A DNA stretch of 64,000 nt from a virus (lineage: Duplodnaviria; Caudoviricetes), in IMG/VR virus record IMGVR_UViG_3300005330_000014, positions 96,001 through 160,000 of that record, one strand, 5' to 3'. The translations under genes and the position numbers were made by a program. The notes under the pieces were generated by a model that worked only from the letters and a program-made list of their open reading frames with translations, searched no databases and was not told the DNA's origin. How positions within the stretch are numbered: position 1 is the first letter of the stretch; each line of letters begins with the position of its first letter. Below, one piece after another: positions 1 through 64,000 of this stretch.

Positions 1-9
1 TAACCATAA

Positions 10-177
10 TTATTTTGCTTCTGTTAATACTTTAGATACTTCTTTATAATTCAAATCTTTTAAAATCCGAGAGCGAAATTTCTCGGCACTACCTTTCGTG
101 CTGAAAGACGCTATTTCACACAACCAGTACGAATTTACAAAAGTGCAAAAAGCTTGTTTATAAATGATATAATACAT
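10..177 (-). CDS. small hypothetical protein (55 aa, not in ORF track)
   Basis: ATG at 177, open to TAA at 10-12 (MYYIIYKQAF...LTEAK); fits the tightly packed minus-strand run. Confidence 0.45.
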   Translation of the reverse strand: MYYIIYKQAFCTFVNSYWLCEIASFSTKGSAEKFRSRILKDLNYKEVSKVLTEAK

Positions 178-181
178 AAAA

Positions 182-406
182 CTAAATTAGATTGTTTCTC
201 AACTCTTTTAATTCGGGCGCATCTAAAAATTGAATTGCCGTAATTAAAGCCGCACGATCAGCTTCCTTATAACCATATTGGTTAGAGTAATAATGATTAA
301 TTTCTCTGATTCGATCTTCGGTAGGGCGCGGGGATACAGGATTAGCTAAATAAAATAATCCAACCCCTTTGATTAATGTTAAAAATTGTTCAGAATGTTG
401 ACTCAT
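182..406 (-). CDS. hypothetical protein
   Basis: 74-aa ORF in the gene run, preceded by an AACTAACTAACT leader. Confidence 0.6.
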   Translation of the reverse strand: MSQHSEQFLTLIKGVGLFYLANPVSPRPTEDRIREINHYYSNQYGYKEADRAALITAIQFLDAPELKELRNNLI

Positions 407-423
407 AAAAATTAGTTAGTTAG

Positions 424-876
424 TTAAAATAAACTCCTACGATATTTATTAAGAATACATTCAGCATATACGCATACCAAAGTTTCTTCATCCCACTCTA
501 CAAAGTCCTGTAGCTCCGGGCGGATAATTACTATTTTTGGATCAATATTATAGTTTAAATGAAAAAGTTCATGGCTTAATAGCCAAATTAAGAATTCAGT
601 TGTATTATTTAAATGGGTTTCACGAAAATATGATTCCTGAAAATCGTGATTAATATCTAATACCTGCGGAAAGAATTCGTCCGCCGGAGCAATAACCAAA
701 ACAGTATTTTTTTCTACATCTGCCTCCCCATCCCAACCATCATCCTTACTTTGTTTAATAGTTACTTTAATTTTTAAATCACTTTTTTGTAAGCCGGGCG
801 GCAAACAATAATGAACTATTTTAAGTAGATCGGAGTCCTTATAATCCGTCCGATTCTTTAAGACAATTTTGCTCAT
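424..876 (-). CDS. putative HEXXH zinc metallopeptidase-like protein
   Basis: LLSHELFHL motif with a downstream Glu (WDEETL); directly downstream of a promoter. Confidence 0.5.
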   Translation of the reverse strand: MSKIVLKNRTDYKDSDLLKIVHYCLPPGLQKSDLKIKVTIKQSKDDGWDGEADVEKNTVLVIAPADEFFPQVLDINHDFQESYFRETHLNNTTEFLIWLLSHELFHLNYNIDPKIVIIRPELQDFVEWDEETLVCVYAECILNKYRRSLF

Positions 877-882
877 AATTTT

Positions 883-910
883 ATTCTAGCAAATGGAGCA
901 AAGCTGTCAA
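883..910 (-). promoter_or_regulatory. sigma70-type promoter, probably leaderless
   Basis: TTGACA-16 nt (ending TGC)-TAGAAT; the A of the ATG at 876 lies 7 nt after the -10 box. Confidence 0.7.
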
Positions 911-978
911 GCACTTTCTTTGCCCACATTTTTTCTTGTGATTTGCCCATCTAAATTCTAAATTTACCAAACTGCCAG

Positions 979-1329
979 CTACCATCTATTTTTTCTTAAA
1001 TTATTTCTATATTGGGAATAGGGATCGGGATCAACAAATTCTTCCAAATATCTTTCTATCCAAGGATAATATCGTTCTTTATAAAGACACCACGCAAGCG
1101 GGCGCACAATCAAATAATTAATACCTAATAAGCAGCCAACGTAAAAGAATAATGCGCCGCGATCATAATTTAAATTGAATGCCAAAAAGTTGTAATAATA
1201 ACACAACCAAAACATTGAAATCATACCCAAAAGCATTACAAGTTTAAATGTAATTGAGACTAGGGAATAAATAACAAATTGCCGTGCGCGGACTTCTACC
1301 GGGGCGGCATAGAATTGTGTGGAACTCAT
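979..1329 (-). CDS. membrane protein
   Basis: two long hydrophobic segments. Confidence 0.6.
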   Translation of the reverse strand: MSSTQFYAAPVEVRARQFVIYSLVSITFKLVMLLGMISMFWLCYYYNFLAFNLNYDRGALFFYVGCLLGINYLIVRPLAWCLYKERYYPWIERYLEEFVDPDPYSQYRNNLRKNRW

Positions 1330-1443
1330 AGATTTGAATTATTATTAATTATTAAATTTCGGCGCGCATCGTGTCGAGCGATGTTTCTTCCAATTATAAG
1401 TCGGACCCTGAAACCGTCCAGCCCACGCCGGGAAATTACTAAT

Positions 1444-1749
1444 TTAATCCCATAAAATTACTTCATCAAGTGTTTGTGCGAATTTAAACCCCGGTTCTTT
1501 TTGCTTATTTATATATAATTGAACATATGGGAAAGCTGGGTGGCCGGGCCAATTATCTAAAATTTGTTTAGAGCATCTATCGCATAGCTTTTCTTTAGCT
1601 AATTCAGGATTTGCTTCAATTTCTAATCTAGTATGTCCAAAATTATTCCAAGATGTTGCACGGGGATGCTTTTTGCAGCGCGGACATTTCGGGCGGACAC
1701 CTTTTAAAGATTTAATAGTGACACTAACTTGCAAGTCTGGTTTAGCCAT
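1444..1749 (-). CDS. hypothetical protein with two CxxC pairs (putative zinc finger)
   Basis: CPRC and CDRC motifs. Confidence 0.6.
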   Translation of the reverse strand: MAKPDLQVSVTIKSLKGVRPKCPRCKKHPRATSWNNFGHTRLEIEANPELAKEKLCDRCSKQILDNWPGHPAFPYVQLYINKQKEPGFKFAQTLDEVILWD

Positions 1750-1755
1750 TTAGAC

Positions 1756-1783
1756 AGCCTAGCACTTCCAAAGTTATTGTCAA
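1756..1783 (-). promoter_or_regulatory. sigma70-type promoter, probably leaderless
   Basis: TTGACA-16 nt (ending TGC)-TAGGCT; ATG at 1749 lies 7 nt after the -10 box. Confidence 0.7.
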
Positions 1784-1817
1784 GATTTATTTTTGACTTT
1801 CTGAAACCAAACTTTAG

Positions 1818-2198
1818 TTATTTCTTATTCCAAACTTTAATTACTTTTTCCCCAATTTCTACTTGATATAGATTATTGAATTCTAATTCTGACCCATTAT
1901 AAGATTGATACCAACCGGGGATTTTCCAGTATGTTTCTTGTTTCTCGGGAGAAGTTAGTTTAATAACTACCCAATGTTCTTCGCCCGCGCCTTCTGAGCC
2001 ACCGAAACGCTCGGCAAGTTCTAATTTCCAGCCTAAACCAATTTCAAAAACATAATCATAACGATAATTATTTTGTCGCCAAGAATCAGTTTTATCGTCC
2101 AATTTATGCAAAAGCGCGGCCAAATGATTTTTATCCAATCTCCAAGACTGGTTCACTAACTCAATTACTTCCGTTTTAATTTCTCTGTTTGTATTCAT
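1818..2198 (-). CDS. conserved hypothetical phage protein
   Basis: GGSEGAGEEHW...GWYQSYNGSE pattern resembles a common uncharacterised phage family (recalled, not searched). Confidence 0.6.
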   Translation of the reverse strand: MNTNREIKTEVIELVNQSWRLDKNHLAALLHKLDDKTDSWRQNNYRYDYVFEIGLGWKLELAERFGGSEGAGEEHWVVIKLTSPEKQETYWKIPGWYQSYNGSELEFNNLYQVEIGEKVIKVWNKK

Positions 2199-2213
2199 AT
2201 TATTTGTTTGTTG

Positions 2214-2996
2214 TTATTTATTATTTTCTAACCTTAGTTTTCCTTCTTTTTCTGCCTGTTTAAATTTTGTTATATATTGTTTATCGTTGGAACTATACAA
2301 TAAGTGATAATTTTCAATAATAAACATTTTGAACCATCCGCTACTCATTGTAGTAATTAACTTTTTAAGACTTTTAGAATAAGATAGTTTATCCCCGGCG
2401 GTAAAGTCTGAGGGAATTAAATATCTTTCTAGAGCCGTTACCCAAATTTCTTCTTGAACTAACAATAATTGGTCACGAATACTTAATTGTTTAAATTTTC
2501 TCTCTAAACATTTAACTGAATTTTCATTTTCTAATATTCGATAATAAAGAGGTTCATCATAAACTGCTACAGCTTTGTGAATGTCATCGTGAACATATTT
2601 TCTATTAACTGCATCATTAAAGAATGCCCCGGCATCCTTATCTTTAAGCGCGGCCCATTTCTTTCCATGCACTTTAATCCAACCATTGACTAGTTTCTTG
2701 TATAATTCTGGATCAAATTTGCAACCCTTAGATTTAAGAAAAAGAATATCGTTAGCAGTTTTAAGCCAGTGAATATCCCAACCAAAATGACTACATTTTA
2801 GATTATAAAGTAAATTGGGGGCCAAATATTTAGCACTACCGTTTCTGTCAATTAATTCTTGAAATTCATCAATCCAATATCTTTGAACGTCTTTTGTTAC
2901 TGAAGGGTGTTTAGATATATAATCAGTATCTTTAGGCGCGCGAAATTCGGGGAACCAATATTTAATAGCTGTGGAACCAATTATTAAGTCGCTCAT
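2214..2996 (-). CDS. putative Pol-beta-like nucleotidyltransferase (uncharacterised phage family)
   Basis: IIGS-x14-DTD fits the hG[GS]...DxD signature; later HDDIH motif. Confidence 0.45.
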   Translation of the reverse strand: MSDLIIGSTAIKYWFPEFRAPKDTDYISKHPSVTKDVQRYWIDEFQELIDRNGSAKYLAPNLLYNLKCSHFGWDIHWLKTANDILFLKSKGCKFDPELYKKLVNGWIKVHGKKWAALKDKDAGAFFNDAVNRKYVHDDIHKAVAVYDEPLYYRILENENSVKCLERKFKQLSIRDQLLLVQEEIWVTALERYLIPSDFTAGDKLSYSKSLKKLITTMSSGWFKMFIIENYHLLYSSNDKQYITKFKQAEKEGKLRLENNK

Positions 2997-3001
2997 TTAA
3001 A

Positions 3002-4075
3002 TTAAATTTTATTAATTTCTTGGAAATACCAAATTCTAGCTTTTTTTGCAATCTCGCCACCAACATCTTTTTTATTTAATCCTGACGCTTCTAGTTCATC
3101 ATTGCATTCTTTAAGGATATCATTGGCTATAAATCTTAAAAAGTCTCCCATGCAAGTTTGTGGTGCGGCTTTATTATATAGATTGTTTTCTTTTAGATAG
3201 TTAAATCCTTGAGTCAATCTTTCAATATTAACATTCTTGTCTACAAATCCTTCAATTGTTTTAGCTTTTTCAATATCTACTTTAGCTAAAGTTTTTACAT
3301 GTGAACCAGCATGTTCTTGGCCCTTAACTTTAAACCAAAATTTAGTATTGCCAAAATCTTCCCCAGCAGCTTGCCAAACAATGCCCTCTCCAATTCCACT
3401 AACACCTAACGTTAAACCAAATGGAGATTCTTTCTCTACTTCTAAAGTATAGTTATTGATTAAATCCAGTGATTCCGCCGGGCGTTCAAAATCAATTTCA
3501 ATATCCCAGCGTTTCCCTTGATAAATACTGAAAATTCTATGGTTATTCCAATGAGATTCTAAATATGTTTTATCAAACTGAGAAAAATCCGCCCATTCGC
3601 GGGCGTTTTCATCATTTTCATCATAAATAACTAGGGCCGCGAAAATAGCCCAAAATTTATCTACTTCACTAATAGCAACTTTATTTTGAATTCCTTTCCC
3701 GGCCCATTCGCCATAAATTACCACAATATAGCTAGAATGATTGTCTTGATCAAATGCCATGTATAATTCATTAACTACTTCGAGCGGCAAATTATTAATA
3801 AATTGAGCAAAACCATAATTATCATCGCCCGGCTGAATAATCCTTTCGCGAGATTGACAATAAAATGATCTATCAGATTTAATCACAACTGAACAATTAG
3901 AACCATGAAGCTTTTCGGTCCCAAAATATTTCAGTTTAGGTAATACAGCCGCACGATTCATAATCGGCTGTTGATCCGCATCCAATCCCTGAAATTGTGC
4001 TTTCCATTGCACATTCCGCGCGGCATTTCTAAATTGTTCAATGCTAGGGAATTTATGTAAAGTAAAACTATTCAT
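3002..4075 (-). CDS. RNA ligase, Rnl2 family
   Basis: motif I EKLHGSN (adenylated Lys), IYGEWAG, GEGIVW, FKVKG motifs. Confidence 0.85.
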   Translation of the reverse strand: MNSFTLHKFPSIEQFRNAARNVQWKAQFQGLDADQQPIMNRAAVLPKLKYFGTEKLHGSNCSVVIKSDRSFYCQSRERIIQPGDDNYGFAQFINNLPLEVVNELYMAFDQDNHSSYIVVIYGEWAGKGIQNKVAISEVDKFWAIFAALVIYDENDENAREWADFSQFDKTYLESHWNNHRIFSIYQGKRWDIEIDFERPAESLDLINNYTLEVEKESPFGLTLGVSGIGEGIVWQAAGEDFGNTKFWFKVKGQEHAGSHVKTLAKVDIEKAKTIEGFVDKNVNIERLTQGFNYLKENNLYNKAAPQTCMGDFLRFIANDILKECNDELEASGLNKKDVGGEIAKKARIWYFQEINKI

Positions 4076-4119
4076 TATTTTTTAGTTTGGTTTAATTAAT
4101 TCAATAATTTAATATGTAA

Positions 4120-4506
4120 TTAAAGTAACACTCCTTGTTTAATTTTCGGCTTCAAGGTAAACATATCGGTTAATGGATGATTGTGAGCTTTTGGTTCTCT
4201 GGAGTATCCGCAATAACTTATTTTAAATTCTTCCAGCACCGACTTAATTTCTTCTACTTGTGCAGGCGTGGCATTAAAACTATGACCTATAGATTGGTTA
4301 CTACTCCCTATTATATAAATAACCCGTGAAAGCTTATCGACTTCCACGGTGCAAGATCGCCAAATTTGCCAACCTTTAGTTGTAGCACATACGCACCCAT
4401 GAGGAATACGATCATCTTGTTTACAAATTTCTAATCTGTATCTCGTATCTCCAACCACAGGAAATATTTTATATTCAAAAACAAATTTAGACATTTGGTT
4501 GTTCAA
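4120..4506 (-). CDS. hypothetical protein with HNHPLTDMF motif
   Basis: 128-aa ORF; motif at 4159-4185. Confidence 0.7.
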   Translation of the reverse strand: MNNQMSKFVFEYKIFPVVGDTRYRLEICKQDDRIPHGCVCATTKGWQIWRSCTVEVDKLSRVIYIIGSSNQSIGHSFNATPAQVEEIKSVLEEFKISYCGYSREPKAHNHPLTDMFTLKPKIKQGVLL

Positions 4507-4521
4507 TCAATTAACTAATGA

Positions 4522-4782
4522 CTAATCATTGTACTCAACTAATTCTCTATCAAATCGGCAAGGATCAGTAGCTAATTCTAATTCTTTAAACCAATTATCA
4601 TTACTAGAATCAGTTAATAATAAATGATCGTTTTGTTCCGGGCGGGAGGCGTAAATAGGATAAGCGCGGGCGGATATATTGCCACAAGGTAATTTAATAA
4701 CACTTAAATTGAATTCCGCGCGGTCGCCACGCATCCGAACGCGACGCGGCTTTTTAAGCAAGAAATCTAGAGTTAAATTCAT
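4522..4782 (-). CDS. hypothetical protein
   Basis: 86-aa ORF in the gene run. Confidence 0.55.
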   Translation of the reverse strand: MNLTLDFLLKKPRRVRMRGDRAEFNLSVIKLPCGNISARAYPIYASRPEQNDHLLLTDSSNDNWFKELELATDPCRFDRELVEYND

Positions 4783-4916
4783 TTATTTTTATTCTTTTTC
4801 TTTAATTCTTTCCACTTCAAATACCAAGCTAATTGCCCGGTTAAGCAGTACATTAATGCGTAAAATAGTTTCATAAATAATTAGTGTATTTCAATTTAAA
4901 TATAATTTAGTTTTGT

Positions 4917-5936
4917 TCAAGAATAACTGGCACTTGCGCCGCCGCCGCCGAAACTTCCGCCGCCAGCTTCGATACTAGAGCCGCCGCCGGGGATATTAAA
5001 AGAACTGTTATCATCATTATCTCTGCTCGATCCGCCTAAATTAAACGGAATAGGAACAGGAATATAAGTAGTACTGGTGCTATCGCGGTTGTCATCATCT
5101 TGACGACGCCGACGATTATCACGATATCTATCATTATTATTAACTTTCTTTCTCATTGGAATCGGCACAGGAACAGGCGCGATAACTGGACGACGAGATT
5201 TAGCAATTTTTTGAGTTACTCTAGTCACTGATTTTCTAGATGGACGAATAGAACTGAGAGGGAGAGAATCGGGGCGCGACGGCACAAAAACAGGCACTCC
5301 CTCATACACCCTAGACTCTTTAATTTCTTCTTTCTTTTTAAATACTATTCGATAAGCCAAATAACCAAAAACCCCCAAACAAATCACTACTAAAAATATA
5401 CCTAATGGGTTGCCAGCGTCTTCCGTTTTATTGATTTTAATAACATCCGCCCGAACTAACTGTTTATTGATTTCTGAAATTCCAGATTCCAATCCGGCGG
5501 CATACTGCTTCTGAGCAAATTTCGGAATAATTTGATTATTGAGAATTTGTTTTAATCGAATATCTGGCAAAACAGCTTCGTTTCCGTAACCCGTTTCAAA
5601 CCGTAACTTTTTGACATCAGGAAACCAAAATAAAACTAATCCATTACTCGTTTGTTTTTGTCCGATTTTCCATGCATTGGCAATTCGATTAGTATAATCT
5701 TCCAAAGATGATTCTGTATCGTATTTTAGAATACTAATAACAAATTGAGGATGATTCGGGGCACTTTTTTCAAGATTAGCTAATTCTTCGTTCATTAGCG
5801 CGGCATCGTTCTGAGAAATAATACCTACCCGATCATCAAAATATTTAGTAGGCGCGGGCGGAATTGTTTCGCTGAATGCGTTAAATGCTGAACCAGCCAA
5901 AGCTAGCGCGCCGATAATAAGGGTGAATGTTTTCAT
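4917..5936 (-). CDS. TPM-domain (YgcG-like) membrane protein
   Basis: signal peptide; YFDDRVGII, WKIGQK..NGLVL, ETGYGNEAVLPD TPM motifs; TM helix; Gly-rich GGGSFGGGGAS tail. Confidence 0.88.
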   Translation of the reverse strand: MKTFTLIIGALALAGSAFNAFSETIPPAPTKYFDDRVGIISQNDAALMNEELANLEKSAPNHPQFVISILKYDTESSLEDYTNRIANAWKIGQKQTSNGLVLFWFPDVKKLRFETGYGNEAVLPDIRLKQILNNQIIPKFAQKQYAAGLESGISEINKQLVRADVIKINKTEDAGNPLGIFLVVICLGVFGYLAYRIVFKKKEEIKESRVYEGVPVFVPSRPDSLPLSSIRPSRKSVTRVTQKIAKSRRPVIAPVPVPIPMRKKVNNNDRYRDNRRRRQDDDNRDSTSTTYIPVPIPFNLGGSSRDNDDNSSFNIPGGGSSIEAGGGSFGGGGASASYS

Positions 5937-5953
5937 ATTTATTATTGAGTTAT

Positions 5954-6136
5954 TTATTCATTGACAATTTTATCTAGTTGTTTTATTAATTCGAGCGCGT
6001 TAGAGTTGCACGTATTAGCATATGCTACCGAGTCCGCGTTTCTCGCTTCATCTTGTAAATGTTGAATTTGGCTTTTGATTATTTCCAATTGTGTTAATTT
6101 TAAAGCCGCACGGTTTATATCTAATGGTTCTGACAT
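5954..6136 (-). CDS. small coiled-coil hypothetical protein
   Basis: 60-aa ORF between the TPM and GT genes. Confidence 0.5.
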   Translation of the reverse strand: MSEPLDINRAALKLTQLEIIKSQIQHLQDEARNADSVAYANTCNSNALELIKQLDKIVNE

Positions 6137-6155
6137 ATTATTACTTGGTTGTTGG

Positions 6156-7121
6156 TTATTTAACTACTTCTCTTGCTTCAAAATATTTATCGACATAATC
6201 AGTTTGCGGGGCTAAGAAAAATCCGTTTTCATCTCTTTTAGTTATTTTCGACATAACCGGAGAGAAATCTTGGATTCTTTTTAAATATTGTCTTTTATTA
6301 ATGTCGCCGTGCCAAAGATGATATAAATCTCCCTTTACATAGCCAATTTTTCCTTGAACTAAGTAATAAAATGCTTCTGACCATTCATTAATATAATCTA
6401 AGTTATCAGTAAATGCTTTAGTTACGCAAGGATGGGGAATTTGCCCAGCGGATGCGTGCGCGATTACGTGGTCCGCTCCACCTATTAACGCTCTATCATA
6501 AAGCGGAACACATTCTAAAATTTCGCGATGGGATGCCCAAGCAAATCCAACGTGCCCATGAATATCATAGTTTAAACTAATATGGTCGTTTCGAGATTGG
6601 TTATAGGTTGCACAAAAGCTTCTCCAGATTTTAGTCCCAATTCGTGGTTTGTCAACAACTGTTTTTGCCAAATTAACATCGAAATTTGGTTTAATTTCAT
6701 CTTGTTCCAAATGGATGCAAAACTCAAAAGGCTGAATAATGTTATTAACTTGTAACTGTTTAACTCCATCGGTCAGCCAATTCTTATTAGTAAATAAAAC
6801 GTCAGCATCCACCCAAAAGACGTATTTAAATTCGGGCGGCAAATCTTTAATTATTTTATTTAATAGTGTTTCTTTATGCCAAAGTAATCCTTCGGTGTAG
6901 ACAATCGTAATGTTTGGATCGTTATACTTACTTAATTGTGATTGCCCCGGCCCAATAACCAATTCAATAATTCTATGGTTAAGATGTTTAATACTTTGAT
7001 ACCATTTATCGAATACTTTGCGGCGATACTCTGAATTTTTTGGATTAAAGAAACAGCTAATAATAACAGCTTCTTTGTGAGACTGATATCGACCGAGAGC
7101 AGTATTAATCACATTTCGCAT
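6156..7121 (-). CDS. glycosyltransferase-like protein (GT-A fold)
   Basis: YVFWVDADVLF DxD motif, WHKETLLN, GGAD and LYHLWHG motifs. Confidence 0.65.
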   Translation of the reverse strand: MRNVINTALGRYQSHKEAVIISCFFNPKNSEYRRKVFDKWYQSIKHLNHRIIELVIGPGQSQLSKYNDPNITIVYTEGLLWHKETLLNKIIKDLPPEFKYVFWVDADVLFTNKNWLTDGVKQLQVNNIIQPFEFCIHLEQDEIKPNFDVNLAKTVVDKPRIGTKIWRSFCATYNQSRNDHISLNYDIHGHVGFAWASHREILECVPLYDRALIGGADHVIAHASAGQIPHPCVTKAFTDNLDYINEWSEAFYYLVQGKIGYVKGDLYHLWHGDINKRQYLKRIQDFSPVMSKITKRDENGFFLAPQTDYVDKYFEAREVVK

Positions 7122-7216
7122 ATCTATTGATTATATAACCAAGATAATTCAAACAGTTATAAACTTTGGTATTTCTTTTAAATCTATTACGAAACAAAAG
7201 AATGTTTATACTTAAT

Positions 7217-7828
7217 TTAGTCAAATTTAACCACTGGCGCGGATTGGGCGGATTCATCGGCTTTAAAGAACGGTTTAGATTTAAAATTAAAGAATCCGGC
7301 GATTAAACTATTTGGAAATCCTACAATTACTTGATTGTATTTTTTAACTACTCCATTGTAATTGCGCCGCTCAACACTAATTCTATTTTCAGTTCCCTCT
7401 AATTCAATAGTTAAATTAGCATATTGCTGGGTGGCTTTTAGAGCAGGATAATTCTCAGTCACCATCATTAATCTACTAAGTGCTTGACTAATATTACCTT
7501 GTGCTTTTTCAAAGGACTGCAATTGTTCAGCGCTTTCGGGCGCTTTATTTTGTTGAATAGTTACTTGCCCAACGCTTGCTCTAGCCTTGGCAATATTAGT
7601 TAAAGTATCGCCTTCAAACTTGGCCGCGCCTTTAACAGTATTAACAAAATTAGGAATTAGATCATTACGTCGTTGATAGGTTGATTGCAAATTTCCCCAT
7701 TGTGCATCTACATTCACCGCTTCTTTATTAATTGTATTATATACTCCAAGTCCCCAGCTACCAATTCCGAATACGACGAACATGAGCAGGGCAACAAAGC
7801 CGCCGAAAATAAGTAATGCGAATTTCAT
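7217..7828 (-). CDS. lemA: LemA family protein
   Basis: N-terminal TM; YQRRNDLIPNFVNTVKG, ENYPALKA, LEGTENRISVERRNYN, FPNSLIAG motifs. Confidence 0.93.
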   Translation of the reverse strand: MKFALLIFGGFVALLMFVVFGIGSWGLGVYNTINKEAVNVDAQWGNLQSTYQRRNDLIPNFVNTVKGAAKFEGDTLTNIAKARASVGQVTIQQNKAPESAEQLQSFEKAQGNISQALSRLMMVTENYPALKATQQYANLTIELEGTENRISVERRNYNGVVKKYNQVIVGFPNSLIAGFFNFKSKPFFKADESAQSAPVVKFD

Positions 7829-7885
7829 AATATGTATATGTTGTATTAGATTTAAGACTAGATCGTTAATTTAGCAAATTTCAAA

Positions 7886-8449
7886 TTACTTCTTAATTAA
7901 TTCGGATATTTTTTCAACAATAACAACCCGGGGCGCAACAAGTGCTTTAACGCCCAATTCAATACGAGGAAGAGTAAATTGAAAAAGGACTGGCCCGCAC
8001 ATTGCAAAAGTCATAATTGCCCCTATAATAACGCCGAAAGTATTAACATGCATATCAGTCCAAGCTTTTTCCTTAAGCTTATTTTCTGCCTGAATATTAT
8101 GAAGTAGTACATAAAGGCTAATAATAGCTAGAGTTAATCCAAAAATGCCCATTAATAGATTATCTACAATTTGCCATCTAATATAATCAGCAATAAATAA
8201 AGGAGTTTGTTCGCCTACCGTTTGCCCGGCTTTATTAAGCAGAGGCCCAACTGTTTTGCCGGTTTCGGATGCCGTGGCTTTTACCCAATTAGTTAAATCA
8301 ATAGCATTTTGCTTAAAGATTTCATCGACGGGAGATTTACTAGTTACTTCTGTGGTTGGAGTAGGTGTAGCCGCCGGGCCATCCGCGAAAGCAGAGATGG
8401 ACAGAGTGAGTGACAGAATTAAGATGGATGTTAGTTTATTTGTTTTCAT
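7886..8449 (-). CDS. membrane protein with signal peptide
   Basis: signal peptide ending AFA; two TM segments. Confidence 0.65.
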   Translation of the reverse strand: MKTNKLTSILILSLTLSISAFADGPAATPTPTTEVTSKSPVDEIFKQNAIDLTNWVKATASETGKTVGPLLNKAGQTVGEQTPLFIADYIRWQIVDNLLMGIFGLTLAIISLYVLLHNIQAENKLKEKAWTDMHVNTFGVIIGAIMTFAMCGPVLFQFTLPRIELGVKALVAPRVVIVEKISELIKK

Positions 8450-8841
8450 ACTGATTACTTAATTACTTAGTTTTAGTTATTTGGTTTTTCTAGTTAGTTT
8501 AGTTTATTTCCTGAGATGATTAAAATAGAAAAGCCTTAGCTTCTCGCGCGGCTTCCCGAAAAGGTTTGTGCAACCATTGAAGAAATGGTGAACGAGTGTC
8601 CTTTTCAATTGGATAGCTTGCGCCGATAATCTTAGGAATTACTTGCATAGTTTTTGATCGATACATTCTGGGCCATAAAACCATTCCGCCCCGTAATCAA
8701 CTACCAATTTAATTGTTTTTTTTACCTAATGTGATTAGTTTTTCATTTTGTTACTTAATGTTAGTTTTGGTTGTTTAGTTGGTTTCTTGATTATATACTG
8801 ATTGTCGGTGAATCTTCTATTACTATGCCAATTCATTAGTT

Positions 8842-9144
8842 TTATAATAGCTTAACTTTTTTACTTTTAGTTGCAACTACTTTCACTTTATTGGCATTGG
8901 CCTTGTGGGTTTGCACAGCTTTCGCGCGCCCGACTTCCGCATTAATTACTTGATTAATTTTAGCTAAATCTGGCAATTTATTCATAATAAAAGAAGCAAC
9001 TTGTTCGGTCGTCCATTGGCCCGGCCCATTCGCGCGCAAATCTTTTAGAATAGTTACTTTACCTTCTTCCTGCACGGCTTCAAGTCGGCTGGCAAAGAGT
9101 TTTCCTGTACTGATTTTATATCCATTAGTTCGTTGAATTTGCAT
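8842..9144 (-). CDS. hypothetical protein
   Basis: 100-aa basic ORF. Confidence 0.6.
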   Translation of the reverse strand: MQIQRTNGYKISTGKLFASRLEAVQEEGKVTILKDLRANGPGQWTTEQVASFIMNKLPDLAKINQVINAEVGRAKAVQTHKANANKVKVVATKSKKVKLL

Positions 9145-9187
9145 AGTTTAGTGTATTATTTATTAATTGTTTCTTTCGTTTTTTTAG

Positions 9188-9496
9188 TTAATATTCTTCT
9201 TTTTCGTTCACCCATTTAAAATCCCAAGTATTTATTAAGAAAATGGTAGAGCATTTCTCGCATTTAAGTTTCATCGCAGTGGGACGGATAGAAATAGAAC
9301 AATTGCCGCGCGGCGGCTCCCATTCCCCGTTAGGCACTTTTTCAATTACTAGATGCGCCCCGCCAATATGTTTATTTTGCTTACAACGCCAAATTTTAAT
9401 TAATTTAGGTAAATTTTTAAACCAAAGTAATGATCCAACATACCAAAGACGTAAATTTAGTTCTAGTAACTTTGTTTCAAGTTTAAATTTATTCAT
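9188..9496 (-). CDS. hypothetical protein
   Basis: 102-aa ORF in the gene run, contains CEKC. Confidence 0.5.
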   Translation of the reverse strand: MNKFKLETKLLELNLRLWYVGSLLWFKNLPKLIKIWRCKQNKHIGGAHLVIEKVPNGEWEPPRGNCSISIRPTAMKLKCEKCSTIFLINTWDFKWVNEKEEY

Positions 9497-9501
9497 AACT
9501 T

Positions 9502-9837
9502 TTATGGTCTATGATATTTTAACAGGTCAGACAAACTTTTGCCATCACGATATACTGATTTTTCTAATCCGTCTTCATCAAAATAAGTAACTGAAAAACC
9601 ATCAATATCATGAAAAAAACCAGAAAGTGAGCAACGCGGCCACTCGTCACCAAAAAATAATCCACAAGTTTCCTCAACATTATCTAATGCATCTAATAAA
9701 CGCTCCAAGTCTTCTGGAGTATTGACTAGAGTAGTTATATAATCATACGCATCGCCGTCACCTAACATTGTATGAACATATACTTTATATTTGCTTTTAG
9801 GGGTATCAGTTGTGAGCGGTTGTCCAATAGTAATCAT
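9502..9837 (-). CDS. hypothetical protein
   Basis: acidic 111-aa ORF downstream of a promoter. Confidence 0.6.
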   Translation of the reverse strand: MITIGQPLTTDTPKSKYKVYVHTMLGDGDAYDYITTLVNTPEDLERLLDALDNVEETCGLFFGDEWPRCSLSGFFHDIDGFSVTYFDEDGLEKSVYRDGKSLSDLLKYHRP

Positions 9838-9915
9838 ATGATTGTGAATGTTTTTATAAACTTTAGAATCTTAAGAATTTTGAGAAATTTGAGAAATGCG
9901 GCATTCGAGTTTACC

Positions 9916-9943
9916 AGTCTAGCACTATTTGATTTGGTGTCAA
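9916..9943 (-). promoter_or_regulatory. sigma70-type promoter
   Basis: TTGACA-16 nt (ending TGC)-TAGACT. Confidence 0.65.
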
Positions 9944-9979
9944 GATTTATTTTCGATTAATTTTCATCCCTTTTTAGAC

Positions 9980-11482
9980 TTATTTTAGATAAGTTTCAGC
10001 TTGATTTTGACTTTCTAGGAGTGAGCGGATTTCAGAAAGTGTCCAATCTTTTAGTAATTGACTATTCAAAAAAGTAGGAATGAATTCACAATTTAATACT
10101 TCATCCCAACTTACCTGATCTTTTTGGTAATAAACTCCATCTTTATCTTTATAAACTGCAATTAGTCCTTTAGCAGACTTTTTAAGATTACCTTGATCTG
10201 TTTTTGGGTCTTTAAATATTTCTCTGCCTTCTCCGTTAACTTCGACATAAGTACTTTTTACCGCCCATCCGTCCGTATCTCGGCTAATACCATATACCAG
10301 ATAATAACTACCAATTCCGTACACAATATTTGTACTAGCAAATCCCTTCTTTTTTAATCCTTCACAAATTTTATTAAGAACGTCCCAATTAACGCCATCA
10401 CCAAGAATGGCACCGACTTTAGGATTTAATTCTTTGTATCCTTTAGCGTTAACAGTCCCGCCAAAAATTTCCCATAATCTTTCAATAGTTCCTTTATTTT
10501 CAACGCTACCTTCAGGAGCATCAGGATCACCAATAATAATTTTAACATTATCCCCGCTATCAGGACGAAAAACAGTTTTTCCATCACGGGCTAGAATTTT
10601 ATCTTTTAAAGTAATTGTAAATTCATTAATTACTCTCCAATAATCCCGGGTATCACTGACTATACTAACAATACCACGAGGATAAACGTCTTCAATTAGG
10701 CGACGGAACGCTTCGATTTCATTTTCGGGGCCGTAAGAAGCCATTACTGCGTGCTCACTTGCATTAACCGAACAAGATACTAATTCTTGATCCGAATTAG
10801 CATTATAATACTCTTCCATAAACTCAACGCCGGGCACCGTATCAGAGCCAACGAAGGAAGTGATAAATCCCGCGTCAATTAAAATTGCCGCTTCATGCCC
10901 AACACAACCACGATAAGAAAAGTTATGTCCTTGAAATTTAACGAAATCAGTATTTCCTACCGTTTCCATTGCGTATTTACTTAACAAGTCTTTAATTTGT
11001 TTTGCAGTGGTTGCGGCGGTAGATATAGGCCAAATATTGCAAGACATAATAGTTTCAACATATGCTTGAAGCCAGCCGAAATCTTTATGAGTAGTAAAAT
11101 ATATCAATGGAGCTACTTTATAAGGGACAAGGCTTCCCTCCGGTAAACAAAAGAATGCTAGCGGCAAATAACCTAAATCATGCAAGGCGGCAATATGCTC
11201 CACCCCTACATCATTCGGTCCAAGATAGTTATTAATACGACGAGTGAATCTCTGAACTACTTCTTCTTTAGGTTTTTGGAAGAAATTTTCATTCCATTGT
11301 TTAATTAAAAATTCTTTGAAGAAATATTGTGCTCCCACCCAGACGACGCCACTTTTAGGCGTAATTTGTCGATAAGATTTGCGCGGCGTCATGTTACCGA
11401 AAGCCAATGTCATCCCCGGTATAAATTGCCGTCTATGACCAATTTTATAAGCGTCGATTGTAGTTTCTGGTGTTATTTTCAT
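9980..11482 (-). CDS. nadV: nicotinamide phosphoribosyltransferase-like protein (NAMPT; possibly Namat of NARP1)
   Basis: DAYK, HNFSYRG, ASEHAVM, SIVSDT, VFRPDSG, ILGDGV, FKDPKTD, KKSAKG motifs; likely start ATG 11482 (track extends to 11533). Confidence 0.92.
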   Translation of the reverse strand: MKITPETTIDAYKIGHRRQFIPGMTLAFGNMTPRKSYRQITPKSGVVWVGAQYFFKEFLIKQWNENFFQKPKEEVVQRFTRRINNYLGPNDVGVEHIAALHDLGYLPLAFFCLPEGSLVPYKVAPLIYFTTHKDFGWLQAYVETIMSCNIWPISTAATTAKQIKDLLSKYAMETVGNTDFVKFQGHNFSYRGCVGHEAAILIDAGFITSFVGSDTVPGVEFMEEYYNANSDQELVSCSVNASEHAVMASYGPENEIEAFRRLIEDVYPRGIVSIVSDTRDYWRVINEFTITLKDKILARDGKTVFRPDSGDNVKIIIGDPDAPEGSVENKGTIERLWEIFGGTVNAKGYKELNPKVGAILGDGVNWDVLNKICEGLKKKGFASTNIVYGIGSYYLVYGISRDTDGWAVKSTYVEVNGEGREIFKDPKTDQGNLKKSAKGLIAVYKDKDGVYYQKDQVSWDEVLNCEFIPTFLNSQLLKDWTLSEIRSLLESQNQAETYLK

Positions 11483-11490
11483 ATTATTAT

Positions 11491-11562
11491 TTATTTTGTT
11501 ATTTGTTGATGTTTTGAAAATGTGCCGCGCCAAAAGTAAACGTGAGAATTGGTGATTTTCAT
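11491..11562 (-). pseudogene. probable N-terminal remnant of a NADAR gene (23 aa)
   Basis: MKITNSHVYFWRGTFS resembles the NADAR start (xxTxxxVyFWxgxFS); stops after 23 codons. Confidence 0.4.
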
Positions 11563-11565
11563 AAT

Positions 11566-12468
11566 TTAAATCTTTTCTCCGATAACCTGTTGGATTGTAG
11601 TATCCAAACTAAAAGTAATATTTTTCATTAATTTAGGCGCGCGGAGTTCTGTTTGAATCAATACATCATTTTTGCGCGGATACTCTGGATGAATTGCTAC
11701 ATGAATATTTTTCTCCCCTTTATTACATTGTTCTAATAACGTTCCATATTCAAGTAGGGTAATTGGGGCAACGGTTTCGTGGCTAAAATAAAATAGTATA
11801 TTCTCGCACAGTTCTAAGTGCTTATATTCCCACGCAATTTGTTCTCTTTCTACGTTTGGATCAGTAACATCAAAATTAGCCCGACGAGGGTTGGCTATAT
11901 TAAAAAATGGAAGTAATTTAGTTGCCGCTTCTGTTTGCCAATTATGCGCTCCACTAATTGAACCAGCAAGAAATAACCATTCATTATGAGGAAAAAATCC
12001 ATATCCATAAAAACACTCTGGAGCTTCTAGATAAATATGATTATTCCGTTCCCCCTTGATCAAAGTAATTGCTTCTTTTAAAATTTCATAACTTTCTGAT
12101 AACCCACTCTTATCGTCCAAAAGAAGATTATAGTAAAGTTTAGCCCCCGGGCCATAGTCAATTCCGGGGATATTTTCATTGATATATTCAACTTTAATAC
12201 CTACCAATTGAAAGAATGCATAAATGAAACGATATCTTTCAATCCGCGAGCAAGTATAAGGAATAACATAAAATCCTAATTCGTTGCATTCTCTTAAAAT
12301 GTCTAAAATCTTATTATGGGTAGTTCCGCAACCCTCTGGGTATTCGCTAACTGTGCAGTCGAAATCCACGGCTATAATCAATTTCTTATGTTTTTTATAA
12401 GTCTCAAATAATTTGTTGACGCAATTAGCACGGTCGAAATAAGGATCGGATTGAGTAGTCAGTTTCAT
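11566..12468 (-). CDS. fusion of HAD-family hydrolase and nucleoside 2-deoxyribosyltransferase-like domain
   Basis: N-terminal IIAVDFDCTV and LLLDDK (HAD); C-terminal FLAGSI..NWQ, NPRR, QIAWE..HLE, PITLLEYG (Nuc_deoxyri_tr2-like). Confidence 0.78.
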   Translation of the reverse strand: MKLTTQSDPYFDRANCVNKLFETYKKHKKLIIAVDFDCTVSEYPEGCGTTHNKILDILRECNELGFYVIPYTCSRIERYRFIYAFFQLVGIKVEYINENIPGIDYGPGAKLYYNLLLDDKSGLSESYEILKEAITLIKGERNNHIYLEAPECFYGYGFFPHNEWLFLAGSISGAHNWQTEAATKLLPFFNIANPRRANFDVTDPNVEREQIAWEYKHLELCENILFYFSHETVAPITLLEYGTLLEQCNKGEKNIHVAIHPEYPRKNDVLIQTELRAPKLMKNITFSLDTTIQQVIGEKI

Positions 12469-12476
12469 GAATTAGT

Positions 12477-12905
12477 TTATTTAAAATCTTTCAATCGGGC
12501 AGCGGCTTCTTCTTCTGTTTTAAATCCGGTAAAATTTATAACTCTGTCGCTCAATCCAAAGCTTACTTCTAGAACATACTCTTGGGCTTGCGGGTTATAA
12601 AACATTTGGTTATTATATTTTTTAGCTAATTCGGCATTGAATTTTTTAAACTCTTTTTCTCGCGGATTAGGTTTTAGTTGTTTAAACTGAAAGAAATAGC
12701 CGTTTTTATTTTTACCAGATTTCACGCCATAAGAAGCCTGAGTTAATAACTTTTTACTGTAGGGATTTAAATCATCTAAATATATCAAAATTTCAGGGAG
12801 AAATCTAAGTAAACTTAACGAGTCAATTTGTTCATCACCAAACTTCATTGATTTGGCTATGGAACGTAAAATTTCTTCGCGGGTATAAGTTTTTTTCTTT
12901 GTCAT
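12477..12905 (-). CDS. hypothetical protein, possible C-terminal AP2-like DNA-binding element
   Basis: ends with GFKTEEEAAARL. Confidence 0.55.
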   Translation of the reverse strand: MTKKKTYTREEILRSIAKSMKFGDEQIDSLSLLRFLPEILIYLDDLNPYSKKLLTQASYGVKSGKNKNGYFFQFKQLKPNPREKEFKKFNAELAKKYNNQMFYNPQAQEYVLEVSFGLSDRVINFTGFKTEEEAAARLKDFK

Positions 12906-12909
12906 AAAA

Positions 12910-13773
12910 TCAAGCCACTTTAATCACATGAATTTTGTCTTGCGGGTAAGGATAAGGTAATTCTTGGAATGAATTAGTAGTATAAACTTCATCAATTACT
13001 TCAAGTATATCTTTATAACCCTTGGAAAAAATCCCGTGGGTAACATACAAAATAATCCGCCCGGCGTTCTTTTTCTTTAATACTTTTGCTAGTTCGATAA
13101 ACGTCCTAGCCCCGTCAGCAATGTCGTCGAGAATTACAACTGTTTGATAATTCAAATCATCTACATAAACAATTGTTTCAATAATTTTACCCGTTTGTAA
13201 TTCTCTTAACTTATCCGCGCGGATAAAGTGATCATGCCCAAAATGCGCGGCAATATCATGGATTTTTTTATTAGCTCCAACATCAGGAGAAATTAAAAGA
13301 CACTGTTTATTAAGTAAAAGCTTATAAAGTTCGTTTTCACGGTCATAAATTAGATTTTTAAGAATATCCAACCGTTTTACTTCCTTAAGATTATTAATTA
13401 CTGCATTAGTAACTTCCGAGTGGCAATCAAAAGTAGTAACGGACTCAAAGTTTAGAAAGTTTAAGTAATCAGCGAATACTTTTAAACTAAGACTTTCCCC
13501 CGGATTATGAGCTTTATCCTGCCGCCCATAAGGAATATAAGGTAAAATAAGATGAATGGGGACTTTTTTAACTCTTAAAATTGCATCGCGCATTAAAGCC
13601 AATGTAAATAAATCATTAGAATTTTGAATCCGCGCGGTTATATAAACTCCATCACGCCAAAAATAAGTACTTTTAATTGATTCTTCGTTTAATTGAATAC
13701 CAATTTCGCCGCCGGGGAATAACCATTGTTTAAAACCTAACTCTAGTCTTCCATTGTTAGTAGTAATTTTCAT
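12910..13773 (-). CDS. prs: ribose-phosphate pyrophosphokinase-like protein (possibly Adps of NARP1)
   Basis: FPGGEI, PYIPYGRQDK, DCHS, ISPDVGA, VILDDIADGARTF, YVTHGIFS motifs; likely start ATG 13773. Confidence 0.9.
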   Translation of the reverse strand: MKITTNNGRLELGFKQWLFPGGEIGIQLNEESIKSTYFWRDGVYITARIQNSNDLFTLALMRDAILRVKKVPIHLILPYIPYGRQDKAHNPGESLSLKVFADYLNFLNFESVTTFDCHSEVTNAVINNLKEVKRLDILKNLIYDRENELYKLLLNKQCLLISPDVGANKKIHDIAAHFGHDHFIRADKLRELQTGKIIETIVYVDDLNYQTVVILDDIADGARTFIELAKVLKKKNAGRIILYVTHGIFSKGYKDILEVIDEVYTTNSFQELPYPYPQDKIHVIKVA

Positions 13774-13777
13774 ATTA

Positions 13778-13927
13778 TTAATTATTTTCTTTATCAATTA
13801 ACTTTTCAATTATATCCTGCTTTTTATTAGGAATAACTCTATTGGGCGGGATTTTTTGTCCACGCCCTTTGACCCGGCGGATACGTTTAATTGTATCTTT
13901 TCTTTTTTGTTTATCCGCGCGGTTCAT
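13778..13927 (-). CDS. small basic protein (49 aa, not in ORF track)
   Basis: MNRADKQKRKDTIKRIRRVKGRG...DKENN fills the gap exactly. Confidence 0.55.
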   Translation of the reverse strand: MNRADKQKRKDTIKRIRRVKGRGQKIPPNRVIPNKKQDIIEKLIDKENN

Positions 13928-13955
13928 TTATTAGCAATATTTTTGAGCATTTAAA

Positions 13956-14669
13956 TTAAGCAACCATTTGCTTTACTTCTTCCAAAAATCTTTGGCTCAA
14001 TGCGTTAGTTTTATAAATCGCTTCGGGGTGCCATTGAACAAAATTAGCTCTGTGGTTTTCATTTTTAATCCATTCAATAATTTTAGGCAGTTTAAGGTCT
14101 TCTCCTAATAAAGCTGTACCTACAATTTCAACCCCATTAGGTAAATGATGTAACTCGCGTGTTAACGGGCGCAAAATACCCATATGGTGCGCGCTATTTA
14201 CGAAATAGTCTTCATGATCGACTTCCACGTAATGGCAAAATTCAGCTTCATCATCTTCTAGTTTAATCCCGGCCCCGCTAGGAGAATGACAAACCGTACT
14301 ACCGCCATAATTAATATCAGTTAGTGTCAATTTAAGGAAGTGAGAACAATATAATTGGAAATTACGACAAACGCCCGCGATTGGTTTGCCCAATTCAATG
14401 AACTTATTCATTAAGTAAATTTCACGAATGTCACGCTTACGATCAAAATTGTCCATATTTTCACATTTTAATAGTGGGCTGCCGTAAGTAGCGGGAAAAA
14501 TATCTCGTCCACCGCCGCCAAAATAAATATCCGCCCGCTCTGCCCAATAATCTAAATTGGCAGTATCGTCGTGAGTTACATATACATAATTCCAACCGAA
14601 ATACTTTTCAAGCATTTCATGAATATGTTTAGTGAAAATAGATGGACCGGTAGTTAGAGCGAGAGGCAT
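13956..14669 (-). CDS. class I glutamine amidotransferase / peptidase C26 (PuuD-like)
   Basis: GGGRDI, GVCRNFQ (catalytic Cys), VNSAHH, QWHPE (His-x-Glu). Confidence 0.88.
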   Translation of the reverse strand: MPLALTTGPSIFTKHIHEMLEKYFGWNYVYVTHDDTANLDYWAERADIYFGGGGRDIFPATYGSPLLKCENMDNFDRKRDIREIYLMNKFIELGKPIAGVCRNFQLYCSHFLKLTLTDINYGGSTVCHSPSGAGIKLEDDEAEFCHYVEVDHEDYFVNSAHHMGILRPLTRELHHLPNGVEIVGTALLGEDLKLPKIIEWIKNENHRANFVQWHPEAIYKTNALSQRFLEEVKQMVA

Positions 14670-14752
14670 ATAATTTAATTGTATGGTTGTTGCAGTTAGC
14701 TATTTAGTTGATTTTAGTTTATGTATTTAGAGAGTTAGGAAAGAAAAGATAT

Positions 14753-15649
14753 TCATCCAGCGTATTCGATTAATTTAGCATGTTTTTCGATAAAGTCAAG
14801 GTTTTCTTTCGAGTCTTCATTTTCTAAATTAAATTTCACACGAATTTTAGATACCTCGCACAAAAATAGAGCCTTATAATTATTGTTATAATCTTCTAAG
14901 TAGAAATATTGTGCGCCTAAGTCATGCGAAAAATTATCTCTGATTTGATCGACATTAATAGACCAAATTTGTTTGATTAATTCAATGTTATGGGTATAAA
15001 GTATTGAAGCTCGATATTTTTGGATAAATTTCTCTGGCGAGGTATATAATAGATTGTGATTATACACACTTCCTCTTTGTCGCTCACCCTCCCAGCGGTA
15101 CTTGACTAAGCCAGTAATAAAACTAGTCATCGCAGGGCTACTAATATAAATCGCGGGGCCGGTTAAGTGAAAAGCCGCCCATTCTTTAGTTTTTTCATCA
15201 CTTGTAATTATTGCGGTATATTCGGGGAATTCTTTAAAAATTAAATCTTCTGAGCAATCTAACAGAGATTTTAATTCATTAAGACGCGCGATTTCACTTT
15301 TAATTCTATCAATTTCAGAAGTTTTACAACAAACTAAAATATTAAGCTTAGAATAATCTGGCTGGAAATCCGTGCGCGTCTGAAATCCTTTTTCGTAATA
15401 ATAGTGAAAACTTTTAAATATTTCGGGATTATAAAAAATTGCGTTAAAAATGCCACGGCAAGAACGCGGCCAAAAATTATCAGTTACATTATTGATATCC
15501 AACCACGAAAACAATACTGGATTATAATTAGAATTCAAGGGAAATGTAGATGAACGACGCGCCGGATTATACTTAGTTATATTGTCTGAGTCAGAAATGT
15601 AAACACCTTTGAAAGTTGATTCAATTTTCTTTTTTAATTCTTCGTCCAT
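14753..15649 (-). CDS. hypothetical protein, possible distant member of the CRExF paralog family
   Basis: RSCRGIFN and SPAMTSFITGLVK loosely match the family motifs. Confidence 0.6.
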   Translation of the reverse strand: MDEELKKKIESTFKGVYISDSDNITKYNPARRSSTFPLNSNYNPVLFSWLDINNVTDNFWPRSCRGIFNAIFYNPEIFKSFHYYYEKGFQTRTDFQPDYSKLNILVCCKTSEIDRIKSEIARLNELKSLLDCSEDLIFKEFPEYTAIITSDEKTKEWAAFHLTGPAIYISSPAMTSFITGLVKYRWEGERQRGSVYNHNLLYTSPEKFIQKYRASILYTHNIELIKQIWSINVDQIRDNFSHDLGAQYFYLEDYNNNYKALFLCEVSKIRVKFNLENEDSKENLDFIEKHAKLIEYAG

Positions 15650-15751
15650 AATGATAAATGATTATATTAAGTTAATACTTAGTTATTTAGTTAAAGTTTT
15701 TGGAAGCCGCCGGATTCATTAGTAAAATAAACATCTTTGATGGAATAGTGA

Positions 15752-16147
15752 TTAGTTGAAATTGATTTCTTGGAACTCCCCATTTTTGTCTGTAGCAAAT
15801 ACTCTTTTAAAGTTTAACGAAGTAATAACACGGGCACAGAACTTGCATGGACTTGAAGTATTAATTTTTTCATTTCTATCTACTCTAACGACAGCCATTG
15901 TATAACCCGTGTAATCTTCTCTACGGCCACGCAATATTGCCATCAATTCAGCATGACAACCGCAATCTTCATAATAATTATATTCTATATTTTTAGGATG
16001 GCTTTGTTTCTTATTATGAGCCAGAGAAATCATTTTCCTCTTATTATAAATTGCGGCTACGTGGAAACAACGGCTATCCCCACGCATTTCGGGAGCTAAA
16101 GCTAATGCAATTTCTTTAAGTTTTTCAAGATTTTTAGGAGAATTCAT
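15752..16147 (-). CDS. zinc-dependent cytidine/dCMP deaminase-like protein
   Basis: HAE and SSPCKFC zinc motifs. Confidence 0.8.
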   Translation of the reverse strand: MNSPKNLEKLKEIALALAPEMRGDSRCFHVAAIYNKRKMISLAHNKKQSHPKNIEYNYYEDCGCHAELMAILRGRREDYTGYTMAVVRVDRNEKINTSSPCKFCARVITSLNFKRVFATDKNGEFQEINFN

Positions 16148-16184
16148 TTTTATTTAGTGTAAATATATAACAACACTACTATTT

Positions 16185-17231
16185 ATGATAATATATACCA
16201 AAGAATTAGCAAATCAACTTGTAGAGCTACAGAAAAATGTATCTTTTAAGGAAGCAAGAAAAATTTTAAATATCAGTTACTATCAAGCTAGGAAATTATT
16301 AATAAAATTTGGATTTAAAACCGTTCAAAAAAATAAGCCTTTAATCCCCATTCAAGAAAATTACTTTGAAATTATTGATACCGAAGATAAAGCTTATTTT
16401 TTGGGATTTATAGGGGCAGATGGGTGTATTAATGATAAACACGCTTTATCTATTCACTTACAAAAAGACGATCAGATTATTCTAAAGCAGTTTTTGCATT
16501 ATACAAATAGCCAACATACTATTAAATTCGGAAAAACTAAGAACACAACCAGTTCTTTTCCTGATTTTTTTGAGTGGGCTATGATTTATATCTCTAGGAA
16601 AAATTTCGTACAACATTTATTACAATTGAATATTACCCCTCGTAAGAGTCTCACATTAATTCCTCCGCCAGAAAATAGCATTCCCAATCATTTAATGCAT
16701 CACTTTATAAGAGGTTACTTCGATGGAGATGGCGGGGCTTATTTCAATAGTAACAGTAAAAACATTAAAGGCAAAACTTTATATCAATTTAATGGCTCTT
16801 TCACGGGAACCAAGGAAATGTTAACTTATATTGAGTCGTATTTACATCAACAAGAAATAAAAACTTCTTGGACCAAAAGAATGAAAGATAATTCAAACAA
16901 TTATACTTTATTGATACATGGTAATATACAGGGAACTAAACTATACGAATATATGTATCAAAATCATACAATATGTTTAGACCGTAAATTAATTCTATTT
17001 AAAAAATGTAAAGATATAGCAGAATCAGTTATTAACAATAGAACAAGTAAATATAGATTTATTACAAAATATCCTTCCATTAAGTCTCCTTGGTCTTATC
17101 AATTTAAAATTAATAAAAAGAAATATAGCGGATATGGAGCAACCGAAGAAGAATGCAAAAAGAATCTTAATGCAAAGTATTTGGAAATATCTGGAATAAA
17201 TTTAGGAGAGGGGCTGCGTAGCTTAATTTAA
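16185..17231 (+). mobile_element. free-standing LAGLIDADG homing endonuclease
   Basis: two motifs FLGFIGADG and FIRGYFDGDG; AP2-like C-terminus; only long plus-strand gene in the minus-strand arm. Confidence 0.9.
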
Positions 17232-17233
17232 TA

Positions 17234-17494
17234 CTAAGAGTATTCCGAATCAGCCAATATTTCTTCATTTAGAAACTCTTCAATTTCCGGCGCTTTTTCA
17301 TCTATATACTTAATTATATCATTCCCTTCACTATCGCTCTGAGGCTCAACTCCTAATCTAGTTTCGCGGGCATCTACTACTTGAACAGCGGAAAGTAATG
17401 CCAGCCATCGTGACAATACTTTTGGTTTCTTCAAGATTTCTCTAGTTAATGTTTCTGCTTGTTGTGGAGAATAAGGTTTTTGATGCTTGCCCAT
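17234..17494 (-). CDS. hypothetical protein
   Basis: 86-aa ORF, convergent with the endonuclease. Confidence 0.6.
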   Translation of the reverse strand: MGKHQKPYSPQQAETLTREILKKPKVLSRWLALLSAVQVVDARETRLGVEPQSDSEGNDIIKYIDEKAPEIEEFLNEEILADSEYS

Positions 17495-17590
17495 AATTAT
17501 AGATTTTTATGTTACTAAATGACCAATTAGTTAATTTATTAATTTAGTTAAGTTAAATCTTGGGATAGAACCAAGAAATTAGTTAATTTG

Positions 17591-17965
17591 TTAGACTAGT
17601 GTTTCGCCGTTTGCTTCCGCCGCAACGACAATACGGCCCAAAGCTACCTTTAAACCATTACGACGATTAAAGCAATCAGGTTTACCTTTTTTAGTAGTAG
17701 CTTTAGCAGTGGCTTTATATTCTTGTCCCGATTTACTAGTTACTTCAACTTGCGTAAATCCACCATGACTTAAAATAATCGGGCGGACTTCGGCAAGAGT
17801 AGGAGTTTTCAAAAATTCATTAAACTTACCATGTTTAATATGAACTAGTCTAGTAGTTAGAAGGCTCTTAACGTCCGCAGGGTTATGAGATACCCTTCGG
17901 AAGTGTGCGACTCTGACTTTATGACCAGCAGTTCTGAGTTGTTGTACTGTGATGTTATGTTTCAT
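17591..17965 (-). CDS. conserved hypothetical phage protein
   Basis: C-terminal DCFNRRNGLKVALGR resembles a common phage motif DxFxxxxGxxxAxxR. Confidence 0.65.
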   Translation of the reverse strand: MKHNITVQQLRTAGHKVRVAHFRRVSHNPADVKSLLTTRLVHIKHGKFNEFLKTPTLAEVRPIILSHGGFTQVEVTSKSGQEYKATAKATTKKGKPDCFNRRNGLKVALGRIVVAAEANGETLV

Positions 17966-18022
17966 ATACTTATTATACTTATTGGTTTATTGGTTAGTTA
18001 CTTGGTTACTTGTTTGTTTTGT

Positions 18023-18880
18023 TTATTCTAGTGATTTTTCAAAATCTTCAACTACATGAGCAAATTTATTGAGTATTTTAGTTTGCATTTTAGGTGTAAG
18101 CAAAAAGAACGCGGAACTAAATTGACGATATTCTAAAGTGGTAAATCCTTTAGGTTCCTGCGAGTGATATTTCATTCGATAATCTCCTTTGACTGCAAAT
18201 TTAGTAGTTCTTAATTCCTCTTTTTCAGAAATGCCAGCGGGTAGACTTTCCGGGAAATAAGTATCATAAACTTTATCTAATTCTTTGATCAATTCATTAG
18301 TTTTGTCTGGTGCATAAATCCCTTCAAATATTTTTGAGGCAATTCTGTTGTCGCAAAATTTAATATGAATATGAAAGCCAGCCGAACGGAAAGTTACTTC
18401 CTTATTAGGTTTTTCGTATTTATACTTTGAATCAGGGGTTCTTTTACCCGTATAAGCATTATAAGTAGGCTTTTTACTGGAATAAACATTGCCCGGATCA
18501 ATAAATGAATATTCAGATTTATCTACATAAGGAGTTAATAAAGTTTCATAACCATACAAAGTAGTAAGATAATTACGCACAATTTTCAACCAATGATTTA
18601 GAGTATCTACAGCTAATCCCGATTTCATCGAAGCATGGCAAGCTATTTCTTTGCCAACAATTTCAAAAGCAGTCCCGTCCGCAATAATATTGAAAAGGTT
18701 GTTAGATTGCAGTACAGGATTAATATCCAAATCCATTGGCGCAAAGGGATTACCCTTATTTCCAAGTAACAATTTATCTGTTTGTAGATAATTCGCAATC
18801 AATTTAGTAGCATTGAATATCTGCTTTGGCTTTGAATTTGCCAAAAAGAATTCAATTTCAAATCCGTAGTTTAAGCTCAT
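18023..18880 (-). CDS. phiEco32-like COOH.NH2 ligase type 2 (divergent)
   Basis: YGFEIEF, ADGTAFEI, RSAGFHIHI, GDYRMK, LEYRQFS motifs. Confidence 0.75.
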   Translation of the reverse strand: MSLNYGFEIEFFLANSKPKQIFNATKLIANYLQTDKLLLGNKGNPFAPMDLDINPVLQSNNLFNIIADGTAFEIVGKEIACHASMKSGLAVDTLNHWLKIVRNYLTTLYGYETLLTPYVDKSEYSFIDPGNVYSSKKPTYNAYTGKRTPDSKYKYEKPNKEVTFRSAGFHIHIKFCDNRIASKIFEGIYAPDKTNELIKELDKVYDTYFPESLPAGISEKEELRTTKFAVKGDYRMKYHSQEPKGFTTLEYRQFSSAFFLLTPKMQTKILNKFAHVVEDFEKSLE

Positions 18881-18902
18881 AATATGAATTAGTTAATTTG
18901 TT

Positions 18903-19520
18903 TTATTGGACAGTTTCTGTATCTACAGCAGTTTCAGGCGGCTTAATTAGCCATTTAGTTAAAGATAAAGTGTCGGTGGGTTTCTTTTTGAAATAATTAA
19001 CAAAACCTCCAGCCTCCCATCCGCCCACGCCTAACGATTTAACTGTTTGCACAGTATAACCATCCATAAAATGTAGGATTGCCGGAATTACTTGCCGCGC
19101 CAAATCATACGCCTCCAAAGCCGCTACAAAGTTATCATTTGCATTGGCATAATAAACAGCCGCCGCGCGGAGGAATAAAGTAAACATACCCCGACGAACG
19201 GCACTACTCGCCCAAAATGGGGAAATTTCCAAAATAATACAATTTACAACATTCGTATTATAAATAACAATTCTTTCCTCTTCAGGAATATTTAATTTAA
19301 TTTCGCGGTTTCTGAAAAACTTATCGATTTTTTCGATATCAATCCCAGTTTTATTAAATCCAACAAATCTGGTATTTTTATTGAAAGAATAACCAAAACT
19401 TTCCCGGCAAGTAAAACATGCTCCGCCCTGATTTGTTTTAATAGAATAAGTAAAGAAAGCTCCTTGATTATAACCGTATGGAGCCACTGATTTTAAATGT
19501 AACGTTTCTTTGGAAATCAT
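18903..19520 (-). CDS. uncharacterised paralog family member (CRExF family)
   Basis: TCRESF, ISPFW, MFTLFLRAA, FMDGYT. Confidence 0.75.
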   Translation of the reverse strand: MISKETLHLKSVAPYGYNQGAFFTYSIKTNQGGACFTCRESFGYSFNKNTRFVGFNKTGIDIEKIDKFFRNREIKLNIPEEERIVIYNTNVVNCIILEISPFWASSAVRRGMFTLFLRAAAVYYANANDNFVAALEAYDLARQVIPAILHFMDGYTVQTVKSLGVGGWEAGGFVNYFKKKPTDTLSLTKWLIKPPETAVDTETVQ

Positions 19521-19589
19521 AAAATTATAAAAACTATAACGATTAACTACTTTGTTTAATTATTTTTATTTATTTAATCTTAACTATAA

Positions 19590-20255
19590 TTATTGATCAG
19601 TCGTTTTGCTTAAAAAAGCAGAGAAAATCTCCGGTAATCTATCACGGTTAGCACAATTAATTATTACATTACTAAATCTAGAAACAAACCTTGCTCCAGT
19701 TATCCCCATAGTATTTGGATCAAACGCCATTTTAGTAGGATGGATATTACCTTCCAAAAAGAACATGATTGCCGGGACTACTTGGGCGGCTAACGGATAA
19801 GCTTGTAACGCTTCCTCAAAATTTCCGCCGTGAGCCGTTTTTGGGTAGAAAATCGCCGCGCATCTCAAAAATAACGTAAATATTGCTTGAGTAATTATAT
19901 TCTGCATCCAGAACGGATCAATCTCCAAAACAATAAAATTAGGAATATCTGTTTTATAAATAACAATTTCTTGTATTTCAATTCCCGCTTTTCTCAATTT
20001 CGCCTCGCGGCGCATAAAAAACTGATTAACCTTTTTAATTCCTTCTTCTCCTAAATTTTTACTGTGCCATGCAATTCGTTTGATTTCTGGCTTTAAAAAT
20101 GAAGCAAAATTCTCGCGACAAGTGCATAAATGAATAATTCGACTATTATCATCCAGCATCATAAAATACCCGCCACTATAAGTATCTCCTTCCCGATTGA
20201 AGGTTTGGGCATAGTAACCATCATTAACTACTGGAATTACTTGGTCAGTTATCAT
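19590..20255 (-). CDS. uncharacterised paralog family member (CRExF family)
   Basis: TCRENF, IDPFW, IFTLFLRCA, FLEG; clear tandem paralog of 18903..19520. Confidence 0.75.
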   Translation of the reverse strand: MITDQVIPVVNDGYYAQTFNREGDTYSGGYFMMLDDNSRIIHLCTCRENFASFLKPEIKRIAWHSKNLGEEGIKKVNQFFMRREAKLRKAGIEIQEIVIYKTDIPNFIVLEIDPFWMQNIITQAIFTLFLRCAAIFYPKTAHGGNFEEALQAYPLAAQVVPAIMFFLEGNIHPTKMAFDPNTMGITGARFVSRFSNVIINCANRDRLPEIFSAFLSKTTDQ

Positions 20256-20448
20256 AATTCAATTTTAATTTAATGTTTGAGTATTTTTATTTTCTTGTTC
20301 TTAAGTTCTATGTTTCTACAACGTCTATAAATCTTATCAAGTCTTATAATTTCTGTACATGCAATGGTCGGTTTTCCATAATAAGGCCGCGCGATGAATC
20401 TGTCAAGAACTTTTTTCAAAAAGTTTTACTCTAGAAAATCGGGCGGAT

Positions 20449-20925
20449 TTACTTTAATTTGTCCACGCGGATTAATTCGGGATTTTCAAAAATATTCCCG
20501 ACAATCTCTAATCCCATATATTCAACTACCTCTTTCAATATTTCTTTAATTGATTGTTCGGGGTAAATCCCTGTTGCGTCATGTATTTTTTGTTTATAAC
20601 CAATAGCCGCGCGGCCAAGCATCAAACCAAATCCGCAAAAATACTTTTCTCCAGCTCCAAACTCACAACTTACATCGTCAAATTGAACAGGTGTTTTACC
20701 ATTTAAACCAACACCACATTCAGCATTACATTTAAGTAAATCGCCCTCATAAATCTCTTTATTGTTTTTATCTAGTAATCCAGTGAATTGTTGAATTACG
20801 AATTCTTCGTGTTGCTGACCGTTTGTGGTTAGTTGATATAACTCTTGGAAATCCGCAGGAAAGTACATTAACGAATTACCTTCATAATTATCAAAACACC
20901 AAACTCTAAATTTAATTGTTTTCAT
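20449..20925 (-). CDS. YopX family protein
   Basis: IKFRVW, QQFTGLLDKNNKEIYEGD, EIVGNIFENPEL. Confidence 0.85.
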   Translation of the reverse strand: MKTIKFRVWCFDNYEGNSLMYFPADFQELYQLTTNGQQHEEFVIQQFTGLLDKNNKEIYEGDLLKCNAECGVGLNGKTPVQFDDVSCEFGAGEKYFCGFGLMLGRAAIGYKQKIHDATGIYPEQSIKEILKEVVEYMGLEIVGNIFENPELIRVDKLK

Positions 20926-20937
20926 AGTATTTAAAGA

Positions 20938-21336
20938 TTAAAGATTTGGATACTTAGTATTACCCGATTTGACGGTATTAAATGAATCTTGAATATAACA
21001 AACTAAGTAAGAGTCATAATCTAATTTATGAAGAGTTGCAAGAGTGTTGAAATAGTAACTGACTAATTTCTCTTTTTTAAAGGCACAAGATTTAAAGTTG
21101 CGCCCGCGAATTGCCGCCGGAATTTCTTTATAATCATTATAAACTAGTAAAGATAAATAAAACTTGTCATGGTCGCTAATACTTAACTTACTAATTTTCC
21201 TTTTATAGTCTAAAAACTTAAGTAATTGTTTTTTAACTCCGTCCCAATTTGCGCCCGAATTAGCTTTTAAAACAATTAAAGCCGCCGGAATCCGGGGACG
21301 TTCCTGATTCTTATTTTCAATTTTTTCAGCTTTCAT
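20938..21336 (-). CDS. hypothetical protein
   Basis: 132-aa ORF. Confidence 0.6.
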   Translation of the reverse strand: MKAEKIENKNQERPRIPAALIVLKANSGANWDGVKKQLLKFLDYKRKISKLSISDHDKFYLSLLVYNDYKEIPAAIRGRNFKSCAFKKEKLVSYYFNTLATLHKLDYDSYLVCYIQDSFNTVKSGNTKYPNL

Positions 21337-22141
21337 ATTTTTCTCTATATTTTTTCAAAAATTCATTAACTAATGCTTCAGGGAATTCCTGACGTTTAGC
21401 CGCCGCGAGCATCTTATCTAAACTATCATAATCATTACCCGGGGATGAACGCCATGATCGTGCGGACTCAATTCTTTTACCTTCCGTTTCGTCTCTTACC
21501 CCGATCCAGCCATGACCATCTTTATTAAAGGATATTTCATAATAAATTCGATTTACAGCTTTTTCTCCGCCCTTATAAGAATAAGGCGACCATCTAGCTA
21601 AAGTGAATTTTCCATTAGGCCACCGGATATTCTTGCCTGCAAGCTCGCATTCAATATTATTAATATCTTCTAATTTAGCCCAAAATCTTAAAGTTTTCTT
21701 ATTTTTACCTTCACCCTTGACCCATTTAAAAGTAACTGAAGAAAAATCGTTCGCGCCCTTTCTAATATATATTCTATCTACTTCTAGTAGTGTTCCAGCG
21801 GGAATTGTAACTGAATAAAATTTGCCACGTTCTTTTGATTCCAGTTCTCTTTGTTGGGCAGCAAATTTCTGATAAGCTTCCCAATTAGAATCTTGAACAG
21901 TTGTTTCATGGATAATTGTACAACCATTGCTAAATGGCTTAGATTTTCTAATCGTTTTGATTTTTGAATAAGCTCCATTATATTTAATTCTAAGTTTATC
22001 GGCTTTTTCTTTATATTGTTTATATCCATCGGGAAGTAATTCGTCCAACAGTGTTTCATTTCTGGACTCTTTATACAAAGGAAACTTCCACGGTTTACTT
22101 AATTGAATTTGAGTAGTTAGTTCGGGGATATAAAGTTTCAT
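21326..22141 (-). CDS. conserved hypothetical phage protein
   Basis: LYIPEL..ESRN..VTIPAGTLLEVDRIYIRKG..RFWAKL pattern; likely start ATG 22141. Confidence 0.7.
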   Translation of the reverse strand: MKLYIPELTTQIQLSKPWKFPLYKESRNETLLDELLPDGYKQYKEKADKLRIKYNGAYSKIKTIRKSKPFSNGCTIIHETTVQDSNWEAYQKFAAQQRELESKERGKFYSVTIPAGTLLEVDRIYIRKGANDFSSVTFKWVKGEGKNKKTLRFWAKLEDINNIECELAGKNIRWPNGKFTLARWSPYSYKGGEKAVNRIYYEISFNKDGHGWIGVRDETEGKRIESARSWRSSPGNDYDSLDKMLAAAKRQEFPEALVNEFLKKYREKYES

Positions 22142-22151
22142 AAGGTTTTTA

Positions 22152-22424
22152 TTATTTTTGTTTATCTTTAAATGCTTGACGCGCTTTGTCATACTCTTCT
22201 TTAGTTGCTAATTCGACAGAATGTTCATGGAAATTACTTTCTACTGCATTACCCTCATAAGAATACCACATACTACCTAAACCAACATATCCTTGGGTTT
22301 TAGGATAACCATTTAATGGTTGAGAGATTTCTCTGATTTGACAAAAATGCACAGGGCAGCATCCATAAGGAATAACTTTAATATAATCCCCGATTTTGAA
22401 TTTGCTTTCTATAGTTTTGTTCAT
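22152..22424 (-). CDS. hypothetical protein
   Basis: KFKIGDYIKV start suggests an SH3/KOW-like fold; likely start ATG 22424. Confidence 0.55.
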   Translation of the reverse strand: MNKTIESKFKIGDYIKVIPYGCCPVHFCQIREISQPLNGYPKTQGYVGLGSMWYSYEGNAVESNFHEHSVELATKEEYDKARQAFKDKQK

Positions 22425-22624
22425 AGGTAATTTAATTCTTGATAGCAAATTAATTAGTTAAACGAAAAGCCGCCGGGTATGGATATGATTGATAAGAGAG
22501 GGTCAACCATATTACCACGGCCCGGCGGATACTGTCAAGATTTATTTTTTAGAATTTTTCGATTTCTTTTTGGGATTTATTTTACTCGATTAAATCAACG
22601 AACTTCACTCATCTATCTTATTTG

Positions 22625-23038
22625 CTAGCGTTTATTTTTAAATTCCTCAAACCATTTGTCTAGCTCAAGGATGCGTGGATAGACATACTCCAATTCAAAA
22701 CTAATCAATTTAGATTTTTTATCTCTAACGTCTTTTCTGATAGTTAAATATTCTAAATCTAAATCCATGCCCGCGAAATTAATATAATTAAGAGTTATAG
22801 GTGCGGCCATTAATAACTTTTGATATTCTAATGTGTTCCAATTTTTGGAATCTTGGTTGTAAGGCTTTAAAGTATTTTCTTGATATTTCTGATGGGCGGC
22901 ATTTTGTTTGCGGGCGTTATCCCAAAGCTCGAATAAATCAATTTCGGCAGCTTCCTTGGATTCGTATTCAAACGGCAGGGTATCCGTAGCTCCCCAAGTA
23001 TATTTATCACCTATTTCATATAAAAGGACTAGTTTCAT
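22625..23038 (-). CDS. hypothetical protein
   Basis: 137-aa ORF. Confidence 0.6.
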   Translation of the reverse strand: MKLVLLYEIGDKYTWGATDTLPFEYESKEAAEIDLFELWDNARKQNAAHQKYQENTLKPYNQDSKNWNTLEYQKLLMAAPITLNYINFAGMDLDLEYLTIRKDVRDKKSKLISFELEYVYPRILELDKWFEEFKNKR

Positions 23039-23068
23039 ATTAATTTTTAATTTGTGACAGAAATTCTA

Positions 23069-23389
23069 TTAATCTTTCAGTTTTTTTATTTTGTCGCTCG
23101 CAAACATATCTGTCAAAGGGTGATTATGTGTTCTATCTGATTTGTCTAAAATAATCATATTATTGTAAACATAATTTCTCATTTGGGCGTATTCTCTATC
23201 TGCGTCTCGATAAAAATATACTAAAGTTTTGCCGGTTGTACGACTCACGCTGGTAGATAAAATCTTAAAACCGCGCTCATTATTGTCCAGTAATAATTGA
23301 TAACTTCTAGGGCCGACTCCGATATCCCGCAAATCTTCTAGAGATAATGAAGGTTTAATCCTAAATTTTAATCCGGGTTTTAGGTTCAT
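23069..23389 (-). CDS. hypothetical protein with HNHPLTDMF motif
   Basis: motif at 23102-23128. Confidence 0.7.
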   Translation of the reverse strand: MNLKPGLKFRIKPSLSLEDLRDIGVGPRSYQLLLDNNERGFKILSTSVSRTTGKTLVYFYRDADREYAQMRNYVYNNMIILDKSDRTHNHPLTDMFASDKIKKLKD

Positions 23390-23397
23390 AAATAGGT

Positions 23398-23703
23398 TTA
23401 TAAAGATTTAGATTTTATGTAACTTAATTCATATCTAGGATGACCCACCGAGTAACGATTAAAACAACTGTAATTTGTGCCCGCATAGAACACAAACTGT
23501 AACCATATAATTTTGCCATTAGTTATTTTTGTAGGCAAGAAAGCAAATCTATAAAATCCCTGCGCGGCTTTATTTTCATCATTTAATCCGGTTTTACGAA
23601 AATGCTCAATTTGTTCACTTAATTTCCGAAAAACAGGAACAGCATTAAAATCAAACAATCGTAAAAACTGCGCGCGGCTTTTAATTTTAGATTGCTTTTT
23701 CAT
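23398..23703 (-). CDS. hypothetical protein
   Basis: 101-aa ORF. Confidence 0.55.
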   Translation of the reverse strand: MKKQSKIKSRAQFLRLFDFNAVPVFRKLSEQIEHFRKTGLNDENKAAQGFYRFAFLPTKITNGKIIWLQFVFYAGTNYSCFNRYSVGHPRYELSYIKSKSL

Positions 23704-23714
23704 ATATTTTAATT

Positions 23715-24449
23715 TTATTTAGCTATTTCAAAGGGTGCTGATTCTTCTATTTTCCAAAGATCGTGAACGGGACAAATTGTAGTAGAAGAATAATTTGACG
23801 AATATAAAAAATTAGTATTTGCCAGTTTCTGATTGAATTCTTCTTTGGTGATATTTCGCGCTCCATTAGCTTTAAATGTAATCATATGAGCAGAAGCCGC
23901 CGACCCAAAATCTTTAGAATAGCCTTGTATTAATTTATGAGCAGTTTGTAAAGCAATAAACTTATCAATTTTTTCTTCTTGTAGTAAGTTAACCTGCAAT
24001 AACTCAAAATAATTTTCGGGGACCAATAGAACGCCGGGCTCATACAAGGCGTGGATTAATTGAATAGTGGAGGTTAGAAGAAGTTTATATTTAAAATATT
24101 TTAACTCAATAGTAAAATAAGCATTATTTTTGTCGAAATGAACAGAGCATGGAAATCCCAATTCTGCGATTTCAGCAATCCACTTACTGATAGATTCTTC
24201 GCTATATGGAATTTTACTTAAGGGATGGCTTATTTCAATTTTTGAAGTTGTAAGATCAATCGGTCTTGATGTAAGAACATAAAAACAAATTTGTCCACTT
24301 GACTTATCCAATATAACTTCACCGTTTTCGTTAAATGTCTTATAAAAGACCGTAGACGTTATATTTTTTAATGACTCTAAAATTAGATAATTATAATTAC
24401 GCGGGGTTTCTACTGGACTAGGGGTTGGAGTGGAAATTGTCATATTCAT
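23715..24449 (-). CDS. hypothetical protein
   Basis: 244-aa ORF within the amidoligase region. Confidence 0.65.
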   Translation of the reverse strand: MNMTISTPTPSPVETPRNYNYLILESLKNITSTVFYKTFNENGEVILDKSSGQICFYVLTSRPIDLTTSKIEISHPLSKIPYSEESISKWIAEIAELGFPCSVHFDKNNAYFTIELKYFKYKLLLTSTIQLIHALYEPGVLLVPENYFELLQVNLLQEEKIDKFIALQTAHKLIQGYSKDFGSAASAHMITFKANGARNITKEEFNQKLANTNFLYSSNYSSTTICPVHDLWKIEESAPFEIAK

Positions 24450-24490
24450 ACCTCTTTTTACCTTATATTTATCTATAATAATTTTTAAGT

Positions 24491-25138
24491 TTAAGTTTCT
24501 TTATATAAATTCAACTTAATTTCGTCTTCTGTTTTGTTTCCAAACTGGGTAAATGGACCAGAATGCATTTCTGATTGTAACGTTCTAACGCTGGCTTCTG
24601 AAAATTTAGTATATCCATCTAAAAATAGTCTCATAAAATTCATCAACTGCGGACCATACTTTGATTTATTCATTGTTTCAAATATATCCCCGCCAACCAC
24701 ATGGTTTCTACCCCATCTTAATAAAATACCAAAAAGGGCACGTTTCATTTTTCCGTCTTCCGAATCTACCCACCACGGAGAAACACGCACCGCACTAATA
24801 GTAGTTCTAGTGGTCAAGTATAGTTTCGTTCGAGGATGAATATCCAAGAGCGTTTCAATTTGATTGATAAAATCAGCTATATTGGCCGTTAGATTCCCGG
24901 CATGAGCATATAATAGGGAATGCATTTTTTCGCCCCAAACGTTGCCGTGCTCTTCTAAACAATGAGCCCACGTATCATATTTATTAGCTAGCGTTTCATC
25001 GCTGCTTTTCCGGCTAGTACATTCACCTTTCAATCTATTAATTTTTGCTAAAGCAATAAATCCATCATTTGCGTCAGAGGTTTCATCGGGATTGACATCG
25101 TATCCCCAATTTTTTACTAATTTTAATTTTGCTGTCAT
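24491..25138 (-). CDS. uncharacterised paralog family member (CRExF family)
   Basis: HCLEEH, VSPWW, LFGILLR, FLDGYT; likely start ATG 25138. Confidence 0.7.
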   Translation of the reverse strand: MTAKLKLVKNWGYDVNPDETSDANDGFIALAKINRLKGECTSRKSSDETLANKYDTWAHCLEEHGNVWGEKMHSLLYAHAGNLTANIADFINQIETLLDIHPRTKLYLTTRTTISAVRVSPWWVDSEDGKMKRALFGILLRWGRNHVVGGDIFETMNKSKYGPQLMNFMRLFLDGYTKFSEASVRTLQSEMHSGPFTQFGNKTEDEIKLNLYKET

Positions 25139-25172
25139 TTTATTCTTATTTAGTTTAGGTTTTAGTTTAAGT

Positions 25173-26117
25173 TTAACTTCCTTCCAATAGATCGATAACC
25201 TTTTGCTTATATTCAAACGTGCCTTTTTCGCAAATAGAAACTTCTATACTTTTTCTAATCATTTTCCCGTCTCCTTCAACCAGACGTTTCATTAGTTCGG
25301 GTCGAAACTGATAACTATCCACGGCGGCATTATAATAATAAGAGGCAATTTTAAAATTGGGTTTAAATAACAAATTATGTAACGCTACGATTCCTCCGCC
25401 GTGCGAAGTAGTAGATAAACCATTGACTGGCATTTCTTCTTTAGTGTAATTATCTTCAATCGGATTCCTAAAGAATGTTTTATAATTATATTTTTTAAAA
25501 AGATTAATCATTCTAAGTAAAGCCGCCGAATATTCTTTATCACAAGATTTATCTACAGGTAAGTCGCCAGATATGACTTTCTTTAGAGTTTCTTGATAAT
25601 TCGTCCCAGCTTGGTGGGCCGGAGACACTCTAATTAGATTTAGATATAAGGCCAACATAGGCAATGCGCGCAGCCACTCGTTAGACCCAACTAAAATAAA
25701 ATATTGATTTTGACTAGTATCTTTTGTCGTGTTTTTGATTAAAAACTCCTGAGAAAGAGGTATCGCCAAGTCTTGTTCAATTTGATTTAAGAAATCTTTG
25801 ATTAAAGATACTAATATATTAATTTCAATATTCTGGTGTTTGTTAGGTATAACAATTAATAGCCTTAAATATTTTGGAATCTTACCGCCGCCCTTAAAAG
25901 CGTCCCAAACATTATCGTTAAAATAATCCTTACACCCTGTAATACCATTATATAATATACGATTATTTTCTGAAAGCCAGCAGAAAGTGATATGTCCTTG
26001 ATCGTAATGGGTAGGAACTTCTATTTTAATTAAACACGGATCAACATCGGAATTGTCTATCTCCGTGATAGGCGCGGCGGCTTCATATTTATATTTAATA
26101 GTTTTAGTTTGTAACAT
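25173..26117 (-). CDS. uncharacterised paralog family member (divergent)
   Basis: GCKDYFND, FLNQIEQDL, SNEW, LYLNLIR. Confidence 0.7.
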   Translation of the reverse strand: MLQTKTIKYKYEAAAPITEIDNSDVDPCLIKIEVPTHYDQGHITFCWLSENNRILYNGITGCKDYFNDNVWDAFKGGGKIPKYLRLLIVIPNKHQNIEINILVSLIKDFLNQIEQDLAIPLSQEFLIKNTTKDTSQNQYFILVGSNEWLRALPMLALYLNLIRVSPAHQAGTNYQETLKKVISGDLPVDKSCDKEYSAALLRMINLFKKYNYKTFFRNPIEDNYTKEEMPVNGLSTTSHGGGIVALHNLLFKPNFKIASYYYNAAVDSYQFRPELMKRLVEGDGKMIRKSIEVSICEKGTFEYKQKVIDLLEGS

Positions 26118-26182
26118 ATTTTACTGATTAAAAAACTTACTTATAAGCTATTATTAATTCTTATTATTTATTGCTTATTTAT

Positions 26183-26902
26183 TTATTTTGTTAGATAGAC
26201 CGAAGGCTTTTCCCTTTTAGGTTTGGAATAAACATAATCCCCAATTTCTCTATCATAACGTCCAGTTTCAGCCCCTTCTCCATTAAAAAATGAAACCCAC
26301 CCGTAAAAATTACGAATATATTGTTTTTTTAATTTTGTATACCCTGATAAAAATAATTCAACCGCCTCTCTAGTCATAGCAAAGTATGGTTCGGCAAATA
26401 AAGCGATATTAATAGGGTCTTTAAGATTACTGTTATATCTAGTCCCGGCACGTAATAAGATTGTCAAAAAATTAAATCTTAATTTGTCATTCCACCATTT
26501 AGAAAGAATAACTAAACAGTACTTTGGGCGCACAGGTTTAAATTGTAACTTCTGGCTACTTGTTAGCTTCAGTTTTTTCTCAATTAGATCAATAAATTTA
26601 ATTAGGCCCGAATAACTATCTCCATGAGAGAAAAGAAATTGGGTTTTAATTACCCCGGAATAATCACTGATAACATCATGAAATGATTCTCTACAAGACT
26701 CGACACAATCAATATTCACACAATTATATTGAGTATACTGATCGGGAACAGATAAAATACCAAAACTACCTTTATAATGTAAATCATCTTCCCCACATTC
26801 GGGATCAACGACAACGATTGGACGATTTTTGTCAAAAACAATTTTGTCGATAATTTTAAATTTAGATTTAGATTGTTTGGATTTTGTAGATTTAGTTTTC
26901 AT
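26183..26902 (-). CDS. uncharacterised paralog family member (CRExF family)
   Basis: SCRESFHD, FIDLIEKKL, LSKWW, FLTILLRA, FLSGYT, GWVSFF. Confidence 0.75.
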   Translation of the reverse strand: MKTKSTKSKQSKSKFKIIDKIVFDKNRPIVVVDPECGEDDLHYKGSFGILSVPDQYTQYNCVNIDCVESCRESFHDVISDYSGVIKTQFLFSHGDSYSGLIKFIDLIEKKLKLTSSQKLQFKPVRPKYCLVILSKWWNDKLRFNFLTILLRAGTRYNSNLKDPINIALFAEPYFAMTREAVELFLSGYTKLKKQYIRNFYGWVSFFNGEGAETGRYDREIGDYVYSKPKREKPSVYLTK

Positions 26903-26925
26903 GACAATTAACAGTAATAGTGAAT

Positions 26926-27240
26926 TTATTTAGGGATAACCAAAGTAAACATTGTTGTTAAGGGGTGATTATGGTCTTTTAAAGTTTTTTGTTTAGTTTT
27001 GGCTGGCTGGACATGTTGCGAAAGTATAGTAATATAATGATTGTCATAATAAAAATCAAGGTATCCGCCGACTCTGCTTATATAATCAATACGGAATACT
27101 TCTCCGCTCTCAAATATTTCTTTTGCTAGCTCTAGATTTAAACCATTGTATTCAGCTAAATTTTCAATGATTTCTTCCGGCAGGCGATTAATGGTAATGA
27201 AATCCCCGCGTTCTAATTTTTGAAATTCAGCTAATTCCAT
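26926..27240 (-). CDS. hypothetical protein with HNHPLTTMF motif
   Basis: motif at 26947-26973. Confidence 0.7.
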   Translation of the reverse strand: MELAEFQKLERGDFITINRLPEEIIENLAEYNGLNLELAKEIFESGEVFRIDYISRVGGYLDFYYDNHYITILSQHVQPAKTKQKTLKDHNHPLTTMFTLVIPK

Positions 27241-27281
27241 ATATCAAATAATAATATTAATAATAAGAAAATATACGGCAA

Positions 27282-27689
27282 TTAACCTTTACACCAGTCG
27301 CCCGAGACAATTTTTTTATTTAAAATATGGGCAGGTAAGTCTCTTTTATTGTAAGAATAGATAGTCGCGGACACTTCTTGGTTTAATTCGGCAGAAAAGA
27401 TAGTAATTTCTTGCTTATTGTATCCCGCGCCCGCCTCCATTGAATCAATCGATTGCAAGGCTATAGGGTCAACTTCATGTAACTCGACTACTACTTGACC
27501 TTCTCCGGCGGCAATACACGGATAAAAACCAAGATTGTATAATTCAAATCCGTCCACTTTTAAGGTTTCAATATATTTTTGACCATTAAATCGTTGGAAG
27601 TTATATGTTTTATCACGGTTATTTGGGTCGCTAGGATTCCCGCGCCTCAAAGTGCCGTAAGACAAAATATAGTTAGTTTGTTTTTTCAT
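27282..27689 (-). CDS. gamma-glutamylcyclotransferase (AIG2/GGACT-like)
   Basis: LSYGTLRRG, LYNLGFYP, VVVELHEV, IDSMEAGAGY. Confidence 0.88.
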   Translation of the reverse strand: MKKQTNYILSYGTLRRGNPSDPNNRDKTYNFQRFNGQKYIETLKVDGFELYNLGFYPCIAAGEGQVVVELHEVDPIALQSIDSMEAGAGYNKQEITIFSAELNQEVSATIYSYNKRDLPAHILNKKIVSGDWCKG

Positions 27690-27697
27690 AAAAATTA

Positions 27698-27964
27698 CTA
27701 TTCAAAATCTCGATTTTCGGTTGATACATAATGCTTCATATATGTTTGGAAATCCGCCCGAGTCACGGCAGCCATATCAAAACAACAATCTTCCATAATT
27801 AAAAAATCTTCTTTGGTGTTATTAGTATAAATTCTGGCTACCGCTTCCTTCTCACTGATTTTTCTATACCACTTTCTATTGTATCGAAAATCGAACCCCT
27901 CGGGGATTGCTCCAATTAGCATTATCTCCGCGTGTTGAAATTTTCTAGTAACAAACGTACCCAT
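27698..27964 (-). CDS. small paralog (FRYxxxWxxK family)
   Basis: GFDFRYNRKWYRKI. Confidence 0.65.
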   Translation of the reverse strand: MGTFVTRKFQHAEIMLIGAIPEGFDFRYNRKWYRKISEKEAVARIYTNNTKEDFLIMEDCCFDMAAVTRADFQTYMKHYVSTENRDFE

Positions 27965-28000
27965 TATTAATTACGAGTTCTTAGTCGTTTATTTTAAGAA

Positions 28001-28207
28001 TTAATCTTTTTCAAGAACCGCTACCCGATGGCGGCAATTAAATTGTGTAATTGGTAAAAATAGCCATTTACAATCAGTATTGCGCCGCGTTTCTTGACAT
28101 AAATTAGTATCTAATTTTTCGTACCATCGACCATTATATCGGAATTCGCTTTTCGGATTAACCAATTCAAGCTGAACGACCATGAAATGTTTGAAACGCG
28201 AGCCCAT
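28001..28207 (-). CDS. small paralog (FRYxxxWxxK family)
   Basis: SEFRYNGRWYEKL. Confidence 0.65.
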   Translation of the reverse strand: MGSRFKHFMVVQLELVNPKSEFRYNGRWYEKLDTNLCQETRRNTDCKWLFLPITQFNCRHRVAVLEKD

Positions 28208-28238
28208 AAGATTTCTTAGATTTTCTTAATGTGCGTCT

Positions 28239-28266
28239 AAGATAGCACTGATTTTAGAAAAGTCAA
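28239..28266 (-). promoter_or_regulatory. sigma70-type promoter
   Basis: TTGACT-16 nt (ending TGC)-TATCTT. Confidence 0.62.
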
Positions 28267-28282
28267 AGTTTGTTTTTTAAAA

Positions 28283-28945
28283 TTAAACTGCTATGATAGC
28301 ACGATCAAAGCAATAATCCGTTAAGCTCCCTTCGATTAGTTTATTTACTAAATTTTGGCAATAAATCACCGCCGGATCATCTAATAACATGCATTCAGGA
28401 TGCGTCTGGATTCCCAACATATTGGTTTTTTTATAATAAACAATTTCTGGCTCAACGGGAGTATCCATTTCTTCCTGATCCCCGCCTTCGTGGTAAGGAG
28501 ATAAATTCTCTGCCCATCCAATAATTTTATAGTCATCAGGTGGTAAATTAAACGGCCATTGTAAATTATGGTGCGTTGAGATTAAATCAAATTCTTGACC
28601 ATCAAAAGTTTTAATATAATGATAAACTGGGTGCCTCATATGTTGCACTAATTTACCGCCAGATAGCACGCTTGCCCCTTGTGAGCTTCGACAAACGCCA
28701 ACAAATGGAATACCCTTTTTAATTACTTGATTAAACAATTCAAATTCATAAATATCCCGAGAAGGATTAGTAGAAACAAAAGGATGTTCTTGTTCTCCAT
28801 AATATTTAGGGGACCAATCTGATCCTCCGGTGCCTAAAACCAATTCCGCTTCATCAATATTATTCGTTAATTCAAAGCCCAATGGAAGAATCCATTTAGC
28901 ATCATGCGCGCCGCCATTAACAACGTATAATTTTCGTTTTTTCAT
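28283..28945 (-). CDS. class I glutamine amidotransferase / peptidase C26
   Basis: GTGGSDW, GVCRSSQ, STHH, QTHPE. Confidence 0.88.
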   Translation of the reverse strand: MKKRKLYVVNGGAHDAKWILPLGFELTNNIDEAELVLGTGGSDWSPKYYGEQEHPFVSTNPSRDIYEFELFNQVIKKGIPFVGVCRSSQGASVLSGGKLVQHMRHPVYHYIKTFDGQEFDLISTHHNLQWPFNLPPDDYKIIGWAENLSPYHEGGDQEEMDTPVEPEIVYYKKTNMLGIQTHPECMLLDDPAVIYCQNLVNKLIEGSLTDYCFDRAIIAV

Positions 28946-28965
28946 ATTCTTTATAAAGTTATTTA

Positions 28966-29409
28966 TTAATCTAAAATTTCCGTTTTTGGTTCATGAAAAG
29001 TAATTACATCAAAAGTTTGATCTTGTTTGATTAAGTAAGCTTTCAGCTTAAATTTCGGAACAATTACTAAATCATTTAAATTACTGGATAAATAACCAAA
29101 GATACGCCTTCTGTTTGGCCTTTTGTCATTTAAAAAAACTTCCATGAACATAAAACTATAGGCTCGGAACCAATGATTATTAAATCTAAAAATAGCCCCC
29201 TTTTGTAAATCCTTGACGGGCATTAATTCGTAATTACGTTGATTAACTCCAGCAGAAAATAACATAGAAATATTAATTATTGATAATAGGTTAAAAATGG
29301 CCGGTTTTACGTGTTTGCCGGTATGGGGTAGAAAGGATAACCACTGGAGAGAATGAAAAACTCCGGCGACACAATCCCCTTTTTTGTTGCTAACTAGGCA
29401 ACCAACCAA
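28966..29409 (-). CDS. hypothetical protein containing an FRFxxxW repeat unit
   Basis: GAIFRFNNHWFRA; true start uncertain. Confidence 0.5.
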   Translation of the reverse strand: MVGCLVSNKKGDCVAGVFHSLQWLSFLPHTGKHVKPAIFNLLSIINISMLFSAGVNQRNYELMPVKDLQKGAIFRFNNHWFRAYSFMFMEVFLNDKRPNRRRIFGYLSSNLNDLVIVPKFKLKAYLIKQDQTFDVITFHEPKTEILD

Positions 29410-30372
29410 CTAACTAACCAAATGTTTAGAGGAATTAGCTAATCCCCATTCAGAATAAACATCTAAATCTTTGACATCTCTTAGCTGATTTAAGCGAATA
29501 GTTAAGTGTTTTGGTAAATTCAAGGCAGCAACGATTTCTTCTGCAAGTCCCTTGTTGTTTTCAATAACGGCAGAACGCGCCATCTCTTTTTTAATTTTGA
29601 AAATAGATTTGTAATCATCATTAAAATAACGATTTACCGCTTCGGTAGCTAAATCATATATTAACGCAACCAATTTAGGAGAACTAATCCAGTAGTTAGA
29701 TAATAGTCTATATTCCAGTCCGGGATATTCAGGCTTAGGACGATGCGCCCCTAGATTACGACCATACAGAGTTTTGCGTTGCAATGAAGTAGTATCATTG
29801 TCCACCAAAACAAAAGGCACCGCCACAAAATAATCTAATAACTTAACTAAAGTAATGACACTATCAAAATCATTTAACGGCAAGCTTTTCTTTCTGTCTT
29901 GGTCGGCACGGGCAATTGCGAAATGTCCGCCCGCCGAGCGACGAGCACCACTAAAATCAGGCGGGATAATTTGGCATACGTCCCATGCATCATACTCAGG
30001 ATTACAACCAATTTTATTGGCTTCTGGGTGTTCCATGAAGCGTGGATCAAATTCATGACTAGCTTTAATTTTAATCTTAAACCGGCCTTCACTCTCTTTG
30101 ATTAAATAATCATTAATTAAACTTAATGACGAGCCAATACTTTTAATAAAATCTTCTTTAGAGGTTGCGGGGCGAACCGTAAATTCTCCCATTGTATTAT
30201 CATAATAAAGATTAGTATGTTCGTCCAACCGAATTGGATCATACTTGTCCACTTTAAGTACGTCAATTGCGCTCACAACATCTCCGCTTGAAACATCTTC
30301 AATAAAAAATTCAGGATCGGCCCCAAAAGTTAATGCGGTTGTTTTATTTACTAATTCATTTTTGCTTTTCAT
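29410..30372 (-). CDS. phiEco32-like COOH.NH2 ligase type 2
   Basis: TFGADPEFF, DNTMGEF, GCNPEYDAW, RSAGGH, LYG..GAHRPK, GLEYRLLSNYW. Confidence 0.9.
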   Translation of the reverse strand: MKSKNELVNKTTALTFGADPEFFIEDVSSGDVVSAIDVLKVDKYDPIRLDEHTNLYYDNTMGEFTVRPATSKEDFIKSIGSSLSLINDYLIKESEGRFKIKIKASHEFDPRFMEHPEANKIGCNPEYDAWDVCQIIPPDFSGARRSAGGHFAIARADQDRKKSLPLNDFDSVITLVKLLDYFVAVPFVLVDNDTTSLQRKTLYGRNLGAHRPKPEYPGLEYRLLSNYWISSPKLVALIYDLATEAVNRYFNDDYKSIFKIKKEMARSAVIENNKGLAEEIVAALNLPKHLTIRLNQLRDVKDLDVYSEWGLANSSKHLVS

Positions 30373-30418
30373 TTTTTCTCCTTGTTTGTTATTATCTCTA
30401 TTTTAGTTTATTTTAATA

Positions 30419-30709
30419 TTACGTGATTTTATGAGGTTTTTTATTTAATACACAAACCTTCTTATATACAGGAATGTTGTAATAAACATCTTCCGCCCTT
30501 TCTCTAGCATTAGGTTCGCGGCCCCAATTTTCTGATACTTTTATCATCCATTTTCTGTCATATCGAAACTCTGAACCTATTCTAATATCTTGGAATGACT
30601 CAAAAGAATAAACAGGGCTAAACAAATCTAAATATTGATATTCGGGCCACATTTGGTTTTTAATTATAATATCTGTCTGAATAGTTGTCCGAATTATTCT
30701 CGCGGTCAA
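30419..30709 (-). CDS. small paralog (FRYxxxWxxK family)
   Basis: IGSEFRYDRKWMIKV. Confidence 0.65.
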   Translation of the reverse strand: MTARIIRTTIQTDIIIKNQMWPEYQYLDLFSPVYSFESFQDIRIGSEFRYDRKWMIKVSENWGREPNARERAEDVYYNIPVYKKVCVLNKKPHKIT

Positions 30710-30857
30710 TATGCTTCATATAATTAGGCCGCATTGCTAAATAATTCATATATCTACAAAGATTAATGTCGGGATGTTTCTTTTTCTTAAATCGCACACA
30801 ATGTAGCAAATTAAATAAAAGAATAATCAGAATATAAATAACGAAATCGTTCATTTT

Positions 30858-32018
30858 TTATTCCTCCCAAGAATTAACTACTTCACTGTCATCAATTTCT
30901 AACATTTGGACTCGACGATTTCTGCCGCCAACTTGGACAATTCCTGAAACTACAAATTTCTTACCCATTTTAGTTACCCTTAAATTGGAAACATCAGGAA
31001 ATTCAAACGTTCGATGATTATTAGCATTATTATTAACTGGGGCAGCAACAGCCCGAGGTTGGACAGGAGGCGGAACGGCAACGCGAACAGGTTCAGGTGC
31101 CGGTGCTGGAGCGGCGCGAACTACTGGCGGCGGAGCTACGGGAGCAGGAGGGGCAGGAGCTACGCGGGCAGCTTGCGGGGCGACGACAGCGGCAGGAATA
31201 GCCGGAACAGGAGTAATAGCCGGGACCACTCTATTATTTAATACATCAGTAATTACTCTTGTATAATTTCTTAATGTGGTAGACTCTAGGTTATCCCCCA
31301 AACTAGAACAACTATTCAACTCTAGAACAACGCAATTCCGATTAGTTTCATTGTAACAAATATCTACGCTAGCTAGGTCTAACCCTAAAGCATTCATTGC
31401 TTTAATTGATTCAACTTTAACGCAATCGGGAAGCGTTACTCCTTCACGAGCGAAAATCCATTGACCATGATTTCTAATTTGATAATTAACTTCGGTGCCT
31501 TCTGGAAGGTCTGAGCGAACTTTCTTTTGAATATAATCGAAAATCTTAACTCCATCGCGGTCACGAATCATATGCACACGATATTCATGTTTCTTAGGAA
31601 AATACTTAACATATAATTGAGTGCGAGGACTTAATTGCGCCTCAGTTTCAGCGATAACTAATCCGGCGGCTGAATGTCCATTTAATATTTCCCGGCAAGC
31701 TACCTTGCTCCCCTCGCGAATCCATCGTGCAGCCACCGCGCGATCTTCTGTAAATTCAGGAATTGAAACATTAGCTTCTCTTAATTTAAGAAATGTTTTC
31801 TTTTTGCAAACAGCAATAGCAACGCTACGGGGGTTATTCAACCATCTAACGTTAGCATTATTCCAGACAGGCTGACCAGAAAAACCTAAATTAACAACTA
31901 AATGATTCGGATTATAAGTATAATCACCGTCAGAACGAACACGGGGACAATTTAATGATTGAGCGAGTAAACGGCCCGCTGTAGATGTTGGCTTGTATGC
32001 AATAACGCGTGGATTCAT
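30858..32018 (-). CDS. ATP-grasp (RimK-like) ligase with Pro/Ala-rich linker and small C-terminal domain
   Basis: CKKKTF, GHSAAG loop, HEYRVH, IRN, ALGLDLASVDI, VLELNS; low-complexity linker at 31038-31229. Confidence 0.85.
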   Translation of the reverse strand: MNPRVIAYKPTSTAGRLLAQSLNCPRVRSDGDYTYNPNHLVVNLGFSGQPVWNNANVRWLNNPRSVAIAVCKKKTFLKLREANVSIPEFTEDRAVAARWIREGSKVACREILNGHSAAGLVIAETEAQLSPRTQLYVKYFPKKHEYRVHMIRDRDGVKIFDYIQKKVRSDLPEGTEVNYQIRNHGQWIFAREGVTLPDCVKVESIKAMNALGLDLASVDICYNETNRNCVVLELNSCSSLGDNLESTTLRNYTRVITDVLNNRVVPAITPVPAIPAAVVAPQAARVAPAPPAPVAPPPVVRAAPAPAPEPVRVAVPPPVQPRAVAAPVNNNANNHRTFEFPDVSNLRVTKMGKKFVVSGIVQVGGRNRRVQMLEIDDSEVVNSWEE

Positions 32019-32056
32019 AATATTTATTACTTGTTAGTTTTTGATTTAGTTGTTAG

Positions 32057-33133
32057 TTATTTCTCGGTTTCTTTATTCATTTGTTCAGCTAAGATTTCAC
32101 CTATAGACGTATTCAAAACGTTTGGATTTGAAGGAGGTAGCAATAAAAGTGGTTGCCCATCATTATCTAGTTTTAATTTTTCAGGATTTAAATCTAATTC
32201 TTTTTGAGTTATTTCATGATCGAAAACCTCAACATATTCCAATTTTTCGTTCTCTAAATCGTGAGAATATTTCAGCCGAGCAGTTAGTCTTATTTGGTCC
32301 GGCACAGTCTCTAACTCTCTTATGATATATTTTCTAATTAGTTTCTTGATTCCTTTATGATGTTTTTTGTATAACCATACAAGTTGGCTAATGGATAATT
32401 CGCGCGAATAAGGATCGTCCCACAACACATATTTTTTTTTTATAGAATCCAAATCTCCCAATAGTGACATTTCAGACATTCTGTGGGCAACAACTTCTTG
32501 AATCGGCCCTTGATATTTAAATGTCTTTTTAGTTCTAGAAAATGATTGCGATGGCAAATATGCTGTTTTTTGCTTAAGTGGTGCGGGCATCCAAATCTTA
32601 TTACTATGCCATACTGTTTTTTCTTCATTCCAATGACCTAAAGACTCATTAAAAATATAAAACTCTCCTTTATTATCTAATATTACCATCTTGGAAGAAT
32701 TAATATATCTTTCAATTAATTTTTTGAACCACCATGTAGTATAAGCTTCTATGTCTCCAGCAAGTATTTTTCGTAGAATAATGTTATTAAAAACATAAGT
32801 GTCACTATGTTCTCCTTTGAAATCCAAATCCGATATTGTTCCATTAAAAGCAAAACATACGTTATCATTAATAGAAAATGGATGTAAGTTTTCAGGGATA
32901 ATATGCCCGGACGAACATTTTCTAAAATGAACTAAAATAGGACACCCTGCTGGGATTAATGAGTAAAATTCATGAAAAGCTTTTAAATCTTTGTCAAAAT
33001 CTTTTCTAATAAACAATTGATTATCTTGCATATAAGCAATACCTAATCCATCATTATTTATTTTATAGATACTTTCAAAGGTTTCAAAAGTTTCCCGCTG
33101 AGAGTTAGGTTTATTTACGATAATAAGGCACAT
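32057..33133 (-). CDS. class II (Ntn) glutamine amidotransferase
   Basis: N-terminal MC, NNDGLG, HFRKCSSG, LHPF, FNGTI, SDT. Confidence 0.85.
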   Translation of the reverse strand: MCLIIVNKPNSQRETFETFESIYKINNDGLGIAYMQDNQLFIRKDFDKDLKAFHEFYSLIPAGCPILVHFRKCSSGHIIPENLHPFSINDNVCFAFNGTISDLDFKGEHSDTYVFNNIILRKILAGDIEAYTTWWFKKLIERYINSSKMVILDNKGEFYIFNESLGHWNEEKTVWHSNKIWMPAPLKQKTAYLPSQSFSRTKKTFKYQGPIQEVVAHRMSEMSLLGDLDSIKKKYVLWDDPYSRELSISQLVWLYKKHHKGIKKLIRKYIIRELETVPDQIRLTARLKYSHDLENEKLEYVEVFDHEITQKELDLNPEKLKLDNDGQPLLLLPPSNPNVLNTSIGEILAEQMNKETEK

Positions 33134-33160
33134 TGGTAGTGGTGGTTAATTATGGAAATC

Positions 33161-33188
33161 AGACTAGCATCAAAAAGAGGAAAGTCAA
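33161..33188 (-). promoter_or_regulatory. sigma70-type promoter (near-duplicate of 37541-37568)
   Basis: TTGACT-16 nt (ending TGC)-TAGTCT. Confidence 0.7.
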
Positions 33189-33236
33189 ATTTTCGTTTTT
33201 AGGTGAATTTTTTAATTTAATGACTTAATTATTTAG

Positions 33237-33437
33237 TTATTTGAGATGAAAACTTAATGTCATCACGCTTTCTTTTCGAGGAAACTGGGTAGGGTTGGCC
33301 CACGTTTTGTCTCCAACGAATTTTACTGCAAAATCATCATTCGTTTTAAGCCAAGTGTCTTCTAGAGCGCGGAATTTACCATTAATTTTAATAGCCTCAA
33401 AAATTGAAAGCGTCCATTTTCGTTTGACATTTGACAT
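33237..33437 (-). CDS. small hypothetical protein
   Basis: 66-aa ORF. Confidence 0.45.
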   Translation of the reverse strand: MSNVKRKWTLSIFEAIKINGKFRALEDTWLKTNDDFAVKFVGDKTWANPTQFPRKESVMTLSFHLK

Positions 33438-33468
33438 AAAATATAATATTATTTCTCGATACTTGTAT

Positions 33469-34308
33469 TTATATCATGTCCCCGATTTCAATCGATGCGA
33501 TTTCTGAATCTTCCAATAAGCCTTTTAAAAAAACTCCACGCTCTCTAGTGTTATAAGTAAATGGGACTATCTTATTTATTTTTCTAGGAAAAACCTGATC
33601 TAAATCCGCCTTTTTCTCTTTAATAGCCAAATCATAGCAAGGATAACAATGTTTTTTACCATTATACATGTGTCCGTTGCCGTAACCAACGAAAGGCTGC
33701 CCGCATTTTTCGCATTTATCCTTGGGAGGAATAACATAGCTAGGAGTTGAATTATATTTGAATAAACTAATATTTTCGGAGGTTCTAATTCCTTTCCCTC
33801 CACATTCCCACCAGTCCATAACCGGATTAAAAAAGTTAAACTTTCCGTCGTTATTCATTATTACGAAACGGCTGGATGTAGGTAACACTTTTTCCACTAA
33901 AAATTTAAAATAATCAGAACTAGCAGCGGACTTATTACAAAATCCTTTCAATAAGATTAATAAATTAATTGCGTGGCAATATTCAGGTTTATTAAGACTT
34001 GCTTTCATGTCCCAAATACGACCAGTCTGAGCCATAACTAAATCTTGGTCTATACGATACGGGCCACAAAAACCTTTGGTATTTTTTTCTGTGTAAGGTT
34101 CTTTAGCTATATCAATTAAACAAGAATGAGTTTTATTCTGTTCGTATAATTTAAGCAAGGAGTCGAATTGCTTGAAGTTTTTACGAATATATATTTTTCC
34201 ATTTTTAGCTACCGCAATACCATATAAATCCGCCCGCTCATTCTTCATTTTTTCTATTAAAATTTCTGGCAACTCAATATCGGCAGGCTTACAAATTAGA
34301 ATACTCAT
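33469..34308 (-). CDS. degenerate class II glutamine amidotransferase-like protein with C-terminal zinc finger
   Basis: MSILICKP start (Cys replaced), DLYGIA, VIMNNDGKF; CEKC...CYPC. Confidence 0.65.
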   Translation of the reverse strand: MSILICKPADIELPEILIEKMKNERADLYGIAVAKNGKIYIRKNFKQFDSLLKLYEQNKTHSCLIDIAKEPYTEKNTKGFCGPYRIDQDLVMAQTGRIWDMKASLNKPEYCHAINLLILLKGFCNKSAASSDYFKFLVEKVLPTSSRFVIMNNDGKFNFFNPVMDWWECGGKGIRTSENISLFKYNSTPSYVIPPKDKCEKCGQPFVGYGNGHMYNGKKHCYPCYDLAIKEKKADLDQVFPRKINKIVPFTYNTRERGVFLKGLLEDSEIASIEIGDMI

Positions 34309-34364
34309 AAAAACAAATAATATATTTCAATAATTTTAAGTTAATTTTTAACTACATACCAATA

Positions 34365-34931
34365 CTAATCGCGGAATCTCATATTCATATAGTCATATTC
34401 TTCATCAGGATCATAATGTTTATATGGTTTGCCATAAATACCATAATGAATTCCATTATAAATATATTTACTATATAAATGGTAAAAAGTAAATTCTCCA
34501 TTATTATTTAACAAAGCGATTGGAACTACTTTAGATATTGCTTCATCTAATAAATATCCAAAATTAGTTTGAGTAGGGTCTTTAGTAAGCTTACAAAACT
34601 TATCCAATAACGCAGATATGTTTAATAGATCAATACTATCTTTTGAATCAAACACAACCGAGTATTTGCCGTGGCAAAAGAAAATTGGCTCAACCTCTCT
34701 TTTGACAATACTAATCAAGGCTGCATAATTTTCCTTGTTAAGCCAATCAATTGTTTTTACTAATTCTCTGACTGAAGAGATTTTAATAAATCCTAGCGTT
34801 GATTTTTCGGAGCAATAAGCATATACAATATATATAAAATAATTGCCAATTGTTTGGTTATTTTTGGTTTCGATATTTTCTAAAATATCATCGAAATCTA
34901 ATTCAGCATTTTTTACTTTTGCTATAAACAT
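34365..34931 (-). CDS. highly degenerate class II GATase-like paralog
   Basis: IALLNNNGEFTFY parallels VILDNKGEFYIF and ALLDNEGKIEII in neighbours; no N-terminal nucleophile. Confidence 0.5.
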   Translation of the reverse strand: MFIAKVKNAELDFDDILENIETKNNQTIGNYFIYIVYAYCSEKSTLGFIKISSVRELVKTIDWLNKENYAALISIVKREVEPIFFCHGKYSVVFDSKDSIDLLNISALLDKFCKLTKDPTQTNFGYLLDEAISKVVPIALLNNNGEFTFYHLYSKYIYNGIHYGIYGKPYKHYDPDEEYDYMNMRFRD

Positions 34932-34971
34932 AAGTTTAGGTTTAAAATTTTAGTTTAAATCTTAAACTATA

Positions 34972-36582
34972 CTATTTAATAGCTTGATTGTAAGTTTTAG
35001 TATAAAAAGACTTAAATTCGTCGTTGGCATCGAAAAACTTATATAAGTAAGGATAATCTTGTCTGTTTTTGCAAACAAATTCATAGAAGAACACCCAGCT
35101 TGCCATATCTTTAATCGAAGCATTACCGGGGCGGCAGAAATCGCACAAAGAGGCCACGAAATCTATGTTTTTCAATAACTCATTTTTGTCTTTAGTTGAT
35201 CTGAAAATTCTAAATTCTACTGTTTGACCGTTGCTAGATTCAAAATTCACAGCAGTTCTATGATCGAATTTAAGTCTAATAACTTCCCCAGCCCCAGAAA
35301 CGATATGCCCATTTTTAAATTGGAGGCCGCGAGTTGTAGTAAAGTCACTAAACATATTTGCTTTACGACCGGCCATAATCTCAATAAATTGTCTATTGTT
35401 GGGGTTATGAATAAACGTCATTAATTTAGAGGCGGCAAGACCATAACCGCTCTGCCCTAGAGTTTTACCGTACCAATCATCTCCATGAGTTAAAGCATTT
35501 TTACTAATATGAATATGGCACCCGCAGCCCGTTCCCCGATCAGCCCCTTGTTGGGGAGGTTGATAAGGAGCGCAATAAATACTATCATTATTTAATATAG
35601 CCTCAAAGAAACTATTCCACGCTTCGCGATGATATTTAATATCAGCGGGGCAAGAAACCACTTCAAATCCCATTTGTAATGTGCCATCCCTCTTAATAAT
35701 AGCTTTTAATTCGCTCTTTTTAATTACTTCATCGGCATCAATCAAACCGCGACCATAATTGTCTCTAACTTCGTATTCTAATTCTACTCCAATTAATTTT
35801 GGATGTACTCCGCTTGCCGTAACAGAAAAAGAGTTAATATCTTTATCACCGAAAGCGGCTTTTGTAATCTCGCTAACTAATTTATTAGAAGAATCGCTAA
35901 TATGTTCTTTAAAATGGCGCTCGCTTCTATCAGTATAGGCTTTCAGAATAATTCTAGAAGCATTTCCCTGACAATTACCGCAAAATCCTTTATAAAAGTT
36001 TTTAGAATTTTCAAAGTTATGCTGACAGTATTTACATGTAACAATCTTTTTTGCATCAAAACAAGATTTGCAGCAATTACCAGAATTTCCATTATTTAAA
36101 ATAAAAGGAACATAAGAAGATAAACTATTTACTGTTATCTTTTTTTCACATAAACTGCATTTCATATCTAAGCTTGAATCTAAACTTGAATCTTCGGTTT
36201 CAGTTACCGTGAAATAACTATTACCATAAATTGATACGGAGGGATTAATAGGTCTACGTAAAGGATGTTTAATCTCATTATTACTTTCATCAGAACAATC
36301 TTCCTCTTGAGAGTCTGCCCTTTTTTCCGAAACTTTAGGGGCTCGTGTTTTAATTACTTTGCTCCCTCTAACTACTGAATTATATTTAATTGGACGAGGC
36401 TCTTTCGGGGCAGACGCCTTAGCATAACTCAATTCTTCGTTCTGAGCCGGAATAGATTTCTTTAATTCTCCTCTCTTTGTTTCTAATTCCTCAATGCGCT
36501 CGCGAAAACTTCTCGATGCAGTCTCGACGTAAGGCTTTACGGTAATAGAAGGTTTTGATTCGATATTTTTTTCTTCAGACAT
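34972..36582 (-). CDS. putative amidoligase (COOH.NH2 ligase superfamily) with N-terminal Cys-rich region
   Basis: IGVELEYE, KRDGTL..GFEVVS, GCGCHIHIS, AVN, TVEFRIF; four CxxC pairs upstream. Confidence 0.88.
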   Translation of the reverse strand: MSEEKNIESKPSITVKPYVETASRSFRERIEELETKRGELKKSIPAQNEELSYAKASAPKEPRPIKYNSVVRGSKVIKTRAPKVSEKRADSQEEDCSDESNNEIKHPLRRPINPSVSIYGNSYFTVTETEDSSLDSSLDMKCSLCEKKITVNSLSSYVPFILNNGNSGNCCKSCFDAKKIVTCKYCQHNFENSKNFYKGFCGNCQGNASRIILKAYTDRSERHFKEHISDSSNKLVSEITKAAFGDKDINSFSVTASGVHPKLIGVELEYEVRDNYGRGLIDADEVIKKSELKAIIKRDGTLQMGFEVVSCPADIKYHREAWNSFFEAILNNDSIYCAPYQPPQQGADRGTGCGCHIHISKNALTHGDDWYGKTLGQSGYGLAASKLMTFIHNPNNRQFIEIMAGRKANMFSDFTTTRGLQFKNGHIVSGAGEVIRLKFDHRTAVNFESSNGQTVEFRIFRSTKDKNELLKNIDFVASLCDFCRPGNASIKDMASWVFFYEFVCKNRQDYPYLYKFFDANDEFKSFYTKTYNQAIK

Positions 36583-36628
36583 ATAATTTAATGGTTAATA
36601 ATTTTGTTTGACTTAGTTTTATTGAGTT

Positions 36629-37492
36629 TTATTTACTTGTCGCGTTGATAGTATCTAAATAATGATCTACCTCTTCGAGTTCATCAGCGGGGATTTCTTC
36701 TAAATTAACAAAATCTTCTGCTTCAGATTCTAAACGTAATGTTTCTGCCATGCGGTCTGCGGCATCTAGTTCATTTTCAATATCTACTACATTATCTTCA
36801 TTACTGTCATGCTCTGGAAAATCAGGGTCCACCGGATGATTAACTATTCTAATTAGTCCGCCGCCCGTTCCGCTATTTTGCCTATGAGGATTAGGGCCAA
36901 AATAACTATTATTTATATTATTATTTGTAAATCTTTCTTTAATTTCTTTATAATATCCGTTAGATGCCCAAATTACTCCTTCTTCGATCCATTCCCCGCT
37001 TTCCTCATTAATTATTTCGATTTTTCCCTCGTTATCTAATAAGGCTAATTTATTTCCTTTCCCAATGGCATTTTTAACAAACCACAAAAAACCTTTATTT
37101 CTCCACCATTTCCTTTTCGGGTTATCATTATCAAAACCTTTTAGGATAATTTCTCCAAATCCAAAGGTATCGCTCATTCCAGCAAATTTAGAACTAAAAT
37201 AATGTAAAACTCCATTATGGCAAAAATGCAAACGGTCTGAAATTACAAACGGGTGGCAATTAGCTTCATTTTTGGCTCCACTGGTGGCAAATCGGGCGTG
37301 GACGATAATTGGACAACCAATAGTTTTTTTGTAAGCTTCATACAATGAAGCAAAATCAAAAAATCCTTTTTCTATATGAATAGCCCCATCTTTAAAATAA
37401 GAGAAGCCCGCTCCATCTCCGTTTGAATTAACAATGTTTTCCAGAAATTCCGCCGGTAGTTCTTTTCCAGTCGATGTTAGAATAGTACACAT
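36629..37492 (-). CDS. class II (Ntn) glutamine amidotransferase
   Basis: N-terminal MC, NGDGAG, HARFATSG, CHPF, HNGVL, SDT. Confidence 0.9.
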   Translation of the reverse strand: MCTILTSTGKELPAEFLENIVNSNGDGAGFSYFKDGAIHIEKGFFDFASLYEAYKKTIGCPIIVHARFATSGAKNEANCHPFVISDRLHFCHNGVLHYFSSKFAGMSDTFGFGEIILKGFDNDNPKRKWWRNKGFLWFVKNAIGKGNKLALLDNEGKIEIINEESGEWIEEGVIWASNGYYKEIKERFTNNNINNSYFGPNPHRQNSGTGGGLIRIVNHPVDPDFPEHDSNEDNVVDIENELDAADRMAETLRLESEAEDFVNLEEIPADELEEVDHYLDTINATSK

Positions 37493-37540
37493 ACGATTTA
37501 ATACTGATTTATTTCGTCTTTTTTGGGTTATGTTGAAATC

Positions 37541-37568
37541 AGGCTAGCATCCAAATCTGAAAAGTCAA
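37541..37568 (-). promoter_or_regulatory. sigma70-type promoter (near-duplicate of 33161-33188)
   Basis: TTGACT-16 nt (ending TGC)-TAGCCT. Confidence 0.7.
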
Positions 37569-37635
37569 ATTTTCGTTTTTTTCGCCTGAGCTTTTAGTTT
37601 ATCTAAATTTATTGATTTGTTTCAAGTAAAGCAAA

Positions 37636-38052
37636 TTACCACGGGAGAGCTTCATCTCGATATTCCTCTTCAAGAGATTCTAAGATTTCGTCTATTTCAT
37701 CCGCCTCTGACTTGACAATATTCTTTTTATGTTTAACTGACCTAGATTTTCCTTTATCTTTATCTAAAACAAACATGTCGGTTAGAGGATGATTATGATA
37801 AAAACCAGCTTTTAATTCTTTGTTTATAGGTTTGATTTCAGTATCTAAAATCAGGCTTAAGATATAATAAGATATTCTCCATTTAGAAAAACCGGGGACT
37901 ATCACGGTATTACTCTGACTGAAAGTATTTATTAGGTATGTATTTTTACTTTCGCAACTAAATATTTCTACGATCTCTCCCCAAGACTTATGGAAAGCTT
38001 CTTTAACAGAAAATCTCGCGCCCGGCTTTAGTAATGTTCCAAGATTATTCAT
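37636..38052 (-). CDS. hypothetical protein with HNHPLTDMF motif and acidic tail
   Basis: motif at 37771-37797. Confidence 0.7.
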   Translation of the reverse strand: MNNLGTLLKPGARFSVKEAFHKSWGEIVEIFSCESKNTYLINTFSQSNTVIVPGFSKWRISYYILSLILDTEIKPINKELKAGFYHNHPLTDMFVLDKDKGKSRSVKHKKNIVKSEADEIDEILESLEEEYRDEALPW

Positions 38053-38555
38053 AGAAATTTTAAATTTGTTTTATAAAACCTTAAATTCAAAATCATGTAA
38101 TTTAAGTAGAATAACATCAAATATGAAAAACAAAAATAAACATCGCGGCAACAGTTAAGACACCACAAGCCTGTCTCGAAAGAGAGTGGACATTAAGGAC
38201 ATTTTTCCGAAAGGCGAACCACGGTACTTCAGGAGCGCGAGCCGTCATTACTTAATGAAAAATTTGCAGAAACTTAGCGGGAAACGCAAGGGCAAAAATC
38301 CTAAACAAGTAGACATAGTTGAAATTATTCTCATAGTTTAATGTAGTTATCTAGCCTAATCCCCGATAAAAAACGGGAAGGAACCTACTGTAATGACGCT
38401 ATATTAAATAATATATTTTATTTGTATTGACCGTAAGGTTTAATATAGTGGACTTTTCATGTTCTAACGAGTTTCCGCAGGGCAATATCATTAAACTTTA
38501 ATAAGGTACAATCAAATAATAAAAACGCAGTTTTTAAACCGTAATGTAGGTTAGT

Positions 38556-39527
38556 TTATATATCTGAACCGCCCGGGAAATGATCTTGACAAACAATTAA
38601 TGGATTTCTTTTTGGCGGCGCAGCGTCTAATACTTTTTGTGCAATTATTTTTTCTTGAAGAATCTTTAAATATTTTGCTATATTATTTTTTGCTGCCTCT
38701 TCATATTTCAACTTAAAGAAGTCGATAGTGAAAATAGGAGTCTTTTTATTTAATAATTGAGAATAAATTAGTTGCTGATTACGATAAAATTCTTTTTTAG
38801 GTAAATAGGTTGCATCTCTTTGTATTAATTCCTGATTTTCAACAAAAAGATCAAACGGGCAGCCCAACCGAGACAATCTTAAATTTAAGAAAACATTTTC
38901 TTCTGCGCTTAAAGTTGCGTAATTTAAATCGGCGCAAGTCTCAATTAAACGTTGAATATTTTTAACATAAACCGCCGGGAAATTAAAATGTTCTTCCAAA
39001 AAAGAGGCTGCGTCCCTTGCGTGAACAGTAAATGTTCTATTCTTCCCAGAAAAACGATGTAATAAACAAGCGAGAATAACGCTTGCAGATGATTGCTGCA
39101 CAATACTTGCACAGTATTTATCGTTTTGTTTTAATAGAAAATAATAATAACTTAAATTAAAGTAAGGAGAACTATCGGCATTTGATCGAATCTTATTCCA
39201 TAATGGCTCTAAATCTGAAATAGTAATAGATTTTACTATACATAGCCCTTTAGATAGTTGATTATAAATATAATCCATTTGAGCCACCTTATCTGATGGA
39301 CGAAATTCTTCCATAGCTCTTTTTCTATCGTCTTGCGCTCTATCTAGTTTTAATCGATCAATCGCCATTTTTGCTTCTGGTGTAGTTTGTTCTATTGCTG
39401 TTTGGGCAATTTCAACTTCTTGTGCTTTAACAACCATATATTTCTTTATTTCGTTTTCTTGTATTTTTCTTTGAATTCTTAAATCAAATGTCGTAATTGC
39501 TTTGTGAATTCGTCTAAAAAACTGCAT
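38556..39527 (-). CDS. hypothetical protein
   Basis: 323-aa ORF directly downstream of a promoter; first gene of the left arm. Confidence 0.7.
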   Translation of the reverse strand: MQFFRRIHKAITTFDLRIQRKIQENEIKKYMVVKAQEVEIAQTAIEQTTPEAKMAIDRLKLDRAQDDRKRAMEEFRPSDKVAQMDYIYNQLSKGLCIVKSITISDLEPLWNKIRSNADSSPYFNLSYYYFLLKQNDKYCASIVQQSSASVILACLLHRFSGKNRTFTVHARDAASFLEEHFNFPAVYVKNIQRLIETCADLNYATLSAEENVFLNLRLSRLGCPFDLFVENQELIQRDATYLPKKEFYRNQQLIYSQLLNKKTPIFTIDFFKLKYEEAAKNNIAKYLKILQEKIIAQKVLDAAPPKRNPLIVCQDHFPGGSDI

Positions 39528-39536
39528 GATTCCAAA

Positions 39537-39564
39537 ATCCTAGCATCTAAAGAATGAAAGTCAA
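39537..39564 (-). promoter_or_regulatory. sigma70-type promoter with very short leader
   Basis: TTGACT-16 nt (ending TGC)-TAGGAT; ATG 10 nt after the -10 box. Confidence 0.68.
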
Positions 39565-39945
39565 CTTTTGCCATTTATTTTCTGATTTAATTCAAGAAAT
39601 TTCACGTTTATATAAGATAGAAGGAAAATAAAGTGTAAATGAGATTGGCAATTAATTGTCCCGCCGCGAGGCAGAACAAAAATCGCTTTATTAAACTTAA
39701 ATGCGAACAAACGGGCCGCTGAACCTTCAAGCGGATGACAAAGCCAATCAAAATCGGCCCGCTTTTCTCAAAATTGACCGATCAAAACAAAACAATTTTT
39801 CTCTGTAAATTATCATTCTTAAGAATTTTATTGTCTCAAAACTTGATTATGAGTCTCATTAATGTAGATTCGTAAGTGTCTGGTATCCAAATGGTTTGGA
39901 GGCAGGAAAGTAAATTCAACAAAAAAAGGAAGGCTAGGAAAGTTT

Positions 39946-40821
39946 ATGGATAAAAACGCAATTATTAAGCAGTATGAAACAGTGGCTTATTCTCACCCCG
40001 TTCTTAAAAAACAGGAAGAATATGATTTAATTAAAGGGTATAAAAAAAATGGCGACCCTGCGGCCAAGGAAAAATTAATTAACTCCTATTTGAGAACGGT
40101 TATTAATTTGTCGAAAAAATTCGCACACAATAATAACCTTGACATTTTAGACTTAATTCAATCTGGAATCGTGGGAATTGTGACAGCATTGGATGGGTTT
40201 GATTTAAGTCAGTATAAGAAAATAACTAAAAATACAGGAAGCTTGTTCGCTTTTTGGTGCTATCGCCATATTTTATGTGAGATAGATGCATATTATCGTA
40301 ATAACATTCGTCAAGTAGCTGTTACTTTTACTACAAATAACAGGCTATTTAAAATAAACAATATGTATAAACAAGGTTTATTTAATAAATATGAAACATT
40401 GTATGATGATGCTGTAGTTAAACATATCTCAAAAGAACTTAAATTAAAAGATAAAGAAGTAAAACTATTATTAACTTTATTTAAGCCAGCGGTGGAACTT
40501 GACAGAGAGCCAGAAACTTCTGAAAGCGAACACGATAACCACAATTCAAGTTATCAAGATACTATTCTAAAAGATTATTCTGATAATGAAACCCCGGCGG
40601 ATATTTATGAAAGAAATGAAAAGTATGAAGATTTAATTAGTAAAATTGATAACCTTGATAAAGAAGATCGTTATATTATTCAACATCGTTTTGGAATTAA
40701 TTGCGAAGTAGAAAGTTTGTCTGATATTGGCAAGAAAATCGGATGCTCTACTGGAAATGTGGCCGCGCGGACTAAAAAAATTCAAGATAAGCTGAAAAAT
40801 ATGATTACGACTCAAATCTAA
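39946..40821 (+). CDS. phage RNA polymerase sigma-70 family factor (RpoD/RpoH-like)
   Basis: EEYDL..AKEKLINSYLRTV, DLIQSG..G...A.D.FD (region 2); region 4 HTH RFGI..ESLSDIGKKIG. Confidence 0.88.
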   Translation: MDKNAIIKQYETVAYSHPVLKKQEEYDLIKGYKKNGDPAAKEKLINSYLRTVINLSKKFAHNNNLDILDLIQSGIVGIVTALDGFDLSQYKKITKNTGSLFAFWCYRHILCEIDAYYRNNIRQVAVTFTTNNRLFKINNMYKQGLFNKYETLYDDAVVKHISKELKLKDKEVKLLLTLFKPAVELDREPETSESEHDNHNSSYQDTILKDYSDNETPADIYERNEKYEDLISKIDNLDKEDRYIIQHRFGINCEVESLSDIGKKIGCSTGNVAARTKKIQDKLKNMITTQI

Positions 40822-40857
40822 ATCATATAACGAAACAGACACTAAAATCTCAAATCT

Positions 40858-41181
40858 ATGAATACACACGATTCCATCCCCGAAGTCGGGGCTCAAACCG
40901 GCGATGACTCAGAAAAAGTCGCACAAACTCAAAATCAACAAATTGCTTATTTAATTGAAGCGACTACTGTTGATACTCATGTAAATATTATGATTTCTTT
41001 ACTTGAAAAAATCAATTTCAAGTTAGTTCAGAATATTCTTGAAAATACCCCGGCGGATAAACAGGATAATCTTCACTATAAAGTTCTTAAGGCGACTTTT
41101 GAATACTATGAGCATGTAAATGATGCTTTTAATGACGAAGCCGCGCCCGAAGCCCCTTTAATTACTCCAGTATTTAGATAA
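40858..41181 (+). CDS. hypothetical protein
   Basis: 107-aa ORF. Confidence 0.65.
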   Translation: MNTHDSIPEVGAQTGDDSEKVAQTQNQQIAYLIEATTVDTHVNIMISLLEKINFKLVQNILENTPADKQDNLHYKVLKATFEYYEHVNDAFNDEAAPEAPLITPVFR

Positions 41182-41361
41182 ATGATGAATTTCAATATCG
41201 AAAGCAATTCTGAAAAATATGAGCCTAGTCCAGAAGAGTTAGCAGAATTTGGATTAATGGAATTATTACAAATTAATTGTCCCGATAAGGATAGGCATAA
41301 TGCAATTCGACTAAGCGGTAGCGATGACGGGTGCCTCACTTGCGGATATTATAGCAAATAA
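41182..41361 (+). CDS. small hypothetical protein (59 aa, not in ORF track)
   Basis: MMNFNIES...CLTCGYYSK fills the gap exactly. Confidence 0.55.
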   Translation: MMNFNIESNSEKYEPSPEELAEFGLMELLQINCPDKDRHNAIRLSGSDDGCLTCGYYSK

Positions 41362-41369
41362 TCATACTT

Positions 41370-41840
41370 ATGACTCTTAATCAAATTAAAGTAAACTTAT
41401 TCAGTCATTTTAAAGAAAATAATCAATTTATCTATCCTGACGACCGACTAAAAGTTGTTCCAATTTCAGAAACGCCCGAGTTACATTATGCTGCAATTAT
41501 AGAAGCATTAAAGGATTTTGAAGCTGCTAAATTGGTTTCTAGAATTGAATACATAGAGGGGAAAAAAGTAAAAGAAAATAAAATTGGATATATTCTTGAA
41601 AAGCCAGCCGAATTGTTTACTCAAAACCTACAAATCCCCGGCGATTTAGCTCTTGAAATTTCCACCTTAGTTAATTCATTAAATGTTGATTTGCCGGATA
41701 TGAAGAAGTTTTCCTCAAGTCCTTTGGGAATTACTCTTAATGATATTGAAATACTTATTTTATTGGCCCGCGCGTACGTTAACCAAGCAAAAGGCGGTGA
41801 AATTCAAGGTAAAGAAGAATCGAATGATTTTTTGAGTTAA
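41370..41840 (+). CDS. hypothetical protein
   Basis: 156-aa ORF. Confidence 0.65.
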   Translation: MTLNQIKVNLFSHFKENNQFIYPDDRLKVVPISETPELHYAAIIEALKDFEAAKLVSRIEYIEGKKVKENKIGYILEKPAELFTQNLQIPGDLALEISTLVNSLNVDLPDMKKFSSSPLGITLNDIEILILLARAYVNQAKGGEIQGKEESNDFLS

Positions 41841-41863
41841 CGAAATCATATAACCTTAAAAGT

Positions 41864-42955
41864 ATGATTAATGTTAATGTCCCGATCAATAGTGTGTCTT
41901 TTGGCTTTGTTGCCGCGAATATTCTTGTTGAATTATTTAAACGAAAAATAGATATTCGATTATTTCCAATCGGCGGACAAGTAGATTTAAGTTCATATTC
42001 AGTAGCCGCGCGGCTACCCGGATTTGAAAACTATCTAAAAGAATCTATTTATTATGCTTTGGAAAAATTTGATCGAAACGATCCGACTTTAAAACTTTGG
42101 CATATTCGAGATTCAGAACAGTCATACGGAGTCCGGCGGAACCTATTAACTTTTCATGAGTTAAGTGAACTAACTCCAAATGAAGTAAATATCTTAAGAA
42201 ATCAAGATACTATTTATTTAACTTCTAAATATTCTCAAGAGGTTTTTAAAAAGTATAATATTGATTCAATTTATTGTCCACTTGCATTCGATAGCCTTCA
42301 TTTTAATAGAATTGAAAAAAGAGCTTATAAAGACGACAGAATTGTATGGGGTTTAGTTGGAAAATTAGAACCGTCCCGAAAAGGCCACGCGAAAGTCATC
42401 CAAAACTGGATTAAGAAATACGGGAATAATCATAAACATGTTTTACATTTACATGTTAATAACCCATTCTTAAATAAGGAACAAAATGAAGGGCTGTTAA
42501 ATCAGATTTGGAACGGACAAAAACCTTTCAATATTAATGTTTTGCCACAGGTTCAAACATTAACAACTCTTAATCAGTGTTATAATAGTATTGATATTAT
42601 TCTTGATGGTTCGAGGGCGGAAGGATTTTCTTTGCCAAGTTTTCATTGTTTAGCTTTAGGTAAACATGGAGTTATTCATAATGCCACAGCAATGAAAGAT
42701 TGGCTACCTAAATCGGGTGCCGTAACGTTTGAATCATCTAATTTAATTGAACCCTACGATAATATGTTTTTTCCGAAAGGTGTTCCTTGGAATCAAGGTT
42801 TAATTTGGGATTGGGATGATAATGAGTTTCTTTCTGCTATGGAAACTGCCGAAAGAAAATTCTTGTATAATCCTTTAAATGAAACTGGATTACAACTACA
42901 ACAAGAATATACTTGGCAAAAAACTGTTGATATTCTTTTGAAAAACTTAAAATGA
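41864..42955 (+). CDS. glycosyltransferase, GT4/GT-B
   Basis: VGKLEPSRKG, SRAEGFSLP..LALGK, YTWQK. Confidence 0.85.
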   Translation: MINVNVPINSVSFGFVAANILVELFKRKIDIRLFPIGGQVDLSSYSVAARLPGFENYLKESIYYALEKFDRNDPTLKLWHIRDSEQSYGVRRNLLTFHELSELTPNEVNILRNQDTIYLTSKYSQEVFKKYNIDSIYCPLAFDSLHFNRIEKRAYKDDRIVWGLVGKLEPSRKGHAKVIQNWIKKYGNNHKHVLHLHVNNPFLNKEQNEGLLNQIWNGQKPFNINVLPQVQTLTTLNQCYNSIDIILDGSRAEGFSLPSFHCLALGKHGVIHNATAMKDWLPKSGAVTFESSNLIEPYDNMFFPKGVPWNQGLIWDWDDNEFLSAMETAERKFLYNPLNETGLQLQQEYTWQKTVDILLKNLK

Positions 42956-43021
42956 TTTTATTTATTCCTTTAGTTGCATTGGTTATTTTAGTTTCTTTTA
43001 TTAGTTTATTTCAAACGTAAT

Positions 43022-43324
43022 ATGAAATTTTTAACAATTCGACCGGAAATTCAAAAGTTAATTGATTATATTAAGAGTAATGAATCTAAGTTTGAAGCTA
43101 GATTTGTTCATTATGATAAGATGATTTCAGACGGGCATGTTACCTTATATTATAGCGGCTACATAAGCGTTGGATTTAACCGATTAAGAGTTTTCTGGGG
43201 ATTGGAAAGTGGTCTTGTACACGAAATAATTGATCGTTTCTTTAAAAGAAAGGCTGAAAAACAATTACAAAGCGAGAAAAACGCAGAAGAACAAGTATTA
43301 TTTAATTTACAAAATCTAAAATAA
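43022..43324 (+). CDS. hypothetical protein
   Basis: 100-aa ORF. Confidence 0.55.
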   Translation: MKFLTIRPEIQKLIDYIKSNESKFEARFVHYDKMISDGHVTLYYSGYISVGFNRLRVFWGLESGLVHEIIDRFFKRKAEKQLQSEKNAEEQVLFNLQNLK

Positions 43325-43329
43325 CTATT

Positions 43330-43515
43330 ATGCCAATCTATATTCAAATTTATCTAGCTATAGGATTTTTATTTACTTTGTTCACTTTATCTTATCATTC
43401 TCTTGCTAAATCTTCTAATTTAAAAAAATCTGATTTAATCCCCACGATTATCGTTTGTCTGTTCTTCTGGCCGGTTTCAATTCCTTTATATATTCAGAAA
43501 GTTCTAAAAAAGTAA
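43330..43515 (+). CDS. small membrane protein
   Basis: two hydrophobic segments, FFWP motif. Confidence 0.6.
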   Translation: MPIYIQIYLAIGFLFTLFTLSYHSLAKSSNLKKSDLIPTIIVCLFFWPVSIPLYIQKVLKK

Positions 43516-43516
43516 G

Positions 43517-43864
43517 ATGCCTAATTATCAATTCACAAACAGTAAAGGAGAAATAGTAGAACATTATTTTGCTATTCAAGATGCCCCACCGATTGGCTCA
43601 ACAATAAAGATTGGCCGCGCGAAATTTACTAGAATCCCGTCTGATACTCAGGTCGCGGTAGACACTCGAATTGATCCCTTTAGCAAACAAAAGTTTTTAG
43701 ATAAAACAAATAAGCCGGGGACTCTTGGATCATTACAAGATCAAGCCAGAGAACTTCATGAAAAGAGAAAACAGCAAACCGGCGGACAAGATCAAATTAA
43801 AGACAGCTTTATTGAATCAAGTAAGAAAACTAGACGCGGTAAAGTTTATATAGATAAGGATTAA
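43517..43864 (+). CDS. FmdB-like small protein (zinc ligands lost)
   Basis: MPNYQF start resembles the FmdB MPxYxY start; lacks the CxxC motifs. Confidence 0.45.
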   Translation: MPNYQFTNSKGEIVEHYFAIQDAPPIGSTIKIGRAKFTRIPSDTQVAVDTRIDPFSKQKFLDKTNKPGTLGSLQDQARELHEKRKQQTGGQDQIKDSFIESSKKTRRGKVYIDKD

Positions 43865-43957
43865 AGATGGCTATTTTGTTTTCGGAATAATCACAATAGG
43901 TTTTGGGATTGGAGTAATTATCGGTTTAATGATTTGGTTTAAGATTTTATAAAACAT

Positions 43958-44452
43958 ATGGATTGGAATGAATATTTTTTCAGGCACGTTTACTTAGCCG
44001 CACAGAAATCAAAAGATACAAAAACTAAGGTTGGCGCTATTTTAGTTAAAGATAATACTTGTATTTCTGAAGGTTATAATGGGATATGTAGAGGGGTTAA
44101 TGATTATAATTATGAGGACGGAAGAAATGAAAGGCCAATCAAGTACTTCTTTTATGAACACGCAGAAAGAAATTGTCTGTATACATGTAATAGACATGGA
44201 ATATCTACTTTAGGGGCGACTATGTATATTGGAGGGATGCCATGCGCCGATTGTGCGCGAGCAATCATTCAATGCGGGATTTCTAAGATAGTTTTACATA
44301 AACAAAGACCAAAATTTGATCATCTAGAGAAATGGGTGGAATCTACTAAGTATTCCAAAATCATGTTAGACGAAGCTAATATTCCTATTGAAATATATGA
44401 TAAGCAATTAGGTATTGAGGTTTTTATAGATGGGAAAACGCTTTTAGTTTAA
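43958..44452 (+). CDS. dCMP deaminase
   Basis: SKD..TKVGA, GYNG, HAERN, PCADCARAIIQ. Confidence 0.92.
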   Translation: MDWNEYFFRHVYLAAQKSKDTKTKVGAILVKDNTCISEGYNGICRGVNDYNYEDGRNERPIKYFFYEHAERNCLYTCNRHGISTLGATMYIGGMPCADCARAIIQCGISKIVLHKQRPKFDHLEKWVESTKYSKIMLDEANIPIEIYDKQLGIEVFIDGKTLLV

Positions 44453-44464
44453 TGATTAGATTTA

Positions 44465-44821
44465 ATGATTAAACAATATATAAAAGCTATTCAAAATAAT
44501 TTGTCCGCCGATTTACTTTCTAAGGATTGGGAAGGTTCAATTGGATTGGGGGGACATTGCTATGTAGCTTCCGAGGCTCTTTATCATTTACTTAATAAGT
44601 CTTATTATCCTTGCATTTTAACTCATAAAGAGTTTCCTAAAGGATTATCCGCCGGGCAAACGCACTGGTTTTTGAAAAATGATAAAAATGAAATACTTGA
44701 TGTTACTAAATCGCAATTTGGTAAAACTTATATTCCTTATGAATTAGCGAAACATTGTGGGTTTTTAACAAAACAGCCAAGTAAAAGATGCCAAACTCTT
44801 TTAAATAGGATTAAATTATGA
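44465..44821 (+). CDS. conserved phage protein with possible Cys-His-Asp triad
   Basis: GHCYVASE, THWFL, ILDVT. Confidence 0.6.
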   Translation: MIKQYIKAIQNNLSADLLSKDWEGSIGLGGHCYVASEALYHLLNKSYYPCILTHKEFPKGLSAGQTHWFLKNDKNEILDVTKSQFGKTYIPYELAKHCGFLTKQPSKRCQTLLNRIKL

Positions 44822-45006
44822 ATTTTCTTAAAAGACTTTTAATAATAGTAGTTTTTATTTTAATGGTAATTTGGATATTCTTGGCTATAACTTTAGGTTT
44901 TACTATTGGCATTGTAGATTGGATTATCACTGGAGAAAATCACATATACAATAGTTGGGATAAACCTATCGAATTCTTACTACGTTTATCTAGTTTTGAA
45001 GAATAA
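44818..45006 (+). CDS. small membrane protein
   Basis: long N-terminal hydrophobic stretch. Confidence 0.55.
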   Translation: MNFLKRLLIIVVFILMVIWIFLAITLGFTIGIVDWIITGENHIYNSWDKPIEFLLRLSSFEE

Positions 45007-45008
45007 TT

Positions 45009-45200
45009 ATGAATCATAAATACGAAGACGAACAAAAGATAATTGAAAATACCGAAGAAGCTAAAAAACAATTTGGAGAACACTGCGGAAGTCAAATTAT
45101 TAAATTATCAATTCAAGAAATTCAAGCATTACTAACTGGAAAATTGGTAGCCGTGGATGTCATGTCAGAGTATGTAGTTTTTATTGAATTAAAAAATTAA
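45009..45200 (+). CDS. small hypothetical protein
   Basis: 63-aa ORF. Confidence 0.55.
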   Translation: MNHKYEDEQKIIENTEEAKKQFGEHCGSQIIKLSIQEIQALLTGKLVAVDVMSEYVVFIELKN

Positions 45201-45201
45201 T

Positions 45202-45651
45202 ATGAAAATTCAAATTAAAAAACTAAGCGAAAATGCGATAATACCAACTCGTGCATCCGCCGGGGCTGCTGGGTATGATTTATATTCAACTGAAGATTGT
45301 ATATTGAACCCGGGTGAACGTCATTTATTTAAAACTAATTTATCAATTCAAATTCCGCCCGGATACTACGGTAGAATTGCTCCGCGTTCAGGGCTAGCCC
45401 TTAAACAAGGTATTGATGTTCTAGCTGGAGTTATAGACGAAGATTATGCTGGAGATGTAGGGGTAATATTGTTAAATACGGCGATCATACCAACTTCATT
45501 AGAAATATATCCATATTATAGTTTATATGTTAGAAAGGGTGACAGAATCGCTCAGATTATTTTTGAAAAATATCATGAGGTAGAATTTGAAGAAGTAAAC
45601 GAATTAACTGAAACGGCGCGGGGAGAAAATGGATGGGGCAGCACAGGATAA
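45202..45651 (+). CDS. dut: trimeric dUTPase
   Basis: AGYDL, IAPRSG, GVIDEDYAG, GDRIAQ, RGENGWGSTG. Confidence 0.95.
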   Translation: MKIQIKKLSENAIIPTRASAGAAGYDLYSTEDCILNPGERHLFKTNLSIQIPPGYYGRIAPRSGLALKQGIDVLAGVIDEDYAGDVGVILLNTAIIPTSLEIYPYYSLYVRKGDRIAQIIFEKYHEVEFEEVNELTETARGENGWGSTG

Positions 45652-45768
45652 TTACTACACCTTTTAATCCTTAATTTTAACAAAAATTTTCCGCGCCCGA
45701 GTGGTTCGGAAAAATTTTTCATTTAAAAGGGTTTAAATAGGGTAAATATATTCACAGAATTATATAAA

Positions 45769-47733
45769 GTGAATATGGTAAAAAACGAAGATTGGCAAAT
45801 TATTTCAGATGAATTTACAAGTAAATATAAAGATAAAAAAGTTCCTTGGGGGTTTGGTGCGCTAGGTTTTATTGTCTACAAGCGTACTTACAGTAGAACA
45901 AAAGAAAGTGGTGAATCCGAAGAATGGCATGAAACCATTCAGCGATGCATTAATGGCGCTCAAAAAATCGGCGCTCAATATTCTAAAGAAGAAGCGGAGA
46001 AACTTTTTGATTATATTTTTAATTTAAAGTGTAATTTTGGTGGCCGAATGTTATGGCAACTAGGAACTACTACGGTAGATAGATTTGGGCTCGCCAGCCT
46101 GCTAAATTGCTGGTTTGTTTCCATGAGAGACATGGAAGATTTTTGTTTCTTATTTGAACATTTAATGTTGGGTGGTGGGGTTGGTTATTCAGTTAAGCGT
46201 GAAGATATTCACGAGTTGCCGCGCATTAAAAAGGGAATTGAAATTAAACATGTTTTAACTAAAGATGCTGATTTTATTGTTCCCGATAGTCGTCAGGGAT
46301 GGGTTCAGTTGCTAAGAAATTTACTTTTAGCTTTTTATAATGGTGGTAAGTCATTTACTTATTCTACAATTCTCATTAGAGGCGCGGGAGAATTTATTCG
46401 TGGATTCGGTGGCACAGCAAGTGGGCCGGGCATCCTAATAGAGGGAATTGATAAAATTGTTAAAATCTTTCAGTCAAGAGAAGGTAAAAAACTACGTTCA
46501 ATTGATGTTTTAGATATTAATAATATTATTGGTTCTATTGTTGTTGCGGGTAACGTTCGTCGCAGTGCTGAAATAGCTATTGGCGACCCTGATGATTATC
46601 TTTATTTAAGAGCTAAAAATTGGTCGCTAGGGAATATTCCTAATTGGCGTAGCATGTCCAATAATTCTATTTATGCTGATAGCTATGATCATATTAGCAG
46701 CGAAGTTTGGGCTACTGGATATGAAGTTAATGAAGTAACTAAATGCGCCAAGGGAGAAGCATATGGTTTTATTAATATGCCTCTTAGTCAAACGTTTGGG
46801 CGACTAGGAGAAGAAAGAAAAGATAATTGTGAAGGTTTTAATCCCTGCGCAGAAATAAGCCTTGCCGATGGCGAAGCCTGTAATCTTTGCGAGATTTATC
46901 TAAACAATATAACTTCTAAAGAAGAATTATTTGAATGCTCTAAATTGCTTTACAAAACCCAAAAATGCATTTGGGATTTACCTGCTCTTTACGAGAAAAC
47001 AAGTAAAATTGTTAAAAAGAATCGTCGTATCGGATTAGGTGTAACTGGTATTTGCCAATCTTTAGATAAATTACCTTGGCTAGACGAATGTTATCAAGAA
47101 TTAAGAAAGTTTGATAAAGAATGGTCTAAAAAGCGCGGATGGCCCGAAAGTATTAAACTAACCACAGTTAAGCCTAGCGGAACATTAAGTTTACTTGCTG
47201 GTTCTGTTCCCGGTGTTCACCCCGGATACGACAAGTTCTATCAAAGAACTATTCGTATGAGTAGTAGCGATAAATTAGTTAATATTTGTCGCAATTTGGG
47301 TTATCATGTAGAATATGCTTTAAATTTTGATAACAGTGAAAATCATGATACTGTAGTTATCTATTTTCCCTGCAAATCCACCGAAAATACTCTGGTAGCC
47401 GCCGATGTTGACGCTATCAAACAATTAGAATTAGTAAAACAATTACAAACAGTTTGGTCGGATAATGCAGTTTCGGTAACGGTTTATTATAAACCAGAAG
47501 AATTGCCCTCCATTAAAGAATGGTTAAAGAATAACTACGAACATAATATTAAATCGGTTAGTTTTTTACTTCATCAAAATCACGGATTTAAGCAAGCTCC
47601 ATACCAGTCTATTACAGAGGAACAATATAATTCTTCTATTAAGAAGATTAAATCCATATCTGAAACCTATGATGTAGGAGCAGGGGATTTAGAAACACAA
47701 GAATGCAGTTCTGGAAGTTGCCCTATAAGGTAA
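45769..47733 (+). CDS. nrdJ: class II (adenosylcobalamin) ribonucleotide reductase, monomeric RTPR type
   Basis: NCWF, GNVRRSAEI, NPCAEI, ACNL, VKPSGTLS, C-terminal ECSSGSCPIR. Confidence 0.95.
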   Translation: MNMVKNEDWQIISDEFTSKYKDKKVPWGFGALGFIVYKRTYSRTKESGESEEWHETIQRCINGAQKIGAQYSKEEAEKLFDYIFNLKCNFGGRMLWQLGTTTVDRFGLASLLNCWFVSMRDMEDFCFLFEHLMLGGGVGYSVKREDIHELPRIKKGIEIKHVLTKDADFIVPDSRQGWVQLLRNLLLAFYNGGKSFTYSTILIRGAGEFIRGFGGTASGPGILIEGIDKIVKIFQSREGKKLRSIDVLDINNIIGSIVVAGNVRRSAEIAIGDPDDYLYLRAKNWSLGNIPNWRSMSNNSIYADSYDHISSEVWATGYEVNEVTKCAKGEAYGFINMPLSQTFGRLGEERKDNCEGFNPCAEISLADGEACNLCEIYLNNITSKEELFECSKLLYKTQKCIWDLPALYEKTSKIVKKNRRIGLGVTGICQSLDKLPWLDECYQELRKFDKEWSKKRGWPESIKLTTVKPSGTLSLLAGSVPGVHPGYDKFYQRTIRMSSSDKLVNICRNLGYHVEYALNFDNSENHDTVVIYFPCKSTENTLVAADVDAIKQLELVKQLQTVWSDNAVSVTVYYKPEELPSIKEWLKNNYEHNIKSVSFLLHQNHGFKQAPYQSITEEQYNSSIKKIKSISETYDVGAGDLETQECSSGSCPIR

Positions 47734-47861
47734 AATTTGAGTTAATAATCTCAATTAGAAATCTTTGGGTAGGCTTGTATTGGGAAACTTGGCCTGATCC
47801 ATATCGTTTAGACGTTTGGTTTTGTATTGGAATTATTGCTTTACACTGTTATACACAGTAA
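47703..47861 (+). CDS. small hypothetical protein (52 aa) overlapping the end of nrdJ
   Basis: MQFWKLP...RNLWVGLYW...CYTQ; open reading frame across an otherwise empty gap. Confidence 0.4.
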   Translation: MQFWKLPYKVKFELIISIRNLWVGLYWETWPDPYRLDVWFCIGIIALHCYTQ

Positions 47862-47960
47862 TAACAAAACTATTTTTCAGTAAAATTTAATTAATTTTAG
47901 TGTAAATTGTATTATAACTTTACAATTAACCTAATTATTTAACAATTATATTAAAATACT

Positions 47961-48389
47961 ATGGGAATAGAAGACGATAATTTTAATCAAGCCAAGGAAT
48001 TTGCTCATAACGCCCAAGAATCACAAGATGAAGCAGCGGTAGCTCGGGTGGCTAATAATCAAATTCAAAAGGCTCAATTAACAGTTCTTAAATTTATTGC
48101 TAGTATTGTAGCTACTTCAGCAGTAGCTCTTATTCCAGTAATAATTTCTGACCACTATGCTCTAGCAGACTTAAAAATGTCTGTTGGTCTGATTATCACA
48201 AGTCAAAAAACTGCGGATAGTAAAATTACAGACTTACAAAAAAGTGTATTTCCTGTTCGTTCTTGGTGGAGTTTTGGGATGCAAACAGATTTCGTTAAAC
48301 AGTTAGAATCTCAGAATAGAAATCTTAACTTCAAAACACCAGATGTTAAATCTATTCAAGAGTCTCATTTGGGAGATTTAGCTCCTTAA
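47961..48389 (+). CDS. single-pass membrane protein
   Basis: one TM (FIASIVATSAVALIPVII) followed by a coiled coil. Confidence 0.6.
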   Translation: MGIEDDNFNQAKEFAHNAQESQDEAAVARVANNQIQKAQLTVLKFIASIVATSAVALIPVIISDHYALADLKMSVGLIITSQKTADSKITDLQKSVFPVRSWWSFGMQTDFVKQLESQNRNLNFKTPDVKSIQESHLGDLAP

Positions 48390-48425
48390 ATTAATGAATC
48401 AAAATCATATAGCTTAAAAGAGCTT

Positions 48426-49208
48426 ATGATTGACATACTGGTATTAGATTTTAATAAAGAGCAGGAAAGTATTATCCTGCTTCATTCTATACAGAAATAT
48501 TGTAAGTTTCCATATAGAGTAATATTTTTAGATAATGGCTCAAAAAAGTATTATTCTTATGATTTTCGAGATAAGGGATTTATAGACTACTTAATAGTCA
48601 ATGATAAAAACTACGGATTAGGGATAGGAACAAAGCAATTATTTGAAGCCGCGCAATCTGAGTACTGTTTTTACATACAAAATGATCAATATTTTCATAG
48701 AGATTTTCTAGAAACTGAACTTCTTTATCTACAAAGCGCGATTGATCAGAATTACCAAGGAAAAATAATTAAGTCTGTTTCTATTGCCGGGGATACTTGC
48801 CAAGGGCAATACTCCGAAAGGGCGCATTTAATTAAAGCTAAATTTTACCAATCGTTAGAACCCTTAAGTGAAGGTGGCTGTGGCCCAAAACACAACCTGA
48901 TTTGGAGAGAAGAACAAATCCAAAAGATTTATAAAAATAATAATTATCTTCACTATATCTATCAACATCCGTTAGTGGCGGATAATGGCAAAAGAGCCAT
49001 CCGAGAGAATCCAGACGGCTCCCTGTGGCAGCATGAGCCTGATTCCAAACGTCTTTGGTTATTGAATGGTCCAGTTAAGGAAAAGTTTGTTTATCCTTAT
49101 TTTACTGATGAAGAATGGGATAAAGTATTAGAAACTCAAACTTGGGCACCCGGGGTCGTACCCGAACGAGAACAAAACTCTTCATTTATAGTTCCACATT
49201 GGCATTAA
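48426..49208 (+). CDS. glycosyltransferase, GT2-like
   Basis: IDILVLDFN, VIFLDNGS, NYGLG, FYIQND. Confidence 0.8.
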   Translation: MIDILVLDFNKEQESIILLHSIQKYCKFPYRVIFLDNGSKKYYSYDFRDKGFIDYLIVNDKNYGLGIGTKQLFEAAQSEYCFYIQNDQYFHRDFLETELLYLQSAIDQNYQGKIIKSVSIAGDTCQGQYSERAHLIKAKFYQSLEPLSEGGCGPKHNLIWREEQIQKIYKNNNYLHYIYQHPLVADNGKRAIRENPDGSLWQHEPDSKRLWLLNGPVKEKFVYPYFTDEEWDKVLETQTWAPGVVPEREQNSSFIVPHWH

Positions 49209-49214
49209 AACAAT

Positions 49215-50033
49215 ATGTTTAGTATCTATTCTAGTTTATTCAATCTAAAATCTTTTGATATTGATTATCAATTCATTCTTAAGAATTGGGCGGATTTCAT
49301 TGGTTATCGTGGGGAAATTGTAATTGCAATCAATAATTCTTATGAGGATGACGGATATACTACCCAAAAGATAGTTACTTTGTCGCAAAAATACCCAATC
49401 AGAGTAGTTTATACAAATATTCCTTATAGTAAAAATACATTTGATGGAGATATTAAGAATGCCGCGCTACAGGCAACTAGCGATAAATTTCCTTTAAAAA
49501 TACAAATGGATTTTGACGAAGTAATTCCTTCATTTAGCCGCCCGCTTTGGGATGAAGTAGCAGACAAATTACTTAATTCTCCATATGAAGCAGTTTTTGT
49601 CCCAAGTATTGATTTGTATGGAGGTGAAACTCAAATTCGTAAAAATCATAATATTGGTCTAAAATGGAGAATTCATAAGAGAGGGTTAAAGCGTGGAGTT
49701 TGGCGCGGGGCTAAATTAGATAAAGGATTAATTGCTACCGACCGTTCGGATACATGTGAACTTTTATCCCCCGATGACGAATTAGTTCCTACTATTAATA
49801 TTACGCCGCCCGACTTCCTTAAGCCTGAAAATTCTCATAACCTAAGAGATAAAATTTATACTTTTCATTTAGGATATTTAAACTTAGCTCGTCGTCAAAA
49901 GCTAAATGAAGATTTTTGGTCTAAAAAATGGTCTGAACGCAGCGGAAAACCAGAAAATGTTATTATAGATTTAGAAAAACTTAAAAGAGAAGATACGGTT
50001 CCCCATAATTTGCCTCTTTGGGATAAAATTTAA
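49215..50033 (+). CDS. glycosyltransferase, GT2-like
   Basis: IKNAALQ, IQMDFDEVI, FHLGY. Confidence 0.72.
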   Translation: MFSIYSSLFNLKSFDIDYQFILKNWADFIGYRGEIVIAINNSYEDDGYTTQKIVTLSQKYPIRVVYTNIPYSKNTFDGDIKNAALQATSDKFPLKIQMDFDEVIPSFSRPLWDEVADKLLNSPYEAVFVPSIDLYGGETQIRKNHNIGLKWRIHKRGLKRGVWRGAKLDKGLIATDRSDTCELLSPDDELVPTINITPPDFLKPENSHNLRDKIYTFHLGYLNLARRQKLNEDFWSKKWSERSGKPENVIIDLEKLKREDTVPHNLPLWDKI

Positions 50034-50056
50034 GATAAAAATTATATACTCTAGTC

Positions 50057-50302
50057 ATGATACTAGATCGTAAATTTTTTAAATATCAGGTAATTGATAA
50101 AGCCACCGGACGCGAAGTTAAGTTACCGGAAAATTGCATATTAGATTATGTCAACGATAAAGAAGGAATGGTATGCTTTAAGAGTGTAGATAGTTTCACT
50201 AAAAGAGTGGTAAATCCCATGACTCATGAAGAATATGATGTTACGACTCCCGTTTCATATCACGTAAAATCGGCGGAAATTGAAATAATTTCACTATATT
50301 AA
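50057..50302 (+). CDS. hypothetical protein
   Basis: 81-aa ORF. Confidence 0.55.
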   Translation: MILDRKFFKYQVIDKATGREVKLPENCILDYVNDKEGMVCFKSVDSFTKRVVNPMTHEEYDVTTPVSYHVKSAEIEIISLY

Positions 50303-50305
50303 TTC

Positions 50306-51055
50306 ATGAGTTTACCAATTTCTCTACTTTTTGCTACTACTACTAAGGGTCATTTTGATAGACGCTATATTTATAGTTCCACTCTCCAAGATTGGGAAGC
50401 TCAAAAACATTTAGATATTTTCTCATACAAACGCGCACATATCAAGAATGGCAAAGAGGATGCTAATTGGACGGCAGAAGGAATGAGAGAAGATATTTTA
50501 TCTTATGATTTTAATGAAGTTTTAATTACTGAAGGTAATTTTAAACATTTTGATGCCAGTCACTCAATCGGTCAACTTCAAGATATAGGAACTTTAATCG
50601 AAAATATTCCCACTCCTTATATTTTCTTTCTTGAAGATGATTTTTTGGTCAGAGCTAAGAATAATAATTTAGAATTTCATATTAAACAATCAATTGAATT
50701 ATTGGAATCAAATGAGGGTGTATCTCAAGTTAGAGTTCCCCGGCATTTTAATGATTTCCCTCATTATAAAACTTTGCATCGCTGTCATAATGGTTGGTTA
50801 AGTCAAGATGATATTTTCAGTTTTAATCCATATATCGCGCGGACAAGTGATATTGTTAAATTATATAACTCAGTAGCCGTGCAACAAGATTTGATTATTG
50901 GATTAATTAACCAAGGAATATTAAACTCGGAATTAACTTTCACAAACTTGGCCCGCCAACTTCGCGGCCCTTATTCATTTTGGTCTTTTGGTAGCTCGAA
51001 CATTCAATGCTATCACATTGGAACGAAACAGGGAGAAGAAGATAAATTAGATTAA
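50306..51055 (+). CDS. glycosyltransferase-like protein (GT-A)
   Basis: YIFFLEDDF, FSFNP, CYHIG. Confidence 0.65.
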   Translation: MSLPISLLFATTTKGHFDRRYIYSSTLQDWEAQKHLDIFSYKRAHIKNGKEDANWTAEGMREDILSYDFNEVLITEGNFKHFDASHSIGQLQDIGTLIENIPTPYIFFLEDDFLVRAKNNNLEFHIKQSIELLESNEGVSQVRVPRHFNDFPHYKTLHRCHNGWLSQDDIFSFNPYIARTSDIVKLYNSVAVQQDLIIGLINQGILNSELTFTNLARQLRGPYSFWSFGSSNIQCYHIGTKQGEEDKLD

Positions 51056-51058
51056 TTT

Positions 51059-51523
51059 ATGCTTAATCCTAAAATTCGATTAATTATTAAAAATGCTTTC
51101 AAAGACACTACTTACTTTGGAAAAAGTATAATTATTTCACCAGATCAATTTCAGTCAGATTTAATTTGGAAAGAAGTAAATAGTATTCTGCCTACTTGGA
51201 TGCTTAGTCAGTCAAAATACTCGGCTATCAAGGAAATAAGATTAAAAAATCAGCATACTTTAATTTTTATCACCGATAGAAATCCTGATTATCTATGTGG
51301 ATATCGGGCAAATATAGTTTATCTAAACAAAATCACAAATCCTGAAACAATCCAACTAATCGCGCGGCCTTTGTTATCTGTTCAATTTAACCCAGTAGAA
51401 CAAGAAAAAACAAATGAATTTGAAAATGAATTGATTAGATTGGGGATTTATGATGAATCCGACCGAACTAAATTTCCACAACCCAAACTAATTAATTTAG
51501 ACGAATTAGGCATTTTACTATAA
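51059..51523 (+). CDS. hypothetical protein resembling a fragment of a terminase-type ATPase
   Basis: IRLKNQHTLIF..NPDYLCGYRANIVYLNK parallels NGSxI..npdxlRGxxxxxxxDE, but without Walker A or the Walker B acids. Confidence 0.4.
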   Translation: MLNPKIRLIIKNAFKDTTYFGKSIIISPDQFQSDLIWKEVNSILPTWMLSQSKYSAIKEIRLKNQHTLIFITDRNPDYLCGYRANIVYLNKITNPETIQLIARPLLSVQFNPVEQEKTNEFENELIRLGIYDESDRTKFPQPKLINLDELGILL

Positions 51524-51525
51524 CT

Positions 51526-51885
51526 ATGATTAACCTCTTAATTGATGAAGGGTATTACGTTGATTTTCTAAGTATTTTAGAAGTCAAGTTGTTAAAATCT
51601 GATGACAAAACGCGCGACTCACTTTCCAAACAATTTCTTTTTTATTCTAATTCTTTAGGCGAACAAATTGGAGATTCAAAACTCGAAGAAATTCTCGACA
51701 GCGTTCTTTATAAAAAACTAAAAGATGTTAATCAAATTCTTTTTGAGACGATAGATAATTGTAAGAAGTATCAAATTGATGCGCGCACGATTGACGCAAT
51801 GAACCATACTCGCTGGATTTTAAAGAACGAAATACAAAGAACATTTTTTGGTAAATCTACGGGGGAAGTTAAAATAGGATATTAA
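51526..51885 (+). CDS. DUF6165/DUF4254-like helical protein
   Basis: DFLSILEVK, VNQILFETID, N..R..LK..I, EVKIGY pattern of small proteins found in glycosylation clusters. Confidence 0.55.
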   Translation: MINLLIDEGYYVDFLSILEVKLLKSDDKTRDSLSKQFLFYSNSLGEQIGDSKLEEILDSVLYKKLKDVNQILFETIDNCKKYQIDARTIDAMNHTRWILKNEIQRTFFGKSTGEVKIGY

Positions 51886-51888
51886 AAA

Positions 51889-52533
51889 ATGGTTTTTCCT
51901 TTTGTTGTTTACGGTAAGAATCGTTCTAATGATGTTTTAGAATGGCATAAGAAAGTATATGACCGTTTGGGAATCGCGATGAATTATTTTGAATTTGATT
52001 TCCCTTATATTTCTCATGGCAACGCTATTGATCAAGTCATTCATTCTTTAATTAATGGCGGAAACTGTCCCGATTACTTTATAATCAGTGAAATTGATAG
52101 TATTCCTTTAAGATTTGATACTTTTGGCGATCTATATAAAAAAGTTGAAGACAAGCAAACAATAGCGGGCGGATTTCATCAGAGCAATCATTTAACCAAA
52201 GCAGATGGAACTTGTAATCGGCCTTATATCAGTCCTTCCATGCATATGATTTCAACAAAATTATATAATGATTTAGGGCGACCAAGCTATGACCACGGCG
52301 GGGATTGTGATTGCGCCGAATTAGTAACTAAAGTAGCTCAAGAAAAAGGATATTGTATAGCTGGAATTTGGCCGCGCGCAGTAGATCAACCTATGTATGA
52401 TTTAGGGAATGGTTTAAAATTTGGATTTGGAACGACCTACGGGAATTACTATTACCATCAAATGAATTCGAGTCAAGATGGTCATGTAGAAAATTTTATA
52501 GCTAAATGCAAAGAAGTAATACAAAATAACTAA
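51889..52533 (+). CDS. glycosyltransferase-like protein (GT-A)
   Basis: HGNAID, IISEIDSIPL, YHQ. Confidence 0.55.
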   Translation: MVFPFVVYGKNRSNDVLEWHKKVYDRLGIAMNYFEFDFPYISHGNAIDQVIHSLINGGNCPDYFIISEIDSIPLRFDTFGDLYKKVEDKQTIAGGFHQSNHLTKADGTCNRPYISPSMHMISTKLYNDLGRPSYDHGGDCDCAELVTKVAQEKGYCIAGIWPRAVDQPMYDLGNGLKFGFGTTYGNYYYHQMNSSQDGHVENFIAKCKEVIQNN

Positions 52534-52542
52534 AAAATTAAT

Positions 52543-52713
52543 ATGCTAGATTCGGGAATACAACAAATCAGTGACTATATGACTTCAATTGGAGATGATG
52601 ACTATATTTTAGATGATTATACGATAATTGATGGGGAAGTAAGATTAATAGCGACTTGTACGCAGGGAGAATTACATCCCGATTCTTACGACGAATTTGG
52701 TTATCCTATTTAA
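52543..52713 (+). CDS. small acidic protein (56 aa, not in ORF track)
   Basis: MLDSGIQQ...DEFGYPI fills the gap before ATG 52716. Confidence 0.55.
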   Translation: MLDSGIQQISDYMTSIGDDDYILDDYTIIDGEVRLIATCTQGELHPDSYDEFGYPI

Positions 52714-52715
52714 TT

Positions 52716-53384
52716 ATGAAGATCGACGCTTTTATTACTTGTGTTGGGGAAAATGCTAGGAAATTTCTAGCTGTTTCTCTCGGCTTTAACAAGAAACTAT
52801 TTGACAATGTTTATGTTATCACGACTGAAAAATCAACTGAAACTCATGAATTGTGCGCCCGGGCCGGAGTAGAATGTGTTACTACTGATTTATTTTACAA
52901 AAATCACGCAGTATTCAATCGCGGGGCTGCCCTTAATGATGTTTTTGATTTAATTAAACCTGCCGATTGGGTTTGTCATTTAGATGCCGACATTATCTTA
53001 CCCTCCACTTTCCTTGAATGGAAAAATAATTATAATGATTCTATTGAATATTTTTGGGGGTGCCGCCGGATTTTTATCCCGGCCATTTATGATTTATCTG
53101 ATTTAATGACTGGAAAAGTAATCGAAGACGTTTTTGAAAAACCTTACGGAATTGGTTATGGGTATATGCAACTTTGGAACGTTAATAGTGAAGTTGTTAA
53201 ATCGGGGGCTAAATATCCTGAAAGTTATGATTCATCTAATTCTGACTGGCAGTGGCGCAACTTTTGGGGCGAAACAATTAACGGAGACAAAGAATATACT
53301 AAAAATTTAAAGGAATTACCAATTAGCTGTTTACATTTAGGGCTGCCCGGCCTTGATAATAACCAAAGTTTTTGGGGAGAATAA
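52716..53384 (+). CDS. glycosyltransferase, GT2-like
   Basis: FNRGAALN, CHLDADIIL, GYMQLW, CLHLG; likely start ATG 52716. Confidence 0.75.
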   Translation: MKIDAFITCVGENARKFLAVSLGFNKKLFDNVYVITTEKSTETHELCARAGVECVTTDLFYKNHAVFNRGAALNDVFDLIKPADWVCHLDADIILPSTFLEWKNNYNDSIEYFWGCRRIFIPAIYDLSDLMTGKVIEDVFEKPYGIGYGYMQLWNVNSEVVKSGAKYPESYDSSNSDWQWRNFWGETINGDKEYTKNLKELPISCLHLGLPGLDNNQSFWGE

Positions 53385-53385
53385 C

Positions 53386-53985
53386 ATGGGAAGTTTATCT
53401 TACTTCAATCTCAATGATTATGTTAATCAGTATAATCTAAATGGATTTCTTGAAACGGGTTTGGGACACGGGCATGGGATTCAATATGCTACTACTTGCA
53501 ACTTTGAAATTTGTTATTCAATTGAAATATCTAAAGAAGTAATTCAACGATATCACAGGATGTATGGTAATAATTCAAAAATTAATATTATACAAGGAAC
53601 TAGCAAATTTGGATTACAGCATGTATTTGAACATGATTCCAATAAACAATATTTAATCTTTTTGGATGCCCATTTCCCGGCGGCTGATTTAGGTTTTGCA
53701 GGTTTTAATGATGAAAAGAATGACTCTCTTAAGTATCCCCTGCTTGACGAATTAAAAATAATTAAAAGCCGCGCGGATAAAGGTTATAAAGACGTTATAA
53801 TTGTCGATGACTTAATGTTTTATTCAAACGAGATTTTCCCAGATTCTCATATTAAAAGCTATTTTAAAATTGAGCCGCCAAAAGACAATAACTGCTTAGA
53901 TAAAATCATGAGTTATTTTGATAAAACTCACAAAGCAGAATTGGTTAAACAGTTTAGTGGTTTTGGGATTTTTACACCTAATTAA
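53386..53985 (+). CDS. class I SAM-dependent methyltransferase-like protein
   Basis: FLETGLGHG, SIEI, IFLDAH, IIVDD. Confidence 0.72.
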   Translation: MGSLSYFNLNDYVNQYNLNGFLETGLGHGHGIQYATTCNFEICYSIEISKEVIQRYHRMYGNNSKINIIQGTSKFGLQHVFEHDSNKQYLIFLDAHFPAADLGFAGFNDEKNDSLKYPLLDELKIIKSRADKGYKDVIIVDDLMFYSNEIFPDSHIKSYFKIEPPKDNNCLDKIMSYFDKTHKAELVKQFSGFGIFTPN

Positions 53986-53986
53986 T

Positions 53987-54802
53987 ATGAAAATAGCAGG
54001 ATGGAATTTCGGATTGTTTGGTGATTTAGTTATGAATACTACATTAGCCAAAACTTTTAAAACTCATAACCCAGATAGTAATTTAATTTTTTGTGTTGGA
54101 CGCAAATATTCTGCAATTTTACCTTTATTTTATAATCATCCTTGCATAGATGGATTTCACGTATGGGAAGGTTGTGATGATTGGCCGACCAATAATGATA
54201 GTAAATATATAGAGTCTGGGCGATTTGATAAAGTATATTCCGCGTGCCCTCAACATAAACGGCAAGATTGGTATAAATACAATCATTATATTGAAGAAGT
54301 GCATGATATGAACGATTTCCCTCCACCTGTCGATATGCAATGTCATTTAGATAAATGGTTTCAAACAGAAGAAAGAAGTCAAAAACTAATAACAACTTCT
54401 TTAGTTTCTGGAAATGATCCGCTTGGGCGCGCACTTGATTCTAATCAAATACTAAGCTTACACAAAGATATTGAAAAGTTAGGATATAAAGTGGTTAGGC
54501 TGGATACCAAACAATGCCCAACATTAGAAAATGATTATCCTGCTTCCAAACTTAGTTTATTAGACGCGGTAAAGTTATTACTAACTTCTAAACTACATTT
54601 AACAGTTGACACTTCTTATTCGTGGATCGGTTCAAGTTATAGTCATCCAGTTTTATCTCTACATGGAATTAATTATCCAGATATGGATATTGAGCATGTG
54701 AAAAGTCACGTTCCCTTTAATCCAAATGCGCGAGCTATAATTTCAAACAGTGTCAAGGAAATAAAAAATCAATCTATTATTGATGTTATCAAATCTTTCT
54801 AA
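53987..54802 (+). CDS. glycosyltransferase, GT9 (heptosyltransferase)-like
   Basis: GLFGDLVM..K..PDS.L, HLTVDTSYSWIG. Confidence 0.75.
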   Translation: MKIAGWNFGLFGDLVMNTTLAKTFKTHNPDSNLIFCVGRKYSAILPLFYNHPCIDGFHVWEGCDDWPTNNDSKYIESGRFDKVYSACPQHKRQDWYKYNHYIEEVHDMNDFPPPVDMQCHLDKWFQTEERSQKLITTSLVSGNDPLGRALDSNQILSLHKDIEKLGYKVVRLDTKQCPTLENDYPASKLSLLDAVKLLLTSKLHLTVDTSYSWIGSSYSHPVLSLHGINYPDMDIEHVKSHVPFNPNARAIISNSVKEIKNQSIIDVIKSF

Positions 54803-54818
54803 ATTATATAGATAAAGA

Positions 54819-55316
54819 ATGAGTAACACTGAAGTTCATTTTAGTTCAAAATCTAACGAATGGGAAACCCCTAAATATGTTTTTAATTATTTAGACAATG
54901 AGTTCAATTTTACTCTGGACGCAGCAGCGACAAAAGATAATTGGTTGATTTCTGATTACTTTACTCCTGAAGACGATGCTCTTACAAAAGATTGGTCGGC
55001 ATATAAATCAATTTGGTGTAATCCTCCTTATGGCAGGTTAATAAGTAAGTTTATTCAAAAAGGTTATGAAGAATCTTTGAAAGGATGTACTGTTGTTTTC
55101 CTAATCCCGGCCCGCGTGGATACTAAATGGTGGCACGAATATTGTTCAAAAGGTGAAGTTAGATTTATAAAAGGTAGATTGAGTTTTAACAACAGATCAT
55201 TTCCGTCGTGGCGCGAAGATGGAAGTCATTTAAAATCCCCGGCACCCTTTCCGTGCGCCGTTGTTATTTTCGGCAACTCACCATCAACTTCCTATGTCAC
55301 TATTCCAAAACCTTAA
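54819..55316 (+). CDS. phage DNA N6-adenine methyltransferase (Dam family)
   Basis: WETP, FTLDAAA, WCNPPYG, LIPARVDTKWW, IKGRLSF. Confidence 0.9.
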   Translation: MSNTEVHFSSKSNEWETPKYVFNYLDNEFNFTLDAAATKDNWLISDYFTPEDDALTKDWSAYKSIWCNPPYGRLISKFIQKGYEESLKGCTVVFLIPARVDTKWWHEYCSKGEVRFIKGRLSFNNRSFPSWREDGSHLKSPAPFPCAVVIFGNSPSTSYVTIPKP

Positions 55317-55332
55317 ACAACTAATTTTCAAT

Positions 55333-56389
55333 ATGATTCATGCAAAACGTCCCCGGGTTTTATTCATTTTAAAAAAAAGAAATAATCAATGGGGGCCGCA
55401 TGATGGATACAGTGCTTGCGGTGGATTTAGTTCGGGATTGTATAATTCTGCTAATTTCGTTAATGAAATGCTACGAGAAAATAATATCGAATCCAATATT
55501 GTTGAGGTATTTGACGGACATTGTATTGATAAAGAAGTTCATACTTTTCAACCCACTCATGTAATTTTAGAAGCAATTGTTTTTCCTCCTGAGAAGTTTC
55601 AAATTTTAACTAAACTTCATCCAAAAATTAAATGGATTATTCGTAACCATAGCGAAGTTCCTTTTCTAGCAAATGAGGGGAACGGGATAGATTGGATGCT
55701 GAAATATATTAAATATCCAAATGTTTATATTTCAAATAATTCAAAAAATATCAATACTGATTTTATGGATTTGGTTGGATATTTGGGGTGCCCACCGGAT
55801 AAAGTTGTTTATTTACCCAACTATTATCATCCAAAAAGATCATACAAAACATGTCCATCGGCACGGGGAAGAGTTGCATATTGCCTGTCTAGGGGCAATC
55901 CGTCCGTTGAAAAATCAAGTCATTCAAGCAGTGGCCGCAATTGAGTTTGCAGAGAAAATTAATAAACCATTAAGATTTCATGTTAACGGAACAAGAGTCG
56001 AGGGTAATGGTGAGCCAGTTCTTAAAAATCTCAGATTACTATTTACTCATTTTCCGAAGCATAAGTTGATTGAACATCCTTGGCGTCCTCATAATGAGTT
56101 TTTAGAACTTATTGGGAAGATGGATATTTCAATGCAGGTATCTTTTAGTGAGACGTTCAATATAATTACTGCCGATGCCGTTTCAATGGGTATTCCAATT
56201 GTTGTATCCCCTGAAATTAAATGGGTGGATTATATGTCACATGCCAATCCAAACGACACAGACAGTATAGTAAACAAATTAAATGCGGCATATGGCAACT
56301 ACTATCTCCCCACAGTAAATAAACATTTGCTTAAACAATACTCTAAGAAAAGTAAAGATATTTGGTTAGATTTTCTAAAAATAAAATGA
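55333..56389 (+). pseudogene. GT4 glycosyltransferase split by a +1 frameshift near 55831-55850
   Basis: N-half (SGLYNSA..YLPNYY) and C-half (CLGAIRPLKN, SFSETFNI..DA..G.P) lie in different frames; removing 1 nt gives 351 aa. Confidence 0.75.
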
Positions 56390-56748
56390 GTAAAACTATT
56401 CTTCCTTCGTTTTGTTTCCCTTGGGAAAATTCTTTTAAATCTGGCGATGTAATTTCATTAGAAAATGAAGTAACTAAAGAAGGAAAACATATTACCAATT
56501 ATTACAAATTTATTGGAGTGTTGTCTTGTAAAGGACACATAAACAATAAACAAAAGCCGCGCGATTTGATTGTTTTGCAAAACATTAATACCAAAGATTT
56601 CATCGGCGGGCGGATTGGAGTTGATGTAGCTTTTAGTAAAAGTTTATTAAGATTTGTTACTATGTTCGACGGGATTTGCTATGGGAAAACTATAAGCGAA
56701 TTGAAAAGAGTATATGGTTGGCAGGACGCACTAGAATTAGAAAAGTAA
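56386..56748 (+). CDS. hypothetical protein
   Basis: likely start ATG 56386 overlapping the upstream stop. Confidence 0.55.
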   Translation: MSKTILPSFCFPWENSFKSGDVISLENEVTKEGKHITNYYKFIGVLSCKGHINNKQKPRDLIVLQNINTKDFIGGRIGVDVAFSKSLLRFVTMFDGICYGKTISELKRVYGWQDALELEK

Positions 56749-56754
56749 CTAATT

Positions 56755-57648
56755 ATGAAAATTAGAATATATGGTGAACCCAGTGATAATACAGTTTGGC
56801 CCCCGGCCTATTTACCAGCGATTAAGCGCGGATTAATTGAACTGGGTCATGAGTTAGTTGATGACGTAAAATTAGCAGACGTATTATATTGTAATGATCC
56901 TAACGGGGAATACCAAATTTCACATGATACGATAGATTTTAATAAGCCGAGTGTTCTTAATATTTTAGATATTCCAACGTATTTATCTGAATTTCATCTA
57001 AATAGAGTGCTTGGAAACTTAAATTGGAGAATTGAACAAGTTAATGCGGTTACTTCAATTTCTAAAACCGTTCAATCACAAATCAAAGAGATATTTGGAG
57101 TAGATAGTACGGTTGTATATCAGCCAACTAAACCAATAACGCGATTGAATTTAGAAAAAAAAGAAAGTGGAGTAAAGTTTCTTTATGTTGGTCGCGCACA
57201 TAGCCCAAACAAAAGATTTGATTTGGTCAAGAATCTAATTCAAAAGTATTACGAAGAGGGCCAATTACTTATTATAGGATCAGAAAATCCTTGTTTTGGA
57301 ACATATGTTGGCATGGTTAATGATGTAACTTTAAATAATTATTATAATCTTTGCGATTATGTTTTATTGCCAAGCTCATTTGAAGGAATTGGTTTAACTA
57401 GCATTGAAGCAATTTTAGCAGGCAAATATCCAATACTAAGTAATGATTGCGCGGCTGCAATAGAATTTCTCCCCGAGTTCGCCTGCGACCCAAATCCGGC
57501 GGCTATGTTTGAAAAAATTCAAGAAATTGAAAACAATAAATCCCATTATGACTGGTTAGTTCGACAGTATGATAGAAAGTACCGTGAACAATTCAATTAT
57601 AAATCCGTGGCACAAAATATTGTCAATGTTTTAGAAAGCGTTATTTAA
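56755..57648 (+). CDS. glycosyltransferase, GT4/GT-B
   Basis: LYVGRA..NKR, LPSSFEGIGL..IEAI..G. Confidence 0.85.
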   Translation: MKIRIYGEPSDNTVWPPAYLPAIKRGLIELGHELVDDVKLADVLYCNDPNGEYQISHDTIDFNKPSVLNILDIPTYLSEFHLNRVLGNLNWRIEQVNAVTSISKTVQSQIKEIFGVDSTVVYQPTKPITRLNLEKKESGVKFLYVGRAHSPNKRFDLVKNLIQKYYEEGQLLIIGSENPCFGTYVGMVNDVTLNNYYNLCDYVLLPSSFEGIGLTSIEAILAGKYPILSNDCAAAIEFLPEFACDPNPAAMFEKIQEIENNKSHYDWLVRQYDRKYREQFNYKSVAQNIVNVLESVI

Positions 57649-57649
57649 A

Positions 57650-58399
57650 ATGAAAATAGGAATTATTTTTACAGCGTTCAACTCAGCAGATTTAATCCTT
57701 AAATGCCTAGACCCGTGGATTAAAGTTAAAAACACTTTAAATCATCAGTTTGTTTATAGTTGCGTTTCAGTCCCTTTTGAAAAATTCAATATAGATAAAA
57801 CTGACAATACAGTTGAATTAATTAAAACAACTGGCATCATGGATTTTTTGTTTGCCGATGGACAATTCAAATCTGAAATAGCCGCGCGGGGCATCTGTTT
57901 AGATTATTTAAAAGATAATGGGTGTGATTTTATTTGGCAAGTTGATGCTGACGAATTTTATACAGTAGAAGATATAACAAATATAGTTAATTACATAGAA
58001 AAAGACAAATCTACATTCTGGTGGAAACTTTGTCTTAAAAACTATTTTCAAACAGACAAACAATATTTGGCTGAACCATTTACTCCGGCGCGGATTTTTA
58101 GAGTTAATCAACCTCCTTATAAATTGGGTGATTTCATTCAAGATAATGACATTTCGTTTTTTTATCAACGGGCAGAAATACCTAATTCATTTGTTAAAAG
58201 TAAAGTGATTCCACGCGAAGTAAATTGGACAAAGCACTTAAGTTGGTTAAACGGGTCGCGTAGTCGCGACAAAATTTTTTACCAAAATAAACGCTGGGGT
58301 AAGTCAAGTTATATATATGATGAGGTTACAGAAACGGTAAACTTTAATCCTGACTATTATCCCGGTGGACAATTTCCTGAAGTAATACAAGAAATTTAA
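57650..58399 (+). CDS. glycosyltransferase, GT2-like
   Basis: EIAARG, WQVDADEFY, KHLSW. Confidence 0.78.
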   Translation: MKIGIIFTAFNSADLILKCLDPWIKVKNTLNHQFVYSCVSVPFEKFNIDKTDNTVELIKTTGIMDFLFADGQFKSEIAARGICLDYLKDNGCDFIWQVDADEFYTVEDITNIVNYIEKDKSTFWWKLCLKNYFQTDKQYLAEPFTPARIFRVNQPPYKLGDFIQDNDISFFYQRAEIPNSFVKSKVIPREVNWTKHLSWLNGSRSRDKIFYQNKRWGKSSYIYDEVTETVNFNPDYYPGGQFPEVIQEI

Positions 58400-58401
58400 A
58401 T

Positions 58402-58905
58402 ATGATTATAGAAACACACAAATCCGACACCCAAGATCAGATTTTCTTTTACGAACAAGATTTTTATTGTTTATCTAATTTTTCTTCATTTACCTTACAG
58501 TGGAAAGGGCTTAGATTTGATACTTCGGAAGCCACGTATCATTGGGAAAAATTCTTAACTTATGAATCCGCGTCTATTTCCGAATTAGAAGTTATTCGTA
58601 AAAAAATCTCACTTGCTCCATCCGCTCACGAAGCATTTCAATTATCTAGAAAATATAAAGAGTTAGTTCGCCCAGATTGGGACAATGTTAAAATTGATAT
58701 TATGAAAGAAATTTTATGGGCGAAAGTAAAACAACACGAATATGTGCGCCAGAAACTTGTATCATCTGGCAATAGACAATTAATTGAAGATTCGTGGCGG
58801 GACGATTTTTGGGGTTGGGGACCAAATAAAGACGGCAAAAATATACTTGGTGAGTTATGGATGATGATACGAGGAGAATTAGATAATCAAAATTATATAA
58901 CTTAA
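58402..58905 (+). CDS. NADAR (YbiA-like) family N-glycosidase / ADP-ribosylhydrolase
   Basis: LSNFS, TSEATY..KF, RPDW..VK..IM, K..QH, LIEDS..D.FWG.G, GKNILG.LWM.IR. Confidence 0.92.
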   Translation: MIIETHKSDTQDQIFFYEQDFYCLSNFSSFTLQWKGLRFDTSEATYHWEKFLTYESASISELEVIRKKISLAPSAHEAFQLSRKYKELVRPDWDNVKIDIMKEILWAKVKQHEYVRQKLVSSGNRQLIEDSWRDDFWGWGPNKDGKNILGELWMMIRGELDNQNYIT

Positions 58906-58917
58906 ATATATAATATA

Positions 58918-59088
58918 ATGACAGAATTTGATAAAGCTAAACAAGAATTTCTAGATAACTACCTTGAAGAAAAATTTCCCGGGGAATTAAAAGAGTTATA
59001 CGGGGACATTGTTGGAATTTTAAAAGCTGGATTTGAAGCTGGAATTAGATTTGTCGAAGATTACGAAGATATCAGAAGAGATAATTAA
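58918..59088 (+). CDS. small hypothetical protein (56 aa, not in ORF track)
   Basis: MTEFDKAK...IRRDN; stop abuts the next ATG at 59089. Confidence 0.55.
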   Translation: MTEFDKAKQEFLDNYLEEKFPGELKELYGDIVGILKAGFEAGIRFVEDYEDIRRDN

Positions 59089-59409
59089 ATGACTGACGCC
59101 CAATTTGAGAAACAACGATTTGATATAGTCAAAAACTACTTTGATTATTACAATATTTTGTGTCTTGAAGAAGATTTAGGATTATCTATAAGCTCGTCTG
59201 CGCCCGGCTTATATCATGTTTTTACTACCAAAGACGATATTCTGACTCATCAATATAGTATTTCAGACGCCAAACTAAAAGAAATCTCGAAAAGTCTTAA
59301 ATTAATTACGATTAAAAATATTTTCATTAGCACAAAATTAAAATCGTATGAAGATAAATTAATGAAGAGATACGAAAATAATCCGCTGGATTGGGAACAA
59401 AGTCACTAA
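59089..59409 (+). CDS. hypothetical protein
   Basis: 106-aa ORF. Confidence 0.55.
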   Translation: MTDAQFEKQRFDIVKNYFDYYNILCLEEDLGLSISSSAPGLYHVFTTKDDILTHQYSISDAKLKEISKSLKLITIKNIFISTKLKSYEDKLMKRYENNPLDWEQSH

Positions 59410-59415
59410 GTTTTT

Positions 59416-60267
59416 ATGAAAGTTTGCATCTTAGGTGGTGGATTTATTGCTAAAAACCTTATCAAATATCTTGAAAAGCAAAAAGATATTAATATCTTAG
59501 CTGTTGGATATGAAGCTGTTAATTCGCACGCTTCAATTAGATTCGACATTAGAAATTCTGACAGTATTGAATTGTGTTTTATAAATGGTCCTTATAATAT
59601 TATTATAAATTGTACGGGTATTTCCAATTTTTCTAGCTGCGAAGATAATAATAATTATTCTTTTGATGTAAATTGTCATGGACCCCTTAATATTTTAGAC
59701 TATATCCATTGTGATTCTCATACCACTCGTTTTATTAACTTAGGAAGCATTCGAGAATTTGATTCTGATTCGTGGTATGCGCGCACAAAAAAAATATCTA
59801 GAGAAATCGTTGGGTATTATCGTGAACAAAAAGGCATGTGGGCCGCGCAATTATATTTACCTAATATAGTAGGAAAAGAACAGGATGCCGCGCGATTTGT
59901 TGTCCCTAAAGTTATTGATTTTGTTGAAAATTTTGCTAAAAATCCGGCGGACTCAAAACTCAAATTAGGGAATCTAGATTCTACACTTAATTTAATTCAT
60001 GTGGATACAGCCTGTGAACTTATCTGGCGCGCGGCTCAATCGCAAACCCCTATAGACTACTTACTTACAGGAGAAAAAATTTTGTTAAAAGATTTTGTAG
60101 TTAAAATATTTCAAAAATTTGGCATACAAGATTGGGAAAATTACGTTGAAATTGACCAGTCATTAGTTCGCCCGAACGATAATCCTTATTATATAGAATT
60201 AGTTAAACATGCTTTAAAAAGTAATGATACGGTTGATGACATTATTAATAAGCTATGTCAGGCTTAA
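59416..60267 (+). CDS. NAD-dependent epimerase/dehydratase, GDP-mannose 4,6-dehydratase-like (divergent)
   Basis: ILGGGFIA Rossmann start, YARTK, LKLGNLDS, DYLL.TG, YVEID..LVRP. Confidence 0.75.
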   Translation: MKVCILGGGFIAKNLIKYLEKQKDINILAVGYEAVNSHASIRFDIRNSDSIELCFINGPYNIIINCTGISNFSSCEDNNNYSFDVNCHGPLNILDYIHCDSHTTRFINLGSIREFDSDSWYARTKKISREIVGYYREQKGMWAAQLYLPNIVGKEQDAARFVVPKVIDFVENFAKNPADSKLKLGNLDSTLNLIHVDTACELIWRAAQSQTPIDYLLTGEKILLKDFVVKIFQKFGIQDWENYVEIDQSLVRPNDNPYYIELVKHALKSNDTVDDIINKLCQA

Positions 60268-61022
60268 TCGGAGTTGAATGGCGCGGTGGCAACAAATTAG
60301 GAGATAGACTTTGCCGAATTTCTCTTTTCGAGAATTATTACAAGAATACAGGCGATAAATTAATTGATTTGATTGGCATGGAATATACTAAGTATAATCC
60401 TTATGTTTTACAAATCTCTGATATTCACCCCAATACTTTATCTAGAATTGAAAAGCGGTGCTTATGGAATTATCCGCCGCGTGCCGTTCCTTTTGATTCG
60501 TTTAAAACGATGGCGCACGAAGTTTGTGCCCGATGGGATTTGCCAGTTTGTTATTTAAATAGGTCGCGCTTATATAAATACGAAGATTCGATTAAGTTTC
60601 CTAGAAGTTTAGTTATCAACACTACGGGGCGTGGACACGGCGCAATTCCCCTACATGTTATTAAACATATTCGAGAAGCTTATAAAAATTATACAATTAT
60701 ACAAATTGGTGGTTTGACTGATATTGACGCGGGCGCGGATTTAGATCGGCGCGGCTGTGATTTTTGGGAATCTGCTAAATACATGAGTGAATGTGAAATC
60801 GCTATCATTCCAGATAGTTTTTGTTATTGGCTTTCCAAGTGTTATAGAATGCATCGTAAAGTTATACTAACTAACTTATCCGCCGAGAATTGTGAAAAGT
60901 TCTTACCGCGCGGCTATCATATTGATAATTGGGAACAAGATTGGTGGCTAGAGTTAGATGCTGAATTTTACAATATTTACGAACAAGACTTTGGCATAAC
61001 TAAATCCTATTTATCAATCTAA
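60255..61022 (+). CDS. glycosyltransferase, GT9-like
   Basis: KLGDRLC, IIQIGG, IIPDS..YW. Confidence 0.6.
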   Translation: MSGLIGVEWRGGNKLGDRLCRISLFENYYKNTGDKLIDLIGMEYTKYNPYVLQISDIHPNTLSRIEKRCLWNYPPRAVPFDSFKTMAHEVCARWDLPVCYLNRSRLYKYEDSIKFPRSLVINTTGRGHGAIPLHVIKHIREAYKNYTIIQIGGLTDIDAGADLDRRGCDFWESAKYMSECEIAIIPDSFCYWLSKCYRMHRKVILTNLSAENCEKFLPRGYHIDNWEQDWWLELDAEFYNIYEQDFGITKSYLSI

Positions 61023-61375
61023 TGAATACGGTTAATGGTCGTTTTGATTTACTTTGTTTAAAAGGATCAACTACTGAGATTTTAGATTTTGGTTCGGGCG
61101 CGCGAAATAAGATTGTAATATCTAATCAAAAAGTTCCCTTTACTACCTTTTTCATATCACCAAATATTTACATACTCCCAGACCACTTCTATATATTACA
61201 AAATGACAAACTTATTAAAGTAAATGAATTAATTTCCAAATCGGGTGGCTTCATTTTAGACAAATTCGGGCGGACGAAATCATATATTTTGGTAGACAAA
61301 CAAGAAAATAACATTGGAATTCCTGATATTGATATTTGGTATGACGGAGATTTAGTAATTAGAAAAAATATTTAA
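61022..61375 (+). CDS. hypothetical protein
   Basis: 117-aa ORF. Confidence 0.55.
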   Translation: MNTVNGRFDLLCLKGSTTEILDFGSGARNKIVISNQKVPFTTFFISPNIYILPDHFYILQNDKLIKVNELISKSGGFILDKFGRTKSYILVDKQENNIGIPDIDIWYDGDLVIRKNI

Positions 61376-61379
61376 AGTA

Positions 61380-61820
61380 ATGAATAATCGTATTAAGTTT
61401 AGAATTTGGGACAAAGTAGAAAAAGAGTGGCTTGATCCCGATAGTTTCGCTTTATCAGGAAACGGAAATGGATTATTGTTTAAAGATTATAATGAATGGA
61501 TACAATTTAATTCTGAAGATTTTGAGATTCAACAGTTTACAGGTGAATATGATAGTAAAAATATTCCGATTTATGAGGGCGATATTATGGCTTCGCGCGG
61601 GAACTACATAACCGATGAACTTGATAAAAATGGTAAATTCCCTGACTTATTTTGTGTTGTTGTTTGGAATAAAAATCATACTAGATTTGGTTTAAAAGCA
61701 ATTGAAGACTATAAGGATTATGATCCAAATGGGGAATTTAGCCATGTTTGGACATGTTATCTTTCGACTTTCAAAGAAGTAATTGGCAATATTTATGAAA
61801 ACCCGAAACTGCTTAAATAA
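61380..61820 (+). CDS. YopX family protein
   Basis: IKFRIWD, QQFTG..D....IYEGDI, EVIGNIYENP. Confidence 0.85.
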   Translation: MNNRIKFRIWDKVEKEWLDPDSFALSGNGNGLLFKDYNEWIQFNSEDFEIQQFTGEYDSKNIPIYEGDIMASRGNYITDELDKNGKFPDLFCVVVWNKNHTRFGLKAIEDYKDYDPNGEFSHVWTCYLSTFKEVIGNIYENPKLLK

Positions 61821-62123
61821 ATGAGTGAAGAACAAGGCAGTAGTTTCACTATTTTTATAGGTGGGAAGCCGCCCGATCCTGTGCCTGCCGAAAATGAACC
61901 TAATAATATTGGGGAAATCAACCGACAAGCACAAGCTGGTAATATTGACTTTGCTAAATGGTGGACATGCAAATGGAAATCGGGTATCGAAAAAAGAGTT
62001 ATAAAAAGTTGCTGCGGTCGTAGTGAAGAAGTTCTAACTATCGCATGTAACAAACTCGAAATAACTATGTTGACCCCCTTGATATGTGCAAGGTGCTCTC
62101 ACCATTCTCCAAAAGACATTTAA
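61821..62123 (+). CDS. Cys-rich hypothetical protein
   Basis: CKW, SCCG, C..., CARC. Confidence 0.55.
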   Translation: MSEEQGSSFTIFIGGKPPDPVPAENEPNNIGEINRQAQAGNIDFAKWWTCKWKSGIEKRVIKSCCGRSEEVLTIACNKLEITMLTPLICARCSHHSPKDI

Positions 62124-62131
62124 TAACAACT

Positions 62132-63268
62132 ATGAGTAAAGCTAAAGAAAAAAATAAAGAGGAAGAAACAGACGAAAAAGTTTTAACACCACAGCAGCAA
62201 GCCGCCGCGTTATTTAAAGGTAATAAAACAGATATTTACAACCACGAAGCAGATCATCATTCTCAAACTCCATCTTCTAGTTTGATTATGAATTCTATTA
62301 TGGGTGGTGGATTGCCTTCGGGCGCGTCCCGTGCAATCGGCAATAGTTCCGGCGGCAAATCTTCTTGTTCTCTGGATTTTATGTTTCATTTCTTGCAGCA
62401 AGTTACTAAACGTAAAGGCGTTTACGCCGACGCGGAAGGAAAACTAAACAAAAATATTAGAGAACGTTCTGGTGTTAAATTCGTGACTGATCCCGAGTTA
62501 TGGGAAGATGGAACTTGTTTAATTGTTCAAACTAATGTGTTTGAATTTTTATTCTCCTTTATGGGGGATTTAATGAGAAACAATCCAACTGATACTAAAT
62601 ATTTCTTTATTGTTGATTCAATTGATATGTTAGCGCGGCGCGATGACTTGCTTAAAAATATGGAAGATTCAGCCAAGGTTGCGGGCGGAGCAGTTTTAAC
62701 TTCAGTATTTTTAAAACAAACTTCAGCGGCGATGGCAAAGCGCGGACATTATTGCGTATTTATTTCTCAAGTTAGAGATGCGGTAAAAATTGACCCGCGC
62801 CAAAAAACGGATACTAATAAACAAGGAAAAGCGTCGGGCGGACATGCGTTAGAACATGCCCCTGAATGGGTATTAGATTTTCAACCTAGATATCAGGATG
62901 ATATAATCAGGGAAGATGACAATGACAAGAAATCTAAACCATTAGGACATTATTGCAGAATTAACATTGTTAAATCGAATAATGAGACTTACGGACAAGA
63001 GATTAGATATCCAATTAGATATGGGCGCACAGGCGGCACTTCTGTTTGGGTGGAAAAAGAGATTGCAGACTTTGCTTTAATGTGGAATTTCGCCAAAAAA
63101 GAGAAAAGCTCTTATTACTTTTCAGACGAATTAAAACAAGAATTTGCCGATAACAATATAGAAATCCCTGAAAAATTCGTTGGAATTAATAAGTATATGC
63201 AATTTTTTGAAGACCGCGCGGACGTAACCAGTTTTCTTTACAAAAAATTCACCAAACTCTTAGGGTAA
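62132..63268 (+). CDS. recA: RecA/UvsX-like recombinase
   Basis: GGGLP, Walker A GNSSGGKS, DAEG, IVDSI, FISQVR, GGHALEH; likely start ATG 62132. Confidence 0.88.
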   Translation: MSKAKEKNKEEETDEKVLTPQQQAAALFKGNKTDIYNHEADHHSQTPSSSLIMNSIMGGGLPSGASRAIGNSSGGKSSCSLDFMFHFLQQVTKRKGVYADAEGKLNKNIRERSGVKFVTDPELWEDGTCLIVQTNVFEFLFSFMGDLMRNNPTDTKYFFIVDSIDMLARRDDLLKNMEDSAKVAGGAVLTSVFLKQTSAAMAKRGHYCVFISQVRDAVKIDPRQKTDTNKQGKASGGHALEHAPEWVLDFQPRYQDDIIREDDNDKKSKPLGHYCRINIVKSNNETYGQEIRYPIRYGRTGGTSVWVEKEIADFALMWNFAKKEKSSYYFSDELKQEFADNNIEIPEKFVGINKYMQFFEDRADVTSFLYKKFTKLLG

Positions 63269-63269
63269 A

Positions 63270-63683
63270 ATGAAATTCTATTCAATTCACGGCAAATTAG
63301 TCACTGTTAATGTGTCTAAATATCGCGTGGATTGGCAAAGAAAAGTCAGCGCGCCACAATTTGCCGCAAAATCCTTCTTATTTCCGTACTGGAGAAATGA
63401 TATAGTATTGGAGGAATTAAGGATTCCCGGCAGTTTGTTTAGAATTGATTTGGTTAATTTAAGTAAAAAAGTAATAATTGAAATTAGTCCCCGCTCCTTA
63501 CACGTTAATTATAACAAATTTATGCATAGAAACCGGGCTGGCTATCTCAAGAAAATTAAAAGTGACGCAGAAAAACTAAAATGGGCAGAAAAATCAGGGT
63601 TTAAATTTGTAGAATTCTACGATGAAGACCTTGCCAATCTTTCTCCAGAGTATTTAAAAGAAAAATTTGATTTAGATTTATGA
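63270..63683 (+). CDS. putative PD-(D/E)XK / DUF559-like endonuclease
   Basis: EE.RIP..RIDL...IIEI...H pattern. Confidence 0.6.
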   Translation: MKFYSIHGKLVTVNVSKYRVDWQRKVSAPQFAAKSFLFPYWRNDIVLEELRIPGSLFRIDLVNLSKKVIIEISPRSLHVNYNKFMHRNRAGYLKKIKSDAEKLKWAEKSGFKFVEFYDEDLANLSPEYLKEKFDLDL

Positions 63684-63895
63684 CTAATGAAGAATTAAGG
63701 GAATTGACGGGTAAAGTTGAGATAGAAGATATGTTAACTCATTTTCTATATCTGTTAGTCCGCGATTATTTACCTGCCGGAATAATTGAAGAGTTGGTCA
63801 GAAAAACGGAAAAAAATAAAATTCTATATACTAATGGATATTTAGCTAAATATGCAGAATTGCTATCCAATAGATTAAAAGATAAAAATGTGTAA
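63680..63895 (+). CDS. hypothetical protein
   Basis: 71-aa ORF with ATGA overlap. Confidence 0.6.
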   Translation: MTNEELRELTGKVEIEDMLTHFLYLLVRDYLPAGIIEELVRKTEKNKILYTNGYLAKYAELLSNRLKDKNV

Positions 63896-63926
63896 ATATT
63901 GATAGCTTTTTAAAATTTACGAAATT

Positions 63927-64000
63927 ATGCCCAAAAAATTTAAAGACCCGGCGGATCAACCATTCCAATTCCCCCAAGCATTGCTAAAGTCCATCGACGA
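63927..64000 (+). CDS. 5-prime part of a gene running off the window
   Basis: MPKKFKDPADQPFQFPQALLKSID, open to the end of the window. Confidence 0.5.
   Translation, partial: MPKKFKDPADQPFQFPQALLKSID

Follow-up and report, generated by a model that had tools for sequence, protein, structure and literature searches.

Why does an AT-rich phage genome hold so many copies of words built from G and C alone? The question is raised by a 64,000-nt stretch (the window) of the genome of an uncultured AT-rich phage (208,233 bp, 34.8% GC), for which an earlier note had listed 14 copies of the palindromic octamer CCGCGCGG and seven of CCCGGCGGAT or its reverse complement, all at positions that we found to be exact (Table 1). 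The strong excess asserted there was also confirmed; the 30% GC assumed for it was too low, the window having 32–38%, and the conclusion is unchanged. Dinucleotide-preserving shuffles gave expectations of 0.19 for CCGCGCGG and 0.01 for CCCGGCGGAT in the window, and the observed counts were reached in 0 of 100 shuffles. Across the whole 208-kb genome the counts were 57 and 12. A commoner, non-palindromic word, CGCGCGGC/GCCGCGCG, had been overlooked, as had the membership of both listed words in a general excess of G/C runs; with 106 copies it is among the ten commonest 8-mers of the genome.

Table 1. GC-only words and associated features in the window (window coordinates unless stated).
Feature	Position	Strand	Location	Reading or remark
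CCGCGCGG	4016–4023		RNA-ligase-like gene 3002–4075, minus	GCC GCG CGG (A-A-R)
CCGCGCGG	4716–4723		small minus-strand ORF	C CGC GCG G (R-A)
CCGCGCGG	9306–9313		minus-strand ORF 9188–9496	CCG CGC GG (P-R-G)
CCGCGCGG	13215–13222		minus-strand ORF 12910–13797	R-A frame
CCGCGCGG	13630–13637		ORF 12910–13797	A-R; frame other than that of the 13215 site
CCCGGCGGAT	13873–13882	+	intergenic gap 13798–13955	
CCGCGCGG	13915–13922		intergenic gap 13798–13955	
CCGCGCGG	19163–19170		minus-strand ORF 18903–19520	R-A frame
CCGCGCGG	20607–20614		minus-strand ORF 20449–20925	extended to GCCGCGCGGC
CCCGGCGGAT	22521–22530	+	between ORFs 21326–22192 and 22625–23038	
CCCGGCGGAT	40593–40602	+	plus-strand ORF 39946–40821	
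CCGCGCGG	40763–40770		plus-strand ORF 39946–40821	A-A-R
CCCGGCGGAT	41049–41058	+	plus-strand ORF 40858–41181	
CCGCGCGG	42006–42013		plus-strand ORF 41864–42955	extended to GCCGCGCGGC
ComEB-like dCMP deaminase gene	43958–44452	+		context only
CCCGGCGGAT	44647–44656	−	within plus-strand ORF 44465–44821	
CCCGGCGGAT	45255–45264	−	within plus-strand ORF 45202–45651	
CCGCGCGG	53769–53776		overlap zone of ORFs 53353–53985 and 53918–54802	outside genes called in the analysis
CCGCGCGG	57882–57889		plus-strand ORF 57650–58399	A-A-R
CCGCGCGG	60906–60913		plus-strand ORF 60255–61022	P-R-G
CCGCGCGG	63214–63221		RecA/UvsX-like gene 62084–63268	D-R-A-D; E-K-K-D in relative L081
CCCGGCGGAT	63947–63956	+	small plus-strand ORF past window end (genome 159,927–160,217)	absent from L081 orthologue
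Background habit	1–64000			235 pure G/C runs of at least 7 bases; 28 CGCGCGG sites

Within called coding sequences, the enrichment survived the codon- and amino-acid-preserving and dicodon nulls that the earlier note had proposed. CCGCGCGG occurs there 40 times, against 3.3 ± 1.6 in synonymous-codon shuffles, 0.7 under codon permutation and 15.3 under a dicodon Markov model; the corresponding values for CCCGGCGGAT are nine against 0.4, 0.1 and 1.6. Coding copies of CCGCGCGG fall in all three frames (7, 14 and 19), a further 17 lie outside called genes, and the genome-wide count of 57 compares with 3–12 across nulls. The non-palindromic CGCGCGG has no orientation bias along the genome (43 plus, 41 minus; largest local skew 23:11), and sites are randomly spaced, with no periodicity seen. 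The signal therefore lies in the DNA rather than in amino-acid or codon usage, being present in all frames and in non-coding DNA and symmetric between strands. The flanks of the sites are random, without conservation beyond the core, and the words are therefore not copies of a repeat element; nor was inverted-repeat structure found around them (flank complementarity 3.8 of 12, against 3.3 at random positions). A dispersed repeat or mobile GC cluster of the MITE or REP kind was rejected on these random flanks and because sites arise through substitutions in aligned codons. The pattern is real, is set at the DNA level and is peculiar to a small phage clade.

Both words stand out as maxima of a wider surplus of pure G/C runs. 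The genome has 835 runs of at least 7 bases where 256 were expected; they have the same density in coding as in other DNA (3.99 and 4.12 per kb), Poisson-like spacing (CV 1.05) and a diverse vocabulary, with 72 distinct 8-base runs. Every GC-only 6-mer stands at 2–5.4 times its synonymous-shuffle expectation and the top 8-mers at 7–15 times, so CCGCGCGG is no outlier in ratio. Runs are scarce or missing in a homing-endonuclease gene and a few others, which is the pattern that genes acquired recently and not yet ameliorated should show. The G/C fraction of fourfold sites goes up from 0.16 to about 0.7 as contiguous G/C accumulates beside them, and neighbours up to about 4 bases away on either side contribute: logit coefficients are 0.86/0.79 at ±1, fall smoothly to 0.29/0.25 at ±4 and are near zero beyond ±5, the shape being the same in non-coding DNA. 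The two flanks combine roughly multiplicatively (odds 0.19 for 0,0; 0.56–0.67 for 3 on one side; 3.2 for 3,3). Fourfold sites have no G/C skew and sense counts approximate antisense counts, so this is a property of the duplex and not of transcription or translation. Stoperator-type dispersed repressor sites were rejected, CGCGCGG having no orientation with transcription (69 sense, 80 antisense).

On top of the runs lies a preference for particular words. CGCGCGG(C/A) and CCCGGCGG exceed by 4–6-fold what runs, forbidden palindromes and CpG content together predict. With the positions and lengths of the runs fixed, Markov models of orders 0–4 and five palindromes forbidden, we expected 4–12 copies of CCGCGCGG and 8–21 of CGCGCGGC, against the 57 and 106 observed, and an order-5 model still gave just 25 and 42. 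The 10-bp palindrome GCCGCGCGGC occurs 17 times against 0.3–3.3 expected. Words of equal nearest-neighbour stability differ 6–15-fold in count, as with CGCGCGGC (106) and CGCGGCGC (7); CpG lifts a word's count about 1.9-fold and GpC 1.3–1.5-fold, their stacking energies being similar. The probability that a run continues climbs to 0.79 from 7 to 8 bases and drops to 0.45 from 8 to 9, likewise in non-coding DNA, which suggests that one length is preferred and not that runs simply saturate. One-off variants of CGCGCGGC deviate at positions 1 and 8 in 142 of 295 cases, leaving a tight GCGCGG core, and A is nearly excluded at −1 (4 of 106 copies). CGCGCGG is densest in a block of small genes at genome 47–72 kb, at about 2 per kb or roughly one per gene, and CGCG is the sole over-represented GC-only 4-bp palindrome (Markov O/E 1.44).

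The nearest relative compared (L081, 64% UvsX identity) has the same run habit, which 76 other loci of AT-rich phages lack; generic DNA chemistry by itself therefore cannot account for it. The runs are for the most part absent from L081 and coincide with K-to-R and I-to-A replacements, K being the ancestral state in a 31-sequence alignment. Both CCGCGCGG sites alignable to this one relative, at 64% protein identity, are absent there; the one in the RecA/UvsX-like gene is not conserved, since L081 encodes different residues at that position. Between kin pairs, G/C-to-A/T differences are 0.56–0.65 times as frequent at sites flanked by at least 4 G/C, and C-to-G swaps are commoner there; it is therefore G/C-ness that is kept, not base identity. 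The wider family is GC-richer (42–53% in L001, L002, L004 and L082–84), and in these kin the run excess is weak (index 1.3–1.8) and neighbour coupling weakest (0.10).

The genome is also thoroughly purged of restriction-site-like words. Zero copies were found for 18 of the 32 six-bp palindromes with at least 4 G/C, among them the GC-only CCGCGG, CGGCCG, GCCGGC, GGCGCC and GGGCCC; TTCGAA, AGATCT, GGATCC, TCCGGA, CTGCAG, GAGCTC and GTCGAC are likewise absent from the window, GATC, GTAC and GGCC are strongly depleted, and many mixed non-palindromic words stand at zero too. Palindromic 4–6-mers thus lie far under expectation, as restriction-site avoidance predicts, in the phage and its kin alike: O/E for GC-rich 6-bp palindromes is 0.28–0.68 throughout the family, whereas marine controls have values near 1.0. 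Every mixed dinucleotide step falls below expectation, AC/GT standing at 0.76. That many restriction sites are missing altogether speaks against global hypermodification of the DNA. The earlier note had suggested that C/G might be shielded from AT-ward change by its context, possibly through a base modification made by a glycosyltransferase/methylase island; shielding by context agrees best with the graded neighbour effect, and the link to such an island was not supported. Ten ORFs at 14–37.5 kb of the window gave matches to glutamine amidotransferase, peptidase C26 and phiEco32-type COOH-NH2 ligase, with neither glycosyltransferase nor methylase among them. The genome encodes no C5-cytosine methylase, Vsr, MutS or UDG; its only DNA methylase lies outside the window, at genome 166,658–167,893. 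This locus is variable, and L081, which shares the run habit, instead has Mom-like and other methylase-like ORFs.

We tentatively prefer, as the leading account, a substitution bias that depends on neighbouring bases, is specific to the clade and is filtered by restriction avoidance, and with the same reserve we regard the two words as the commonest members of a clade habit of gathering G/C into uninterrupted 7–8-base runs rather than as special sites. Its most likely source would be replication, recombination or repair as carried out by the phage itself. A G/C pair between G/C pairs would be lost to A/T much more slowly or, alternatively, A/T-to-G/C changes would be fixed more readily in a G/C context, either by mutation or because heteroduplex repair is biased. 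With AT pressure strong, G/C would survive and accrete solely in runs; the palindrome purge, as a second filter, would select the surviving GC-only words, and CpG-dense words free of purged sites, CCGCGCGG and CGCGCGGC, would come out on top. We infer substitution bias rather than selection as the cause, and a phage replication, recombination or repair enzyme is the candidate agent. The dCMP deaminase is a possible source of a dTTP-rich nucleotide pool and of AT pressure, RNR is also phage-encoded, and the deaminase together with the absence of MutS and UDG is compatible with self-made AT pressure and no mismatch repair of the phage's own. The further 4–6-fold excess of CGCGCGG(C/A) and CCCGGCGG and the fall in run frequency beyond 8 bases lie outside this account. 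The 6–15-fold spread among words of equal stability, the stronger effect of CpG than of GpC and the crowding of CGCGCGG sites at genome 47–72 kb also speak against it.

That word-specific excess over the run habit speaks for a second, unlikely reading, in which the words are under selection and a protein encoded by the phage reads them, as 'self' labels, as recombination or nuclease-control signals (a private Chi) or as places where a nucleoid or packaging protein binds. Since no words are rarer in an AT-rich host than those made of G and C alone, they would make good labels or signals: the phage has 274 copies per Mb, five named soil Bacteroidota no more than 6. In the palindrome the 7-mer CGCGCGG would be legible in both orientations simultaneously. 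The tight core with its outer one-off variants, the near-exclusion of A at −1, the surplus of GCCGCGCGGC, the preferred length of 8, the density of about one site per small gene at 47–72 kb and the amino-acid-changing substitutions that accompany sites all point the same way. Against such a reader stand the lack of orientation bias, with sense approximating antisense, the turnover of site positions relative to L081 and their random spacing; the broad set of other enriched GC-only words would need a second explanation, and no reader was identified. The Chi-like role raised in the earlier note fared poorly, given the absence of orientation bias and of a matching host word in the Bacteroidota sampled: CGCGCGGC was never clearly above its reversed control in 301 genomes, nor GCCGCGCGGC in 401, of a phylum that is itself the inferred host. 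It is rather improbable that AT-rich phages of several families keep lineage-specific GC-only 'self' marks, read by a phage nuclease, recombinase or helicase that spares or recombines phage DNA while host DNA is degraded, as a phage-owned Chi analogue.

Less probable again is a writer, a methyltransferase marking CGCG or CGCGCG with methylation-guided short-patch mismatch repair converting near-cognates to the full word, the methylase-and-repair mechanism proposed by Elhai for cyanobacterial HIP1. It would suit the great abundance of a GC-rich 8-bp palindrome, which in part of the genome reaches about one copy per gene, the concentration of one-base deviations at the outer positions, as reported for HIP1 (PMC4390886), and the over-representation of CGCG. 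The phage methylase belongs to the N6/N4 family and carries an SPPY motif. This motif is the form typical of N4-cytosine enzymes; the best named relatives, however, are CcrM-type adenine enzymes. Also against a writer are the missing C5-methylase, Vsr and MutS, the variability of the methylase locus, the total purge of CCGCGG, which contains CGCG, and the many other enriched words that it would leave over.

We consider it very unlikely that the runs are a mere by-product of restriction avoidance, the purging of mixed-composition sites having pushed the genome to A/T-only and G/C-only tracts whose surviving GC-only words are those that no host enzyme cuts. The purge is extraordinarily complete and family-wide, and the low mixed dinucleotide steps and the missing non-palindromic mixed words agree with such an origin. 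However, one change destroys a site, so that a pure run of 7–8 bases is not needed; the GC-richer kin are purged, yet have only the weak run index given above; and forbidding the five GC-only palindromes lifts the expectation for CCGCGCGG merely to 6–12. That the runs call for no special process, being relics of a GC-richer ancestry and of the demand of proteins for Arg, Ala, Gly and Pro codons, is scarcely credible and already largely refuted: the wider family is indeed GC-richer and the order of amino acids by itself lifts the expectation about 5-fold (0.7 to 3.3), but the protein-keeping synonymous shuffle falls far short of the 40 coding copies, run density is equal in non-coding DNA, some runs are derived (K to R on an ancestral K background) and neighbour coupling is weakest in the GC-rich kin.

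If the substitution bias holds, the clade offers a clean natural case of strong neighbour-dependent evolution, acting over about 4 bases each way and changing amino acids, which the polymerase and nucleotide-pool enzymes of the phage could help to dissect. Should the words have a protein reader, they would form the first system of the HIP1 or Chi type to belong to a phage. With either cause, such compositional habits distort viral metagenomics wherever hosts are predicted from k-mers, codon usage is interpreted or motifs are sought.

Among known systems, HIP1 (GCGATCGC) and the alternate highly iterated palindromes of cyanobacteria, as described by Elhai 2015 (PMC4390886) and Xu et al. 2018 (PMC5861425), resemble the phage word in being GC-rich 8-bp palindromes whose huge excess extends to every frame and to non-coding DNA, with a local density of about one per gene, with variants at outer positions (PMC4390886) and a function unsettled in both. 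HIP1, however, resides in a chromosome, whereas here the palindrome is one peak of a broad GC-only word family in a phage, without a C5-methylase/Vsr partner, positional conservation relative to L081 or periodicity. The next-nucleotide effect under imbalanced dNTP pools (Kumar et al. 2011, PMC3045583; Watt et al. 2016, PMC4770217) likewise has error fixation set by the few bases beside a mismatch; the phage has its own dCMP deaminase and RNR and no MutS, a link that is a plausibility argument only. In the phage, however, G/C on a single side already more than doubles the odds, which exceeds what a pure next-nucleotide model allows, and CpG weighs more than GpC. Phage restriction-site avoidance matches the zero counts of 18 GC-rich 6-bp palindromes and the depletion of GATC, GTAC and GGCC, and shapes which GC-only words are possible; it accounts for absences, not for the 3-fold run excess or the additional 5-fold surplus of CGCGCGG(C/A). 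Chi sites, DNA uptake sequences and KOPS-type words are also short, frame-independent and present about once per 1–2 kb, and the Chi of AT-rich Firmicutes is also GC-rich; the phage word differs in having no orientation skew and in not being hyper-abundant in the 301–401 Bacteroidota sampled. Yeast mitochondrial GC clusters, finally, are short GC-only islands across a very AT-rich genome, some inside genes. Those clusters are mobile elements of 30–50 bp with family-specific sequence, whereas the phage runs span 7–11 bases, lack conserved flanks and are made by in-place substitutions.

The virus record is a single sequence of 208,233 bp with 34.8% GC (32-38% within the window, bases 96,001-160,000), encoding a class II RNR, a UvsX-like recombinase, an RNA ligase and NAPRTase; it belongs to a densely coding T4-like phage, and the nearest named relative, a Maribacter phage, is linked to it by a single gene. 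An earlier note had flagged two overabundant GC-only words, the palindrome CCGCGCGG and CCCGGCGGAT, and its coordinates for both proved exact throughout. In dinucleotide-preserving shuffles of the window, 0.19 copies of CCGCGCGG were expected (maximum 2) and 14 were observed, while CCCGGCGGAT and its complement occurred 7 times against 0.01 expected; genome-wide, the counts are 57 and 12. No single word is stronger than the non-palindromic CGCGCGGC/GCCGCGCG, which at 106 copies ranks within the genome's ten most frequent 8-mers. The tight core, CGCGCGG, has C (106) or A (61) as its next base, and 57 of its 141 distinct sites are the palindrome carrying the 7-mer on both strands. No sequence conservation was found in the flanks of CCGCGCGG and CCCGGCGGAT sites, nor was CCGCGCGG seen as the tip of longer hairpins; these random flanks rule out a repeat element or hairpin apex as the source of the words. 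A DNA search of the phage collection gave no match, and a literature search found neither CCGCGCGG nor GC-only runs described in phages.

Coding constraint was evaluated on 316 genes called by a simple ORF and codon-score procedure (86% coverage). The earlier note had named dicodon and amino-acid nulls as the test that could refute it, and on called CDS the enrichment persisted under synonymous shuffling, codon permutation and a dicodon Markov model, ruling out an amino-acid, codon or dicodon artefact. Every reading frame contains CCGCGCGG sites (7, 14 and 19), which encode A-A-R, P-R-G or R-A depending on the frame; a further 17 lie outside called genes, an upper bound, as are all our "non-coding" counts, given that some genes at genome 47-72 kb, small and GC-richer, escape the crude caller. 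Since the excess survives the coding nulls and occurs in every frame as well as outside genes, the word signal sits at the level of DNA, not protein.

Observed and expected counts of GC-only words. Run-content nulls keep the real run positions and lengths fixed and redraw the contents from Markov models; the ranges for order 0-4 hold with or without rejection of five forbidden palindromes.
Word	CDS observed	Synonymous shuffle within genes	Codon permutation	Dicodon Markov	Observed (run-content test)	Run-content null, order 0-4	Run-content null, order 5
CCGCGCGG	40	3.3 (z about 23)	0.7	15.3	57	4-12	25
CGCGCGGC	77	6.1	1.6	27.8	106	8-21	42
CCCGGCGGAT	9	0.4	0.1	1.6			
GCCGCGCGGC					17	0.2-0.8	3.3

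The excess extends to GC-only sequence in general. Relative to the synonymous shuffle, every GC-only 6-mer is enriched 2-5.4-fold and the twenty leading 8-mers 7-15-fold; for uninterrupted G/C runs of at least 7 bases, a first-order strong/weak model predicts 256 and 835 are present. The probability of run continuation starts at 0.35, reaches 0.79 at the step from 7 to 8 bases and then falls to 0.45. Run vocabulary is wide, spacing is random (CV 1.05), and density is 4.12/kb in non-coding DNA, as bounded by our gene calls, versus 3.99/kb in coding DNA. Runs are strand-symmetric, and a search for strand-asymmetric deamination found G/C skew at fourfold sites in no run-length class. The G/C fraction at fourfold-degenerate sites is 0.16 where the neighbours are A/T and climbs to 0.76 where at least three G/C lie on each side; in a logistic model the neighbour influence is 0.86/0.79 at ±1, declines smoothly to 0.29/0.25 at ±4 and is gone beyond ±5, with the same behaviour in non-coding DNA. 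A pure next-nucleotide model was ruled out because one-sided shielding was too strong.

At the opposite end of base composition, A/T homopolymers are strongly avoided in coding DNA (AAAAAAA/TTTTTTT, 84 vs 228 by synonymous shuffle; the 8-mer, 16 vs 80). Certain AT-rich words are also in excess genome-wide, namely TAACTAAA, AACTAA(A), TTAGTT and the palindrome TAATATTA (86 vs 51); they are frequent in A/T-rich leaders 5' of start codons, which lack a Shine-Dalgarno sequence, and are a possible promoter or leader element.

To place the habit among relatives, we compared 160 loci found with the UvsX-like protein as probe. Long runs occur at a median of 0.8/kb in the 76 AT-rich loci among them (32-38% GC, mostly marine T4-like), against 4.0/kb in the phage; the run index is 1.1 against 3.3, and the nearest-neighbour coupling 0.15 against 0.50. 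The closest DNA compared, locus L081 (64% UvsX identity, 31.8% GC), has 3.05 runs/kb and an index of 3.8, shares with the phage its top 6-mer CCGCGC and its purged sites, and carries CCGCGCGG twice in 12 kb. The habit is present in weaker form in two further loci (L003 and L005), whereas kin with 42-53% GC show the purge of palindromes with only a mild run excess, and the coupling in L082-84. The protein database contains UvsX relatives at 73-81% identity; IMG/VR and JGI yielded no DNA closer than 64% UvsX identity, and single-protein scans of viral and genome contig collections gave no match. The hosts are probably Bacteroidota, judging from the leaders without Shine-Dalgarno sequences and the Maribacter-phage match. 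CCGCGCGG occurs at 0-6 per Mb in five named soil Bacteroidota versus 274 per Mb in the phage, and neither GCCGCGCGGC nor CGCGCGGC was clearly above its reversed control in samples of 401 and 301 Bacteroidota genomes; no host-wide word was found among these genomes. With no clear excess of the words in sampled Bacteroidota and the habit present in near kin, the habit therefore belongs to the phage clade and not to the hosts sampled.

Codon alignments against L081 showed that most runs are unshared, L081 often having A/T-rich codons and other residues at phage runs (M-L-A-R-R-D-D in the phage vs M-M-I-K-R-D-D; D-R-A-D vs E-K-K-D). A 31-sequence alignment has K as the widespread state, with R as a derived state of the nearest subclade. 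These differences indicated that a run is built in situ through multiple base changes, a part of which alter the encoded residue, and that runs come and go. Three kin pairs were also compared, two of them nearly identical and one 80% identical: G/C to A/T differences were 0.56-0.65 times as frequent at sites flanked by at least four G/C, and C to G swaps were commoner at such sites. Three genes in the window have few or no long runs (genome mean 4/kb) and are candidates for recent acquisition.

Taken together, the wide vocabulary, equal coding and non-coding density, random spacing, strand symmetry, a neighbour effect that decays smoothly over ±4 bases, turnover of run positions and retention of G/C-ness rather than base identity lead us to favour, tentatively, a neighbour-dependent substitution bias as the best fit. 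Such a bias would act through mutation or biased heteroduplex repair in a genome pushed strongly towards AT, and avoidance of restriction sites would prune the set of words.

The purge itself is pronounced. There are 32 six-base palindromes containing four or more G/C, of which 18 are missing entirely from the 208 kb, and only three of the eight GC-only ones persist (CGCGCG, 168; GCGCGC, 66; CCCGGG, 27), CCGCGG, CGGCCG, GCCGGC, GGCGCC and GGGCCC each being absent against Markov expectations of 13-74. TTCGAA, AGATCT, GGATCC, TCCGGA and CCWGG are likewise at zero, as are non-palindromic words including AGATCC/GGATCT, and GATC, GTAC and GGCC are depleted; within the window, 12 tested sites have zero copies each. 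The purge is common to the whole family of soil kin and absent from marine T4-like controls.

The favoured substitution bias leaves four features over: CGCGCGG(C/A) and CCCGGCGG are still preferred 4-6-fold, runs have a preferred length of 8, CpG counts for more than GpC, and sites concentrate in the 47-72 kb small-gene block. The top three positive residuals are CCGCGCGG, CCCGGCGG and CGCGCGGC, and both words of the earlier note are among them. Each CpG in an allowed GC-only word raises its count about 1.9-fold, and each GpC 1.3-1.5-fold. Counts also correlate with nearest-neighbour stability (Spearman -0.5 to -0.68), yet words of equal stability differ up to 15-fold, so duplex stability alone fails as the cause. 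CGCGCGG density is highest in the 47-72 kb block, which precedes the window, at about one per gene. This block also holds about 62 small minus-strand ORFs with long ORF-poor gaps, three tRNA genes (Leu-TAA, Cys-GCA and Lys-TTT) and several GC-richer genes, such as an AAA-ATPase-like one. These four residual features leave room for a dedicated reader of the words, which we consider unlikely as the main account, or for a HIP1-like methylation-guided writer, which appears improbable.

Candidate machinery was sought in the genome, and no C5-methylase, Vsr, MutS, UDG, ThyA or ThyX was found. One N6/N4-family methylase with an SPPY motif lies outside the window, its best named relatives being CcrM-type adenine methylases; the syntenic spot in L081 holds a Mom-family gene with short C5-methylase-like and N6-methylase-like ORFs. 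This spot is a variable modification island, and as such an unlikely cause of the shared habit. The glycosyltransferase/methylase island proposed earlier did not materialize: ten ORFs at window 14-37.5 kb matched amidotransferases and ligases of the phiEco32 type, and no glycosyltransferase or methylase. The three genes matched are parts of an amide-ligase system. Two CDA-fold deaminases are encoded, a ComEB/dCMP-deaminase-like one among them; the second is divergent (131 aa) and directly adjoins the homing-endonuclease gene.

Coordinates of genes and regions discussed.
Feature	Coordinates	Strand	Remark
Peptidase C26/GATase	window 13956-14669		
CDA-fold deaminase	window 15752-16147	-	divergent, 131 aa
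LAGLIDADG homing endonuclease	window 16185-17231		28.7% GC; almost no runs
Run-poor gene	window 18023-18880		
phiEco32-type COOH-NH2 ligase	window 29410-30372		
Run-poor gene	window 32057-33133		
Class-II amidotransferase-like	window 36629-37492		
CDA-fold deaminase	window 43958-44452	+	ComEB/dCMP-deaminase-like
AAA-ATPase-like gene	genome 46,795-47,772		49% GC
Small-gene block	genome 47,000-72,000		
SPPY methylase	genome 166,658-167,893		
Syntenic modification spot	L081:8607-10279		

Among known systems, Chi, suggested by the earlier note, is a poor match, as the phage words lack an orientation bias and show no clear excess in the host genomes sampled. The closest known analogue is HIP1, the highly iterated palindrome of cyanobacteria (PMC4390886, PMC5861425), from which the phage sites differ in that their positions are not conserved against L081.

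What the first reader, a model, noticed from the sequence alone, without database searches (positions are those of the whole stretch)
4159..37797. Nine-residue HNHPLT(D/T)MF tag near the C-terminus of four scattered, otherwise divergent proteins
Seen: HNHPLTDMF at 4159-4185, 23102-23128 and 37771-37797, and HNHPLTTMF at 26947-26973, in proteins of 104-138 aa, usually followed by a Lys-rich stretch. The DNA differs at synonymous sites (Pro CCA/CCT/CCC/CCT; Leu TTA/TTG/TTA/CTA; Thr ACC/ACA/ACA/ACC), so selection acts on the peptide and this is not a DNA repeat. The bodies share little beyond a weak LKPGxxFxI start in two of them. I recognise no family with this motif. Inference: a shared linear docking or sorting signal, for example for capsid loading/ejection, binding one host or phage hub protein, or substrate recognition by the neighbouring amide ligases (three of the four copies lie in or beside that region).
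Basis: partly seen in the sequence, partly recalled or inferred. Interest (0 to 1): 0.85.

Follow-up and report, generated by a model that had tools for sequence, protein, structure and literature searches.

The report
Private C-terminal docking tag on phage proteins
Seven otherwise unrelated small proteins of a 208-kb soil phage, and two more in related phages, end in the same peptide (H-x-H-P-L-T-x-M/L-F), which behaves like a strongly selected docking tag for a partner that is still unidentified.

Summary
HNHPLT(D/N/T)MF occurs at the four stated window positions and three more times elsewhere in the same 208,233-bp phage genome. It always sits 3-44 residues from the C-terminus of a small orphan protein (81-138 aa). 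Outside the motif, the bodies and the flanking DNA are unrelated. It is the only recurrent peptide of 8 or more residues in the proteome. Codon differences are synonymous except at position 7.

A profile search of 1.84 billion proteins found one further carrier, in a related phage, again directly upstream of a ClpP-family protease gene. A second relative carries HKHPLTDLF on the small gene that overlaps dnaE. In both cases only the tail aligns with the counterpart in this phage. So this is a lineage-private short linear motif, not a paralog core or a DNA repeat.

The partner is not identified. My leading guess (about 0.3) is the phage's own ClpP-family protease together with an AAA+ protein whose homologs all end in a ClpP-docking-like [L/I/F]-G-F tail. 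Rivals are a sliding clamp, a capsid-packaging tag, a modification site, or an unknown host hub. The complex prediction gave no answer. Other first-stage readers of this scan noted the same motif on this genome only.

The parts
4120..4494 (-). Carrier gene 1 (P0001, 124 aa from the ATG at 4494; stop at 4120-4122), directly upstream of an RNA-ligase-family gene
   Evidence: no Pfam or PHROG hit
4159..4185 (-). Motif copy HNHPLTDMF, 12 residues before the stop
23069..23389 (-). Carrier gene 2 (P0002, 106 aa)
23102..23128 (-). Motif copy HNHPLTDMF, 10 residues before the stop
26926..27240 (-). Carrier gene 3 (P0003, 104 aa), downstream of a GGACT-family gene
   Evidence: a one-residue body variant (P0012) from another sample keeps the motif
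26947..26973 (-). Motif copy HNHPLTTMF, 6 residues before the stop
37636..38052 (-). Carrier gene 4 (P0004, 138 aa), which follows a roughly 500-nt intergenic region; 44 residues follow the motif, ending in an acidic stretch ...EALPW
   Evidence: no homolog in the 5.8-billion-protein collection
37771..37797 (-). Motif copy HNHPLTDMF

Best explanation
HxHPLTx[M/L]F, followed by one small and one hydrophobic residue, is a lineage-private short linear docking tag. It is attached through a mildly basic linker to the C-terminal end of a set of small, rapidly evolving accessory proteins, and it connects all of them to one common partner. This general part I hold at about 0.85. For the partner, my leading candidate is the phage's own proteolytic machinery: the ClpP-family serine protease P0009, possibly working with the classical-clade AAA+ protein P0010, whose homologs all end in a ClpP-docking-like [L/I/F]-G-F tail. 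Under this reading the tag marks the carriers either as clients to be removed on schedule or as adaptors. As adaptors, their variable bodies would bring other proteins to the protease, in the manner of the SspB tail that docks on ClpX (from general knowledge). Shown here: the motif, its selection, its portability across unrelated bodies, its conservation in relatives, and its repeated position next to the ClpP gene. Inferred only: that it binds anything in the ClpP/AAA+ system.
For: General claim. There are seven copies on unrelated orphan bodies. Substitutions are synonymous except at position 7. It supplies the only 8- and 9-mers shared by 3 or more proteins of the proteome. Positional counterparts in two related phages keep the tail while their bodies do not align. 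One carrier ends two residues after the Phe, so the tag is the functional end of the protein and is unlikely to be a cleavage site. Partner claim. Carrier P0007 overlaps the ClpP start codon by 4 nt. In a phage whose ClpP is 71% identical, the unrelated 62-aa P0013 with the tail KKIKTHNHPLTNMF lies 9 nt upstream of ClpP. The ClpP family keeps its catalytic Ser and His in all 44 aligned members and its Asp in at least 90% of them. In four lineages it sits among nucleotide-metabolism genes, once with a DnaJ gene nearby, and not next to head genes. The genome has no ClpX/ClpA-type ATPase. It does have an AAA+ protein of the BCS1/Rpt clade ending in RLGF, and homologs in PA5oct, XacN1 and a faecal phage end in KIGFGN, VAFGFQAK and KIGFR. 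The motif is absent outside this lineage, which fits a lineage-specific receptor surface better than a universal pocket.
Against: Nothing here shows binding. Two relatives (ClpP 74% and 68% identical) have no carrier in front of ClpP. Other carriers sit just as tightly next to dnaE, so adjacency may only reflect variable gene slots beside conserved anchor genes. By my reading of its sequence, P0010 resembles BCS1 in lacking an obvious aromatic pore loop, so its role as an unfoldase is unproven. P0010-like ATPases occur mostly in phages without this ClpP family. P0010 lies between DnaB and the primase, so a replication role is possible. The tag is not at the extreme C-terminus in P0004, unlike classical terminal degrons.
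Confidence: 0.3

Rival explanations
1. Sliding-clamp tag. The tail docks the carriers onto a sliding clamp, either the host beta clamp that the phage DnaE must borrow or an unrecognised phage clamp. This would resemble T4, where the C-termini of gp43, gp33 and gp55 share one tail for gp45.
For: The last five residues, L-T-(D/N/T)-(M/L)-F, meet positions 3-5 of the canonical motif Q-aliphatic-x-[L/M]-[F/L]. The only freely variable residue falls at the position the literature calls freely variable, and the only other change seen (Met to Leu) is the permitted one (definition in PMC11139829). With PIP-box spacing, N-H-P-L-T-D-M-F parallels p21 Q-T-S-M-T-D-F-Y and has basic flanks (PMC6881253). 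Carriers sit directly before dnaE in two phages. The phage has DnaE but no clamp or clamp loader of its own. The T4 precedent of interchangeable C-terminal clamp tails on unrelated proteins is documented (PMC2988020).
Against: Positions 1 and 2 (Gln, aliphatic) are not met. The invariant H-x-H-P has no role in known clamp motifs. Likely genuine clamp tails in this lineage look different: DnaE ends in QTEMIYS, QSELALS and QISMNL in three relatives, which is Gln-initiated and freely drifting, and a 50-aa ORF ends in QTDLF. A motif for a universal pocket should not be private to one lineage or frozen at 8 of 9 positions. No PCNA- or gp45-type clamp is detectable.
Confidence: 0.2
2. Unknown hub. 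The tag docks onto some other single partner not considered above, for example a host protein such as RNA polymerase or a chaperone, or one of the many orphan phage proteins.
For: Every candidate-specific argument above is indirect. About half of the phage's genes have no recognisable family, including the whole head module. The fast-evolving bodies and the early or auxiliary gene context fit host-takeover proteins.
Against: This is a default position with no positive evidence for any particular partner. A conserved host hub would not obviously explain why the motif is private to one lineage.
Confidence: 0.2
3. Packaging tag. The tail loads the carriers into the procapsid for ejection into the next host. 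It would be a C-terminal counterpart of the T4 capsid-targeting sequence or of encapsulin cargo-loading peptides, with the ClpP-family protein acting as the head-maturation protease.
For: T4 internal proteins are diverse defence-countering proteins that share only the targeting sequence (PMC3012670), which is the same pattern of variable bodies plus a constant tag. The carriers are small. P0009's best PHROG matches are head-maturation proteases. No protease is recognisable in the head module.
Against: All seven carriers and the ClpP gene lie in the two non-structural arms, packed tightly inside operons with replication and nucleotide-metabolism genes. The ClpP family keeps that context in distant relatives. 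Carrier pI ranges from 5.3 to 9.7, so they are not uniformly basic. The tag is C-terminal, unlike the T4 sequence (N-terminal by general knowledge).
Confidence: 0.12
4. Modification site. The nine residues are the recognition site of a phage enzyme that modifies the Pro, Thr or Asn. Candidates are the prolyl-hydroxylase-like 2OG-Fe(II) oxygenase, one of the roughly ten soluble glycosyltransferases, or the amide ligases.
For: Invariance at 8 of 9 positions is more typical of enzyme recognition than of a docking groove. A PF13640 oxygenase lies a few kb downstream of ClpP here and in a relative. The window holds COOH-NH2 ligase, Peptidase_C26, GGACT and amidotransferase-like genes. A sibling note describes a glycosyltransferase island.
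Against: No carrier is specifically linked to any of these enzymes in the relatives. The amidoligase and transferase genes may equally serve DNA hypermodification (my inference). No known sequon or hydroxylation motif matches (from memory).
Confidence: 0.08
5. Relic of common ancestry. The carriers are diverged paralogs, and the tail is simply their slowest-evolving, structurally buried segment with no separate docking role.
For: Two carriers share a weak LKPGxxFx(I/V) start. The single-sequence fold predictions were too poor to exclude a common fold.
Against: No body similarity is detectable. Body lengths before the motif range from 43 to 103 residues. Positional counterparts in relatives differ completely in the body yet keep the tail. 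One carrier ends two residues after the motif and another continues for 44.
Confidence: 0.05

Closest known systems
C-terminal sliding-clamp-binding tails of phage T4 gp43, gp33 and gp55 (partner gp45)
   Same: Unrelated proteins of one phage carry highly similar short hydrophobic C-terminal tails, joined to the body by a divergent flexible linker. The tails are interchangeable between proteins (PMC2988020). The carriers include small proteins; gp33 is 112 aa.
   Different: No gp45-, PCNA- or beta-type clamp or clamp loader is detectable in this phage. The tag here has four extra invariant residues (H-x-H-P), is basic-flanked rather than acidic, and sits on seven orphans rather than on polymerase and transcription factors.
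Bacterial beta-clamp-binding motif, Q-aliphatic-x-[L/M][F/L] (for example E. coli Pol III alpha QADMF)
   Same: L/M then F at the last two positions, a freely variable third position, and frequent location in C-terminal tails (PMC11139829).
   Different: Gln and the aliphatic second residue are missing. The lineage's own DnaE carries a separate, canonical, drifting Q-x-x-[ML]-x-[YL] tail.
T4 capsid-targeting sequence on internal proteins, and encapsulin cargo-loading peptides
   Same: A short conserved tag is the only thing shared by a diverse, fast-evolving set of small proteins (PMC3012670). Encapsulin tags are C-terminal (general knowledge).
   Different: The T4 tag is N-terminal and removed by the prohead protease (general knowledge). 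Here the genes are embedded in replication and metabolism operons, and no virion data exist.
Adaptor and degron tails of Clp proteases (SspB C-terminal ClpX-binding peptide; ssrA tag)
   Same: A short conserved terminal peptide after a flexible linker connects a variable substrate-binding body, or the substrate itself, to a protease (general knowledge). A ClpP-family gene is the neighbour of a carrier in two phages.
   Different: There is no sequence resemblance to those peptides. The candidate ATPase is a BCS1-like classical AAA protein, not ClpX or ClpA. Binding is untested.

Membership tests
Bacterial beta-clamp-binding motif (Q-aliphatic-x-[L/M][F/L] or the hexamer form; PMC11139829) | Gln at position 1 | tested here: not met
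   Position 1 is Leu in all nine copies in the pentamer register; no register places a Gln
Bacterial beta-clamp-binding motif | Aliphatic residue at position 2 | tested here: not met
   Thr in all nine copies
Bacterial beta-clamp-binding motif | Variable position 3, L/M at position 4, F/L at position 5 | tested here: met
   D/N/T, then M (8 copies) or L (1 copy), then F (9 copies)
Bacterial beta-clamp-binding motif | Binds the hydrophobic pocket of DnaN | not testable with these tools
PIP-box / T4-type clamp tail (Q-x-x-[LIM]-x-x-[FY]-[FY]) | Gln at position 1 and aromatic residues at positions 7 and 8 | tested here: not met
   Asn or Lys at position 1 and Met or Leu at position 7; only L4 and F8 fit, plus the T-D pair as in p21
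PIP-box / T4-type clamp tail | A PCNA- or gp45-type clamp encoded by or available to the phage | tested here: not met
   No PF00705 or PF02916 match in six frames at E up to 10; a very divergent clamp cannot be excluded
T4-type capsid-targeting sequence | N-terminal tag on proteins made with the head proteins and found in virions | tested here: not met
   The tag is C-terminal and the genes lie in non-structural arms; virion content is not testable here
Clp degron or adaptor tail | Peptide at the extreme terminus (ssrA type) or a tail that docks on the unfoldase (SspB type), with a partner protease present | tested here: inconclusive
   A partner protease and an AAA+ protein are present, but 2-44 residues follow the tag and binding is not shown
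Ordinary paralog family | Detectable similarity along the protein bodies | tested here: not met
   All-against-all blastp of the bodies gives E of about 0.02 or worse; no shared Pfam or PHROG family
DNA repeat or mobile-element end | Conservation at the DNA level that extends into the flanks | tested here: not met
   Synonymous sites are scrambled and the flanks are unrelated

The most novel reading that the evidence does not exclude
The phage lineage runs its own targeted-degradation system. A family of interchangeable, fast-evolving adaptor proteins uses one private tail to plug into a phage-encoded AAA+/ClpP protease, and each adaptor delivers a different host protein (for example a defence factor) for destruction. 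This would be a bacterial-virus analogue of the way eukaryotic viruses hijack ubiquitin ligases.
Probability: 0.1. Interest if true: 0.9.

Novelty: new variant of a known kind. Interest (0 to 1): 0.62.

Why it matters
Shared terminal tags on unrelated phage proteins are rare, and where understood they have been very informative. The T4 clamp tails revealed clamp-activated transcription, and the T4 capsid-targeting sequence revealed injected anti-restriction proteins and became a packaging tool. This tag is unusually long, almost invariant, and private to one soil phage lineage, so it points to a single specific partner that a simple pull-down could identify. Finding that partner would assign a first functional handle to nine orphan proteins at once. 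If the partner is the phage's ClpP/AAA+ pair, it would uncover phage-run regulated proteolysis. The tag could also serve as a portable handle for engineering.

Tried and rejected
1. Complex prediction of P0010 plus two copies of the ClpP-family protein plus carrier P0007: no answer. The score was 0.00 and the orphan chains folded poorly without alignments.
2. Single-sequence AlphaFold2 of P0004 and P0002: mean pLDDT 38 and 50. This is too poor to say whether the tail is disordered or whether the two bodies share a fold, so no fold search was attempted.
3. Exact and relaxed DNA-pattern scans of IMG/VR and one scan of JGI metagenome contigs: only out-of-frame or chance matches.
4. Word-indexed protein search restricted to the motif region: only two candidates were collected, so it is not a sensitive test and I drew no conclusion.
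5. Host identification through the phage PRPP synthetase in genome contigs: only chance hits at 23-24% identity. The 'relatives' option is not available for a virus record.
6. Searching the full 75.6-kb relative contig: the record is not held.
7. ESM Atlas look-alikes for two carrier bodies: nothing usable.
8. Promoter and terminator scan around the carriers: counts no different from shuffles.
9. Rejected idea, intein-like or Asn-cyclisation cleavage at H-N: there is no Hint-fold body and no nucleophile after the Asn.
10. Rejected idea, sortase- or exosortase-type sorting signal: no hydrophobic span follows the motif.
11. Rejected idea, protease cleavage site: P0013 would release only a dipeptide.
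12. Rejected idea, RiPP precursor: the bodies are not conserved and the tails are only 2-12 residues, with no consistent neighbouring maturase.
Full report
**Where the window lies.** The window is bases 96,001-160,000 of a 208,233-bp IMG/VR phage record with 34.8% G+C and a CheckV completeness estimate of 95%. The structural genes (terminase, probable portal, tail genes, tape measure) occupy about 198.7-208 kb and 1-36 kb. Two long non-structural arms diverge near 135.7 kb. The phage has no close relative in the phage collection: its DnaE is at most 28% identical to any phage there. Only 9% of genes have a Shine-Dalgarno core and upstream regions are A/T-rich. Together with the low G+C and the rhizosphere samples that hold the same contigs (their rhizosphere origin is my recollection of the sample numbers), I infer a Bacteroidota-type host. 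This is not shown.

**The observation.** A six-frame scan of the whole genome finds three more copies on the plus strand, at genome 180308, 180642 and 186851. These lie in ORFs of 98, 109 and 81 aa. Every in-frame occurrence of H-x-H-P inside a predicted protein belongs to one of these seven.

The motif is the most recurrent peptide in the proteome and supplies the only 8- and 9-mers shared by three or more proteins. Seven 6-mers are shared by three or more proteins, against 0.1 in shuffled proteomes, and five of the seven come from this motif. Among the seven copies, 69 codon-pair differences are synonymous and 14 are not, and all 14 fall at position 7 (D/N/T). The DNA flanks and the protein bodies are unrelated, and no carrier matches any Pfam or PHROG family. 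It is not a DNA repeat and not a recognisable paralog family.

**Is the motif found elsewhere?** Exact and relaxed back-translated patterns found only out-of-frame chance matches in IMG/VR and in the JGI metagenome contigs. I then searched a profile of the seven aligned C-terminal segments (A1) with HMMER against 1.84 billion representative proteins. It returned the seven carriers and exactly one further protein, P0013 (62 aa), which ends ...KKIKTHNHPLTNMFCV.

P0013 is encoded on a 13-kb soil contig with the same local gene order as this phage (GH16, DUF5662, DnaE and so on). It lies 9 nt upstream of a 200-aa ClpP-family gene that is 71% identical to the one in this phage. In this phage the carrier P0007 occupies the same place and overlaps the ClpP start by 4 nt. 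P0007 and P0013 align only over the last 16 residues.

A second relative (ClpP 68% identical, DnaE 62% identical) has a 107-aa gene whose end overlaps the dnaE start and which ends ...IKHKHPLTDLFLPEEKYILTQ. This is the positional counterpart of P0006, and again only the tail aligns.

Two other relatives have no carrier in front of ClpP, and segments from more distant relatives (ClpP 49-51% identical) have none at all.

The conserved core is therefore H-x-H-P-L-T-x-[M/L]-F, usually followed by a small and then a hydrophobic residue, and preceded by a mildly basic stretch (mean net charge about +2 over 12 residues, against +0.1 background). Conservation of the tail on bodies that have diverged beyond recognition is the signature of a short linear motif with its own function.

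**What the tag is not.**
- It is unlikely to be a cleavage site. One carrier ends two residues after the Phe while another continues for 44.
- It is not a membrane-sorting signal, because no hydrophobic span follows it.
- The carriers are not uniformly basic (pI 5.3-9.7).
- All seven genes are packed inside operons of replication, nucleotide-metabolism and auxiliary genes, with gaps of 4-80 nt except for P0004.

**Candidate partner 1: a sliding clamp.** The last five residues resemble the bacterial clamp-binding motif. The literature defines this as Q-aliphatic-x-[L/M][F/L], with Gln important but not essential, a freely variable third position, and frequent location in C-terminal tails (PMC11139829). 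The tag meets positions 3-5 and the location. Its only variable residue falls at the variable position, and the only other substitution seen (Met to Leu) is the permitted one. With PIP-box spacing it parallels p21 (QTSMTDFY, with basic flanks; PMC6881253). T4 provides a precedent for unrelated proteins sharing an interchangeable C-terminal clamp tail (PMC2988020). The phage has DnaE but no clamp or clamp loader of any type detectable by profile, so it presumably borrows the host's.

Against this, Gln and the aliphatic second residue are missing and the invariant H-x-H-P is unexplained. More tellingly, the lineage's own DnaE already ends in a canonical-looking hexamer that begins with Gln and drifts between relatives: QTEMIYS, QSELALS and QISMNL. 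A 50-aa ORF also ends in QTDLF. If those are the clamp tails of this lineage, the frozen, Gln-less, lineage-private tag most likely serves a different receptor.

**Candidate partner 2: a phage protease system.** The ClpP-family protein P0009 matches PF00574 at 2e-19. In 44 aligned family members it keeps its catalytic Ser and His invariant and its Asp in at least 90%. It belongs to a family of more than 1,300 proteins of about 200 aa. In four separate lineages the gene sits among dUTPase, dCMP deaminase, ThyX/ThyA and DHFR genes, and once a few genes upstream of a full-length DnaJ gene. It is never seen next to head genes. This favours a cytoplasmic role, although its best PHROG matches are head-maturation proteases and the head module is too divergent to show whether it holds its own protease.

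The genome has no ClpX/ClpA-type ATPase. It does encode a 355-aa AAA+ protein, P0010, whose nearest solved relatives are BCS1 and proteasomal Rpt subunits, not clamp loaders or DnaC. P0010 ends in ...RLGF, and homologs in Pseudomonas phage PA5oct, Xanthomonas phage XacN1 and a faecal phage end in KIGFGN, VAFGFQAK and KIGFR. From general knowledge, an [L/I/V]-G-[F/L] tripeptide is what Clp ATPases insert into the hydrophobic pockets of ClpP. I found no paper describing such a phage ATPase.

Two things make this my leading candidate, at about 0.3: a carrier sits tightly next to ClpP in two phages, and a private motif fits a lineage-specific receptor such as the unique N-terminal 180 residues of P0010. 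It remains an inference. Adjacency to ClpP is not universal and adjacency to dnaE is equally tight. P0010 lies between DnaB and the primase. P0010-like ATPases mostly occur in phages without this ClpP family.

**Other readings.** A C-terminal packaging tag analogous to the T4 capsid-targeting sequence (PMC3012670) fits the pattern of variable bodies with a constant tag but not the gene context. An enzyme recognition site would explain the near-total invariance but has no specific support; the candidate enzymes are the PF13640 oxygenase near ClpP, the glycosyltransferases or the amide ligases. An unknown host or phage hub remains a substantial default.

**What could not be resolved.** The single complex prediction gave no answer. 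Single-sequence folds of two carriers were of low confidence. The host could not be identified.

**Verdict.** This is a real, strongly selected, portable C-terminal tag that is private to one lineage of large soil phages and sits on nine orphan proteins so far. It works like the known shared terminal tags of phage proteins but is not a member of any of those families by sequence, and its partner is open. Other first-stage readers of this scan noted the same motif in overlapping windows of this genome. It has not been seen on other DNA in the scan.

Noticed in passing
L036:2078-3145 (+), genome 162078-163145, about 2 kb beyond the window's end: A classical-clade AAA+ protein (P0010, 355 aa; nearest solved relatives BCS1 and Rpt subunits) ends in ...RLGF. 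Homologs in phages PA5oct, XacN1 and a faecal phage end in KIGFGN, VAFGFQAK and KIGFR. This conserved [L/I/F]-G-F C-terminal tail resembles the ClpP-docking tripeptide of Clp ATPases. It may define an undescribed family of phage partners for ClpP (phrog_14322, function unknown).
   Followed up: partly
L001:10898-11500 (+), genome 186898-187500: A phage ClpP-family protease (P0009, 200 aa) has invariant catalytic Ser and His and a nearly invariant Asp across 44 aligned homologs. It belongs to a family of more than 1,300 proteins that sits among nucleotide-metabolism genes in several phage lineages, once a few genes upstream of a full-length DnaJ gene, and is not next to head genes.
   Followed up: partly
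L001:8110-8142 (+), the last residues of dnaE; also L044:7476-7508 and L045:2881-2913: The phage DnaE ends in QTEMIYS, and two relatives end in QSELALS and QISMNL. This conserved, drifting Q-x-x-[ML]-x-[YL] C-terminal hexamer is of the canonical beta-clamp type, in a phage with no clamp or clamp loader of its own.
   Followed up: partly
L034:19612-19764 (-), genome 79612-79764: A 50-aa ORF with a small N-terminal body and an Asn/Lys-rich linker ends in QTDLF at the extreme C-terminus, a classical beta-clamp motif shape. A sibling reader also noted it. Whether it is expressed is unknown.
   Followed up: partly
whole genome; 57 copies, many in window 40000-64000: The G+C-rich palindrome CCGCGCGG occurs 57 times in a genome of 35% G+C.
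   Followed up: partly
whole genome (275 ORFs of at least 80 aa): Only 9% of genes have a Shine-Dalgarno core within 20 nt upstream, and the upstream regions are A/T-rich without G enrichment. This suggests a host with SD-independent initiation, such as Bacteroidota.
   Followed up: partly
window 37639-37770 (-): Carrier P0004 alone continues for 44 residues past the tag: a Lys-rich stretch and then an acidic stretch ending ...EEEYRDEALPW. This recalls the acidic, aromatic-ended tails of single-strand-binding proteins.
   Followed up: no
window 9980-15649 and 26183-37492 (-): The window holds a dense set of NAD and nucleotide salvage genes (NAPRTase, PRPP synthetase) and amidoligase-type genes (COOH-NH2 ligase, three Peptidase_C26, GGACT, an N-terminal-Cys amidotransferase-like protein). 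Many neighbouring proteins of 240-540 aa have no family.
   Followed up: no
window 16185-17231 (+): A lone plus-strand ORF (348 aa, faint LAGLIDADG_3 match) is embedded in the minus-strand arm, probably a homing endonuclease.
   Followed up: no
L031:18530-19636 (-), genome 18530-19636: A 368-aa structural-module protein (possibly the major capsid protein, no family match) contains an internal ...GDYGMTDMFLSPE..., the only other x-T-D-M-F in the proteome. This is probably coincidence.
   Followed up: no

Follow-up and report, generated by a model that had tools for sequence, protein, structure and literature searches.

Predicted phosphatase-glycosidase fusion protein encoded in a putative NARP1-type NAD+ reconstitution operon of a phage

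A phage operon that we assign to the NARP1 type of NAD+ reconstitution encodes, between its two core genes, a fusion of two predicted enzymes, and this protein is very probably an accessory enzyme of phage NAD+ reconstitution. Judged from conserved motifs and a structural model, the fusion appears to be a real bifunctional enzyme consisting of a capless HAD phosphomonoesterase and an NDT/DNPH1-type glycosidase, with both activities predicted. Both the HAD and the NDT-like family accompany NAD-salvage operons, of three designs and in many unrelated phages, and fusion of the two has occurred repeatedly. NAD+ depletion is among the commonest bacterial anti-phage strategies, and the add-ons to phage NAD+ reconstitution published in the past two years are Adpp, a macro-domain phosphatase, and RyDEP, a RyR-domain glycosidase. 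The locus described here adds two enzyme families, a capless HAD and a PF15891 NDT-like glycosidase. If either domain acts on a defence-made NAD+ derivative, this would constitute a new counter-defence activity.

Results

The fusion gene is embedded in a tightly packed NAD+ operon

In the window (the whole stretch of 64,000 nucleotides of phage DNA that was analysed), the fusion gene is a single uninterrupted ORF of 300 aa at positions 11566-12468 on the minus strand. The operon runs from the Adps-like gene through a 142-aa ORFan and the fusion to the Namat-like gene, all tightly packed on the minus strand and separated by gaps of 4, 8, and 32 bp, respectively. Its features are as follows.

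12910..13797, minus strand: Adps-like (PRS-family) gene, 295 aa, first gene of the operon (phrog_619, E 4.6e-76; TIGR01251, E 1.6e-37)
12477..12905, minus strand: 142-aa ORFan between the Adps-like gene and the fusion, with no Pfam, PHROG, or NCBIfam match
12049..12444, minus strand: predicted HAD phosphatase domain of the fusion, aa 9-140 (phrog_1238, E 1.6e-15; fold of 2obb, BT_0820)
11569..12033, minus strand: predicted PF15891 NDT/DNPH1-like N-glycosidase domain of the fusion, aa 146-300 (PF15891, E 6.3e-15; fold of 4mcj)
9980..11533, minus strand: Namat-like (NAMPT-family) gene, 517-aa ORF from a TTG start (phrog_448, E 1.6e-169)

This arrangement, with PRS-like and NAMPT-like genes flanking on the same strand, bears out the placement inside an NAD module that had been proposed in the original prediction, and the fusion is co-transcribed with both core enzymes of NAD+ reconstitution pathway 1. 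A database search with the 142-aa ORFan returned only the ORFan itself, and relatives of it are absent from 80 related loci. The Peptidase_C26/GATase-like gene located upstream (13956-14669) was dropped as a candidate member of the module because the 80 related loci hold no relative of it.

The flanking genes had been taken for a NAMPT/PRS salvage pair. Both gene families are indeed present, but the pair is not the classical one, and on the evidence of sequence comparison the operon is a NAD+ reconstitution operon of the NARP1 type (Adps plus Namat). The Namat-like protein scores 453 bits against the solved SPbetaL1 Namat (9W5W/9W5X) versus ~181 bits against canonical NAMPTs, and in its version of the Namat helix motif, GSYYLVYGISRD, both positions are Tyr, one residue is extra, and Ser stands in for Thr. 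Its gene probably starts at the ATG of residue 18 (window position 11482) rather than at the TTG. The Adps-like protein could be aligned to Escherichia coli PRS (4s2u) over query residues 26-274 and chain residues 35-273, which leaves a tail past the PRS match of ~21 residues versus ~43 in PRS. The signature of Adps is a PRS-family protein without the C-terminal alpha11-alpha12 module (PMC13586617), and the short C terminus of the Adps-like protein fits such a loss, as far as the alignment indicates.

A search of the 208-kb, 95%-complete phage genome that carries the operon did not find NMNAT (PF01467), whose absence separates NARP1 from NARP2; the control for this search was positive in 14/14 genomes. 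A classical PRS plus NAMPT pair operating through the PRPP route was ruled out because the NAMPT-like protein is far nearer to the solved Namat and because the genome is without NMNAT. In NARP1 chemistry, Adps converts ADP-ribose and ATP to ADPR-pyrophosphate, which Namat then couples to nicotinamide. Among the roles initially suggested for the fusion, the release of ADP-ribose or the destruction of ADPR-derived signals therefore fits best with a pair of this type.

The N-half resembles a capless HAD phosphatase

The DFD motif from which the N-half had been read as a HAD phosphatase proved to be well embedded in a HAD domain. Residues 9-139 of the fusion match phrog_1238 (E 1.6e-15), and motif I reads D35-F-D37-C-T39, wherein D35 and D37 are kept in 26/26 relatives and T39 in 25/26. 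K110 of motif III is likewise kept in 26/26, and for motif IV (D118-D119), D119 is kept in 25/26 relatives and D118 is present in the window's protein. The candidates for the Ser/Thr of motif II, at the end of strand 2, are T72 and S74 in 'YTCS', which stand in columns with conservation among relatives of <85%. The closest solved structure to the N-half is 2obb (BT_0820 of Bacteroides thetaiotaomicron), with a Foldseek TMt of 0.68 and a VIA Z of 10.7 over residues 28-139. Pfam HAD models gave no match in the window's HAD, and the NCBIfam BT0820 model reached only E 0.083. We classify the N-half as a capless HAD phosphatase of the BT0820/phrog_1238 type, with its activity predicted from these motifs and the modelled fold. 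Note that a PHROG scan of the fusion partners of HAD relatives yielded nothing pointing to function.

The C-half resembles NDT/DNPH1-type N-glycosidases

Residues 165-247 match PF15891 (Nuc_deoxyri_tr2) with E 6.3e-15 and 55.8 bits (cut-off 30), and the scores of both halves lie well outside what chance would give. In the AlphaFold2 model of the fusion (mean pLDDT 92.7, pTM 0.74), the C-half is most similar to 4mcj, BDI_0649 of Parabacteroides distasonis (VIA Z 18.6), followed by Rcl/DNPH1 (11.7), the NDT 7o62 (11.6), and MilB (11.1), and it also resembles TIR domains (Z about 9-10). The Glu in ITLLEYG that had been singled out as catalytic in an NDT-like C-half is E240 of I-T-L-L-E-Y-G, which is kept in 34/35 relatives and aligns with 'ITLLEMG' of 4mcj. 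It is the putative catalytic Glu, lying in the candidate nucleophile motif of the NDT family, after strand 4, and would correspond to E104 of DNPH1. Other conserved residues are F166, W177-Q178, N193-P194-R195-R196, W213-E214, Y263, R265, and Q272. When the PDB was searched with a profile built from the C-half alignment, 4mcj was the sole match (E 4.6e-18), with none to DNPH1, MilB, or NDT.

F166 is invariant (36/36 sequences) and, in a weak profile alignment (probability 43%, E 2.4e-4), aligns with a Tyr of a second NDT gene, of the PF05014 type, that lies elsewhere in the same phage genome. According to the accessible text of PMC10603095, Phe at the position equivalent to Y24 of DNPH1 (F17 of MilB) marks ribose rather than deoxyribose substrates. 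The C-half was therefore not filed as a strict deoxyribosyltransferase or a deoxyribose-specific dNMP hydrolase, since F166 stands at the position of the deoxyribose-linked Tyr after strand 1, albeit in the weak alignment. Instead, motifs and model lead us to classify it as a ribosyl N-glycosidase of the PF15891 NDT/DNPH1 type, again with its activity predicted.

Related domains recur beside NAD-salvage genes

An alignment-based scan of viral contigs gave 80 loci with relatives of the C-half, around which NAD genes were counted within 8 kb; a scan of viral contigs with the single protein found no relative. A NAMPT-family gene occurs in 22 of these loci and a PRS-family gene in 24, and at least one NAD-salvage gene is present in 32/80, spread over three operon types (A, B, and C), each of which includes an ADP-ribose-consuming enzyme (Adps or Nudix). 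For the N-half, the 80 viral loci include a NAMPT-family gene in 58, a PRS-family gene in 61, and both in 56 (70%). The HAD gene usually lies between the two, an order also present in Bacillus phage BPS13 and the crAss-like cr126_1. Linkage to NAMPT and PRS in other genomes, which had been set as a test of the original prediction, is thus what these loci display, and the fused homologue in locus L001 itself lies between PRS-like and NAMPT-like genes.

Six loci (L001-L005 and L009) have both a Namat-like and an Adps-like gene, and in 6/6 the NDT-like gene is located between the two. Together with the window's domain, they make up one group on a quick tree (7 rows, support 86), on which a second context is a clade with 14 rows (support 99). 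The clustering of NAD-linked labels on this tree was matched in 0/200 shuffles. Bacterial and archaeal genomes gave C-half relatives at 4 loci only, 0/4 of them with NAD genes; the C-half clade is essentially viral.

The remaining 48/80 C-half loci have no NAD gene within 8 kb, and some of these relatives reside among tail or replication genes, so the C-half family as a whole is not NAD-specific. Together with the second NDT gene in the genome, this is what would be expected if the fusion served general nucleotide catabolism, for instance by breaking down ordinary nucleotides to yield bases or ribose-5-phosphate for balancing pools or making PRPP, and if NAD genes adjoined it only because auxiliary metabolic genes cluster. 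The NDT-like gene directly follows the PRS/Adps gene in types A and B, and ribose-5-phosphate is the PRS substrate. However, a phosphatase acting on ribose-5-phosphate would oppose PRS, and such a role leaves the tree clustering, the 6/6 placement in NARP1-type loci, and the 70% of HAD loci with both NAD gene families unaccounted for. We consider this explanation improbable.

The two halves also recur together when they are not fused. In 12 loci, the HAD gene immediately precedes the NDT-like gene; the genes touch or are at most 10 bp apart in 11 of these, and a 110-bp gap separates them in one. The seven fused HAD-NDT proteins share mutual identities of 30-69%. In 8 loci, a calcineurin-like gene is directly downstream of the NDT-like gene, and there is a possible calcineurin-NDT fusion cluster. 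A co-fold (with alignments) of the split HAD and NDT-like proteins of L011 returned a score of 0.00, which speaks neither for nor against binding.

Type B, with NAMPT and NMNAT-Nudix present, is the commonest operon context (about 15 loci). In type C operons, there is an overlap of the NDT-like gene with the end of a nicotinamidase gene. L056 and L060 are examples in which the one directly follows the other, and in phage Phosso a 148-aa hypothetical gene separates the two. This overlap points to nicotinamide, not ADP-ribose, and it favors a reading in which the fusion recycles pyridine nucleotides. The HAD domain would convert NMN to NR and the NDT-like domain NR to nicotinamide, or the latter would cleave NMN directly to nicotinamide and ribose-5-phosphate, and the freed base would feed Namat, NAMPT, or PncA, for example after Metis-type conversion of NAD+ to NMN and AMP. 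The accessible text on Metis (10.1101/2025.11.05.686725) indicates that this defence yields NMN, a product of no use to NARP1. A phosphatase-glycosidase pair is also most simply understood as a nucleotidase preceding a nucleosidase, a pairing that recurs with two unrelated phosphoesterase folds, and Phe at the position that separates ribose from deoxyribose use would agree with a ribose substrate, if the weak profile alignment is followed. Nevertheless, because NAMPT and NMNAT-Nudix are already there, NMN hydrolysis in type B would be a futile cycle, and for the same reason the release of nicotinamide from NMN, another of the roles initially suggested, fits poorly. Moreover, NARP1 needs ADP-ribose too, which the NMN route does not supply, and the position of the NDT-like gene directly after PRS/Adps in types A and B is not what recycling would lead one to expect. 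On balance, pyridine-nucleotide recycling is unlikely.

Linkage to all kinds of NAD-salvage operons, with no futile cycle, would be accounted for if the fusion destroyed a modified deoxynucleotide that triggers an NAD+-depleting defence, such as the Metis trigger m6dAMP. In that case, the phosphate would fall to the HAD domain, as it does to host MisB, and the base to the NDT-like domain. In the accessible part of the Metis study (10.1101/2025.11.05.686725), the HAD phosphatase MisB inactivates m6dAMP, and MisA is activated by neither the nucleoside nor the free base. Deoxy substrates are used by classical NDT and DNPH1 enzymes, as described in the portion of PMC10603095 available. In contrast, the window's protein has, by the weak alignment, Phe instead of the Tyr tied to deoxyribose preference, and MisB belongs to another HAD subfamily (PF13419), whereas the window's HAD resembles capless BT0820 and has no Pfam HAD match. 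No phage anti-Metis enzyme is reported in the accessible literature on Metis. We regard the clearing of such an alarm nucleotide as improbable.

Discussion

Proposed function

The reading we favor is that the fusion turns non-standard NAD+ debris, namely phosphorylated ADPR and N-linked ADPR conjugates or signals, into ADP-ribose. We advance it tentatively, as a serious possibility in which the substrates are guesses. Both domains would act as 'funnels' that convert breakdown products unusable by the core pathway to plain ADP-ribose. The HAD domain would strip the phosphate from phosphorylated ADP-ribose, for which ADPR-1''-phosphate (from RES-type defences) and 2'-phospho-ADPR (from NADP+) are candidates, a role that would parallel that of Adpp, the unrelated macro-domain phosphatase of NARP1-AP. 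For the NDT-like domain, the target would be the C1'' bond of the distal ribose in cyclic signals or in conjugates of ADP-ribose, with canonical cADPR, N7-cADPR, and histidine-ADPR as candidate substrates, and in this respect the domain might resemble the unrelated RyR-domain glycosidase RyDEP, which acts on 2'/3'cADPR. The outcome would be that the signal is silenced and ADP-ribose is handed back to Adps.

Several substitutions are found at or near the place of these domains. In P0163, a relative of the window's HAD, the HAD is joined to a RyR domain; in L003, the expected place of the HAD is occupied by a macro-like gene and a DSP-type phosphatase; and NADAR genes adjoin Namat in 4/80 loci. 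These substitutions are pointing to ADP-ribose chemistry. The reading also draws on the ADP-ribose-consuming enzyme present in every operon type and on F166, as a sign of a ribose substrate in the weak alignment. The pairing of an NDT-like protein with a phosphoesterase suggests two steps on one phosphorylated nucleotide, which is left unexplained by 'two parallel funnels'.

Some observations run against the proposed conversion of debris to ADP-ribose. The NDT-like gene is rare among Namat loci (4/80), NAD genes are missing near 48/80 C-half loci, the Phe/Tyr equivalence depends on a weak alignment, Gly replaces the putative catalytic Glu in the fused homologue of L001, P0042 is without E214, and the sole macro-domain gene of the phage genome lies elsewhere, ~60 kb off the operon (genome position 172902-173240).

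In its most specific form, the proposal would make the NDT-like domain the first enzyme known to cut N-glycosidic Thoeris-type signals (canonical cADPR, N7-cADPR, and histidine-ADPR), with the fused HAD handling phosphorylated ADPR. The NDT-like domain might then even be a true transferase, wherein a ribosyl-Glu intermediate would hand its ADP-ribosyl group to nicotinamide and thereby yield NAD+ without ATP. This form of the proposal is doubtful in our estimation. If true, one protein would widen NARP1 against several defence chemistries at once. Within the accessible literature on these systems, no enzyme degrading N-linked ADPR signals is reported, and such signals are therefore defence products still to be matched with a phage enzyme.

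According to the original prediction, a fusion of this kind in such an operon is not known to have been described, and our literature search agrees. No description was found in the main texts that the search covered. Queries for PF15891 or Nuc_deoxyri_tr2 found no literature, and those for YtoQ found nothing on function. Searches combining NARP1 with haloacid returned unrelated use only, and those combining NARP1 or NARP2 with deoxyribosyltransferase found no literature. In the accessible texts on deoxyribosyltransferase with Thoeris and phage, only fold comparisons appear.

Comparison with known systems

The closest solved structures to the two halves, 4mcj and 2obb, differ from the fusion in being single-domain structural-genomics entries with no function in their titles. 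DNPH1/Rcl and MilB are described in the accessible portions of PMC10603095 and PMC4081090 as nucleotide N-glycosidases of the NDT superfamily. They share with the C-half the same fold and, for MilB F17 in the weak alignment, the Phe, and E240 would be the counterpart of the Glu in their nucleophile motif. They differ in having no sequence match by profile search, whereas the window's protein has the motifs WQ, NPRR, WE, and Y-x-R and an NAD-salvage context.

MisB of the Metis defence is likewise a HAD phosphatase in an NAD+-centred phage-host conflict (10.1101/2025.11.05.686725, accessible text). However, it is host-encoded, of the PF13419 subfamily, and acts on m6dAMP, whereas the window's HAD is phage-borne.

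RyDEP is the RyR-domain glycosidase of mycobacteriophage DyoEdafos. According to the accessible text of its description (10.64898/2026.05.28.727677), it is encoded beside NARP1 and converts ADPR-based immune signals to ADP-ribose for Adps and Namat. The RyR domain in P0163 adds to this likeness. The window's operon was ruled out as a RyDEP system because a domain search found no RyR domain (PF02026) in its phage genome. The folds, RyR R12 versus NDT/DNPH1, are unrelated, and RyDEP is described in the same text as an inverting His/Asp enzyme that acts on O-glycosidic ribose-ribose bonds. Enzymes of the NDT family, unlike RyDEP, employ Glu as the nucleophile, and the bonds on which they are known to act are N-glycosidic.

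NARP1-AP (Adps-Adpp-Namat) is the system of Vibrio phage Gary (Osterman et al., 10.64898/2026.01.28.702374), in which Adpp, a Poa1p-like macro-domain phosphatase, has been shown to deliver ADP-ribose. Membership of the window's operon in this system was ruled out because the operon contains no macro domain. Nevertheless, both systems place an extra hydrolase between or beside Adps and Namat, with the phosphatase role being putative here. Where Adpp is a macro domain, the window's protein has a capless HAD of unrelated fold with a putative substrate, and where NARP1-AP is without a glycosidase, the predicted phosphatase of the window is fused to one.

A single ORF joins a HAD phosphatase to an NDT-like domain

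The original prediction, that a HAD phosphatase is fused to a nucleoside deoxyribosyltransferase (NDT)-like domain inside an NAD module, was borne out in every detail by its single ORF and its family, motif, and fold matches. The fusion is encoded by one unbroken 300-aa ORF at 11566-12468 (-). The parent virus record is 208,233 bp long and estimated to be 95% complete, and the window spans its positions 96001-160000. Its N-half (aa 9-139) matches phrog_1238 (E 1.6e-15), whose label 'phosphoheptose isomerase' is misleading, and carries the residues of a HAD active site (D35-F-D37-C-T39, K110, and D118-D119), of which D35, D37, and K110 are invariant among 26 relatives. The C-half has a Pfam match to PF15891 over aa 165-247 (E 6.3e-15) that passes the curated cut-off, and it keeps the clade-conserved residues F166, W177-Q178, N193-P194-R195-R196, W213-E214, E240 (ITLLEYG), Y263, R265, and Q272. 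An AlphaFold2 model built from an input alignment of 60 rows gave a mean pLDDT of 92.7 and a pTM of 0.74. By fold search, the C-half most resembles 4mcj, an uncharacterised putative NDT (Z 18.6), followed by YtoQ, Rcl/DNPH1 (11.7), NDTs (11.6), MilB (11.1), and TIR domains (about 9-10), and the N-half matches BT_0820 (2obb; Z 10.7).

The fusion resides in a NARP1-type operon

The fusion gene belongs to an operon of four co-directional genes separated by gaps of 4, 8, and 32 bp.

12910-13797 (-), PRS-like gene
12477-12905 (-), 142-aa ORFan
11566-12468 (-), fusion
9980-11533 (-), NAMPT-like gene

Several sequence results identify this operon as the NAD+ reconstitution pathway 1 (NARP1) type, encoding Adps and Namat, and not as a classical PRS and NAMPT pair. 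Aligned with the solved Namat of phage SPbetaL1 (9W5W/9W5X; PMC12774641), the NAMPT-like protein reaches 453 bits, versus about 181 bits against canonical NAMPTs. Its Namat-like helix motif, GSYYLVYGISRD, has one residue more than the published consensus GSXoXoXoTRD and Ser in place of Thr. The PRS-like protein has a short C-terminus, consistent with the Adps signature given in PMC13586617. Neither an NMNAT in the 208-kb, 95%-complete genome nor an RyR domain in the same genome was found, and its sole macro-domain gene is about 60 kb from the operon.

That macro-domain gene (158 aa) stands in a row with an RF-1/ArfB-like gene carrying a GGQ motif (126 aa) and the second NDT gene of the genome, which is of the classical PF05014 type ('CYLAG', 179 aa), at 172851-174353 of the record (G000:C1; positions 6852-8354 of its extracted locus, L084). 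On the 5' side of the operon are a Peptidase_C26/GATase-like gene (13956-14669, -), which has no relative in the 80 C-half loci L001-L080, and a dCMP-deaminase-like gene (15752-16147, -). Amid the minus-strand genes, a 348-aa ORF at 16185-17231 (+) with two LAGLIDADG-like motifs found by eye ('FIGADG', 'FDGDGG') probably encodes a homing endonuclease; endonuclease ORFs, GIY-YIG and other, likewise interrupt the NARP1 operons of viral loci L002 and L009.

Relatives of both halves are linked to NAD genes

The link to NAD genes is general for both halves. An alignment-based scan of viral contigs with the C-half revealed, among the best 80 of 111 loci, a NAMPT-family gene in 22 and a PRS-family gene in 24 within 8 kb (tblastn); once NMNAT, nicotinamidase, and NAPRT queries were added, 32 of these best 80 had at least one NAD-salvage gene. 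Three operon designs recur around the NDT-like gene. Type A (L001-L005 and L009) is NARP1-like, with the NDT-like gene between the Adps-like and Namat-like genes in all six loci and often overlapping the end of the former. Type B (about 15 loci) has the order NMNAT-Nudix, canonical NAMPT, full-length PRS, HAD, and NDT-like gene; its NAMPT reads GMGGGLLQK...RD where the Namat motif would stand. Type C (L056, L060, L063, L065, L074, and cultured Sinorhizobium phage Phosso) comprises NAPRT, Nudix, NMNAT, nicotinamidase (except in L063), and then the NDT-like gene.

In a quick maximum-likelihood tree of the C-half, the type A copies, including that of the window, group together (support 86), and 14 rows make up a type B clade (support 99); the clustering of context labels was matched in none of 200 shuffles. 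No NAD gene was found within 8 kb at the other 48 of the 80 loci, which include two sizeable groups amid tail genes or replication genes. The family taken as a whole is therefore not specific to NAD, but the clade of the window is.

Among the best 80 of 273 viral HAD loci recovered with the N-half, a NAMPT-family gene is present in 58, a PRS-family gene in 61, and both in 56, with the HAD gene usually between them, an arrangement also annotated in Bacillus phage BPS13 and crAss-like phage cr126_1. The reverse scan from Namat yielded, in the best 80 of at least 555 loci, a PRS-like gene in 76, a HAD gene in 12, and an NDT-like gene in 4.

Further recurrent neighbours of Namat and Adps (L089-L168) are NADAR domains (4 loci), inorganic pyrophosphatases (4), ATP-dependent DNA ligases (6), RNA ligases, SPFH proteins, and calcineurin-like phosphoesterases. 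NADAR is an ADP-ribosyl glycohydrolase. In a second recurrent pairing, the HAD gene directly follows a calcineurin-like phosphoesterase gene in six loci without NAD genes (L210, L211, L221, L228, L229, and L234).

The two halves are coupled repeatedly

In 12 loci, a HAD gene stands directly 5' of the NDT-like gene, touching it or within 10 bp in 11 and with a 110-bp gap in one. The window and L001 each carry a fused version, and five more fusions occur among database proteins; none of the INPHARED phage records covers 80% of the fusion. The seven fusions share only 30-69% pairwise identity; the joining is either old or happened repeatedly. Database protein P0163 joins a HAD relative to an RyR domain, the domain of the glycosidase RyDEP (10.64898/2026.05.28.727677), in place of the NDT-like domain. 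The NARP1 operon of L003 includes the NDT-like gene but lacks a HAD gene; the HAD position is occupied by a macro-like gene (weak YmdB match, E 0.013) and a DSP/PTP-type phosphatase gene (HCxxGxxRS), both just 5' of Adps (L003 6251-7158). An ESM Atlas viral cluster of 63 proteins is an apparent fusion of a calcineurin-like phosphoesterase with PF15891, but is a lead only because the phosphoesterase is recorded on 11% of members.

Some relatives differ at key residues. For the HAD that accompanies the NDT-like gene in type B operons (L006 7680-8102, L011 7537-7998, and relatives), motif I reads D-L-H-D-T, with His replacing the Asp+2 acid/base residue. The fused homologue of L001 (8007-8894, on a 209-kb viral contig) has Gly at the E240 position ('SLYGLG'), and the fusion relative P0042 has Thr at the E214 position; their NDT-like domains may be inactive. 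Because of such losses in the NDT-like domain, a binding-only ('sponge') role is possible in some lineages, as reported for RyDEP homologues.

Both domains may deliver ADP-ribose

An ADP-ribose-using enzyme (Adps or Nudix) is encoded in all three operon types, and thus ADP-ribose is a substrate that the three contexts could share. We tentatively favor, at somewhat under even probability, a function in which both domains deliver this compound: the HAD domain would release it from a phosphorylated form, and the NDT-like domain from a conjugate or cyclic form joined through C1'' of the distal ribose. This proposal fits every context without a futile cycle. An invariant Phe where deoxyribose-specific relatives have Tyr is consistent with a ribose substrate, although the alignment is weak.

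The NDT-like gene is repeatedly paired with phosphoesterases of different folds, including a calcineurin-like phosphoesterase gene directly 3' of it in eight type B loci. This pairing suggests that a single phosphorylated nucleotide is processed in two steps, which counts against ADP-ribose delivery by both domains and therefore points to conversion of NMN to nicotinamide riboside and then nicotinamide. This route is further supported by type C, wherein the NDT-like gene overlaps a nicotinamidase gene, but it would create a futile cycle in type B, and we consider it unlikely. Clearing of an alarm nucleotide such as m6dAMP by a phage HAD and a base-removing enzyme is modelled on Metis, wherein the host HAD MisB dephosphorylates m6dAMP and the effector converts NAD+ to NMN and AMP, beyond NARP1 repair (10.1101/2025.11.05.686725). 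The Phe at the Tyr position and a HAD subfamily that differs from that of MisB argue against this role, which we consider improbable. General nucleotide catabolism is a similarly improbable role for the fusion.

Delivery of ADP-ribose resembles known steps. Adpp, a macro-domain phosphatase inside NARP1 operons, converts ADPR-1''-phosphate, the product of RES-type defences, to ADP-ribose (10.64898/2026.01.28.702374), and RyDEP, an RyR-domain glycosidase encoded next to NARP1, yields ADP-ribose by opening 2'/3'cADPR (10.64898/2026.05.28.727677). The N-linked signals that Thoeris systems reportedly use are canonical cADPR, N7-cADPR, and His-ADPR, and the papers covered report no phage enzyme that degrades them. 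Full-text literature searches, bioRxiv supplements aside, turned up no link of PF15891, an NDT-like enzyme, or this HAD family to NARP operons. More broadly, the fusion very probably serves phage NAD+ reconstitution as an accessory enzyme; NARP operons themselves are known, and the novelty would lie in one with a new accessory enzyme.
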